A DNA stretch of 25,180 nt, taken from the IMG/VR virus record IMGVR_UViG_3300046171_000301; one strand, 5' to 3'. Origin of the DNA: an uncultured virus (IMG/VR IMGVR_UViG_3300046171_000301) (taxonomy: Duplodnaviria; Heunggongvirae; Uroviricota; Caudoviricetes). The notes below the pieces were generated by a model. It had not been told where the DNA came from. It saw nothing but the letters and a program-made list of their open reading frames with translations, and did not search any database. A program made the position numbers and the translations under genes. Each line of letters begins with the position of its first letter. Position 1 is the stretch's first letter. Of this stretch, positions 1 through 25,180 are shown in pieces.

Positions 1-391
1 AGAAAGCTTTTAATCTAGAATCGGTACCCACCTGAGGAGTTGGAGCTAATACATATGGCATATCTGACATATGCACCCATTCGTTTTGAGTGCTTGAGGC
101 TACGATTTGACCAACGAAGACAGCGCTGTCTCGAAGAAAGTCAAACTCTGTACTCATGTACAAATTAATTGGATAATTGTACGGTGTGCCATTATCGTTA
201 CCAGGGCCTTGAGAGATAACATAGATATCTTCAACAATTGCTCCGTCATTATCTGTACAGTTTAAAACCAATTGCGCAAAATTAGTTCCCGTAACTTTCT
301 CGGTCAAAATAGTTGCAGAGCCCATTTCATAAACATCGTGAAATACACGATCAATCAATAAAGGCTGTTTGTTAGTGGATGTAGATGCCAT
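1..391 (-). CDS. Hypothetical, probably virion structural, protein; truncated at the left window edge
   Basis: Not in the ORF track. ATG at 389-391 (minus) is preceded by AAGGTAA. The frame reads MASTSTNKQPLLIDRVFHDVYEMG...VGTDSRLKAF with no stop before position 1. Confidence 0.7.
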   Translation of the reverse strand, partial: MASTSTNKQPLLIDRVFHDVYEMGSATILTEKVTGTNFAQLVLNCTDNDGAIVEDIYVISQGPGNDNGTPYNYPINLYMSTEFDFLRDSAVFVGQIVASSTQNEWVHMSDMPYVLAPTPQVGTDSRLKAF

Positions 392-402
392 TGTGATTTA
401 CC

Positions 403-1035
403 TTATGCTTTTGATGGTTTATTACGTCCACCACCACGGCCCATGCTCATTCCTTGAGCATCAGCACTTCCACTTAATGGTAGCGCACCCTGTGGGCCTT
501 CACCTTGAAATTGACCTTTCATCATTGGTGAGATACTGCCGGGCATTCCTTGCTGAATAGCATCTTGTGGAGACATTCCTGACATACCTAATCCGGGCTG
601 TACTTTAAAACTTGGGGCCCCATCAACTGGATTAAGTTTGCCGCCAAAACCAGCGGCAGTTTGAGCCATATTCATGGCAAGCATTTGCTCTGACGTATTG
701 TTATCAGGAGCTGCGAGCTGAGGAGCGCCATAAGGTGCTGCCATATTCTGACCTCTTCCTTGGACACCTCCTAAGCCTTGAACCATGCCGGAATTGCCTA
801 CAAATCCAACTGCACCCATTCGTCCATCCGACATAGGAATTCCGCCGTCTCCATAAGGGAATTTATTCACACCACTAAGAGAACCAATCTGTTGATTAAA
901 TGATTGACCAACCATAGGGTTATTCATCACATTATTGGTCTGGGGAGCGCCAGGGATCGGTTGTGGCGAAACTGACATCTTGAACCGATTGGGATCCATT
1001 TGTTCAGCTCTTGTTTTCTTAGAGTTAGCCATCAT
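403..1035 (-). CDS. Low-complexity G/Q/M/P-rich hypothetical protein with a basic C-terminal tail
   Basis: ORF of ~210 aa. The ATG at 1035 overlaps the upstream stop (TGATG), so it is preferred over the TTG at 1038. Ends GRGGGRNKPSKA. Confidence 0.7.
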   Translation of the reverse strand: MMANSKKTRAEQMDPNRFKMSVSPQPIPGAPQTNNVMNNPMVGQSFNQQIGSLSGVNKFPYGDGGIPMSDGRMGAVGFVGNSGMVQGLGGVQGRGQNMAAPYGAPQLAAPDNNTSEQMLAMNMAQTAAGFGGKLNPVDGAPSFKVQPGLGMSGMSPQDAIQQGMPGSISPMMKGQFQGEGPQGALPLSGSADAQGMSMGRGGGRNKPSKA

Positions 1036-1340
1036 CAATCTCCGTAAATTCCACTATTTAAGTTTTTGCGACGAAATCCAATGCCTCTAGGATCATTTTC
1101 AAACTCTTGCATTTTACCTACTTCCATATTTGGAGCGGCTGTTGTTGATAGACCTTGATCAGCATATGCAGTCTGCGCTACTTCATTTGTTCCAGGCTGA
1201 TTAAAAGGATTATCTTCTTGAAAATCAGGCAGTGAAACACCCATATCTAAAAATTTGGATTGAGACACTGCTGCTCGTTTTTTGGATTCATAATCCGTAT
1301 CGTTGCCACCTTTTCCAAACGTAATCTTTTGAGTACTCAT
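1035..1340 (-). CDS. Hypothetical protein
   Basis: The track starts at TTG 1349, but the ATG at 1340 lies 23 nt downstream of a TAGAAT box (1364-1369). Confidence 0.7.
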   Translation of the reverse strand: MSTQKITFGKGGNDTDYESKKRAAVSQSKFLDMGVSLPDFQEDNPFNQPGTNEVAQTAYADQGLSTTAAPNMEVGKMQEFENDPRGIGFRRKNLNSGIYGD

Positions 1341-1372
1341 AACTATCAAGCTATCCTAAAACTATTCTACTG

Positions 1373-1858
1373 TTATCGCCAATGAGCTGCTAAATAGATT
1401 CGTGACCCAATAGCAGTATCAGCAGGCCCAGGGATTGACATAATGAATTCAGATCCAGCCCTTTCAAATGCATATCTACGTGTTTCAGGTCTTCTATAGT
1501 TTGGTACATACAAAGTTTCTGCTAAACGATCACCTTCTCTTAAATAAATTTCTCTAAAATACTCGTCACCTTTTAATGGATCTGATGTAGCAATCGTACG
1601 TTGGACGTCTCCAGCAATTTGTTCTAAACGGCTGTAATTAGGCGAACCATTACTGTCTTGTGGAAAGTATTCTGAATTTTCCCATGCACGATCACAGCGC
1701 GTGATGTGATTGACAATTTGGTTATACCAAAATTCATCAGGTACTAGCGCCATTGCTTCTTCAAGACGCGCCCTGTCGCCAGCTGGGATCTGTGCTCCAG
1801 CATTAAATCCTAGATGAAATCTAACTTTAGATTTAAGATGATCATCAAGTTGCATCAT
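1373..1858 (-). CDS. Putative head-tail adaptor / head completion protein
   Basis: 161 aa, helical, with N-terminus MQLDDHLKSKVRFHLG resembling head-tail connector N-termini. Lies downstream of the capsid genes with an ATGA overlap. Function is inferred. Confidence 0.45.
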   Translation of the reverse strand: MMQLDDHLKSKVRFHLGFNAGAQIPAGDRARLEEAMALVPDEFWYNQIVNHITRCDRAWENSEYFPQDSNGSPNYSRLEQIAGDVQRTIATSDPLKGDEYFREIYLREGDRLAETLYVPNYRRPETRRYAFERAGSEFIMSIPGPADTAIGSRIYLAAHWR

Positions 1859-2283
1859 ACTTCTCCGATAATTCCTTTATACGTAGAAGCCAGTAATGAT
1901 TCCAATTGCATTATTTCTGTCTCTGATAAACCCTCAGGATTTGTTTGTAATTTTGCAAGCATTTGAGAAGTGGGAGATTGATCAATCATCATTCGACGAG
2001 TACCTTCTCCTAGTGCTCCTCCAAGAATTAATCCGACTAATCCACCAGCCATTCTGTTGCCAGGAGTTACTCTACCCTTTAAATTTTGCATCTTGCTGCG
2101 GCTTAAGCCTTGTCCTTCAGCAAGACGATCTTTGAGTTTATTAATTTGATTCCCAACAGTATGTGCACCTTGTCCAGCTAGTCCACCAATAACAGCACCA
2201 CTTGCGGCACCAATAATCGGAGCAGCGCCAGATTGCTCTTTCTCTTGTGCTAATTTAGCAAGCAAAAGTTCCTCAATATTCAT
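1855..2283 (-). CDS. Glycine-zipper hypothetical virion protein
   Basis: Two GxxxG-rich hydrophobic segments (GAASGAVIGGLAG; GGLVGLILGGALG). Contains the RMAG motif. Confidence 0.7.
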   Translation of the reverse strand: MNIEELLLAKLAQEKEQSGAAPIIGAASGAVIGGLAGQGAHTVGNQINKLKDRLAEGQGLSRSKMQNLKGRVTPGNRMAGGLVGLILGGALGEGTRRMMIDQSPTSQMLAKLQTNPEGLSETEIMQLESLLASTYKGIIGEV

Positions 2284-2311
2284 TGCTAATGACGCTTATA
2301 CTACCACTAGT

Positions 2312-2743
2312 TTAACTAATGAAAATAAGGTCATCCTTAATGAGTTGCTCCCAGTTAACCCGGGGAATATTCTCAAGCTGTTTTAAATTATTAAACCGCT
2401 CTCCAGACAATGACATACGTAGTTCAACAATACGTTTTGCTGTCGAATAACCAACACCTGGAAGTCGTTTTGCAATTTGCTCTGCCTCTGCAAGATTTAA
2501 ATTTAAACGTGTGTCGTCTAGCGGTACAACACGCTCTGGCAAAGCTTCTTCTTTTTCAACAACAAGTTGTGGGGCTTGAACTTTTTCTAACCTACCTTTT
2601 TTAGAATCATATGGAACCAACTCATCGAGAGATACATAGGAAATAGATCCATTGGCACCTCGAACCATTGCGTATTCTTTGTCGTGCTTACCTACGTATT
2701 CAACCAACGCTCCAGTCTTAGTGTTCTGAAATAAATTTGACAT
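2312..2743 (-). CDS. Helix-hairpin-helix (ComEA-like) DNA-binding protein with a small N-terminal beta domain
   Basis: RLNLNLAEAEQIAKRLPGVGYSTAKRIVELR...RFNNLKQLENIPRV matches the ComEA-type HhH pattern. TATAAT lies 23 nt upstream. Confidence 0.8.
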   Translation of the reverse strand: MSNLFQNTKTGALVEYVGKHDKEYAMVRGANGSISYVSLDELVPYDSKKGRLEKVQAPQLVVEKEEALPERVVPLDDTRLNLNLAEAEQIAKRLPGVGYSTAKRIVELRMSLSGERFNNLKQLENIPRVNWEQLIKDDLIFIS

Positions 2744-2777
2744 AGACTAATATCCCTTTCTTACTCATTATAAGCAT

Positions 2778-2804
2778 AAAAAAAGCGCCCAATTAGGGCG
2801 CTTT
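2778..2804 (-). terminator. Rho-independent terminator after the capsid and decoration genes
   Basis: The minus strand reads AAAGCGCCC-TAATT-GGGCGCTTT and continues into a T-run (plus-strand A tract 2778-2784). Confidence 0.9.
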
Positions 2805-2820
2805 AGTGTTAGCAAGAAGA

Positions 2821-3384
2821 TCAATAACCTTGACCTGCTTCTGTTTTATAAGGAAGATGAATGTCTTCAGCACATGCAGCGGGAGCGTCTACGTAGTAGC
2901 AGACTTCCACAATAATTGCTGCAACAGAATCTGTATCAACAACGGTCAGTTCATCACTCACAGTTGCTGTAACAGCTGTTTCGCTCACTAAAGGTGAAAT
3001 GGAGCTTGACAAATCAAATGCAGATGCAGAACCGGCGGCTGCCAGTGCACCAGTAGAAGATGCTGTCAGGGTTGCACCAGTGACTCCTGTCACTTGCAGA
3101 GTTCCGCTAGCACCTGTGCTGAGGTTCTCAGCGCTGATAGCTGTGCGGTACACAGTTGCACCAGCAGGGATGCTAAATGCCTTGTCAAGCCGAGGCTTGT
3201 CATCTTGACGCAGATCAGGAGACAGAACTTTTAACTCATAGGGAGTAGCAGTAGCTGCTTGTGAGCTGTAGATACATGCTGCGCCTACGACACGATAAAA
3301 GTTAACACCAGGAATAGATTGCACGCCTTGATCGCGGTATGCGTTCAAGTGTGTTACTTGGTTACCGGGGAAAATAATAGACAT
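2821..3384 (-). CDS. Putative capsid decoration / minor capsid protein
   Basis: 187 aa, A/S/T/V-rich and beta-type, directly after the MCP and before the terminator, with a strong RBS (AGGAGGT). Function is inferred from position. Confidence 0.6.
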   Translation of the reverse strand: MSIIFPGNQVTHLNAYRDQGVQSIPGVNFYRVVGAACIYSSQAATATPYELKVLSPDLRQDDKPRLDKAFSIPAGATVYRTAISAENLSTGASGTLQVTGVTGATLTASSTGALAAAGSASAFDLSSSISPLVSETAVTATVSDELTVVDTDSVAAIIVEVCYYVDAPAACAEDIHLPYKTEAGQGY

Positions 3385-3400
3385 TGTTAGTTACCTCCTA

Positions 3401-4549
3401 TCAATATACGAATGAGTAACCAACGGTGATGAAGTCCTTATTCAGGATTTCAAAACCAGCAAACAAGGACCAAATCATGATGATAAAACGGCTAAAATCG
3501 TCGTTGTTATTCAGCAAGATCTGAGCATTGTTTCCGCCGATGCCCACACCCACAGCCTGAGGTCCAAAGAAACAAAGTTGAGACATGTCGTAGTCAGCAG
3601 CGCCTGCAGCGGCGTCGGTAATCACGAGGTTTTCGTTCTTCTCAGGAAGGTTGGTTGATTCGAACCAGCGGACGCCTTCAAACAGGAAGCCAGTAGGCAT
3701 CACAGGTTGACCAGCCACAAAACCAGCCTGACCATATGCGGGACCCATACCTTGGTAGAAATTGGCATTAGGTGCAGCATTAGGCTGCATGGGGTTGATC
3801 ATGCCGCTACCGGGGTAACGTGCGATCTCCCTGAAGTCAGCGTTCTGACGCAAGTGCATCATTGCGGTGGGGTCCACGATGCAGCGGTAGTAGCCGTCAG
3901 CAAATGTGGGGACATTGCGCTTACGCATATCCTTAACGACCTCCAGGAGGTCAGTAGTCACGTCGAACTTGGCAGATTCGCCAGCTGCATAGGTGACGCC
4001 ATACACGCCGCCTGAGCCGCCCTTGGCTTTGCCACCGGGCAGGTAGTAGCCACCCTGTTCGGATGAGGCTTGGCCATTGCCATATGCTTTAAGCAGTTCG
4101 TTAGCAAACACACGATCGCGCCACCGGCGGTAGTCATCCAAAAGTGTAAGTGAACCAATGCTTTGGTGGAAGACGTTTAAGTTGCCTGTATCCAGCAGCA
4201 GACGCTGAGCTGTGATCAGGGTCTCACGAGCGACCTTGAAAGTAGAAGGCTGTGCAGAATCACGTGTATCGGCGGGGCCGGTGTATTCACGCAGGGTCAC
4301 GAGGACCTTGTCCTTCACAATGTTGCGGGCAGAAGCTGTACCAAGGGTTTGGTCGGCTGTCCGCTCACGGGACTCCTTAGTGCCAGGCTTGCCCCAGAAG
4401 CGGTACCTATCTAACTGAACAGTTTGACCAGGTTGCTTGCTGAAGTCATGCACGACCACCGGTTCCACGGCCATCTCAATGATGTAAGCCGGGTGGGGAC
4501 GATACAGTTCTGCACCAAGAAGCTTCGGAAAATCATTATCAATCCACAT
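3401..4549 (-). CDS. Major capsid protein (HK97 fold, N4-gp56-like)
   Basis: 382 aa with segments DFSKQPGQTVQLDRY, YYRCIVDP, FEGVRWFESTNLP, FFGPQAVG and DDFSRFIIMIWSLFAGFEIL, which resemble N4-gp56-type capsids. GGAG RBS, GC-rich codons, and followed by a decoration-like gene and a terminator. Confidence 0.85.
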   Translation of the reverse strand: MWIDNDFPKLLGAELYRPHPAYIIEMAVEPVVVHDFSKQPGQTVQLDRYRFWGKPGTKESRERTADQTLGTASARNIVKDKVLVTLREYTGPADTRDSAQPSTFKVARETLITAQRLLLDTGNLNVFHQSIGSLTLLDDYRRWRDRVFANELLKAYGNGQASSEQGGYYLPGGKAKGGSGGVYGVTYAAGESAKFDVTTDLLEVVKDMRKRNVPTFADGYYRCIVDPTAMMHLRQNADFREIARYPGSGMINPMQPNAAPNANFYQGMGPAYGQAGFVAGQPVMPTGFLFEGVRWFESTNLPEKNENLVITDAAAGAADYDMSQLCFFGPQAVGVGIGGNNAQILLNNNDDFSRFIIMIWSLFAGFEILNKDFITVGYSFVY

Positions 4550-4615
4550 GTGGATTAACTCCGTAAGCTAAAAGATTTATAAGTGACTTCGACTTAGTCA
4601 CATAAATAAATAGTA
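4541..4615 (-). promoter_or_regulatory. Structured 5' leader and promoter of the MCP gene
   Basis: TACTAT -10-like box at 4610-4615 (minus); hairpin at 4575-4607; GGAG RBS; perfect 16-bp palindrome at 4541-4556 covering the ATG. Confidence 0.55.
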
Positions 4616-4664
4616 GTATTTTTTGCTAACATACATTTAATATACCCCAGAATTTAAGGGTACT

Positions 4665-5024
4665 ATGGATTTTATTGATACTGGTGTTTGGAAACCAATT
4701 AACTCATTACCAGGATATGAGTGTTGCATTGAATATCACATTAATAGTCAAGGTGAAATTAAAAGTACAAAGGGTCAGATAGAAAGAATTCTCAAACCAC
4801 GCCTACATCGTTCTGGATATCAGACAGTAAATTTGACGCAACGAATAGGACGGAAGCAGGCGGTTACAGCTTACATACATGTTTTAGTGGCACTTGCATT
4901 TCTTTCAGCACCTAAGACCCCTCATGGAAAAACTAAAGGCTGTTCATTTGTAAGACACATAGATGGAGATCTTACAAATAGTTCGGTTTCAAATTTAGAG
5001 TGGGCAAAACGTTCAAGTAATTGA
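4665..5024 (+). CDS. NUMOD4 + HNH homing-endonuclease-like protein, possibly degenerate
   Basis: WKPINSLPGY...YHINSQGEIKS (NUMOD4-like) and YIHVLVALAF...VRHIDGDLTNSSVSNLEW (HNH_3, I-HmuI-like). Opposite strand to the head genes. Confidence 0.85.
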   Translation: MDFIDTGVWKPINSLPGYECCIEYHINSQGEIKSTKGQIERILKPRLHRSGYQTVNLTQRIGRKQAVTAYIHVLVALAFLSAPKTPHGKTKGCSFVRHIDGDLTNSSVSNLEWAKRSSN

Positions 5025-5062
5025 AATGAATTAGAATGTATATAGCTTAAAAGAATCTACCG

Positions 5063-5464
5063 ATGGCTGATAGTATTAAACTTGTTGGAGTAAAAAGAAT
5101 CTCTAATCAAACAGGTAATGATCTAGTACTTTCAAAGCCTACTGGTGGTGGAGATCAATTTAAGATTCGTCGATGGTGGAGTGACAATAAAAATTGTGCT
5201 GTATACGTGAACTGTACCAAACTAAATGTTTCACGTCCTACTGGTAATGTTGTATTAATGGTACCAGCGTCTCAAGACACAAGATTAGATATCAAATTTA
5301 ATGGAGATTCGACGTGGACGTTTGGTCCTGTATCTAGATCTGTAGATCGGGTAGGCGTATTTACAACTAACCTAGAACTGATTGAAGAATATGTTTTCTC
5401 ATCAGTTTCCGGTGGTAAAGTTATGAAGACTATTCCAGCAGGCGCTGCATCTTATCCAGCTTGA
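5063..5464 (+). CDS. Hypothetical beta-rich protein
   Basis: 133-aa ORF with TAGAAT (5032-5037) 25 nt upstream. Overlaps the next ORF tail-to-tail by 13 nt. Confidence 0.7.
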   Translation: MADSIKLVGVKRISNQTGNDLVLSKPTGGGDQFKIRRWWSDNKNCAVYVNCTKLNVSRPTGNVVLMVPASQDTRLDIKFNGDSTWTFGPVSRSVDRVGVFTTNLELIEEYVFSSVSGGKVMKTIPAGAASYPA

Positions 5465-6120
5465 CGTCTTTGATCGTCAGTCATAGAGTTGATAGATAGA
5501 TATTCTCTACCAATTTCAATTGAAATATTATATGGTAGTCGTACACTTCGTCTTGCGTGCAAGCCTACATAAAAAACGTCTTTAACGCCAACAAGAATAG
5601 AATTTGATTCATGCTGTAACTTATTTGAATCGTAGAGGCTAACATCCAACCAGTTATCTACATATTGGTTATTGGTTTTTAAATTATTTAAATCTACGCT
5701 AATACGAGCAGAATCGGGACTTGATAATTTGCTGTTGTATTCGGATTCTGTATAGGTTTGTCCGTTTAAAGTAGGATAACTCTCAAGTGCCGATTCATAA
5801 TCATTTGAACTTTCATTCCCTCCACGACTAACAATTACAGTTGAGTATCCATCAGGAGTTTCAACAGTTTGATACAAAGAAATTGCACTATTAATATTAA
5901 GAGAAAACTTTAAGTATACATTCTCAGCACCAAACAGACCAATATTTCCGGTGTAATTTAAAGTTAACGGAAAGGTGGTAAGGGTTTGACTAAAAGGCTT
6001 TTCAATTGAAGCACCCTTTGTAAAATTTAAGCTTTTTGATACAGAAAGGGTTGATGATTGTGTTCTGTCAGCAACGCCATATTTAATGTACCTTTCAAGT
6101 ATTGCTGGCGTTACGTCCAT
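5452..6120 (-). CDS. Hypothetical beta-rich, AT-rich protein
   Basis: 222-aa ORF with TAAAAT (6144-6149) 23 nt upstream. Confidence 0.7.
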   Translation of the reverse strand: MDVTPAILERYIKYGVADRTQSSTLSVSKSLNFTKGASIEKPFSQTLTTFPLTLNYTGNIGLFGAENVYLKFSLNINSAISLYQTVETPDGYSTVIVSRGGNESSNDYESALESYPTLNGQTYTESEYNSKLSSPDSARISVDLNNLKTNNQYVDNWLDVSLYDSNKLQHESNSILVGVKDVFYVGLHARRSVRLPYNISIEIGREYLSINSMTDDQRRQAG

Positions 6121-6146
6121 ATGATCTTAGATTCTATTCTTTTATT

Positions 6147-7106
6147 TTAAATGTATTCAAATACTTTCTCACTTCGTACAACTAATTCTTTCAGGGCTTT
6201 CCTTTCTAACGTCCTTACACGATCTCTACTCATATTAAGAATTTGACCGACAGCAGTCATTGACATTGGTTCTACAACATCTTCACCAATTCCATATCTC
6301 ATCCGAACAACGGATGCTTGCATCTCTGGTAACTCCTTAATCAGCTCTCTCATATCTTCTTTAATACAGCTTGCAGTCAAAAGATCATCAGGTAGTTGGC
6401 TTTCATCTTCAAGAAGGTCGATAAGAGCTGTGTCACGGTTTTCCCCTATTTTTATTTCAAGGGATGTAGGCTGACGAGCCTTACACATAAGATCTTTAAT
6501 TTCATCTTCAGACAGTTCTAGACATTCAGCTAGCTGACTGACTGTAGGCATAAATCCATTGAGCTGAGATAGTTCTCTTTGTGCTTTTTTAAGCCGGTTT
6601 AGGTTCTCAGTTACATGAATTGGTAGTCGTATTGCCCTACTCTTTTCTGCAATGGCACGGGTGATGCCTTGGCGAATCCACCAGTAGGCGTAGGTTGAAA
6701 ACTTGTACCCACGACCTGGGTCAAACTTTTCAACCCCTCTTACAAGCCCAATGGTTCCTTCTTGGATTATATCTAAGAGCTCCATATTTCTCTTAGTATA
6801 TTTTTTTGCAATGCTTACAACGAGGCGTAAATTTGCTGTGACCATTTTGTCTTTTGCTTTTTGGCCAGCGCGAATCTCTCTCGTTAATTCCTTCCTATCG
6901 AAGTCGAAATATAATGCTAGCTCTGTATCATCAATAGTGCGATTATGTTCTTCAATCAACTCTTTACGTTTATCTTCGATTTCCATCAACCGCTGCACTT
7001 TACGGCCTAGCAGAATTTCTTCATCATGCTCTAGTAAAGGAATGCGGCCAATGTCACGAAGATACGCTCGAACACTATCACCTGTGTGCTTAACTGCAGT
7101 TGTCAT
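6147..7106 (-). CDS. rpoD: Phage-encoded RNA polymerase sigma-70 factor, cyanobacterial group-2 (RpoD-like) type
   Basis: Region 1.2 DSVRAYLRDIGRIPLL; region 2 ANLRLVVSIAKKY...DIIQEGTIGLVRGVEKFDPGRGYKFSTYAYWWIRQGITRAI; region 3 IRLPIHVTENLNRLKK; region 4 SRDRVRTLERKAL. Region 1.1 is absent. Confidence 0.95.
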   Translation of the reverse strand: MTTAVKHTGDSVRAYLRDIGRIPLLEHDEEILLGRKVQRLMEIEDKRKELIEEHNRTIDDTELALYFDFDRKELTREIRAGQKAKDKMVTANLRLVVSIAKKYTKRNMELLDIIQEGTIGLVRGVEKFDPGRGYKFSTYAYWWIRQGITRAIAEKSRAIRLPIHVTENLNRLKKAQRELSQLNGFMPTVSQLAECLELSEDEIKDLMCKARQPTSLEIKIGENRDTALIDLLEDESQLPDDLLTASCIKEDMRELIKELPEMQASVVRMRYGIGEDVVEPMSMTAVGQILNMSRDRVRTLERKALKELVVRSEKVFEYI

Positions 7107-7124
7107 ATCTACCTTGCTTATTTA

Positions 7125-7727
7125 TTAAATATAGTCCATATGTTGCACGCCTGTCAACTTATCCTGTACAGAAAATTGTAATTTAGAGTCTTTCTTTTTG
7201 GGTTTATGTGTGCATTTACCTGTAACCATGTCAATATTAATTTCTTTAGGCTCAGCATCGCCCATCACATAATCTCTTTCAATATAAATAGTGTTGAATA
7301 TGTCTAGGTCTTTGTAAAAAAATCTTTTTATAGAACGGTCTCTGTTATAGGACATAACTGTATTAGTAGTAGCAGCGTGGTCCTTTGGATGTCCAAGACC
7401 TAGGGCATGGCCTAATTCATGAATTACAGTTGAATCGTAGTGATCTCCAATAACAGTTTTTAGTTTCCAAACTCGGTTATCAGGATGCCAAGACGCATTT
7501 CCTAGAATGTTGCCATAAAGACCTTCTACTGTTTTAACTCTTTTGCTACGAATTTCGGCTTCTTTTTTTAACTCTACTCTTTCGAAGTTAATGCCGAGGT
7601 CTTTTTCTAATTCATCTACTAATACTGGGAAATAATCAGATTTTTTATTAGCCCACCATGTAATGACACCATCATCGTACATTGGGATACTTGCATAGCC
7701 CATCCAATCAGCTATTAACTCATTCAT
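7125..7727 (-). CDS. Metzincin zinc metalloprotease (matrixin/M10-like)
   Basis: HELGHALGLGH (HExxHxxGxxH) followed by a Met-turn, TVMSYN. Confidence 0.88.
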   Translation of the reverse strand: MNELIADWMGYASIPMYDDGVITWWANKKSDYFPVLVDELEKDLGINFERVELKKEAEIRSKRVKTVEGLYGNILGNASWHPDNRVWKLKTVIGDHYDSTVIHELGHALGLGHPKDHAATTNTVMSYNRDRSIKRFFYKDLDIFNTIYIERDYVMGDAEPKEINIDMVTGKCTHKPKKKDSKLQFSVQDKLTGVQHMDYI

Positions 7728-7756
7728 TACATCTACTGTTTATACTTTATTTAGAT

Positions 7757-8059
7757 TTATTCTAATGAATTAAAATCATAAATTCCTGCAAATCTAGTAT
7801 TGCTTTTTGGCGGCTCTTCTCGTCCTTCTAGTGCTTCAACTGCCATAGCTTGTGCAGCATGTTCGTTAAATCCTTTCTCCTTATACATATCAAAGTATTG
7901 CTGATATTTCTCAACCGAGCTTTCAAAGTCTTCTCCATGATTCAGCATCTCTGCTGTCATGTGATTAGCAGCCTGATCAGGCACACCGTCAGTTTTTAAA
8001 TGCTTCCAAATAGTCTGAAAGACTTCAGGGTTATCAGCATTATCACCAGCAAGACGCAC
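7757..8059 (-). CDS. Small hypothetical protein with two internal helical repeats
   Basis: GTG start, 100 aa. Repeats WKHLKTDGVPDQAANHMTAEML and FDMYKEKGFNEHAAQAMAVEAL. RLAG at the N-terminus and RFAG near the C-terminus. Confidence 0.7.
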   Translation of the reverse strand: MRLAGDNADNPEVFQTIWKHLKTDGVPDQAANHMTAEMLNHGEDFESSVEKYQQYFDMYKEKGFNEHAAQAMAVEALEGREEPPKSNTRFAGIYDFNSLE

Positions 8060-8108
8060 AGCACTTATTAACTAACACTACTAATAGTGTAATAAATTTC
8101 AAGACTTA

Positions 8109-8567
8109 TCAAGAATTTGTCATTTGGTTACTCATCATGCTTCCAGTTTCAATGTTTCTATAAAACGCATCTGGGTTTTCTTGAAGACGGTTATTTAATC
8201 TGAGCATACTTGCGCCCATCTCATTAGCATCCATGATTGATGCTAATTTACGATTTAAGTCGTATTGAGCTTGTGCCTGAGCATCTGATGCTTCTGTGTT
8301 CATCTTCTCTTGCATACGCATTGCTGATACAGCACCTTGACTACGGGCAGTAGTTGTATTTGCACGGATGTCTTGACCGCGCATGTTTTGATGCAGTTCA
8401 GGCTGTGCGTTTGCATAGGGTTTAGAGAATAAACCGCTATCATCTAAATTATTAATTTCGGGCACTCCGGTGGTCATGCCTCCGATGCCTTGTTGTGCAG
8501 AAGCCTCAGCATATGTTGTACGTGAAACAGGAGCTGCATCTAATGGACTAATACGCTGAGGATTCAT
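8109..8567 (-). CDS. Hypothetical protein, probably virion-associated
   Basis: 152-aa ORF with an AAGG RBS and TAAAAT (8591-8596) 23 nt upstream. Confidence 0.75.
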   Translation of the reverse strand: MNPQRISPLDAAPVSRTTYAEASAQQGIGGMTTGVPEINNLDDSGLFSKPYANAQPELHQNMRGQDIRANTTTARSQGAVSAMRMQEKMNTEASDAQAQAQYDLNRKLASIMDANEMGASMLRLNNRLQENPDAFYRNIETGSMMSNQMTNS

Positions 8568-8596
8568 TTGTTTATACCTTAATTAACTTTATTTTA

Positions 8597-9646
8597 TCAA
8601 GCGTCTTGAATCAGCATTTTGGCCTGCAGAGCACCTTGAGGAGCTTGTTGCAGGTACTGCCAGGCTTGCTCAGGGTTCTGATCCATCAGCTGGCTAAAGT
8701 CGCCCCAGAAGCTAGAAGATCCTTGACCCTGACGATCGCCAGGTGTAGGCATATCCATGGTAGGACGTTGGAAGTTTGATGGAACTTGGCGCTGTTCTTG
8801 ATCCAAGATTTCCTGCTCAAACTGTGCACGTGATTCTATCTGCTGACGCGCTGCCATTTCTTCATCCGTTTCAGTCGGATAAGGGCCTTCAGGACCAAAG
8901 AAATCGTTTACATAATCAGCGAGAATATCAGGATCTGTCAGCATGATGTTCATAGCTGCACGCTCTTCGCCTGCTGCATCAAGCATCAGATTCATATCGT
9001 TGGCACGCTGCACTTGCTCGATTAAAGCGTCTTCAACGGCACATGAGTACTGATTAAGCAGGGCAGGGGCTTCAGCACCGAAGTGTTCAAGAACTTCAAG
9101 ACTAGTATCAGAGATCTGGCTCAGATATGCATCAGGAGCGCTTGCGCTTTGACCTTGGCTTTGCAGTTGGTCTACCAGTTGCGCTTGCTGATTGCTCAGC
9201 AACTGCTGGACTTGCTGCTCCGAATAAGCCGGGGTTGAAGCTGGGGCTAAATAAGTCTGCTGCGCCTGTTGGGAAGGCATTTGGGGTGCCGCCTGAGAAG
9301 CCCACGCCGCCTGGGTACTGACCTGAGGTGTCGGTGTCTGGTAAGCCGAGGACGGTACCTGGGCTTGGTATTGGCTGGGCGAATTCAGACTTGCGGAAAG
9401 AGCCTGGAACGCTGTTTGCCATGGGTTGGCCGCTTGCGCTGGTGTTGCCGCCGAAGCCTGCGGGGCCGCCGCTGTTTGGTAACCCTGGGGCTGCGGCGCT
9501 TGTGTTTGTACCGCTGCCTGAGGTGACGCCTGGTAGGTCGACGGCACGTTCATCGCGGGTTGGGAGGCCGAGCTCGGAGCGACGCTTGTCTGCATCGGAG
9601 AGCTTGTCTGGCCTACTGTCGCTACTGCTTGGTTTGTACCTTCCAC
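8597..9646 (-). CDS. Putative capsid scaffolding protein
   Basis: GTG start with AAGGAG 10 nt upstream. Q/A/P/S-rich disordered N-half and acidic helical C-half. Lies between portal and MCP, with GC-rich codons like the MCP. Confidence 0.65.
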   Translation of the reverse strand: MEGTNQAVATVGQTSSPMQTSVAPSSASQPAMNVPSTYQASPQAAVQTQAPQPQGYQTAAAPQASAATPAQAANPWQTAFQALSASLNSPSQYQAQVPSSAYQTPTPQVSTQAAWASQAAPQMPSQQAQQTYLAPASTPAYSEQQVQQLLSNQQAQLVDQLQSQGQSASAPDAYLSQISDTSLEVLEHFGAEAPALLNQYSCAVEDALIEQVQRANDMNLMLDAAGEERAAMNIMLTDPDILADYVNDFFGPEGPYPTETDEEMAARQQIESRAQFEQEILDQEQRQVPSNFQRPTMDMPTPGDRQGQGSSSFWGDFSQLMDQNPEQAWQYLQQAPQGALQAKMLIQDA

Positions 9647-11414
9647 TGTAACTTAACTCCTTACGTAAAAATTCTAATGATCGATATAAGAATCCCGTGA
9701 TATCGAGATTTGGATCAGACGCTAATGGTAAGTTTGGCGTCTGTGGATGTGGTAGCGAGTACAGACTGCTCAATAGGCCTATAAACGCATTCAAAGATTG
9801 CTGTGTTTGTTGAACCATCCTAAACGGATAGCCGCTGAGCATTGCTGCCCTCTCTTCGTCAGTCTTACTTGGGAAGAGATATTTCAAGGCTTCAATTGAA
9901 TCGACGCCCAGTTCCTGAAGATTTCTAACGACAATACTGTTATTTAGAATGTCTTGTGAATCGTCTTCAAAAACTTCGCCCATCCAGCGCCAAGAAACTT
10001 TTGTACTGCCGTCTGGGATTAAGCCAACTACTCCTGGGGGAATGTTGCCTGATTCAAGTGTAGCACGGAACAATTCTTCTCTCTTAGAGAGATACTTCAT
10101 TTGAAGCTTTTGATATTTAAGAAGCTCCGCTTGATATGCTTCTTGATCATCGGTAAACTGTTCTTCTAGAGGAATCTTAGGCTTCTCTAATCCAACCGCT
10201 TGTGCAAATGACTCTTCAAACAAATGCTCTTCGTGCACAATAATCATAGAGAGTAGCTTGCACAGTCCAAAGGTAAATAAAGATCTAGCCTTTTTTTCTG
10301 CTGTAGCAGCAACTCTTCCGTACAAGGTTTTAATCTCATACGCTGTAGAGGCGAGATTAAAGTCAATATCGTCTACTCCACCTAATGCAAGACGAATTTC
10401 AGACCTATATTGCTTGACATACATATTTTGATCACCAGAAACACTATCAGGTGTCATATATGAAACACGATCAGTTGGCTCTAGGTTGGCGATAACTCGG
10501 GGAACTTTGATCTGCCCATCTAGAGGAGAAGCACCACCAAATGGAGCGCTGTTGCGAGAACTACCACGCTCCGGAGAATAGAATCCGGCAGAAGAACTAA
10601 TGGTTGGCCTGAAGGGCTGCTCTTCACCACTCTCTACAATGTCATGTTTTGGACGACTAGAAACAAGGGTTGGATTTCCAAAGAACTTCATGTTCTTACG
10701 AATGTTTCGCACAAGATCATCGTGATACATGATCTGATTGCTAATCCAATCAAATTCACCCCGACCAGTTGCTTGACCAGTGCAATTTAAGTGATTAAAT
10801 ACTTCAACAGCAGGAATGAACCCTAAGCTATTTGTGAGAATCTCGGTATTGCCAGGTTGTGCCATGTTTGGCATGCCTGTTCCTTCATCCTCAAACTCAA
10901 TTTTTTCGTTTGAAATCAACTGTTCAATACGGTCCTTGTAGACCTTTAGACGAATATATTTTTTCTTGCCTCCTCTAGCTCCTGGATTACTAAAGGAATC
11001 TACAAGAGAAGGTTCTTTAACACTAAAGTTGTAGATTAAAACAACGCTTTCAATTTCTCCATTTTGATCTCTGTAACATCTATAGCTATCTTTTGGGAAA
11101 TACAATAATTGATATGAATCACCTGATGGTCTGAAATAAAATAAACCTTGACCATCGCAGAGGAAGTAATCGACAACACTGTCGAGCTTCATCTCAAGCA
11201 TATTGTCTTCATAGATCTTCTCTAGAAACTCTTTTCGTTTCCCGTAAGAGTCTTGATCACAATAAAACTCGATTCCACGACGAAGCACAAATGTCCGCAT
11301 CTGAGAAAGATGCGAAGCGACAATCATTGTATCTACAGGCAAATCGCCTCTACGCTCTTTTGCGGCGCTTAGGATTTCCGAAAATTGATTATTGGTACCA
11401 GGTGAATTTGACAT
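9132..11414 (-). CDS. Portal protein with a long low-complexity C-terminal extension
   Basis: 760 aa, two genes downstream of terL. Portal-like segments NSLGFIPAVEVFN, GRGEFDWISNQI, NMKFFGNPTL, IKTLYGRVAATAEKK, KVSWRW and SIEALKYLFP. Confidence 0.82.
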   Translation of the reverse strand: MSNSPGTNNQFSEILSAAKERRGDLPVDTMIVASHLSQMRTFVLRRGIEFYCDQDSYGKRKEFLEKIYEDNMLEMKLDSVVDYFLCDGQGLFYFRPSGDSYQLLYFPKDSYRCYRDQNGEIESVVLIYNFSVKEPSLVDSFSNPGARGGKKKYIRLKVYKDRIEQLISNEKIEFEDEGTGMPNMAQPGNTEILTNSLGFIPAVEVFNHLNCTGQATGRGEFDWISNQIMYHDDLVRNIRKNMKFFGNPTLVSSRPKHDIVESGEEQPFRPTISSSAGFYSPERGSSRNSAPFGGASPLDGQIKVPRVIANLEPTDRVSYMTPDSVSGDQNMYVKQYRSEIRLALGGVDDIDFNLASTAYEIKTLYGRVAATAEKKARSLFTFGLCKLLSMIIVHEEHLFEESFAQAVGLEKPKIPLEEQFTDDQEAYQAELLKYQKLQMKYLSKREELFRATLESGNIPPGVVGLIPDGSTKVSWRWMGEVFEDDSQDILNNSIVVRNLQELGVDSIEALKYLFPSKTDEERAAMLSGYPFRMVQQTQQSLNAFIGLLSSLYSLPHPQTPNLPLASDPNLDITGFLYRSLEFLRKELSYSGRYKPSSSDSRPDKLSDADKRRSELGLPTRDERAVDLPGVTSGSGTNTSAAAPGLPNSGGPAGFGGNTSASGQPMANSVPGSFRKSEFAQPIPSPGTVLGLPDTDTSGQYPGGVGFSGGTPNAFPTGAADLFSPSFNPGLFGAASPAVAEQSASATGRPTAKPRSKRKRS

Positions 11415-11436
11415 TTATTTAACTATTTTCTATATC

Positions 11437-12546
11437 CTAGCTTTTGTAGCTCTCAGCGGTCTTTGCAGGATCAAATTCATTTTGTTTAGGCGGTTTGACT
11501 GGATTCCAATTAGGGAGTTGGAAGTTAAAAGTATCACCCAGTTGTTTATAGAGTTGTGCGTCAGCTAGATCTGAGTAGTAATCAGGAGCTGCATTAGTGG
11601 TATTAGTCAAATCTGTAATTCTTTCAGTAGCACCTGTTAGTTTCTCAGCTTGTTTAATAGCATCATTTGCTCGACCTGAGCCACTCATCATATCTTGTGA
11701 TTTTTGGTAGTTCACTTCATTAAGACCTCCGTATGCTGCAGCTGATGCCATATTGCTGAGATCGTTTCCAGCTGATCCTGCAATGTTGACACTGTAGTCT
11801 CTAATGTTTTGAGATAAGTCAACTTGACTATTATTAATGTTACCTGCAGATGGTCCTGTGAAAGTCCTGTCAAAACTGTCACCCGTCTCGACCTTACCGA
11901 CTATTGATGGAGTCGGGGCTGGGGTGGGAGTTGGTGCTGGAGCAGGAGCAGGCGCTGGTGCAGGAGCAGGAACAGGCGCTGGTGAGGGCGTTGGAGTTGA
12001 TGGGTCAGTGTTTACCACTGGCTTTGATTCATCTCCAGATTCAGTAATGTCTGTCACCTGAGTTTTAGGATTAACTTCTTGCAGACGCTTGTTGAGCATA
12101 TTTTGAGCCAACCCGCCAGTTTCAACATTTTGATTTTTTAGATATTTATTAATCTGCTTAGCGCTATAGCCTCCACCTTCTTTACTCGTCAGGAATCTAA
12201 TATCTTTTTTATTGATTTTGTCATTACCTAAACTTGACGGATCATATTGCTTCAAACTTGCAGGCGCTTTTACTCCTTTATTAGCAGCTTCTCTTTTTGC
12301 TAATTTCGTTTGATGTTGATTTCTTGTAACTTTATTCTTATAGCCATCGTTTGTATCATCGTATTGTTTCATTCCGGCTTCTGATTTATTGCTCTGAATT
12401 TTCATGTCTGAAAGTGGCGTCGAGCCGTCAGCTTCTGTGGCGTTGCCAAGTCCCATTTGCTGTGCTTTATAACTTGCTTTGCCGCCAGGATTCTTTTGTT
12501 TAAATTGTTGCTTCTCCTCTACGGACAACTCTTTCCATTTTTTCAT
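11437..12546 (-). CDS. Hypothetical virion protein with a Pro-Ala linker
   Basis: About 370 aa: basic N-half, (PA/PT)n linker and Ala/Ser-rich C-half. Start is ATG 12546 or GTG 12549, with TACAAT at 12576-12581 upstream. Confidence 0.75.
   Translation of the reverse strand: MKKWKELSVEEKQQFKQKNPGGKASYKAQQMGLGNATEADGSTPLSDMKIQSNKSEAGMKQYDDTNDGYKNKVTRNQHQTKLAKREAANKGVKAPASLKQYDPSSLGNDKINKKDIRFLTSKEGGGYSAKQINKYLKNQNVETGGLAQNMLNKRLQEVNPKTQVTDITESGDESKPVVNTDPSTPTPSPAPVPAPAPAPAPAPAPTPTPAPTPSIVGKVETGDSFDRTFTGPSAGNINNSQVDLSQNIRDYSVNIAGSAGNDLSNMASAAAYGGLNEVNYQKSQDMMSGSGRANDAIKQAEKLTGATERITDLTNTTNAAPDYYSDLADAQLYKQLGDTFNFQLPNWNPVKPPKQNEFDPAKTAESYKS
11908..11997 (-). repeat. Degenerate 6-nt tandem repeat encoding a Pro-Ala/Pro-Thr linker
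   Basis: Translates to PTPSPAPVPAPAPAPAPAPAPTPTPAPTPS. Confidence 0.85.
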
Positions 12547-12554
12547 CACTGGGC

Positions 12555-14093
12555 CTAAGAATCAAAACTATCACTATTGTAATCAACTTGCAAAGAACCT
12601 CTTCTCAGTAATCCACCAATTGTTAATACCATTGAGTCGACAGCATCATCGTGTGAAGCATGACCAAAGTTTAAAAGCTCTTCCTCTAAAACATCCCATT
12701 TTCTCCATTTGTTCCATACAATTTTTCTATGCTCATATAGTCCCAAGATTCCCCTTAGTCTTGCCAGTTTGTCGCCTCTAAAGCCTTTGACTGGAGAAAT
12801 TGCAAGGTTATACAAAGAACGATCTTCAAACATTATCCGTTTGAAATCACCTTCAAATGATGTTTGATATGCTACAGCTTCTGGCCAGATAACACAATGA
12901 GATGCTGTTGGAAAATATTGTCCATCTTCATTTTCAATAAGAATGTGCCAATCAGCAAGCATTTCACATAGAGTATCCATCTTTTCAATATTCCCCATAG
13001 ACCTACATCTTCTTTGATCAATCAAATAAATTTTGCTGTCACGAATTCCAGCAAGTGTAAATACAGTCCAGTCATTCTTTTCGCTTAAGCCTGCGCTAAG
13101 GTCAATCCCAACGCCAATGCAGTCATATTCATCAGGTACTTCACCGTGGATCAATAGATCTGGTGAAATGCCAACATCACTTGACTGCACTGCAGTATTT
13201 AAATACTGATAAGCAAAAGCCACCCGATCTTCTGCTTTACGCTCATTGAGATATTTCATTGACCAAAATTCAGGCCAATATGATCTTGATCTACCTTCCT
13301 CATCCGTTATTACTGCCTTCTGTACGATTTGTCTCCAGTTATTCTTTGGTACAAATAGCGTGGAGTGAATATCGTCAAAATGGAACCGGGTTCCCAAACA
13401 GATGGCTCTTGCCCCTTGAAACATCGTAGGTGCGATAACGTTTGACCACGTTGCTTCCATTTCACGCCGTATATCCGGGTTGTTGATGGCCGCAGCGGAT
13501 TTAATAGGGTCATCGATAAGTACCAGTTGCGATCTTTTCGAAGTGATCGCACCCTTGAGACCACCACACGCAATGGTAAACGCCTCTTCACCTGCTGTAT
13601 CAATACCCGCAAATTCATAGTCGATACTCCAGTACTCGTCAGATCTTTTTATTTTTGACAGACGTACCATTGGGAAGATTTCCCTATATTTTGCACTCGA
13701 TAAAATTCCTTTTATAGTTGCTGACTTGGCTCTACTAATGTCCACCATGTAAGCGATGTAGAGTATTCGCAGCATTTTCTTGGCAGCTGCATGTCTTCCA
13801 ATCATCCAAGCTGCAAACAAACCAAGGACAGTGCTTTTTGCAGAACCACGGGGTGCGAGGATCGATGTGTTTGGTCCCCCTACGCCTAATAGACATTCGC
13901 TGTCCTCTCCTGTACAAAGTTCATTGTGCCACTCCAGCATGTGCTTAGCGGGAGCCTTTCCCATCACTTTGCAAAATGCATGGAAGTTTTCGCGAGCCTC
14001 TATGACTTCCTGCGTAGGCGGCTTGCTTGTGACTTTTGTCGCAGTCATCAAAGCACTGCGCCTATAAGCTAATGATGCACTTGCAATTGCCAT
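12555..14093 (-). CDS. terL: Terminase large subunit
   Basis: Walker A APRGSAKST, Walker B LVLIDDP, coupling motif LGTRFHFDD, and RNase-H-like nuclease motifs VGIDLS...DWTVF and HDDAVDS. Confidence 0.95.
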   Translation of the reverse strand: MAIASASLAYRRSALMTATKVTSKPPTQEVIEARENFHAFCKVMGKAPAKHMLEWHNELCTGEDSECLLGVGGPNTSILAPRGSAKSTVLGLFAAWMIGRHAAAKKMLRILYIAYMVDISRAKSATIKGILSSAKYREIFPMVRLSKIKRSDEYWSIDYEFAGIDTAGEEAFTIACGGLKGAITSKRSQLVLIDDPIKSAAAINNPDIRREMEATWSNVIAPTMFQGARAICLGTRFHFDDIHSTLFVPKNNWRQIVQKAVITDEEGRSRSYWPEFWSMKYLNERKAEDRVAFAYQYLNTAVQSSDVGISPDLLIHGEVPDEYDCIGVGIDLSAGLSEKNDWTVFTLAGIRDSKIYLIDQRRCRSMGNIEKMDTLCEMLADWHILIENEDGQYFPTASHCVIWPEAVAYQTSFEGDFKRIMFEDRSLYNLAISPVKGFRGDKLARLRGILGLYEHRKIVWNKWRKWDVLEEELLNFGHASHDDAVDSMVLTIGGLLRRGSLQVDYNSDSFDS

Positions 14094-14117
14094 ATACTTA
14101 ATTCAAATAGTTTTACC

Positions 14118-14543
14118 TCATCTTATTACTTTATATAAGTCAGGACCCATTCCAAGCATTTGTCCTGCAAACCTTTTTGTATAAAGGTCATTACCTTGTG
14201 TATAGCCTCTACTGTAATAACCGAGTCGTTTTTTATTAGCACGTGATTGCTGATTAAAAAAATTATCTATTGCCTTTTCTTCAGCATTTGAAATAGCTTT
14301 CTGTTTAGCTAACTGTGATTTTGTGACTCCAAATGCAATTCCCATCTCTTGTGCACGCTTTGCTGCATCAAGGGCTTTCATGCTGTAACCACTAAGCGGA
14401 TCACTACCGACATTAGACATTGAAGGTAAGCCGGTATCTAGAGCGTCTTTTAGCTTCAATATGCTTACGTCGGTACTAGCAATCGCTGGTAACTCGACTC
14501 CTTTTTTTAAATGAGTGCTTAATTGCTGAGAAAATTTATCCAT
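14118..14543 (-). CDS. Hypothetical protein with RFAG motif near the C-terminus
   Basis: 141-aa ORF whose start overlaps the upstream stop. Confidence 0.7.
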   Translation of the reverse strand: MDKFSQQLSTHLKKGVELPAIASTDVSILKLKDALDTGLPSMSNVGSDPLSGYSMKALDAAKRAQEMGIAFGVTKSQLAKQKAISNAEEKAIDNFFNQQSRANKKRLGYYSRGYTQGNDLYTKRFAGQMLGMGPDLYKVIR

Positions 14544-15072
14544 TAATTAGCTCACTGTAAATCTTTGCCCATACGGCATTGATAGCATTTTCAATGGGTT
14601 CTGCAAATTGTGGATCATCTTTAAATATGCCTGTAAGTTCTCTCATTACACGATCGGCACCTGCCATGATTAATCCTCGCTTATCTGTACTTCTATTTAT
14701 TCTTTCGCTTGTTTCGATATGAGATCGTAACTCTTTTTCCAGAGCAGCCAATCTAGCTGCGCCATTATCCCCCTTGATTTCACCGGAGGTAATTGCCATT
14801 CTAAGTTCTTGTATATCGGAGTGTAGAGCAGATATTTCGCTATTAAGAATACCACGTCTATCTAACTTTCGATACTTCATTTTAACCCAACGACTTAAAT
14901 CGTTAAAGGTTCCCTCGTATCCCAAGATTCCTGCATAGACCCAAATCTCAATAACAGACGGAGTTACTTCGGCAAACTCACGAAAGTCCTCACTATCAGC
15001 AGCAGGTAATGTGTCTAACCATTGATCCATTTGAGTGATATAAACTTTTGAAGAATTTGTTTTAGTTGTCAT
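14536..15072 (-). CDS. Putative terminase small subunit
   Basis: 178 aa with an N-terminal helical HTH-like part (GYEGTFNDLSRW) followed by a coiled coil, two genes upstream of terL. Function is inferred. Confidence 0.45.
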   Translation of the reverse strand: MTTKTNSSKVYITQMDQWLDTLPAADSEDFREFAEVTPSVIEIWVYAGILGYEGTFNDLSRWVKMKYRKLDRRGILNSEISALHSDIQELRMAITSGEIKGDNGAARLAALEKELRSHIETSERINRSTDKRGLIMAGADRVMRELTGIFKDDPQFAEPIENAINAVWAKIYSELING

Positions 15073-16145
15073 TAGAACATACCCGCAAGGCTTCGTGCAT
15101 ATTTACTTTGATTAGCACGTGATTTTGCTTCTAGTCTATTCTGTCTTTCAAGAGTTTTTCTATCGTCATCACCTTTTGCACCAATGCTCCGAACGTCTGC
15201 ATCAGATTGTTCGTCTATGCGGTTAGTGTCGGTTTGGCGTGTTTCATCTCCAGTAGTTCTTATTTTCGACTCATCAACGTTCCCTTGTTCTTTAATGGTT
15301 GATCTGTCTTCAGACCCTTGCGTTTTAATCGTCTTCCTTGATTCTTGCCCAGTCGCTCCTATACGACCAACTCCTTTATCCGTATATTCAGTACCAATAT
15401 CACTTTCGTCTTTAGCTTTCTGAGTAGCTCTTTCTTCAACGCCTGCAGCGCCAATCCTACCGATACCTTGTTTAGTGTACTGAGTTCCTAAATCAGTTGA
15501 TCTATCTTCAGTACCTTGTAATCCGATAGCTTTTTGCTGTTCGCCAACAAGTAATCTATCTTCAGTACCTTTAGTTTCTAATGTACTTCTATCTTCTGTT
15601 CCTTGCCTCTTAACCTTCTTAATATCATTTCTGCCTTGAGCATCTAAATTCAACCGATTCTCAATACCTTCTAATTTAGTCTGCCTTTGAGTGATGTCTC
15701 CCGCTGAAGCCATTTGGTTTAGATTACGATTGGCTTCATCTACTGCAAAGCGAGATTGAAAGTCGTATTCAGAACCCATTTTTTGCATTCCATACACAAA
15801 CTCATCCTTCATCACTTGCGCCATATTTCGCTGCTCTAGATTTGCAGCTTGATTCATTGCGCCTGATGCAATTGTTTGATTAGCAAGCGCAAGTCCTTTT
15901 GCTTGCTCAGCATCAAATGCGGACTGCACAACATTACCTTGAAATGCCATCTTCATGGAGGCCATATCTTCATTATCAGTCGTGTCGTAGTTATAGAAAT
16001 CATTCATGATTCCTTGGAAGTTAAACATTCCTTGACCAACACCACCAGGAGCTAAATTAGGATTTTGCTGATTATATTCTTTTTTAGTCATGCCTGTGGC
16101 TGCTCTTTCAGCCTTACTCATGTCAGCCCAAGCTTTTTTTGCCAT
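15072..16145 (-). CDS. Putative internal/ejection protein with 11-residue repeats
   Basis: 357 aa with repeated G-x-E-[DE]-R-x-T units at ~11-aa spacing. TAGAAT lies 24 nt upstream. Confidence 0.7.
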   Translation of the reverse strand: MAKKAWADMSKAERAATGMTKKEYNQQNPNLAPGGVGQGMFNFQGIMNDFYNYDTTDNEDMASMKMAFQGNVVQSAFDAEQAKGLALANQTIASGAMNQAANLEQRNMAQVMKDEFVYGMQKMGSEYDFQSRFAVDEANRNLNQMASAGDITQRQTKLEGIENRLNLDAQGRNDIKKVKRQGTEDRSTLETKGTEDRLLVGEQQKAIGLQGTEDRSTDLGTQYTKQGIGRIGAAGVEERATQKAKDESDIGTEYTDKGVGRIGATGQESRKTIKTQGSEDRSTIKEQGNVDESKIRTTGDETRQTDTNRIDEQSDADVRSIGAKGDDDRKTLERQNRLEAKSRANQSKYARSLAGMF

Positions 16146-16168
16146 CTAACTTACACATGTATTAATTA

Positions 16169-16188
16169 CATTCTACAAAGTTAGAATG
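16169..16188. promoter_or_regulatory. Back-to-back divergent -10 elements
   Basis: CATTCTA-caaagt-TAGAATG gives TAGAAT on each strand, 24 nt and 20 nt from the divergent ATGs at 16145 and 16208. Confidence 0.7.
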
Positions 16189-16207
16189 GTAGAAACACTA
16201 GAGTGAT

Positions 16208-17269
16208 ATGTCGGCTGCAAGAGGCGTTAGTGCAAGTACATATGTAAGGGCTGGCAATACTGCTGCAGACGCCGCTATAGGGGCTATAAGGGCTGCTAGA
16301 CGTAACTCTCCCAACATGGGTGACATTGTCATAGAAGGGCAGAAGCAGCGGGCTCAGACCAAGGCTGTTGCACTTAAGGCTGAAGCTGATATCCACAACG
16401 CTGGTATTCGTAAAGAAGCAGCTGTCCGTAAAGCTAGGGTTCAGGCAGATCGAGATAAGTCACTTGCTAAATCAAAAGCTACCGTCCGTAAGGCAGGTAA
16501 GATTGCGGCTGCTGGTACTTTGATTGGCGATAGTATTACTGAAGGTAGAAATACAAGGGAGCGTAGAGATTTGTTGGCAAGAATGGAAGCGAAATCTGAG
16601 AAGAGGCATGCGGAAAGGCAAAAGCAGCATGCTGAACTTATTGAGCAACTTAAATCTAGGAACACCGGTTCCGATGACTCTATTCCCGTTACCGTAACAC
16701 CTGCTTCTATTGGACTCGATGTAAGTAGTCCCCCAAAGCCTAATGAAGAAGTAGCAAGTGCAAGTGGTGTTACTTCTCCCGACTCACCAGTCAGTCAAGG
16801 CATTGGTAGCTCTGAAGGGTGGGAGCGTTTAAGTCGTGTTATTCGATTTGGTGAGGGTACTACCGGTTCACGTGGATATAACACACAATTTACTGGTACA
16901 CAATTTGATGATTTATCTGCTCATCCACGGCAAAAAAAGACTAATGGCAGGTATACCTCTGATGCTGCAGGAGCTTATCAATTTTTATCTACTACATGGG
17001 ATGGGGCTAAAAAGGCTTTGAATCTTCCTGATTTTTCAATTTCCAGTCAAGAGAAAGCCGGTAGATATTTAACAGAGCAGCGTGGTGTCAATCCCGACAT
17101 GGTATTTAAATCTAAAAGTGAATTCAAAGCTGCTATGGATAAACTAGCCCCTGAATGGGCAAGTCTTCCTTATTCAGGTGTTAGTCCAGGTGGTTACGGT
17201 AAGGGGAGCTCTTACTATGGCCAAGGCGGTAAGAGTGTTGACGAGCTTTGGGATCTTTACAATAAATAA
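16208..17269 (+). CDS. Lambda-R-type lysozyme/lytic transglycosylase fused to an N-terminal helical domain, probably virion-associated
   Basis: C-terminal domain from ~aa 205: VIRFGEGT (catalytic Glu ~E216), SDAAGAYQFLSTTW, LPDFS, APEWASLP, YYGQ. The N-terminal domain is paralogous to 18421-19128 and 19128-19493. Confidence 0.88.
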   Translation: MSAARGVSASTYVRAGNTAADAAIGAIRAARRNSPNMGDIVIEGQKQRAQTKAVALKAEADIHNAGIRKEAAVRKARVQADRDKSLAKSKATVRKAGKIAAAGTLIGDSITEGRNTRERRDLLARMEAKSEKRHAERQKQHAELIEQLKSRNTGSDDSIPVTVTPASIGLDVSSPPKPNEEVASASGVTSPDSPVSQGIGSSEGWERLSRVIRFGEGTTGSRGYNTQFTGTQFDDLSAHPRQKKTNGRYTSDAAGAYQFLSTTWDGAKKALNLPDFSISSQEKAGRYLTEQRGVNPDMVFKSKSEFKAAMDKLAPEWASLPYSGVSPGGYGKGSSYYGQGGKSVDELWDLYNK

Positions 17270-17291
17270 TTTTAATTTAGGCTATGCCCGA

Positions 17292-17939
17292 TTAAATCAG
17301 AAATGCTCTGCCTAGTCCAAACAAAGCTTGGAATAATTCGGCTTTACTCTTTCGGCCCCTTTGATCTAATTCCATCATTCTTAACTCTCGTTCCATAGCC
17401 CTATCTTCTCTTCGATCACTTCGGTCATCAGCCCTTATTTGCTCCGCTCTAATTAAAGCATCGGTATACCTTTGCTCACCTTTATCTGTTATAGCCTGTT
17501 CGTTTGCATCTCGCTGTGCTGCTGCTAGTTTACGGATTTGTTGTGTTGTTAGGTCCTCAGTTTGTGATAAATCTGAACCCTTCACTCCAACGTAATCAGT
17601 TACGGCTAGTCCTCTTGAATTTAGTTGTCCAAGTCGTTTGTTATAGTCAGTTTCCAATTCTCCTTCTTGAATCTTAAGATCCTCTGGCTTTATGCCAGGC
17701 AGGTTTTCTTCAATTGCGCCTCTGAGACCTGGGTTTGTTTTGTTAATTTTTTTCTCTAATAATTTTTGAGCTTTTTCCCTTACATCTTCTTCAGAATATC
17801 CTCCTAAAGCTCCCCTTAGGCGATCAAAAAGGTCGTATTTACCATCAAAGCTTGTTCTGTCATCTGACAGATTGCCCATTTCTCCTTTAGCCGCATCTTC
17901 AACCGATCCTACACCCGGTAAAAATTGAAAATATGACAT
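17292..17939 (-). CDS. Hypothetical helical/coiled-coil virion protein
   Basis: 215 aa, coupled to the upstream gene by TGATG. R/D/E-rich C-terminal coiled coil. Confidence 0.7.
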   Translation of the reverse strand: MSYFQFLPGVGSVEDAAKGEMGNLSDDRTSFDGKYDLFDRLRGALGGYSEEDVREKAQKLLEKKINKTNPGLRGAIEENLPGIKPEDLKIQEGELETDYNKRLGQLNSRGLAVTDYVGVKGSDLSQTEDLTTQQIRKLAAAQRDANEQAITDKGEQRYTDALIRAEQIRADDRSDRREDRAMERELRMMELDQRGRKSKAELFQALFGLGRAFLI

Positions 17940-18421
17940 CAGTATCTACCCCCCTGTAACATTGCTAAAGCTTCTTCCATTCTACGTTGTTCTGGAGTTT
18001 TCTTATCTCCAAACAAATACTGCAGACCGTCGCTGGCTTGTTTACCTGTACCAGCTCCAACAAGCATTCCCATAGGACCACCCGTCACTAATCCAACGCC
18101 GCCGCCTACAAGCATTCCTGCACCATCCATAATTCGGTTGCCGAGGCTTTCATCGCCCGCAACTACATCAGCAGCATCTAGTGCTACCAGTCCGGCTGAT
18201 AGGCCAGGGACGAAACGCAGTACTGCCTGTGCCGGCTTTGACGCAGCAAACCTAAGACCTTTCTTGCCGAAGATACTCCCAAGCTCTTTTGTAATTTGAT
18301 GTTGTGCTTTTGAGTTTTTACCTAAGAGAAAGTTTCCAACATCTCCAGCTGTAGTTTGCCGTATCTGCGGAATTAAAACGTCAGAACCGTACTCAGCTCC
18401 TCTAGACAAAAAGTCGTACAT
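17939..18421 (-). CDS. Glycine-zipper hydrophobic protein, putative ejection or membrane-penetrating protein
   Basis: 160 aa, coupled by TAATG. Contains GAGMLVGGGVGLVTGGPMGMLVGAGTG. Confidence 0.7.
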   Translation of the reverse strand: MYDFLSRGAEYGSDVLIPQIRQTTAGDVGNFLLGKNSKAQHQITKELGSIFGKKGLRFAASKPAQAVLRFVPGLSAGLVALDAADVVAGDESLGNRIMDGAGMLVGGGVGLVTGGPMGMLVGAGTGKQASDGLQYLFGDKKTPEQRRMEEALAMLQGGRY

Positions 18422-19128
18422 TAATTTACTCCTGCTAAAGCTTCTTTGGCTTCCATGCGCTGAATGCGAGTTTCTAGCTGTTGAATGCTGCGGACAAGTA
18501 GTCCGATTAACTCGTTGGTGTCAATACATAGCTTTCCAAGACTTTCATCAAAGTATGTTGCATCAGGCATATGCTCTTGATATTCCTGTGCAATAAATCC
18601 GTAATGAAGCCTGTGTGGATCTAATGTATATTCCTCATTGTAGTAAAAGCTTACAGGACGTAATTCACGCAGTAACGACAATGCATCATCGAGCTCTTCA
18701 ATAGTATTTTTAATAGTTTCATCGCTGGGCATCAACGCTCCCATGGCTAAAGCACCACCGACGCTTCCAAGAGCACTGAAAGCAGACCCAATCATAGATC
18801 CCTTCGCCTCTGCTGAAGCAGCTGCTTTTGCCGCATCGGCCTCTATTTTTGCAGCCTTAATCTGACCTTCCGCTGCTAAACCCTGTGAGTGAATAGAAGA
18901 CTCAGCTTGCATACCAGCACGGTTTACAAGACCACGTGCTGCAAGGCTGTTTCGTGTGATTTCACCATACTCAGGGGATTTTTTTCGAAGATCGTCATAG
19001 ATTGCACTTAGCTGACCTTGCTGTGCGGCACCAGCGTGTCCCTTACCGCCTAGGCCACTAAACATCTCTCCGGTACCACCAAAGCCACCGAAGTTTTTGA
19101 GATTATCGCCAGCAAGTCTTAAAGTCAT
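18421..19128 (-). CDS. Virion protein with a C-terminal intramolecular chaperone / peptidase S74 autocleavage domain
   Basis: SDETIKNTIEEL..ALSLLRELRPVSFYY...HYGFIAQEYQEHMP...LIGLLVRSIQQLETRI matches the S74 pattern, with the Ser135-Lys140 dyad intact. Confidence 0.88.
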   Translation of the reverse strand: MTLRLAGDNLKNFGGFGGTGEMFSGLGGKGHAGAAQQGQLSAIYDDLRKKSPEYGEITRNSLAARGLVNRAGMQAESSIHSQGLAAEGQIKAAKIEADAAKAAASAEAKGSMIGSAFSALGSVGGALAMGALMPSDETIKNTIEELDDALSLLRELRPVSFYYNEEYTLDPHRLHYGFIAQEYQEHMPDATYFDESLGKLCIDTNELIGLLVRSIQQLETRIQRMEAKEALAGVN

Positions 19129-19493
19129 TATTTTTCGTTTGGATTAGTAGGAGGAGTAGGACCAGGTCTATATTTAAGCCCTCCCATGACACCTGAAGCT
19201 ACGTTGCCAATGCCGTCAGCTATTCCACCAAATATTGCTGCATTACCCGCTTGTTGTCCCGCATATCTGCGTGCTTCACCTAAGTGTTTTGCAGATTCAA
19301 TGGCTGCCCCCTTACCAATTCCAGCGCTATGGATTTTTGCAATTTCTGTCATGGAGGTTGCATCTGTAGCACCTCTTTCAGCTATACCTCTAGTCGCTGT
19401 CTTGCCATAATCCTCTTTAGGATTCAAGAAATCTGTCACCGTCGGCAGCTGCAGACCCTCAAACGCTTTACCAGCAAACCTTCCGACAGACAT
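19128..19493 (-). CDS. Small Gly/Ala-rich virion protein consisting of the shared carrier domain alone
   Basis: 121 aa with TAGAAT (19516-19521) 22 nt upstream. Aligns without gaps to the N-termini of the S74 and lysozyme proteins. Confidence 0.75.
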   Translation of the reverse strand: MSVGRFAGKAFEGLQLPTVTDFLNPKEDYGKTATRGIAERGATDATSMTEIAKIHSAGIGKGAAIESAKHLGEARRYAGQQAGNAAIFGGIADGIGNVASGVMGGLKYRPGPTPPTNPNEK

Positions 19494-19524
19494 TTAATAA
19501 CATCGCAGTATCTATATTCTATAC

Positions 19525-20706
19525 TTATTGCAAATTACTATTATCAGAATTCATTAAATTATCTGCGTTATTACGCCTACGCCGTTCTTGCTCCAAAATA
19601 TTGCCTGCGATTTGGCCAGCAACTAAGCCAGTCATTCCACCGACAAAGCCACCACGTATAGGTCTTGATGTTCGTACACCAGCAGCTCCGCCTGCTAATG
19701 CACTTAGATACGGGACTACACCTGTAGTAACAGGGAGGCTTCTACCTAAGAACTGCATTTCAGGTCCATGAATGCCCTCGTCAGTGAACTTCAGTGCGCC
19801 AGCACCGATCGTCACATCTCCGTCTAGCGGATTCCAGTCTTCTTTTTTGTCATACTTAAAGCCTTTATATCGTCCATACTCTTCTGGAGATACATCAGGT
19901 CGTACCTTTACGAACTCGTTATACGGAAGAAGATTGCCCGTCCTGCCCATGATGTACTTAAGGCCCACTTCACCAACTACATTTGAAGTCTTGGTTGGAT
20001 CTTCATCACTAGGTAATGCTGCATAATATCCTTCAGCTCCACCAAATGGTGTCAATAACCCTAACCCTGAGTTGATGGCAACCCCTGTAGGTATAGCTAA
20101 TGATGCAACATGTCCAGGCTCAAAATTACGCTTCATTACAACAGCATCATCACCTTCACCATCAATTGAATAACCGCGTTTTAGGCGCTCCTTGCCGTTC
20201 ATCTTTTTAGTGATGCCTAATGCTTTCTGCGCTTGCTTATCCTTAGCCCTTAGTGGTTTATTGTTGTAAGTATTAGTGACAACTGATTTGCCATAAAGAT
20301 TAGGGTTTGCTTTGGCAAGCACAGCTTCATTGATTACATTGCCTGCGGCCTGTAAAGCATTTAATAGCCAGTACACGCTACGAGTAGTGTCTTGTGTTAA
20401 ATCAGATGCAACTGTTCCTACCCTTTGACCAAAGCGCTTTGCTCCTGTATCCATCATGCCCATGTCTAGCTCATTACGAGCTTGAACATAATTAGGGTCT
20501 GCCATACCCAAGGCTTCTCTTGTTCTATAGATCGTTGGATTGGTAGCCAACATAGAAGTCATGCGTGGCGCTTCTTTTTGCTTACCTTGAAGCTCACGAG
20601 CACGATAGAAACCCATTTGCTCATCTTCTCGGCCTTTGCCGTAGTCATTGGCAAAGCCTTCGCCAAACTCACTTAAGATATTTTTTATTCGCTGCAGCCT
20701 ACTCAT
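19525..20706 (-). CDS. Putative internal virion/ejection protein (393 aa)
   Basis: Start revised from 20847 to the ATG at 20706 (MSRLQRIKNILSEFG), which is TAATG-coupled to the upstream stop. Gly-rich hydrophobic C-terminal segments. Confidence 0.75.
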   Translation of the reverse strand: MSRLQRIKNILSEFGEGFANDYGKGREDEQMGFYRARELQGKQKEAPRMTSMLATNPTIYRTREALGMADPNYVQARNELDMGMMDTGAKRFGQRVGTVASDLTQDTTRSVYWLLNALQAAGNVINEAVLAKANPNLYGKSVVTNTYNNKPLRAKDKQAQKALGITKKMNGKERLKRGYSIDGEGDDAVVMKRNFEPGHVASLAIPTGVAINSGLGLLTPFGGAEGYYAALPSDEDPTKTSNVVGEVGLKYIMGRTGNLLPYNEFVKVRPDVSPEEYGRYKGFKYDKKEDWNPLDGDVTIGAGALKFTDEGIHGPEMQFLGRSLPVTTGVVPYLSALAGGAAGVRTSRPIRGGFVGGMTGLVAGQIAGNILEQERRRRNNADNLMNSDNSNLQ

Positions 20707-21224
20707 TAGCCAATACCACCAGTGCCTAATCCGCCAGGGTTTAAATAGTCGGTAGACCTTGGATAGAGCAACCCATGTTGTGCAAGTATCTGTTGCTCCA
20801 GTTCTTGTGCAAACCTCTCTTGATCCTGACGACCCATTTTCTCCCAAGGGGTTTCCCCTGATCCTCCCATTAATTTATCTTTGGCTCTAAGCACTTGCTC
20901 TGAAACAGGGATTGAGCCGTATCCGCCTCCCACACTGGCAATCATATCCACACCACTTGCAATTCCGGGCTTCCCTAGAAATGGGCGGGATGCCACTAAG
21001 CCCGTGCCTGCAGACATGCCAAAGTCAGTTAATCCTGTCAGTAATTTATCTCCAAGATCTCCAGGTGTTTGAGACGCATTTACAACAGCCATGGTGCCGT
21101 CCATTCCCAGCCTTAACCCTAATTCAGGAATAGAAGCAGCTACACCCTTCTTTATTGCACCGGGATTTCTTCCTAATAAATATTTGAGAGCTTGAAGACC
21201 TTTTGTACCTGCCATTCGAATCAT
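20706..21224 (-). CDS. Gly-rich hypothetical virion protein with N-terminal RMAG
   Basis: 172 aa, ATGA overlap with the upstream gene. Confidence 0.75.
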   Translation of the reverse strand: MIRMAGTKGLQALKYLLGRNPGAIKKGVAASIPELGLRLGMDGTMAVVNASQTPGDLGDKLLTGLTDFGMSAGTGLVASRPFLGKPGIASGVDMIASVGGGYGSIPVSEQVLRAKDKLMGGSGETPWEKMGRQDQERFAQELEQQILAQHGLLYPRSTDYLNPGGLGTGGIG

Positions 21225-21538
21225 GACGCAACTCCCCTCTGTGCTGCTTGTGCAGTCATTGCTTGTCTCATTTTAGCTTGATTGAACATTTCACCTTCAT
21301 TGCTTTGCCCAAACATATTCATCCACTGCTCTGCTGCTGCGGCTGCCTCTGGATTCATTAACTCAAGTGCTCTAGATCCCATTTGTCCAGCCATACGATT
21401 TTTGTTATTCCGCTCTAACTGGTTAGATGATTTAATCCGAACAACACCTGTATCAGTAGCAAAAGTTGCGGGATTCTCCCTTGCCTCTGCTTTGATTAAA
21501 TTACCTTGACGAATTGCTTGCGGATCAAAATTAGACAT
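21221..21538 (-). CDS. Hypothetical protein containing RMAGQM
   Basis: About 105 aa. The ATG at 21538 is preferred over the TTG at 21544. Confidence 0.7.
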   Translation of the reverse strand: MSNFDPQAIRQGNLIKAEARENPATFATDTGVVRIKSSNQLERNNKNRMAGQMGSRALELMNPEAAAAAEQWMNMFGQSNEGEMFNQAKMRQAMTAQAAQRGVAS

Positions 21539-21540
21539 GA

Positions 21541-23502
21541 TCAAAATCTCCGTGGAAGACGTGAGCTCAATGCATTTGGAGGTAAGTACTTCATACGTTC
21601 TTCCATCTCACGAGCAATTTGTGCGGTAGTTGTATCAGCACCCTGCTGTGCTTTTACTGCTCCTTTAATCCAAGAATCAACGTCATAGTTGCCATCTGGA
21701 TTCTTAGCTAAGAATTCTTGCTCCTTTTCACGTAGTGCACGTTCAATTTGCACAGGGTTAGTCTGACCTGTCCTGTTTTCAATCTTTGGAGCTTCACCTG
21801 CAGCTGCTGTTGCACCAATGAATGGCATTGCAGCCATAGGATCGCTTAATTCACGCATACGGGTCACAATGTCGCGACCTTCCATCTGTTGACCAGGTCT
21901 CATACGTGCAATTTCTGTTTGACCGTCTTTAGGATCGATTGCTTCAGGAGCGTTAAATTCAATTTTGCTCCTATTACGCTCAATTGGTCCAAAGACTTTA
22001 TTTCTTTCCTTATAATCACGTGATGCATCAACATTTCGGCCAGATCTACGCTGCATCTCCATTTGGAACAGCGAACTTGCTAATCTCTCGCTTTCGACAG
22101 GCGAATATCCAAGCATATTAAGAACTTGAGCAACACCAGGCTCATTATTCTTGATATTCTTCATCTTACGCTTACCCGTCTTAGGATCATCTACTAATTC
22201 ACGGTCATAAAACGCGATATCTCTAGTTCCTGGACGTTTAGTCGCATTTCTACGACTAACAGCGTCAATAATCATGTCTGAAGTGTTTTGTAATCCAGCA
22301 GCACTCCTGAGATTATCTGGAACAGCACCTAATGCTGGCTCAATTGCAATAAGCTCAGGATTTAGGCGTCTAACACGGTCGGCAAACAGGCTTGTGCTGG
22401 ATGTAATGTCGGTTTGAGGGAGATCTCCAAATACTCGTCCGCCTGATCGGAAATCAGGAGTGTTTGCCATCATCCAATCCTGGGCTGTCTGTGCAGGTGG
22501 TGGGGCATTCAAAGCATTAGCTGTATCTGGTGCATTAGCGGACACTGGTGGTGGTGTAGGTGACGCCAATGATTCTTGAGTTACAGGATCGACGTACATG
22601 AAGGACTGACCAGTCCGATAATCACCGCCGAATGGCTCTTGATCCAAACCACTTGCTTGAGCTAATGCTGCGGGAACGTCAATACGCTCTGCTTGTGGCA
22701 TCCCAGCCAACATTTCTGCGTCAGATCGACCTCGATACTGGCCTTGGCTTCTAACAAAACCCTCGGCTTCAATAGCAGCGTTTACATCGTTGTACCCCTC
22801 ACGTAATTTGCTTTGAGGACTACGCCGATTACGCTCACTTGCTACAACATCACTAGATAATCTACGTTGATCCTGAAGCTCCTCCCGTTGAGAGTAGCGA
22901 ACACCCTGTGGTAGTGCACTTTGTGGAACCATACGTGCAGGTTCATCAAACATTGCACGTTTTTCTGCGTCTAAATCGTCAAATTCTTCTGGCTTTGCGC
23001 CTGTCTTAAGTAAAGGCTTCCCATAATCGTAGACTCGCTCCCCGTTGCTGTCAAAGACGGTCATATCATCCATCTGATCTTGCAAATTCCCCCGAACTTG
23101 GTCGTCATATTGGGAATCACCGGGCTGATATTCCGCATATTGCCCCTGATCTTGGCCAAATGGGTCTACTTCAGGCTCCTCTCTGTAGCTAATACCTTTT
23201 ATTTCTGCACCTTCACTCATTTCTGCTAAAGATGCTTGCGCTTGCTTCAACTTGCCTTCCATCTCAGCAGCAGTCATCTGCTCTTCACCGCGTAATCGTT
23301 GACGTCTACGCTGACGTGATAGGGCAGAAAGTACTTCTTCCTCAGATAAGCCTAAAGTTTCACCAGCAGCAAAAGCAGCAGCACCTTTCCGCAACTGATC
23401 ATTTGCATCATGAGGCACTTGCCGTGGGTTATTACTTGCAGATGTATTGCCTACAGTCGTAATTACACGATTATGTAGCCGCTGGAGATCCTCTAAAGCC
23501 AC
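21541..23502 (-). CDS. Large hypothetical protein, probably an internal virion protein
   Basis: ORF of ~650 aa. The GTG at 23502 lies 25 nt downstream of TACAAT (23528-23533) and is preferred over the TTG at 23514. Confidence 0.75.
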   Translation of the reverse strand: MALEDLQRLHNRVITTVGNTSASNNPRQVPHDANDQLRKGAAAFAAGETLGLSEEEVLSALSRQRRRQRLRGEEQMTAAEMEGKLKQAQASLAEMSEGAEIKGISYREEPEVDPFGQDQGQYAEYQPGDSQYDDQVRGNLQDQMDDMTVFDSNGERVYDYGKPLLKTGAKPEEFDDLDAEKRAMFDEPARMVPQSALPQGVRYSQREELQDQRRLSSDVVASERNRRSPQSKLREGYNDVNAAIEAEGFVRSQGQYRGRSDAEMLAGMPQAERIDVPAALAQASGLDQEPFGGDYRTGQSFMYVDPVTQESLASPTPPPVSANAPDTANALNAPPPAQTAQDWMMANTPDFRSGGRVFGDLPQTDITSSTSLFADRVRRLNPELIAIEPALGAVPDNLRSAAGLQNTSDMIIDAVSRRNATKRPGTRDIAFYDRELVDDPKTGKRKMKNIKNNEPGVAQVLNMLGYSPVESERLASSLFQMEMQRRSGRNVDASRDYKERNKVFGPIERNRSKIEFNAPEAIDPKDGQTEIARMRPGQQMEGRDIVTRMRELSDPMAAMPFIGATAAAGEAPKIENRTGQTNPVQIERALREKEQEFLAKNPDGNYDVDSWIKGAVKAQQGADTTTAQIAREMEERMKYLPPNALSSRLPRRF

Positions 23503-23547
23503 TATCTCTATCAATAAACCTATGTTTATTGTAGAAACATTTGATAA

Positions 23548-24270
23548 TTAGATTCCTGTACGTGTGCTTGGGTCAAATAAGCCATGATAATCAAAGTTAT
23601 CAGCATTATTTAGAAAGCCTTTTTCAAAAATCTCTGTCCCTTTAGCAAACTCATCAGGCTTGAACGAACCTTTGGTACCAATTGAGTCACTAAACGCCTC
23701 AACAGCTTTGCGTTCTCTTCTTCTTTCTGTTAACTCTTTACTTGCCATTATTGCTTTTTGCCTAGGATTAATAAATTTATGATCACCTTTCATTGAACCA
23801 GCTGTCAGTGGATTCTCTCGATATCCTGGTCTGAAATCACTTTCTTTGTAGCCCGGCAAGTAGGCTGTACTTGGGTTTCTGAAGTCCTCAAAATTAATTT
23901 CTACGTTAAATGGAGAAGAAAAAGTTGATGCTGTTTCGGGTGTTGGTGTTGGTGTTGGCTTAGTCTCTTCGACATTGCTTTCATAACGCTCAGGATATAC
24001 ATTTTCTAATCCTTCACGACGAGATTGATACGAGGGAGTAGCTCGCTCAGGATATACAGTTTCTAATCCTTCACGACGAGATTTATATGGCTGTGGCTTA
24101 TCTACTCCAATAGACCCATCTTTATTTATTAAACTCCCCCGGCTTGTGGGAGCGGGACTAAACATTTCTCCAAGACGGCTTTTGAGAAAGTCTCCAGCCT
24201 GACCAAAGATATCGTACTCATATCCATACACATTACCTTGAGAATCTACTTTAGGTCTTAAATATTCCAT
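23548..24270 (-). CDS. Hypothetical protein with a 19-aa tandem duplication
   Basis: 240 aa with TAGAAT (24296-24301) 25 nt upstream. Confidence 0.7.
   Translation of the reverse strand: MEYLRPKVDSQGNVYGYEYDIFGQAGDFLKSRLGEMFSPAPTSRGSLINKDGSIGVDKPQPYKSRREGLETVYPERATPSYQSRREGLENVYPERYESNVEETKPTPTPTPETASTFSSPFNVEINFEDFRNPSTAYLPGYKESDFRPGYRENPLTAGSMKGDHKFINPRQKAIMASKELTERRRERKAVEAFSDSIGTKGSFKPDEFAKGTEIFEKGFLNNADNFDYHGLFDPSTRTGI
23987..24083. repeat. Direct repeat of 40 bp x2, period 57 nt, one mismatch
   Basis: cgctcaggatataca(t/g)tttctaatccttcacgacgagatt at 23987-24026 and 24044-24083, encoding SRREGLE(T/N)VYPER. Confidence 0.95.
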
Positions 24271-24298
24271 TATCTTAAACGAGCAATATTATCTTATT

Positions 24299-24586
24299 CT
24301 ACAAACCTTCAGTACTAGCCCTAAGTTGAACTTCTTTTGCTACAGCCATATTGGCATCTGTAGAGCTTGCGGCTTTGGCGATTGGCTTTGCAGGAGCAGG
24401 ATTTGATGCAATTCCTTTACCGACACTATTATTCGCAGTTGGTTTTTTAACTTTCGGCTTTTTACCAACAGCGGGATCTGCGGCTCCCGCGTAGCCTAAA
24501 CATTTTTGTAGTGTTTCATTCCAGGTGTACCCAGGCTTACACATGATCTTATCGATCATTTCTTGTCGACTTGAGTTGTAACGCAT
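24299..24586 (-). CDS. Small hypothetical protein with a CxxGYxWx6C motif and a K/A/P-rich tail
   Basis: 95 aa with TACAAT (24608-24613) 21 nt upstream. Confidence 0.7.
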   Translation of the reverse strand: MRYNSSRQEMIDKIMCKPGYTWNETLQKCLGYAGAADPAVGKKPKVKKPTANNSVGKGIASNPAPAKPIAKAASSTDANMAVAKEVQLRASTEGL

Positions 24587-25180
24587 TTTGGACTTACATT
24601 TACCACTATTGTATCCGCTACGTTCGCTACTTATATTCTTATATACCCAATTAAAAAATAAGGGTAAGGAGTAGGAATAAAAAAGGAATATATAGCGAAA
24701 TCACTGTAGCTAGCGTAGCGACTCAAAAATAACGCTAATAACCCAAGCAGGGACACGGTTTTACTCGCTACAAACACAGCCTAAATATGGAGTGACCGAT
24801 ATTCACTGCACATAATCATACATTTCCTTATAAAAGCCGCTATAGAGGGCTAAATTTGGTAGAAAATTTCTGACATATTTAATACCCTCAGTACCCGACT
24901 TGTCGGTTGAACAAAAAAAATAAACTAGTGACTACGCTTGTGTCACCTACGTTGTATTGATGTTCACTCATTCACTAACGTTCATTCGTTCACGTTTGTA
25001 CGTGTGTTCGTGAACTCAAGTTTCACTTTCGTGTTTACTCACGTTTGTTCGCTGTAGTTTTAATTACTGTTACACTTTCGTAACATAACTAAAGATCTAC
25101 AGCTCACGTTTGTCATCGCATTATATCTCTAACTTACTTCGTTCGTTGATACTAATGTCGCTGACTCACGCATATACTTA
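24587..25180. other. Structured non-coding region; candidate genome end, packaging site, origin or ncRNA
   Basis: No ORF of 60 aa or more. Nested inverted repeats at 24616-24720, TCACGTTTGT x3, a hairpin at 25051-25103, and nine same-strand CT(N)NCG motifs. Confidence 0.6.

What the first reader, a model, noticed from the sequence alone, without database searches (positions are those of the whole stretch)
2044..21397. Peptide tag R-[L/M/F]-A-G in seven unrelated proteins: candidate capsid-targeting or maturation-cleavage signal
Seen in sequence, eight copies in seven unknown proteins. N-terminal: M-RLAGDN (8045-8056), MTL-RLAGDN (19108-19119), MSVG-RFAG (19470-19481), MI-RMAG (21207-21218). 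C-terminal: RFAG (7784-7795) and RFAGQM (14163-14174). Internal: RMAGQM (21386-21397) and RMAG (2044-2055). Flanks also recur (RLAGDN twice, R[FM]AGQM twice), and variants exist (RYAG in 19128-19493, RKAG in the lysozyme fusion, RSLAG at the end of 15072-16145). The codons differ between copies, so the conservation is at the protein level. I found no copy in the MCP, portal, terminase, sigma, HNH or protease. A rough estimate with assumed typical residue frequencies gives about 0.5 chance hits in the ~7,500 aa encoded here. Established: T4 internal proteins use a short capsid-targeting sequence, and prohead proteases cut short motifs. Inference: this is an address label for loading proteins into the prohead, or a cleavage site, possibly for the metzincin at 7125-7727.
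Basis: partly seen in the sequence, partly recalled or inferred. Interest (0 to 1): 0.85.

Follow-up and report, generated by a model that had tools for sequence, protein, structure and literature searches.

The report
Shared Arg-x-Ala-Gly tag on cyanophage proteins
Many unrelated late proteins of this uncultured marine cyanophage, a relative of phage S-EIV1, carry the same conserved four-residue peptide (Arg, a hydrophobic residue or Lys, Ala, Gly), mostly on a floppy end, and it looks like a docking label for building the virus particle, but what binds it is still unknown.

Summary
All eight R-[LMF]-A-G copies lie at the stated coordinates, against 0.54 expected from shuffles.

As a loose pattern (R-x-A-G) in this window alone it is unremarkable. 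What makes it real is three things:
- It clusters at N-termini (P about 0.002 over all comparable patterns).
- It is conserved in orthologues of 30-80% identity, with free synonymous codon turnover.
- It is absent from MCP, portal, TerL and sigma.

At least ten protein families of this marine S-EIV1-like cyanophage lineage carry it. In relatives, a kinase-like and an ADP-ribosyltransferase-like enzyme outside the structural block carry it too.

Best reading (about 0.45): a portable docking label that brings proteins into the assembling particle. The known systems that work most like it are the 80alpha/SaPI1 RIIK hook, encapsulin targeting peptides and the T4 CTS.

Cleavage by the neighbouring metzincin is not supported, because that gene is sporadic.

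This scan had already noted the same motif in freshwater S-EIV1 relatives (finding e1-6029976). I found no description in print.

The parts
8045..8056 (-). N-terminal tag RLAG (residues 2-5) of the 100-aa protein 7757-8059
   Evidence: 23 of 27 distinct orthologues have R-[hydrophobic/K]-A-G in these columns (RKAG 14, RLAG 5). A4 is invariant and R2 at least 90% conserved in alignment A2. AF2 pLDDT is under 50 for residues 1-8.
7784..7795 (-). C-terminal tag RFAG of the same protein, 8 residues from its end
   Evidence: RFA[GR] in 24 of 27 orthologues (RFAR 18, RFAG 6, RFAM 2). R89, F90 and A91 are invariant in A2. AF2 gives a short low-confidence helix at 88-94.
7757..8059 (-). Small acidic four-helix protein with a tag at each end, lying between portal and MCP; scaffold-like or adaptor candidate
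   Evidence: AF2 model mc8976e5ae060: helices 11-23, 28-41, 45-61 and 66-77, mean pLDDT 64.8. No informative fold match. No Pfam, PHROG or NCBIfam family at threshold.
14163..14174 (-). Tag RFAG (then QMLGMG), 14 residues from the C-end of 14118-14543, the gene between the TerS-like gene and TerL
   Evidence: 39 of 62 orthologues lack this C-terminal extension. Of the 23 that have it: RFAG 9, RFAR 1, [NH]FAR 5.
15075..15095 (-). Extreme C-terminal variant R-S-L-A-G-M-F of the repeat protein 15072-16145
   Evidence: In relatives this family is 177 to 1,233 aa long, yet nearly all members end in R-x-[LMT]-A-[GR]-x-F.
16487..16498 (+). Internal RKAG (residue 94) of the lysozyme/SLT fusion 16208-17269, followed by an Ala/Gly-rich stretch
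   Evidence: 22 of 39 family members hold a strict motif near this position. [KM]-A-G is kept in about 26 of 37 aligned orthologues. Endolysin PHROG_90, E 1e-30.
18242..18253 (-). Degenerate copy RFAA (residues 57-60) in 17939-18421
   Evidence: 12 of 18 orthologues have R-x-A-[GR] here (RFAG 8, RMAG 2).
19108..19119 (-). N-terminal RLAG (residue 4) of 18421-19128, a short protein with a C-terminal Peptidase_S74 intramolecular chaperone domain
   Evidence: PF13884, E 6.8e-15. Weakly conserved: 3 of 21 orthologues.
19470..19481 (-). N-terminal RFAG (residue 5) of 19128-19493
   Evidence: Only two orthologues were found, and they keep R-F (RFAN, RF-N). Too few to judge.
21207..21218 (-). N-terminal RMAG (residue 3) of 20706-21224
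   Evidence: 5 to 6 of 14 orthologues keep it; others have RMAL, KFAG or RLTG, some after an extra 20-70 residues. The gene in the same position in S-EIV1 starts V-RLAG.
21386..21397 (-). Internal RMAG (residue 50) of 21221-21544
   Evidence: Kept in 7 of 9 orthologues. Column identities for R/A/G are 1.00/0.90/0.80, against 0.46 for the flanks.
2044..2055 (-). Internal RMAG (residue 77) of 1855-2283, at the start of a glycine zipper
   Evidence: Strict motif in 34 of 50 distinct upstream-neighbour ORFs. R-x-A-G in about 43 of 47 aligned true orthologues, always followed by G-L-V-G-x-I-L-G-G. Gly-zipper_Omp E 0.0012, below the family cut-off.
3401..4549 (-). Major capsid protein (HK97 fold), motif-free; candidate reader, untested in effect
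   Evidence: PHROG_1357 major head protein, E 9.5e-19. AF2 pLDDT 80.1, pTM 0.77, with an N-terminal helix at 3-14. Foldseek top hits are cyanopodophage P-SCSP1u and Pan3 capsids, E about 5e-12. 0 of 21 family members hold the motif.
9132..11414 (-). Portal protein, motif-free
   Evidence: PHROG_20475, E 2e-176. 44% identical to the S-EIV1 protein. 0 of 67 family members hold the motif.
12555..14093 (-). Large terminase, motif-free in this clade
   Evidence: PHROG_38, E 3e-67. 55.6% identical to S-EIV1 TerL. 1 of 82 family members holds the motif.
7125..7727 (-).
   Evidence: PF00413, E 6.2e-7. Present in 5 of 28 loci that hold both neighbours. Absent from the 114 scanned ORFs of complete relative G001.
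5455..5466 (-). RQAG at the C-end of 5452-6120: chance copy, not part of the system
   Evidence: Not conserved in any of 23 orthologues.

Best explanation
R-[M/F/K/L]-A-G, often continued as polar-x-Leu, with a C-terminal spelling hydrophobic-A-[G/R]-x-[F/Y], is a portable short linear docking motif of the S-EIV1-like cyanophages.

It sits on flexible ends or linkers of many unrelated late proteins. I propose that one common partner in the assembling particle binds it. The most likely partner is the inner face of the procapsid, either the MCP N-arm region or a scaffold. The tagged proteins would then be built into, or packed inside, the virion and delivered to the host.

The likely clients include:
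- small Gly-rich, probably membrane-active proteins;
- a lysozyme/SLT protein;
- a repeat protein of variable length;
- in relatives, a kinase-like and an ADP-ribosyltransferase-like enzyme.

The 100-aa helical protein between portal and MCP carries one tag at each end. It may be a scaffold-like or bridging protein that uses the same site.

**Shown:** the motif exists, is selected as a peptide, is confined to certain families, is biased to chain ends, and lies in a low-confidence end of the one carrier that was folded.

For: 1. **Conserved islands.** The R/A/G columns are far more conserved than the ±10-residue flanks and the protein mean in 6 of 8 family alignments. Per instance: 23/27, 24/27, 7/9, about 43/47 and 12/18.
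2. **Selection on the peptide.** Within single families all six Arg codons and all four Ala and Gly codons are used.
3. **Family-specific.** Strict motif at the N-end in 25/31 and at the C-end in 25/31 of the 100-aa family. It occurs in 0/21 MCP, 0/67 portal, 1/82 TerL, 0/29 sigma, 1/72 TerS-like, 0/26, 0/20 and 0/22 members of other families.
4. **Position.** The same family can carry the tag at residue 2-5 or after a variable 20-70-residue extension. The repeat protein varies from 177 to 1,233 aa but keeps the tag as its last 6-7 residues. This is how a docking peptide on a flexible end behaves.
5. **Flexibility.** In the AF2 model of the 100-aa protein, residues 1-8 and 95-100 have pLDDT under 50.
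6. **Module bias.** Observed against expected in the late block: G001 8 vs 1.35, G003 7 vs 1.46, S-EIV1 9 vs 1.43. In the rest of S-EIV1 it is 0 vs 1.14. The 4 copies outside the late block of G001 are all terminal, against 0.22 expected.
7. **Cargo-like carriers.**
   - Lysozyme/SLT protein.
   - Kinase-like protein: Atlas score 0.97 for OspG/Pkinase clusters. M-R-[YK]-A-G-x-L is kept in all 5 orthologues of 58-83% identity.
   - ADP-ribosyltransferase-like protein with the tag 11 residues from its C-end: PF03496 E 2.8e-4, below the cut-off; Atlas score 0.96.
8. **Precedents for the mechanism, from passages read.**
   - The 80alpha scaffold and SaPI1 CpmB share a C-terminal helix-and-hook with an RIIK motif that binds the MCP N-arm (PMC5644958).
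   - Encapsulin targeting peptides work at the C-end, and as TVGSL at the N-end of ferredoxins (PMC8346489).
   - The T4 CTS (PMC3012670).
Against: - No reader was identified and no binding is shown.
- No virion proteomics for this lineage could be read. The S-EIV1 paper is not held, so it is not known that any carrier is in the particle.
- As a loose pattern in this window alone, the motif is not exceptional.
- G002 shows no enrichment in its late block: 1 vs 1.07.
- In the freshwater S-EIV1 clade, the bulk count of R-hyd/K-A-G (72) is not above same-composition permutations (41-75). Specific families there do keep RLAG.
- In several families the motif directly opens an Ala/Gly-rich or glycine-zipper helix. 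There it may be part of that structure and not a separate label.
- The tag on the S74 fibre protein is poorly conserved: 3/21.
- The lysozyme fusion lies on the opposite strand and may be an ordinary endolysin.
- The G/R switch at position 4 in two families does not co-vary beyond what phylogeny gives.
Confidence: 0.45

Rival explanations
1. Maturation-cleavage site. A phage or host protease cuts at or beside R-x-A-G. This would trim propeptides from internal and structural proteins, as T4 gp21 or the phiKZ protease do. The motif might double as the end of a loading signal.
For: The extensions before the motif are variable and poorly conserved: 0 to 70 residues in the 20706-21224 family, and the motif at residues 3 to 135 in the post-TerL family. 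They look like propeptides. The motif occurs at N-terminal, internal and C-proximal places, as protease sites do. The window holds a matrixin-like metzincin beside a doubly tagged protein. From my own recall, not tested here, matrix metalloproteases favour a hydrophobic residue followed by small residues after the cut.
Against: - The metzincin is in only 5 of 28 loci, and the tags persist in 22 of 23 loci without it.
- No prohead-protease or metzincin family was found among 114 ORFs of the complete relative G001, nor in the window apart from the metzincin.
- MCP and portal, the usual substrates, have no copy: 0/21 and 0/67.
- Arg at residue 2 of the chain, or only two residues after the Gly at a C-end, leaves almost nothing on one side of a scissile bond.
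- Lys at position 2 (26 of 125 non-redundant instances) fits a hydrophobic pocket poorly.
Confidence: 0.2
2. Structural start signal of small-residue helices. Arg plus hydrophobic-Ala-Gly would be the cap of a glycine-zipper or amphipathic helix used by membrane-active ejection or lysis proteins, for self-association or membrane insertion. On this reading there is no separate reader. The recurrence is convergence, or shuffling of one helix module.
For: - In 1855-2283 the motif is always followed by G-L-V-G-x-I-L-G-G.
- Other cases of the same kind: RMAG followed by an A/G-rich stretch, the lysozyme fusion R[KM]AG plus an Ala/Gly-rich stretch, RFAG followed by E-[IV]-L-G-M-G, and S-EIV1 RLAG followed by G-L-I-G-G-G.
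- Leu is enriched at +3 and small residues follow.
- There is a weak Gly-zipper_Omp hit.
- R-x-A-A is also common in the marine loci: 122.
Against: Many well-conserved copies are followed by polar or acidic, non-zipper sequence. Examples are the two ends of the 100-aa protein, the N-end of the post-TerL proteins, the kinase-like enzyme and the C-end of the repeat protein. The motif at the last 6-7 residues of a chain cannot open a helix. Glycine zippers do not require an invariant Arg and Ala.
Confidence: 0.2
3. The motif is a docking label, but for a reader outside the virion. Candidates are a chaperone, an unfoldase/protease adaptor, the host or phage transcription machinery, or a membrane site. 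It would then organise timing, folding or turnover of late proteins and not their packaging.
For: In G001, G002 and G003, terminal copies occur on proteins encoded far from the structural block: kinase-like, ART-like and small unknown proteins. No structural protein could be tied to the tag. From my own recall, not tested, N- and C-terminal basic-hydrophobic peptides are typical recognition signals of AAA+ unfoldases.
Against: Copies are strongly concentrated in the late/structural block in 3 of 4 genomes, with none in the other 14,188 aa of S-EIV1. No phage-encoded chaperone or AAA+ family was seen in the complete relative. The enzymes outside the block are of the kinds that phages are known to package.
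Confidence: 0.13
4. Chance plus Ala/Gly/Arg-rich composition and post hoc choice of the pattern.
For: The loose pattern R-x-A-G is not exceptional in this window once all comparable patterns are considered: 299 of 300 shuffles hold a pattern at least as extreme. RQAG, RYAG and the fibre copy are not conserved.
Against: - The N-terminal clustering passes the look-elsewhere test (P 0.002 and 0.0012).
- Orthologues keep the columns while codons change.
- Same-composition permutations are 4.5 to 9.6 times rarer in 80 marine loci.
- The motif was independently noted in another genome of the lineage.
Confidence: 0.02

Closest known systems
RIIK helix-and-hook at the C-termini of phage 80alpha scaffolding protein and SaPI1 CpmB (PMC5644958; abstract and passages read)
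   Same: It is a four-residue Arg-plus-hydrophobic motif at a chain end, shared by proteins that otherwise differ, and it docks them on one site of an HK97-fold capsid protein (next to the N-arm helix). The C-end of the 100-aa protein here is preceded by a short predicted helix, and the MCP model has an N-terminal helix at 3-14.
   Different: The spelling differs. Here the motif also works at N-ends and inside chains, and is spread over at least ten families instead of two. Binding to MCP is not shown here.
Encapsulin targeting peptides / cargo-loading peptides (PMC8346489; passages read)
   Same: Short conserved peptides on otherwise unrelated cargo proteins, at the C-end or, in ferredoxins, the N-end, bind the inside of an HK97-fold shell and decide what is enclosed. 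Enzymes are the cargo.
   Different: The consensus is Gly-Ser-Leu-rich, not Arg-x-Ala-Gly. The shell there is a cell compartment with no DNA, portal or tail. The pocket uses an N-terminal helix that replaces the phage N-arm.
Capsid targeting sequence (CTS) of phage T4 internal proteins and Alt (PMC3012670; passages read)
   Same: One short conserved signal on a diverse, fast-evolving set of proteins loads them into the prohead for injection. T4 Alt is an ADP-ribosyltransferase (my recall), and a relative here has a tagged ADP-ribosyltransferase-like protein.
   Different: As I recall it, the T4 CTS is N-terminal only, about 10 residues long, aimed at the scaffolding core and removed by the prohead protease gp21. 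Here the tags are 4-7 residues, sit at either end or inside, and no prohead protease is detectable.
Earlier finding of this scan, e1-6029976 (freshwater S-EIV1 relatives)
   Same: The same R-[LIMF]-A-G peptide, mostly at the front of unrelated small proteins, read as a docking label with an unknown reader.
   Different: That finding is on other DNA, in the freshwater clade. The present window shows the marine clade, where M, F and K dominate at position 2, and where there is a C-terminal spelling, enzyme carriers and a doubly tagged protein between portal and MCP.

Membership tests
T4-type capsid targeting sequence | Signal at the extreme N-terminus of proteins packed in the head | tested here: inconclusive
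   4 of 8 window copies start at residues 2-5. Others are internal or C-terminal. Whether any carrier is in the head is unknown.
T4-type capsid targeting sequence | Removal by a prohead protease encoded by the phage | tested here: inconclusive
   No prohead-protease family in the window or in 114 ORFs of complete relative G001. Profile searches can miss a divergent protease.
Encapsulin targeting peptide | Shell protein with the HK97 fold | tested here: met
   The MCP model (pLDDT 80.1) matches phage HK97-fold capsids at E about 5e-12. It is a phage capsid protein, not an encapsulin.
Encapsulin targeting peptide | Gly-Ser-Leu-type consensus, as quoted in PMC8346489 | tested here: not met
   The motif here is R-[MFKL]-A-G, with no resemblance to the quoted consensus.
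Encapsulin targeting peptide | The peptide binds the inner face of the shell protein | not testable with these tools
   It needs a binding assay or a procapsid structure.
80alpha/SaPI1 RIIK helix-and-hook | C-terminal amphipathic helix followed by an Arg-hydrophobic hook, shared by different proteins | tested here: inconclusive
   The C-end of the 100-aa family has invariant R-F-A with a predicted short helix at 88-94 of low confidence. The repeat protein ends in R-x-L-A-[GR]-x-F. The spelling differs from RIIK.
80alpha/SaPI1 RIIK helix-and-hook | Contact with the MCP N-arm helix | not testable with these tools
   The MCP model has an N-terminal helix at 3-14. No contact information is available.
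Prohead-protease cleavage motif (T4 gp21, phiKZ type) | The motif is also present in MCP, scaffold or portal, which are processed | tested here: not met
   0 of 21 MCP and 0 of 67 portal sequences hold the motif.
Prohead-protease cleavage motif (T4 gp21, phiKZ type) | A conserved protease gene travels with the motif | tested here: not met
   The only protease seen, the metzincin, is in 5 of 28 loci. The tags persist in 22 of 23 loci without it.
Glycine zipper (PF13488) | Score above the Pfam gathering threshold | tested here: not met
   1855-2283 scores 19.2 bits against a cut-off of 25. The G-x-x-x-G-x-x-x-G run after the motif is plain in the alignment.

The most novel reading that the evidence does not exclude
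S-EIV1-like cyanophages use a general cargo-loading code. Any protein that carries R-hydrophobic-A-G on a floppy end is captured by the inner face of the procapsid, at the same site that a small doubly tagged scaffold-like protein uses. It is then packed with the DNA and injected. This would be a tailed-phage counterpart of encapsulin targeting peptides. It would let the phage deliver a changing set of effectors, including kinase-like and ADP-ribosyltransferase-like enzymes, a cell-wall hydrolase and membrane-active proteins, simply by moving a four-residue tag.
Probability: 0.25. Interest if true: 0.85.

Novelty: new variant of a known kind. Interest (0 to 1): 0.62.

Why it matters
If the tag is a loading or docking label, it gives three things:
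- a simple sequence rule for predicting which unknown proteins of an abundant but almost uncultured marine and freshwater cyanophage lineage are in the virion or are injected;
- a way to find phage effectors encoded outside the structural module;
- a very short handle for packing foreign proteins into a phage particle.

It would also link three separately known systems: the scaffold hook of 80alpha/SaPI1, encapsulin targeting peptides and the T4 CTS. All three would be versions of one principle, short peptides that dock on HK97-fold shells.

If the motif is instead only a helix cap of Gly-rich proteins, the finding is of local interest.

Tried and rejected
1. **Complex prediction.** I submitted MCP (alignment A1) with the doubly tagged 100-aa protein (alignment A2). 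After many refusals because the queue was full, the job ran once. The verdict was 'no answer', score 0.00 against a mark of 0.32, with the partner's own fold uncertain. This is neither support nor evidence against, and no other candidate reader could be tried.
2. **Fold of the 100-aa protein.** Foldseek against the PDB gave no match at E 0.001 or better. VIA-align wide gave a best Z of 5.3, within the noise for helical bundles. A profile search against PDB sequences gave nothing below E 0.16.
3. **Co-variation of G and R at motif position 4.** I compared the C-ends of the 100-aa family and the repeat-protein family: GG 6, RR 9, mixed 5 over 20 loci. There are only 3 and 2 changes on the TerL tree, too few independent pairs, and the pattern cannot be separated from phylogeny.
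4. **Bulk enrichment of loose R-x-A-G in the window alone.** Not significant after look-elsewhere correction.
Rejected.
6. **A nucleotide-level motif.** Rejected, because codons turn over freely, including CGN and AGR for Arg.
7. **Orthologues of the ADP-ribosyltransferase-like protein.** None found in IMG/VR, only the protein itself, so conservation of its tag is untested.
8. **phmmer of the kinase-like and ART-like proteins against PDB sequences.** Nothing significant.
9. **The S-EIV1 description paper.** Not held by DOI or PMC id.
10. **Whole genome of the window.** Not held.
11. **Megablast of the window against 50,697 phage records.** No match.
12. **NCBIfam scan of 29 window proteins.** Added nothing on scaffold or protease.

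Full report
**What the window is.** Nearly all long ORFs lie on the minus strand. Profile searches name the following:
- a major head protein (3401-4549)
- a portal-sized virion protein (9132-11414)
- a large terminase (12555-14093)
- a sigma-70 factor (6147-7106)
- an HNH endonuclease
- a matrixin-like metzincin (7125-7727)
- a lysozyme/SLT fusion on the plus strand (16208-17269)
- a short protein with a C-terminal Peptidase_S74 chaperone domain (18421-19128)

The only named phage with a clear relative of the terminase (55.6% identity; the next best about 24%) or of the portal (44%) is Synechococcus phage S-EIV1. Eleven window proteins find S-EIV1 proteins, in the same gene order. There is no DNA-level match among 50,697 phage records.

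IMG/VR holds 232 relatives of the terminase. I kept 80 loci, with 83-94% terminase identity. A complete 82-kb relative (G001) carries psbA, transaldolase, ferredoxin, MazG, RNR and ThyX. The window is therefore the late module of an uncultured marine cyanophage of the S-EIV1 lineage. A preprint describes such a marine lineage with S-EIV1 as its nearest isolate (10.1101/325100, passages read).

The AF2 model of the MCP (pLDDT 80.1, pTM 0.77) matches HK97-fold capsids, best those of cyanopodophages P-SCSP1u and Pan3.

Per-protein shuffles give 0.54 copies where 8 are seen. They give 0.014 proteins with a copy in the first ten residues where 4 are seen.

One test went against the claim. With a free second position, the pattern (11 copies) ranks 15th among all comparable patterns, and 299 of 300 shuffled proteomes hold something at least as extreme. 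Enrichment inside this one window therefore rests partly on a post hoc choice of residues.

Three independent lines settle the matter:
- The N-terminal clustering is unique among all X-x-Y-Z patterns (P 0.002 and 0.0012).
- In the 80 marine loci the motif (173 copies) is 4.5 to 9.6 times commoner than five same-composition permutations.
- Above all, orthologues of 30-80% identity keep it.

**Conservation, instance by instance**:

| Window coordinates | Result in orthologues |
|---|---|
| 8045-8056 | 23 of 27 |
| 7784-7795 | RFA[GR] in 24 of 27 |
| 21386-21397 | 7 of 9 |
| 2044-2055 | about 43 of 47 as R-x-A-G |
| 21207-21218 | 5-6 of 14, with near variants |
| 14163-14174 | kept in most of the 23 orthologues that have the C-terminal extension; 39 of 62 lack it |
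| 19108-19119 | only 3 of 21 |
| 19470-19481 | only two orthologues |

RYAG and the C-terminal RQAG are not conserved.

Two further points:
- The R, A and G columns stand out from their flanks in 6 of 8 families.
- Within families all six Arg codons and all four Ala and Gly codons occur, so selection acts on the peptide.

**How far it reaches.** I clustered 944 ORFs of the loci with the window and S-EIV1. The motif is a family trait:
- **The 100-aa protein.** Tag at the N-end in 25/31 and at the C-end in 25/31.
- **The gene after TerL.** Many relatives begin M-A-R-K-A-G or M-x-x-x-R-M-A-G.
- **The repeat protein before the TerS-like gene.** It is 177 to 1,233 aa long and almost always ends R-x-[LMT]-A-[GR]-x-F.
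- **The lysozyme fusion.** 22/39 carry the motif, near residue 94.
- **The 17939-18421 family.** 14/23 carry it; the window itself has RFAA.
- **Several small families** also carry it.

Other families lack it: MCP (0/21), portal (0/67), TerL (1/82), sigma (0/29), the TerS-like protein (1/72) and four more.

Over 125 non-redundant instances, position 2 is M 36, F 27, K 26, L 15. The residue after Gly is polar, and Leu is enriched two places further on.

The freshwater S-EIV1 clade (59 loci) prefers RLAG and keeps it in specific families. Examples are residue 9 of the gene before TerL (12-13 of 30) and residue about 70 of the S-EIV1 48012-48629 family (23 of 51). Its bulk count, however, is not above permutations. 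This agrees with an earlier finding of this scan on other DNA (e1-6029976).

**Where in the genome.** In the late block the motif is enriched in three of four genomes:

| Genome | Late block, observed vs expected |
|---|---|
| G001 | 8 vs 1.35 |
| G003 | 7 vs 1.46 |
| S-EIV1 | 9 vs 1.43 |
| G002 | 1 vs 1.07 (contig ends before the tagged gene cluster) |

In the rest of S-EIV1 there are 0 copies against 1.14 expected.

The four copies outside the late block of G001 are all terminal (0.22 expected). Two of them sit on enzymes:
- **Kinase-like protein.** Atlas score 0.97 for OspG/Pkinase clusters. Its N-terminal M-R-[YK]-A-G-x-L is kept in all five orthologues.
- **ADP-ribosyltransferase-like protein.** PF03496 E 2.8e-4, below the cut-off. 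Atlas score 0.96. The tag lies 11 residues from its C-end. No orthologues were found to test conservation.

**What it most likely does.** The anatomy is that of a short linear docking motif:
- It is a small conserved island in variable, low-confidence ends. The AF2 model of the 100-aa protein has residues 1-8 and 95-100 under pLDDT 50.
- It is usable at either end or in a linker.
- It is portable between unrelated families.
- It is missing from the core machine parts.

I therefore read it as an address label bound by one common partner during particle assembly. The carriers are Gly-rich, probably membrane-active small proteins, a wall hydrolase and enzymes of the kinds phages inject. The interior of the procapsid is thus the most plausible destination. 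The doubly tagged helical protein between portal and MCP is a plausible scaffold-like user of the same site.

Three known systems work this way, according to the passages I read:
- the RIIK helix-and-hook shared by the 80alpha scaffold and SaPI1 CpmB, which docks beside the MCP N-arm (PMC5644958);
- encapsulin targeting peptides, at the C-end or the N-end (PMC8346489);
- the T4 CTS (PMC3012670).

None of the binding steps is shown here. They are inference.

**Rivals.**
- **Cleavage.** This is less likely. The metzincin is sporadic, no prohead protease is detectable, and MCP and portal lack the motif. Many copies also sit within one or two residues of a chain end.
- **Structural reading.** The motif could be the cap of a glycine-zipper or small-residue helix. 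This fits 1855-2283 and several other families. It does not fit the well-conserved copies followed by acidic or polar sequence, nor those at the very C-end.
- **A reader outside the virion.** This cannot be excluded.
- **Chance.** The orthologue data exclude it.

**Novelty.** I found no description of this motif in four full-text searches:
- S-EIV1 with cyanophage
- capsid targeting sequence
- S-EIV1 with proteomic and virion
- short linear motif with virion proteins and docking

The S-EIV1 paper itself could not be read. The kind of thing, a short peptide that docks proteins on an HK97-fold shell, is known. What is new is the spelling, its use at both ends and inside chains, and its spread over at least ten families plus enzymes. 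The scan had already flagged the motif in freshwater relatives, so this window is a second, independent sighting that extends it to the marine clade.

Noticed in passing
window 15072-16145 and 11437-12549: These two otherwise different proteins share a second N-terminal module (K-K-x-W ... S-x-x-E-K/R ... Q-x-N-P ... G-G). In relatives, the gene after TerL carries either this module or the N-terminal R-K/M-A-G tag, as if N-terminal modules were exchangeable.
   Followed up: partly
window 15072-16145 and its family in L003-L082: The length varies from 177 to 1,233 aa through repeats of a T-Q-G-x-E-D-R type, while both ends stay constant. The N-end is an F-N-F-Q..M..F-Y module and the C-end is the tag. 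What sets or uses the length is unexplained.
   Followed up: no
window 19525-20847 and 8597-9646: Both listed ORFs are probably over-extended. The first overlaps 20706-21224 and most likely starts at the ATG at 20706. The second overlaps the portal gene by about 500 nt, and only its C-terminal ~175 aa match S-EIV1.
   Followed up: partly
window 6147-7106: A full-length sigma-70 gene (regions 1.2, 2, 3, 4) sits inside the structural module between portal and MCP. It is 67-81% conserved in 28 related loci.
   Followed up: no
window 7125-7727: A matrixin/serralysin-like zinc protease gene is present in only 5 of 28 comparable loci, so it is an accessory gene of unknown role.
   Followed up: partly
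window 9132-9640 (C-terminal ~170 aa of the portal): The portal has a long Gly/Ser/Pro-rich, probably disordered C-terminal extension that ends in a basic cluster.
   Followed up: no
L002 (S-EIV1) 14080-16620 and 20784-22010: S-EIV1 TerL is annotated as 846 aa. The window's 512-aa TerL matches it in two blocks with about 330 extra residues between them, so there may be an inserted element. The S-EIV1 MCP is annotated only as a 156-aa C-terminal piece beside an opposite-strand ORF, so the record's annotation there looks incomplete.
   Followed up: no
G001 (L083-L087): The complete 82-kb relative encodes psbA, transaldolase, ferredoxin, MazG, RNR, ThyX, a SET-domain protein, an IF-1-like protein and a cyanophage OMP-like beta-barrel protein.
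   Followed up: no
window 18421-19128: A Peptidase_S74 intramolecular chaperone domain (normally at the end of long tail fibres or spikes) is attached to only about 130 Gly-rich residues, which makes an unusually short 'fibre'.
   Followed up: no

Follow-up and report, generated by a model that had tools for sequence, protein, structure and literature searches.

The window, by which we mean the whole analysed stretch of 25,180 nt from an uncultured virus of the class Caudoviricetes, a marine cyanophage (IMG/VR record IMGVR_UViG_3300046171_000301), carried a portal-like gene (ORF A) followed by a scaffold-like gene (ORF B), and the two genes shared 515 nt of DNA on the same minus strand (Table 1). 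ORF B begins on the second base of portal codon 590 and is therefore in the +1 frame relative to ORF A. ORF A had a core reaching to about residue 590 and then a tail of 171 residues rich in S, G, P and A, and ORF B had an N-terminal arm rich in Q, A, S and P (residues 1-171) and a helical C-terminal part. The portal frame stayed open for 171 further codons beyond the B start and ended with RPTAKPRSKRKRS, while the ordered-looking part of B started from DAYLSQIS (9110-9133), which adjoins the portal stop. The GC content of the overlap was 0.608 (maximum 0.655-0.665), compared with 0.409 in the part used by A only, 0.492 in the part used by B only and 0.427 in the whole window. The original prediction had described a 515-nt +1 overlap on the same strand with a GTG in portal codon 590, an AAGGAG ribosome binding site and an in-frame TAA three codons before this GTG, a portal frame open for about 171 more codons with a basic tail, an ordered domain of B near the portal stop and a GC-rich overlap; when the open reading frames and their frames were re-derived, every one of these features was located again. 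The overlap between the portal tail and B is confirmed as real.

Table 1. Features of the portal-tail/B overlap and of nearby head genes, in positions of the window
Feature	Position	Strand	Remark
ORF A, portal-like	9132-11414	minus	760 aa, stop TGA 9132-9134
ORF B, scaffold-like	8597-9646	minus	349 aa, GTG start 9644-9646
Dual-coding stretch	9132-9646	minus	portal tail in frame 0, B arm in frame +1
AAGGAG Shine-Dalgarno of B	9657-9662	minus	inside portal codons K585-E586, 10 nt before GTG
B-frame stop TAA	9653-9655	minus	three codons upstream of GTG
GTG start of B	9644-9646	minus	portal codons S590-G591, motif ELSYSG
B residues 74-87, NPWQTAFQALSASL, conserved short helix	9386-9427	minus	consensus NPWQxAFQALSxSL
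Portal-tail motif PIPSPGTV, residues 681-688	9351-9374	minus	P683, P685, G686 invariant
Portal-tail motif ADLFSPSFNPGLF, residues 719-731	9222-9260	minus	N727, P728 invariant
Basic portal C-terminus RPTAKPRSKRKRS	9135-9173	minus	ORF translation
Large terminase subunit gene	12555-14093	minus	phrog_38, E 3.3e-67; two genes upstream of ORF A
Major capsid protein gene	3401-4549	minus	phrog_1357, E 9.5e-19

ORF A was aligned with phrog_20475 of the PHROGs database over residues 10-733 (E 2e-176). No Pfam family was matched by ORF A of the window, and the Pfam matches of its relatives were weak: seven of 16 distant relatives matched PF05133 (best E 2.6e-4), and among 13 family members one matched PF05133 and one PF12236 (E 0.1-0.19). 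In a profile search against PDB, portal proteins made up seven of the ten best matches, which were also weak (best E 0.02). The named Atlas clusters nearest to ORF A were portal families, and its features scored 0.96 to four of such families. The position and size of ORF A are matched with those of a portal gene, for which about 500-800 aa and a head module with the large terminase are expected, and 215 fetched loci had a terminase gene in their upstream flank. From this weak but concordant sequence evidence together with synteny, we assign ORF A as a putative portal protein with high confidence.

B showed no family in Pfam or PHROGs and no match with PDB sequences, and Atlas linked it weakly (0.82) to the scaffold families PF05396 and PF09306. 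The AlphaFold2 model of B, which had a mean pLDDT of only 51, gave no structure for residues 1-73 and 89-142, helices at residues 75-88 and 143-163, and a helical part at residues 185-348 including a helix of 45 residues. A fold search with this low-confidence model found nothing beyond generic long-helix matches (Z up to 5.2). In BFVD the same model had a single match at E <= 0.001, a protein of 133 aa with 28% identity, which is probably the truncated B of Synechococcus phage S-EIVl. In the relatives, B occupies the position of a scaffold gene, between the portal and major capsid genes: the capsid gene comes straight after B or one small gene later, and it starts within 200 nt of the B end in 15 loci, after 201-1000 nt in 27 and after more than 1000 nt in two. 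Between B and the capsid gene of the window lie seven ORFs of 90 aa or longer, five on the minus strand and two on the plus strand. Gene position and the predicted helices suggest that B is reasonably likely to be a scaffolding protein. The two names in the original prediction are only partly shown: portal is based on weak but concordant sequence matches and synteny, and scaffold on position and helical prediction. A match with a scaffold family was not obtained.

The start site of B was highly conserved. AAGGAG was present in all 45 unique start contexts of the window clade and S-EIVl, and in 44 of them the portal-synonymous positions of AAGGAGyTAAGTTACAGTGGA were unchanged, S-EIVl having a different spacer. 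In the window clade, the invariant AAGGAG stands 10 nt before the B start. The start codon was GTG in 71 of 72 sources and ATG in S-EIVl, and in other clades B starts with ATG at the matching portal motif EL[ST]Y[ASG]G. Across the relatives, a stop in the B frame is found one or two codons before the conserved start. With a generic anti-Shine-Dalgarno sequence, the duplex energy was -8.55 kcal/mol at the B start versus -3.61 kcal/mol at the portal start (n=50). Around the B start, conserved RNA structure was not detected (consensus -1.5 kcal/mol, none of seven pairs covarying), and no RNA structure could be named as the reason for the invariant context. Promoter-like and terminator-like sites were at the level of shuffled sequence, tandem repeats were absent from the overlap, and Rfam gave no element but a lone chance snoRNA match elsewhere in the region (E 0.65).

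For the relatives, the original prediction had taken open frames in homologous genomes as the check, and a portal stop near codon 590-620 or variable stops as the sign against a genuine overlap. The +1 overlap was present in all 190 assessable related loci (242 sources), with lengths of 266-662 nt, and no relative without it was found among these loci. In the window clade with S-EIVl, 72 of 72 assessable sources had an overlap of 446-554 nt, and all 118 assessable loci fetched by two distant portal profiles had one of 266-662 nt. Short portals of 575-604 aa (L162-L168) had overlaps of 266-356 nt as well; distant short-portal relatives with the overlap showed about 26-30% identity, and the clades span 26-45% portal identity. 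The portal family comprised 2215 database homologues in 363 clusters at 50% identity. When B of the short-portal clade was compared with B of the window clade by hhalign, the probability was 14.7%, so the homology of B between these two clades is positional only. The other four frames contained stops in nearly all of 62 unique overlaps, one antisense frame being free of stops in four of them. Chance openness amounted to 5e-4 to 0.06 per sequence, and composition does not account for two frames kept open in such diverged relatives. The dual-coding region is very likely ancient and genuine.

Both arms carried conserved motifs inside the overlap. Those of the portal tail are family-wide, namely P.PG[ST], ADL..P..G[LI][LF] and the basic end, and they are kept in relatives down to 26% identity. 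A motif of the PIPSPGTV type was also found in distant portal relatives, including the forms of 558-606 aa, and the strict form P.PG[STAGV] was present in 141 of 166 unique portal tails. In the motif ADLFSPSFNPGLF, D720, S723, S725 and F726 each occurred in 90% or more of sequences, and its counterpart in other clades is ADL..QPG[LI]L.QLFP.F. At least four K/R within the last 15 residues were counted in 160 of the 166 tails. In the B arm, the short helix NPWQTAFQALSASL had P75, W76, Q77 and A79-L83 invariant among 53 sequences; the same DNA reads ...GQPMANSVPGS... in the portal frame, and its variation was greatest at the third codon position of B. Of 166 unique overlaps, 164 encode a Trp in the B arm.

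We consider it very likely that two independently started and selected readings share one DNA stretch at this locus. Overprinting of two disordered arms was among the explanations of the original prediction, and it is supported by two frames that are open in all the assessed relatives and are both under purifying selection. Ribosomes starting at the portal ATG (11414) would read until the TGA at 9132 and make a portal of 760 aa, the last 171 residues of which form the low-complexity tail. Other ribosomes would start separately at the Shine-Dalgarno and GTG (9662-9644), within portal codons 585-591, and make the 349-aa B in the +1 frame. The B product would consist of the Q/A/S/P-rich arm of 171 residues with one conserved short helix, followed by the helical domain. 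One DNA stretch could satisfy two proteins because both arms are flexible. We infer that both proteins are made, and the strong Shine-Dalgarno would let B outnumber the portal. Translational control of the portal:scaffold stoichiometry, which had also been proposed, may operate; it fits one observation only, the strong Shine-Dalgarno of B against the weak ones of the portal. A contig from an RNA library of a relative (X21) covers 9297-9723, and we did not take it as evidence of expression.

Sequence comparisons among the relatives show purifying selection on both frames, with the stronger signal for B and a moderate one for the portal tail, and this selection extends over the entire overlap. 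Suppressed synonymous variation had been suggested as a check, and divergence at 4-fold sites was indeed lower inside the overlap in the portal and B frames alike. The alignments used for these comparisons span low-complexity sequence with indels. It is improbable that function in the overlap is confined to B and that the portal tail is a tolerated read-through, the tail frame being open since the Q/A/P/S-rich arm of B has few codons able to form stops in the -1 frame. With the codon usage of the overlap itself, the chance of an open A frame given the B protein had a median of 0.025 and reached 0.17, which agrees with such a read-through, although with the codon usage of the flanks the same exact calculation gave 5e-4 for the window and a median of 5e-4 for 62 unique relatives. 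The portal stop also sits where the composition of B turns ordinary, and variation within the overlap was highest at the third codon position of B. The N/S ratio of the portal frame in three clades (0.54-0.60) was moderately below the neutral expectation, for which this estimator, being biased low, gives 0.75-0.80 and not 1 in simulation, and 0.72-0.81 (+1) and 1.32-1.75 (-1) in empirical fake frames; in the S-EIVl-like clade, its interval of 0.47-0.73 touched the simulated null range of 0.66-0.92. However, a tolerated read-through does not agree with a portal frame open in every assessed locus across such divergent clades. Sites that are 4-fold degenerate in the B frame diverged less inside the overlap than outside (0.360 vs 0.514). 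Differences silent in B were biased to conservative portal replacements, with a mean BLOSUM62 of 0.92 versus 0.48 expected (CI of the difference 0.27-0.64), and the control had no such bias (CI -0.14 to 0.08). The tail motifs P.PG[ST] and ADL..P..G and the basic end were also kept where the B frame varies. By codon usage, the portal tail was the favoured reading in 58 of 62 non-independent overlaps, and together with the depth of the tail motifs this hints weakly that it may be the older one.

The reverse case takes the portal tail as the sole functional reading, with B starting close to or past the portal stop, as in the S-EIVl GenBank record (133 aa), and with the upstream openness of the B frame as a by-product; it is still less probable. 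The chance of an open B frame given the A protein was 0.11 in the window, with medians of 0.03-0.055 over the relatives; these values, and the record, which annotates just L001:5306-5707, speak for a by-product. But the window has no start codon near the portal stop, the next in-frame Met being at about residue 225, within the conserved domain, and the conserved start with its AAGGAG stands directly past a stop in the B frame. Divergence at 4-fold sites of the portal frame was halved inside the overlap (0.247 vs 0.512), and the N/S ratio of the B frame was 0.35-0.47 against the 0.72-0.81 of neutral frames. Where differences were silent in the portal, the B residue changes had a BLOSUM62 of -0.79 versus -1.27 expected (CI of the difference 0.33-0.62; control CI -0.05 to 0.23). 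The invariant motif NPWQ.AFQAL lies inside the overlap, and 672 database proteins cover B in its full length.

In tailed phages, a long overlap on one strand sometimes marks a frameshift site, for example in the tail chaperone pair G/GT. Programmed frameshifting that joins the frames here, either as a portal to B fusion, which the original prediction had considered, or from B to the portal tail, has a slightly smaller probability than the previous reading. A +1 site has no simple signature and lies beyond a pattern search, which leaves some room for it. Against it, the canonical X XXY YYZ heptamer was found in the B frame in none of 62 unique overlaps, homopolymers of six or more occurred in three of 72, and there was neither an Rfam element nor conserved structure at the junction. 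For initiation, B possesses a conserved Shine-Dalgarno and start of its own, placed at one portal site across the clades, and the selection spans the whole overlap in both frames. A programmed -1 frameshift pair of the G/GT type was rejected, since B has this own start and no slippery heptamer was detected. A false frame extension made by an assembly or sequencing indel is practically refuted, because the architecture is repeated in 190 independent loci and two runs that belong to different studies gave contigs aligning to 9110-9658 with no gaps in the parts covered (X1 at 8886-9241 and 9212-9658, X3 at 9110-9242 and 9275-9513). A related strain differed by a deletion of 3 nt and by one +1/-1 pair at a distance of 5 nt.

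Going beyond two independently started and selected readings, the overlap might do more than compact the genome and act as a device that functionally couples head assembly, which we regard as unlikely. In that case the portal tail, with three family-wide motifs and the basic end, would be an unrecognised interior module of the portal family, reaching into the procapsid and holding DNA, scaffold or core proteins. The scaffold start within the portal frame would set the portal:scaffold ratio via ribosome traffic, and, sharing their DNA, the two arms would have to co-evolve.

In the phage collection, a single cultured relative was present, Synechococcus phage S-EIVl (KJ410740.1; AHV82224 with 767 aa, AHV82225). 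As in the window, its portal-like ORF and a 325-aa +1 ORF overlap, here by 554 nt at 59287-59840 of KJ410740.1 (L001:4730-5283), and the start of B falls on the portal motif used in the window, preceded by AAGGAG. The portals of the two are 44% identical and the C-terminal parts of B are 32% identical. Besides the start codon, they differ in the capsid gene, which lies one small gene past B in S-EIVl and is separated from B by the seven ORFs in the window. The S-EIVl GenBank record gives B from L001:5306 only, so the overlap is absent from the record.

Spanin genes such as lambda Rz/Rz1 and T7 18.5/18.7 also have a second same-strand gene in the +1 frame with its own start inside the first. 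Spanins are lysis genes with much shorter overlaps, and the lambda pair is fully nested, one gene within the other. In the present pair, by contrast, about 500 nt are shared between the 3' end of one head gene and the 5' end of the following one, and both overlapped parts are long flexible arms. In lambda C/Nu3 and Mu I/Z, head genes next to the portal gene, including the scaffold, are nested in frame with an internal start. Those pairs are read in the same frame and their two products share residues, whereas the frames differ here and the products have no common sequence.

Overprinted genes of small viruses such as phiX174 encode disordered proteins, according to an excerpt of PMC8227390, which refers to Rancurel 2009 and Willis & Masel 2018. 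As far as that excerpt goes, they resemble the present case in having two proteins per DNA stretch with biased, disordered-looking parts, and in being GC-rich and stop-poor with suppressed synonymous variation. With a genome as large as the one here (about 80 kb in S-EIVl), coding economy offers little motive, unlike in the small viruses. Also unlike small-virus overprints, both partners are core head-assembly genes, and the overlap has the same age as the entire portal family that was found.

The overlap is a case of gene overprinting that joins two core head-assembly genes. In a literature search at the title and abstract level, we found no earlier description of a portal-tail/B overlap. Long out-of-frame overlaps with selection on both products are, to our knowledge, rare in tailed phages, and this one persists in a family with thousands of environmental members. 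It gives a natural case for how two disordered arms share one sequence, and it brought conserved motifs of the portal tail to light. Cultivation of S-EIVl makes the dual coding testable. Gene callers mis-annotate the locus systematically, as in the S-EIVl record where B is shortened to 133 aa, and it means that head-gene catalogues of abundant marine and freshwater cyanophages are wrong at this locus. Contigs shorter than 8 kb were the source of 118 among the 120 best full-length B proteins of the database search.

The portal/B overlap is a genuine dual-coding region of ancient origin that is not annotated. Every feature described for it in the original prediction was recovered in the window, where ORF A (portal-like) and ORF B (scaffold-like) share 515 nt (9132-9646) and B is read in the +1 frame relative to A. 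The portal tail, the last 171 codons of ORF A, contains S 15%, G 15%, P 12% and A 11% and terminates in RPTAKPRSKRKRS. The B arm, the N-terminal part of B on the same DNA, contains Q 22%, A 21%, S 14% and P 11%. The GC content was 0.608 for the overlap vs 0.427 for the window.

Positions of the overlapping genes and of the B start signals in the window
Feature	Coordinates	Strand	Size or position
ORF A	ATG 11414 to TGA 9132-9134	-	760 aa
ORF B	GTG 9646-9644 to TGA 8599-8597	-	349 aa
AAGGAG	9657-9662	-	10 nt upstream of B GTG
B-frame TAA	9653-9655	-	precedes B GTG

The sole relative in the phage collection was Synechococcus phage S-EIVl, with 44% identity for the portal-like protein (residues 10-736) and 32% for B (residues 178-348). 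It has a 767-aa ORF and a 325-aa +1 ORF overlapping by 554 nt, and its GenBank annotation of B covers the last 133 aa only. From IMG/VR, 130 relatives were found and 80 kept; with the window and S-EIVl they make 82 sources, 10 of which stop short of the portal stop codon. All the remaining 72 (the window's clade and S-EIVl) have a +1 overlap of 446-554 nt, and B starts with GTG in 71, with ATG in S-EIVl. Searching 1.84 billion representatives with a 53-portal profile gave 363 proteins at E <= 0.001, among them portals 690-840 aa and 558-606 aa long, and two alignments of the matched portals led to 160 further loci. Of these, 118 carry a +1 ORF that shares 266-662 nt with the end of the portal gene; in the other 42 the portal runs off the contig (23), at most 110 nt follow the portal stop (9) or no portal was found by pattern (10). 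Thus all 190 assessable loci, representing 166 unique overlaps, keep both frames, short portals with overlaps of 266-356 nt included. In public databases, 118 of the best 120 full-length B matches have a longest contig below 8 kb, while portal matches lie on contigs of up to 87 kb, which suggests that gene callers report full-length B only where the portal gene is cut off.

The indel error considered in the original prediction is not seen: where they cover the overlap, independent contigs from two runs, each of a different study, show no gap against it. A contig of a related strain (run X2) lacks 3 nt relative to the window and also has one inserted and one deleted base, separated by 5 nt (sites 9292, 9411 and 9416); these restore both frames, and the frames are kept beyond two codons.

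We estimated chance openness by holding one protein fixed and drawing synonymous codons from flank usage. The probability of no stop in the A frame given B was 5e-4 in the window and in the median of 62 unique relatives (median 0.025 when codons were drawn as used in the overlap itself); that of no stop in B given A was 0.11 in the window, with medians of 0.055 and 0.03. Equal-length control stretches adjoining the overlap gave median openness of 3e-5 and 2e-7. Over the 62 distinct overlaps, stops number 2-11 in the remaining sense frame and 5-16, 0-5 (zero in 4) and 3-8 in the antisense frames. Composition favours dual openness, yet does not suffice once the relatives are counted.

Selection was observed in both frames. 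Parsimony changes per site at codon positions 1, 2 and 3 were 5.1, 3.0 and 12.6 in the single-coding portal flank and 4.9, 3.3 and 13.2 in the single-coding B flank, while the overlap is flattened to 5.4 (B1 = A2), 7.4-7.7 (B2 = A3) and 8.8-9.1 (B3 = A1). N/S ratios were counted pairwise, with changes split by their effect in both frames. Since a neutral frame gives 0.75-0.80 (95% range 0.65-0.93) with this estimator in simulations on the window's overlap, the portal-frame signal is real but moderate.

N/S ratios in the overlap for the two reading frames and two fake frames
Pairs	Portal	B	Fake +1	Fake -1
Window's clade (400 of 653 eligible pairs)	0.55 (0.46-0.63)	0.44 (0.37-0.52)	0.78	1.32
Clade of related loci L082-L161 (250 sampled pairs)	0.54	0.47	0.81	1.75
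Clade of related loci L169-L241 (250 sampled pairs)	0.60	0.35	0.72	1.45

Divergence at 4-fold sites, a check independent of this estimator, confirmed the suppression of synonymous variation: 0.247 (0.203-0.286) inside the overlap vs 0.512 (0.478-0.541) outside for the portal frame, and 0.360 (0.308-0.413) vs 0.514 (0.483-0.546) for the B frame. At B-silent 4-fold differences, mean BLOSUM62 of the portal residue changes was 0.92 vs 0.48 expected (difference CI 0.27-0.64; control -0.03, CI -0.14 to 0.08), and at portal-silent ones that of the B residue changes was -0.79 vs -1.27 expected (CI 0.33-0.62; control +0.09, CI -0.05 to 0.23). Variation is highest at the portal third position around portal residues 600-629 (LSDAD..R..LG.P.RDE) and at the B third position at 660-674, where B has the invariant NPWQ.AFQAL helix; both frames are tight at 675-689, the portal PIPSPGTV.

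Three features of the portal tail persist in relatives with identity as low as 26%. P.PG[STAGV] has its strict form in 141 of the 166 unique tails; an ADL..P..G[LI][LF] or QLFP.F motif is also kept; and the C-terminus is basic, with at least four K/R among the final 15 residues in 160 of 166. The selection tests and the motifs given above contradict both the reading that only B functions in the overlap and the reading that only the portal tail does. A frameshifted portal/B fusion, also offered in the original prediction, is supported by neither a slippery heptamer nor an Rfam element. The overprinting that it proposed is supported, both frames being open at every assessable locus and under selection in the three clades analysed. 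In 58 of 62 non-independent overlaps, synonymous codon choice of the portal frame is nearer to flank usage than that of the B frame, a hint that the portal tail is the older reading. No relative without the overlap was found among the assessable loci, so any direction of overprinting is tentative.

All 45 unique contexts have AAGGAG ahead of the B start. Within the window's clade no variation occurs in the 21-base stretch AAGGAGyTAAGTTACAGTGGA, portal-silent positions included, while neighbouring portal codons vary freely; no conserved RNA structure was found around the B start to account for this. In most loci outside this clade B starts at an ATG made by the portal codons for EL[TS]Y[AG]G, and in the short forms by those for NLNYG; the start nearly always lies 1-2 codons after a B-frame stop. 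The first B start codon is at another place in loci L123, L124 and L166-L168. At the B start, pairing with a generic anti-Shine-Dalgarno is -8.55 kcal/mol, and at the start of the portal gene it is -3.61 (n=50), which would fit a product required in more copies than the portal; any regulatory role of the overlap is tentative.

ORF A is very probably the portal, judging from sequence matches that are weak but agree and from its position. It falls into phrog_20475, annotated "virion structural protein" (E 2e-176), and the large terminase gene is two genes upstream of it; among named Atlas clusters, four portal families are nearest (0.96), 7 of 16 distant relatives weakly match PF05133 (best E 2.6e-4), and portal proteins are 7 of the 10 best PDB matches of a 42-sequence profile (best E 0.02). 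For ORF B no family was found in Pfam or PHROGs, nor any PDB sequence match. Its model is poor (pLDDT 51), with residues 1-73 and 89-142 without structure and 185-348 helical, and the fold matches obtained with it are generic. B occupies the classical scaffold position: a capsid gene homologue follows within 200 nt in 15 loci, at 201-1000 nt in 27 and beyond 1000 nt in 2, in the short-portal clade too. We consider a scaffold the likelier identity, and the name is tentative.

Tailed phages carry +1 embedded spanin genes. These are among the closest analogues of the portal/B overlap. So are overprinted, disorder-rich genes of small viruses (PMC8227390). PMC7017920 gives 61% of dsDNA virus genomes with annotated overlaps >50 nt and 185 nt as the largest overlap shared across families. 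Our literature search, at the level of listings and abstracts, found no account of the portal/B overlap.

Extra genes are inserted after B in the window's clade, namely a sigma factor (58 loci, and 0 in the downstream flanks of other clades) and a 222-aa ORF (43 loci). In the window, the former is a full sigma-70 family factor (6147-7106, minus strand; regions 1.2, 2, 3 and 4; phrog_351, E 1.4e-79) lying among the head genes, after B and before the capsid gene. Also downstream of B, a 200-aa protein (7125-7727, minus strand) carries a zinc peptidase domain of the matrixin type (PF00413, E 6.2e-7; VIHELGHALGLGH); it occurs in just 5 related loci and might serve as a protease in head maturation. 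The capsid gene of S-EIVl, the only cultured relative, looks mis-annotated (KJ410740.1, locus coordinates L001), because an intact 383-aa ORF (L001:6302-7453, plus strand; 67% identity to the window's major capsid protein) is replaced in GenBank by two CDSs, one on the minus strand (L001:6227-6988) and a short one on the plus strand (6983-7453).

Between terminase and portal, a 370-aa ORF (11437-12549, minus strand) has a (P-A/P-T) repeat stretch. This stretch falls on a GC-rich patch (0.53 at 11800-12099) and on an open antisense ORF (11837-12061), and is a second low-complexity, stop-poor patch of the window. Two minus-strand ORFs (19525-20847 and 20706-21224) overlap by 142 nt if the downstream one uses a TTG start, which is probably over-extended.

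Follow-up and report, generated by a model that had tools for sequence, protein, structure and literature searches.

Short-tailed phages need ejected proteins to span the host envelope, as in phage T7, where gp14, gp15 and gp16 exit the capsid for this purpose. These virion proteins are encoded closely 5' of the terminase genes, and a wall-cleaving domain is present in one member of the set. The virion-associated peptidoglycan hydrolases, including T4 gp5, phi29 gp13, tail-associated lysins and muralytic tape measures, link their enzyme to a structural carrier; they are modular and exchange their catalytic domains. In fibres and spikes such as the K1F endosialidase and the T5 L-shaped fibre, a C-terminal Peptidase_S74 (S74) domain with a Ser...Lys pair acts as a chaperone that trimerises the part upstream of it and then cleaves itself off. 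The pilot protein H of phiX174, which forms an alpha-helical tube for DNA translocation, has a long helix, with a hendecad part followed by a heptad part, and Gly-rich hydrophobic stretches.

The window studied here, a stretch of 25,180 nucleotides, comes from an uncultured marine cyanophage of the S-EIV1-related lineage. The nearest isolate, S-EIV1, is placed among the Podoviridae in PMC9382816, and a preprint on the lineage names TerL, the portal, the major capsid protein and putative tail proteins as the only identifiable ones. Three genes of the window, A, B and C, lie in a late block immediately 5' of the large terminase gene and together with head genes. We read their products, with about even confidence, as paralogous proteins of the virion that serve to penetrate the host envelope and consist, in their shared part, of a hendecad helix and a glycine-zipper segment. 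An envelope-penetration role had been proposed in a first-pass annotation of this DNA and remains the best reading; the three open reading frames exist as described there, and the three 51-residue strings aligned in it were found in the translations at the residues given.

Gene A (16208-17269, + strand) encodes 353 aa and consists of a carrier domain (16250..16531; aa 15-108; iterated HMM E 1.6e-21, with hhalign matches to the B and C groups), a linker (16532..16822; aa 109-205), in which the sequence and the A-group alignment place a charged helical part followed by a Ser/Thr/Pro-rich part, and a muralytic domain resembling lambda R (16823..17266; aa 206-353; phmmer match to 1am7 and 3d3d). 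Gene B (18421-19128, - strand; 235 aa) has a Gly-rich leader, a carrier domain (18727..19035; aa 32-134; HMM match 32-125, E 1.5e-23) that terminates in a hydrophobic Gly-rich stretch (aa 110-135), and a Peptidase_S74 intramolecular chaperone (18424..18726; aa 135-235; Pfam PF13884, E 6.8e-15), which begins with a self-cleavage motif predicted from the B-group alignment (18709..18726; S135-D-E-T-I-K140). Gene C (19128-19493, - strand; 121 aa) is a carrier domain alone (19194-19475; aa 7-100; HMM E 3.6e-17), with no other domain and no match to a Pfam or PHROG family.

Sequence comparison confirms A, B and C as true paralogues with a common N-terminal domain of ~100 aa, in agreement with the earlier claim. 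BLASTP aligned A with B (12/43 identical, ungapped, E 7e-4), A with C (15/42 identical, ungapped, E 1e-4) and B with C (30/102 identical, 3 gaps, E 5e-7). When orthologue alignments made independently from related loci for the C (n=15), B (n=17) and A (n=27) groups were compared by hhalign, the C and B groups matched at E 3.6e-13 (prob 97.9), C and A at E 1.1e-7 (prob 94.2) and B and A at E 3.1e-13 (prob 97.9). The carrier region is Ala-rich, and reversed-profile controls, which retain composition and periodicity, gave E-values of 0.0011 to 0.13 (n=6 comparisons), indicating that composition and periodicity carry some of the signal and lending something to the view that A, B and C are unrelated and alike as a by-product of Ala/Gly-rich helical composition. 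However, these controls fall short of the true comparisons by 4 to 10 orders of magnitude, and shuffling the columns of the B alignment (n=20) left E-values of 0.5 to 0.98. The alignment also runs collinearly and takes in a P-[DN]-[YF]-G motif that is not helical, and the module is invariably N-terminal in the 150 best database matches. The likeness thus far exceeds Ala/Gly composition, which is rejected as its sole source, and a chance resemblance of three unrelated proteins is scarcely credible.

Three elements make up the carrier: the P-[DN]-[YF]-G motif, which is short; a long helix of ~55 residues that repeats every 11 residues and bears two hydrophobic seams; and a hydrophobic segment that resembles a glycine zipper and is spaced in a heptad-like manner. 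This supports the first-pass picture of a helical module with a Gly-rich hydrophobic stretch behind it. Large hydrophobic residues repeat at positions a and f across six and a half hendecads, alike in the A and the B+C groups. The best period was 5.45, with the observed power reached at any period in 23/5000 column permutations; at a period of 5.5 it was reached in 0/5000. The 19-residue Kyte-Doolittle maxima (B 1.43, C 1.26, A 0.65) show that these stretches are only moderately hydrophobic, so that membrane insertion is not assured. An AF2 monomer of B was too poor for a fold search (mean pLDDT 57), with a long helix at residues 54-115 (pLDDT about 65-75), and both this model and the moderate hydropathy count against a penetration role. 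Complex prediction with three copies of C and a 44-row alignment scored 0.00 and speaks neither for nor against oligomers. The ungapped register of the first-pass annotation does yield G8, R18, I32, H33, G36, A46 and G67 in the three copies, and their invariance holds within this genome. It breaks down across 53 domain sequences, where the same residue is found in 19 (G8), 26 (R18), 27 (G36) and 19 (A46). His33 had been suggested to bind a metal ion on the oligomer axis, but is a His in only 4 of the 53 domains, and the window itself supplies three of these, which rules out a conserved axial metal site.

At E<=10 the carrier profile matched just two PDB sequences, both of phiX174 H (4jpn and 4jpp; E 0.13 and 1.5). 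Like H, the carrier appears to have a hendecad part and then a heptad part; H differs in belonging to an ssDNA microvirus, in having no cargos and in bearing its hydrophobic stretch at the opposite end. Comparison by hhalign gave a prob of 3.7% with H alone and of 8% (E 0.0043) with a four-sequence H profile, and the microvirus H pilot family (PF04687) matched 1/53 segments at E 0.026. None of these scores betters the reversed-profile controls, and the link to H was rejected as a sign of homology. On an 11/3 helix the a and f seams are ~131 degrees apart, the geometry expected for a ring of six to nine helices. It is conceivable, if improbable, that these seams join neighbouring trimers of A, B and C laterally into an alpha-helical barrel, which with a glycine-zipper closure would form a trans-envelope DNA conduit working like the H tube; the S74 chaperone would then fold a membrane-active helical bundle and not a beta-helical fibre. 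Homology to T7 gp14 was also considered, following a weak lead from a language model in a protein atlas (score 0.83), where 28% of one cluster carried the family. It was rejected, since T7_gp14 (PF24072) was not among the 25 of 28 families listed in an hmmscan of the 53 segments at E<=10 and the carrier profile aligned with gp14 at an hhalign prob of 0.2%. The T7 proteins differ further in that they are not mutual paralogues, are much larger and, in the case of gp16, carry the transglycosylase at the N-terminus.

The profile search of metagenomic proteins with a listing of C-terminal cargos, which had been proposed as a check, found the module in 772 protein clusters at E<=1e-3 (277 at E<=1e-10). 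It is N-terminal, starting at residue 40 or before, in 150/150 of the best matches. Pfam families on these best 150 of 772 were Phage_lysozyme2 ('phage tail lysozyme', PF18013; 21), SLT_3 (24), Glucosaminidase (7), Hydrolase_2 (4) and Peptidase_S74 (12), with no family on 82, and no other cargo type was recognised by Pfam among them. The recognised partners are peptidoglycan hydrolases (five Pfam families plus the lambda-lysozyme-like type) or Peptidase_S74 only, and a single carrier to which wall hydrolases of at least six kinds can be attached constitutes a natural plug-in system. The domain family defined here, of at least 772 protein clusters, matches no Pfam family: no family matched more than two of 53 carrier segments at E<=10. 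None of 43 longer homologues had an informative database name, and the module is not described in the titles and abstract openings of the literature on cyanophage Peptidase_S74, phage ejection-protein chaperones and cyanophage virion-associated peptidoglycan enzymes. The carrier differs from those of the virion-associated hydrolases in belonging to no Pfam family and in occurring also in two adjacent hydrolase-free paralogues; it resembles them in modularity and in having PF18013 among its cargos.

Among the related loci, the iterated HMM detected 78 ORFs in 41/80 loci plus the window. All three copies are present in 15 loci and in the window, and a relative judged 100% complete by CheckV (G001; 82,299 bp) has exactly three. 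The A-type domains form one clade in the tree (support 99/94), apart from B and C, so that the triplication is old and the copies have been kept apart. The hydrolase cargos are exchanged between near-identical carriers, as measured by the identity of the N-terminal 110 aa vs that of the C-terminal 140 aa: 100% vs 19% between L016 and L015, 98% vs 21% between a tandem pair of genes in L081, and 84.5% vs 20% between L049 and L071. Against a penetration role, the whole record of S-EIV1 and two relatives (85% and 89% complete) have no detectable copy of the domain, and in L010 a hydrolase is joined to a different Gly-zipper N-terminus. Megablast of 16 kb found no match among cultured phages, and the tblastn matches of B to cultured phages were confined to S74.

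Residues 215-326 of A match lambda lysozyme, a lytic transglycosylase of the GH104 type (1am7 and 3d3d, chain residues 24-133; phmmer E 8.5e-14). Lambda R is a free 158-aa endolysin, whereas in A, with its 353 aa, the domain makes up the C-terminal third. Residues 216-218 of A read E-G-T; a possible equivalence to the catalytic Glu19 of lambda R, near the domain N-terminus, was judged by eye, with the HMMER alignment starting at chain residue 24. The best PHROG match of A is phrog_90 (E 1.2e-30), labelled 'endolysin', which counts against a virion role, as does the position of A on the opposite strand in its own transcription unit, an arrangement that is common among lysis genes but not usual for a structural one. 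These data raise the possibility of a lysis cassette in which A serves as the endolysin, or as an additional one, and is anchored to the membrane through its N-terminal module, with B and C as holin-, antiholin- or spanin-like partners using the same module. The catalytic domains of the A type are of endolysin types, B and C are small with a single hydrophobic segment, and phages are known to exchange endolysin domains, which matches the swaps found here. By Pfam, moreover, none of the 142 ORFs of G001 other than A is a wall hydrolase. PHROGs, however, revealed a second one in G001, a separate 249-aa GH19-like endolysin (phrog_181, E 5e-23) that lies past the tail-fibre genes and adjoins a 90-aa ORF with one hydrophobic segment, so that the lysis role looks filled elsewhere. 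Furthermore, A lacks a hydrophobic N-terminus of the signal or SAR type, its ~200 residues of helix and Ser/Thr/Pro linker ahead of the enzyme are atypical for endolysins of phages with Gram-negative hosts, the 'phage tail lysozyme' family is present on 21/150 best matches, and S74 is, to our knowledge, known among phages solely from fibre and spike proteins. Taken with these points, a lysis cassette is rather unlikely.

The S74 match of B scores 55.5 bits vs a cut-off of 22 (residues 135-190 of 235) and extends to a solved tail fibre (PDB 8jov, E 1.1e-6). The Ser/Lys pair (S135 and K140) is assigned its role and its positions from work on endosialidases. At the cleavage site, S-D is found in 11/12 S74-bearing orthologues and C-D in one (L081), and a Lys follows five residues after the Ser/Cys in 12/12; S74 is absent from 5/17 B orthologues. 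The earlier assignment of cargos stands for the muralytic enzyme on A, S74 on B and none on C, but S74 is better seen as a removable chaperone than as a cargo, because it abuts the carrier: in 12/12 S74 proteins among the 150 best matches, the S74 match begins no more than three residues after the carrier match ends, with an overlap of two residues in one. S74 is a predicted self-removing folding aid, and the predicted mature B (134 aa) resembles C. As S74 chaperones act as homotrimers, B probably first homotrimerises and does not enter a mixed A/B/C trimer. In the best 25 of 148 phage records, all S74 matches of B cover only residues 112 onward; 24 of these 25 carry a tail-fibre annotation at the match and one has no annotation there. 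B differs from the long beta-helical receptor-binding fibres, its predicted remnant being only 134 aa long and helical with a Gly-zipper end, and an S74 serving a 134-residue helical protein would widen the supposed folding range of this chaperone.

In the favoured reading of A, B and C as penetration proteins, the carrier module would assemble them into an oligomer and later engage the host membrane. The hydrolase of A, on its long flexible linker and freely exchanged between phages, would open the wall locally; the S74 of B would trimerise the segment directly upstream and then cut itself off at Ser135, leaving a protein like C in size and shape, while C would be the bare module. We infer that the three are present in the virion, trimerise, are membrane-active and co-assemble. 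That S74 is otherwise a module of virion fibres and spikes supports this reading, and the module family offers an initial way into the question of how phages of this lineage get through the envelope of cyanobacteria.

The neighbouring genes bear on two further explanations. C, B, D (17939-18421, - strand; 160 aa, two Gly-zipper stretches by hydropathy) and E (17292-17939, - strand; 215 aa) are linked through one-base stop/start overlaps, with junctions TAATG, TAATG and TGATG. The Gly-zipper-bearing F (19525-20706, - strand; 393 aa with its start corrected) and G (20706-21224, - strand) are kept in relatives. Gene A is the sole + strand gene in the block and lies on the opposite strand in every locus examined; promoter and terminator sites around it were no more numerous than in shuffles, and a scan of the locus DNA gave no tandem repeats of note. 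D, E, F and G are presumably components of the same machine. Non-virion late membrane proteins, acting for example in superinfection exclusion or envelope remodelling with the module as a membrane tether, would account for the abundance of Gly-zipper-type segments across the block by hydropathy, for the lack of a structural family recognised by Pfam or PHROG in any block gene and for the lack of a recognisable PDB fold in F. The model of F (pLDDT 79.9, pTM 0.73) had no PDB match at E<=0.001 with Foldseek, one match to an unnamed viral model (E 1.7e-9) and a top VIA-align Z of 5.2 to a designed filament, and so appears uninformative on the nature of the block; sequence searches of the PDB with F and I found no match. 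Such a role is nevertheless distinctly unlikely given the position directly 5' of the terminase in a single late block with head genes, the S74 chaperone and the hydrolase cargos on long linkers. The block genes are also very divergent next to a terminase with 83-94% identity, which is the behaviour expected of proteins that contact the host.

Pieces of a tape-measure-like protein or internal scaffold, with a main role in assembly (length or core determination) rather than penetration, are suggested by the 11-residue periodicity, which is found in the carrier and in neighbour J (lag-11 identity 0.145 vs 0.067 +/- 0.014). Tape measure proteins also have hydrophobic Gly-rich segments and muralytic domains. 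This explanation is very unlikely: the searches turned up no family of tail tube or sheath proteins, although genes of the lineage are mostly unrecognisable, and S-EIV1 is listed as a podovirus in PMC9382816. A, B and C are, in addition, small (121-353 aa), and J ranges from 231 to 1233 aa among close relatives, unlike a ruler.

By sequence comparison, the N-terminal carrier domain of about 100 residues common to gene A (353 aa; 16208-17269, plus strand), gene B (235 aa; 18421-19128, minus strand) and gene C (121 aa; 19128-19493, minus strand) is real. BLASTP alignments of the three are ungapped or nearly so, with E values of 7e-4 (A/B), 1e-4 (A/C) and 5e-7 (B/C). Related loci were gathered through their terminases (83-94% identical), taking the best 80 of 232 matching stretches, and an HMM seeded with the three window segments was iterated over all ORFs of these 80 loci, growing from 46 to 78 ORFs in 41 loci and the window. 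These ORFs form three positional classes: the C type, a small gene that comes first on the terminase strand; the B type, which is the next gene on the same strand; and the A type, a gene of 305-449 aa on the strand opposite to the terminase. The full trio is present in 15 loci and in the window. The classes were aligned separately (C, n=15; B, n=17; A, n=27), and profile-profile comparison gave E values of 3.6e-13 (C/B), 1.1e-7 (C/A) and 3.1e-13 (B/A), against 0.0011-0.13 in six comparisons with reversed profiles, which preserve composition and periodicity, and at least 0.5 in 20 column shuffles. Because these controls are far weaker, the similarity claimed in the first-pass annotation extends beyond Ala/Gly composition. 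In a tree, the A-type carriers group as a clade of their own (support 99/94), an old one, and B and C lie nearer each other; this fits three kept, non-redundant roles.

In an alignment of 53 carrier sequences every column varies. What they tend to share is a start rich in Ala and Gly, a motif P-[DN]-[YF]-G-x-[LI] (P in 28 of the 53, Y/F in 31, and L/I/F or a similar residue in 92%) and a long helix followed by a closing stretch, [MK]-[AG]-G-x-[LIV]-[AG]-[AG]-x-G-x-[LI]. The pattern G8/R18/IH/G36, previously listed among the invariant positions, is partly lost in homologues, but the homology itself does not depend on those residues. The further suggestion that the conserved His binds a metal ion on an oligomer axis has been dropped, since position 33 is His in only four of the 53 carriers, three of them the window's own copies. 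Large hydrophobic residues recur at positions a and f of an 11-residue repeat over six and a half repeats, alike in A and in B plus C sequences, and the spacing changes to 3-4 in the final 15-20 residues. The best period is 5.45, its power being reached by 23 of 5000 column permutations at any period and by none of 5000 at 5.5. On a helix with 11 residues per three turns, our own geometry sets a and f approximately 131 degrees apart, and the helix therefore has two seams rather than one. An AF2 model of the B monomer contains only a long helix at residues 54-115, with modest confidence.

A search of 1.84 billion representative proteins with the carrier profile returned 772 matches at E<=1e-3, of which 277 reach E<=1e-10. 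Among the best 150 of the 772, the carrier starts by residue 40 in every case, and Pfam assigned Peptidase_S74 to 12 proteins, Phage_lysozyme2 to 21, SLT_3 to 24, Glucosaminidase to 7 and Hydrolase_2 to 4, and no family to the remaining 82, among which are short forms, fragments and types missed by Pfam, such as the window's own A. Hydrolases and S74 are the only kinds of C-terminal part recognised in these 150. The carrier itself matched no Pfam family, no informative source-database name was found among 43 longer homologues (three are named, all 'hypothetical protein'), and a literature search found no description of such a shared carrier.

In A, a domain resembling lambda lysozyme (1am7, E 8.5e-14) comes after a charged helical stretch and a linker rich in Ser, Thr and Pro. 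Pfam matches among the 27 A-type orthologues comprise Phage_lysozyme2 (5), SLT_3 (4), SLT (4), Hydrolase_2 (2) and Glucosaminidase (1), the SLT and SLT_3 matches probably being the same four proteins. PHROGs assigned phrog_90 'endolysin' to seven of eleven other A-type orthologues tested; one of these (L023) has an extra C-terminal part with matches to metallo-endopeptidase families and to another endolysin family. The carrier can be kept while the cargo is exchanged, with N-terminal 110 aa that are 100%, 98% and 84.5% identical joined to C-terminal 140 aa that are only 19-21% identical. The 98% pair comes from one relative, L081, and consists of tandem A-type genes (4365-5378 and 5508-6578, minus strand of the locus) with unlike catalytic ends, one a glucosaminidase and the other bearing a His-rich motif and no assigned family; from its sequence, the pair looks like a cargo swap caught mid-process. 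In another locus, the opposite-strand hydrolase (L010:4542-6278:-, 578 aa) begins with another kind of N-terminus, packed with Gly-zipper stretches, in which the carrier was not detected, and thus the theme of a hydrolase on a Gly-zipper anchor continues without the domain. The small genes before that hydrolase end in hydrophobic Gly-rich tails.

Pfam identifies Peptidase_S74, a C-terminal chaperone domain, on B, with Ser135 and Lys140 at what we take to be the place of the catalytic pair. Among the 12 S74-bearing B orthologues, the Ser is present in 11 and the Lys in all; the remaining one (L081:2493-3203:+) has Cys at the nucleophile position. Five of the 17 B orthologues are without S74 and end shortly past the hydrophobic stretch. 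In all 12 S74 proteins among the best 150 of 772 matches, the S74 match starts at most three residues past the end of the carrier match, one overlapping it by two. Because S74 begins directly at the carrier end, we read it as a removable folding aid for that end, and mature B, at a predicted 134 aa, would then be a close counterpart of C. The earlier picture of one carrier with three fates holds for the muralytic domain on A and for the bare C, but not for S74 as a cargo. S74 chaperones act as homotrimers, and for that reason B is expected to be a homotrimer at least initially, which argues against a strict 1:1:1 trimer of A, B and C. Trimers packed side by side are possible, and would suit a helix with two seams.

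Genes A, B and C are putative virion-borne penetration proteins, a reading to which we give about an even chance. They could instead form a lysis cassette, which we consider unlikely, although A lies on its own strand and is labelled 'endolysin' by PHROGs (phrog_90), the hydropathy of the hydrophobic stretches is no more than moderate, and the hydrolase of some relatives has the different Gly-zipper N-terminus. By Pfam, no wall hydrolase other than the A-type gene turns up among the 142 ORFs of the complete relative G001 (82,299 bp, CheckV 100%), which has exactly three carrier copies. PHROGs, however, reveals a second, a GH19-like endolysin of 249 aa (phrog_181, E 5e-23) on the far side of the tail-fibre genes, adjoining a 90-aa ORF that contains a hydrophobic segment, and this separate enzyme speaks against lysis by A. 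So do the S74 domain on B, the 'phage tail lysozyme' among the cargos, the long linker before A's enzyme, the lack of a signal-like N-terminus on A, and the placing of the block immediately ahead of the terminase, which is conserved whereas the block is extremely divergent. Taken together, they speak more for a virion-associated hydrolase accompanied by two partners that carry no hydrolase than for a lysis cassette.

Proteins that penetrate the envelope and bear a wall hydrolase are a known kind. The closest functional parallels to the block would be the T7 gp14/15/16 set and virion-associated hydrolases; by sequence it belongs to neither family. The only solved structure reached by the carrier profile is the phiX174 H tube (E 0.13), a match no stronger than the reversed controls and so an analogy at most; homology to H was rejected. 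New here are the undescribed common carrier domain, the exchangeable cargos plugged into it, and an S74 chaperone whose client is a small helical protein.

The genes C, B, D and E are chained by one-base stop/start overlaps (TAATG, TAATG and TGATG), and A is placed between E and J, on the strand opposite to both. Gene J (357 aa; 15072-16145, minus strand) encodes a degenerate 11-residue repeat protein of G-T-E-D-R-S-T type, with a lag-11 identity of 0.145 against 0.067 +/- 0.014 in shuffles and no tandem repeat at the DNA level. Its orthologues, in loci with terminases 83-94% identical, range from 231 to 1233 aa. Gene F (19525-20706, minus strand) probably starts not at the annotated TTG at 20847 but at an ATG at 20706, which gives 393 aa and makes it abut gene G; orthologues align only from residue 47-61 onward. 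F has three Gly-zipper-like stretches, and its fold, predicted with confidence (pLDDT 79.9, pTM 0.73), matched no PDB entry and, among viral models, a single unnamed one.

The genes of the window mark it as phage DNA: they encode a large terminase (12555-14093; phrog_38, E 3e-67), a virion protein of 760 aa (phrog_20475, E 2e-176) and, at 3401-4549, a major head protein (phrog_1357). Synechococcus phage S-EIV1, the sole relative in culture, is 44% identical over the 760-aa protein, and the carrier was not found in it. The phage and its relative G001 fit the uncultured marine cyanophage lineage described in bioRxiv 10.1101/325100, which gives S-EIV1 as nearest relative and only TerL, portal, major capsid and putative tail proteins as identifiable; S-EIV1 is placed in a Podoviridae list in PMC9382816. 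G001 also has psbA, transaldolase (talC), ferredoxin, a cyanophage outer-membrane-protein-like gene, ThyX, ribonucleotide reductase, an integrase and a family-A DNA polymerase split into exonuclease and polymerase genes, as well as a SET-domain protein, an IF-1-like protein and a weak ADP-ribosyltransferase-like match (E 2.8e-4). An HNH endonuclease gene (4665-5024, plus strand) lies between the window's head genes on the opposite strand, and a phage-encoded sigma-70 family factor (6147-7106, minus strand; phrog_351, E 1.4e-79) lies within the head gene block, its orthologue in G001 having Pfam Sigma70 regions r1_2, r2, r3 and r4.
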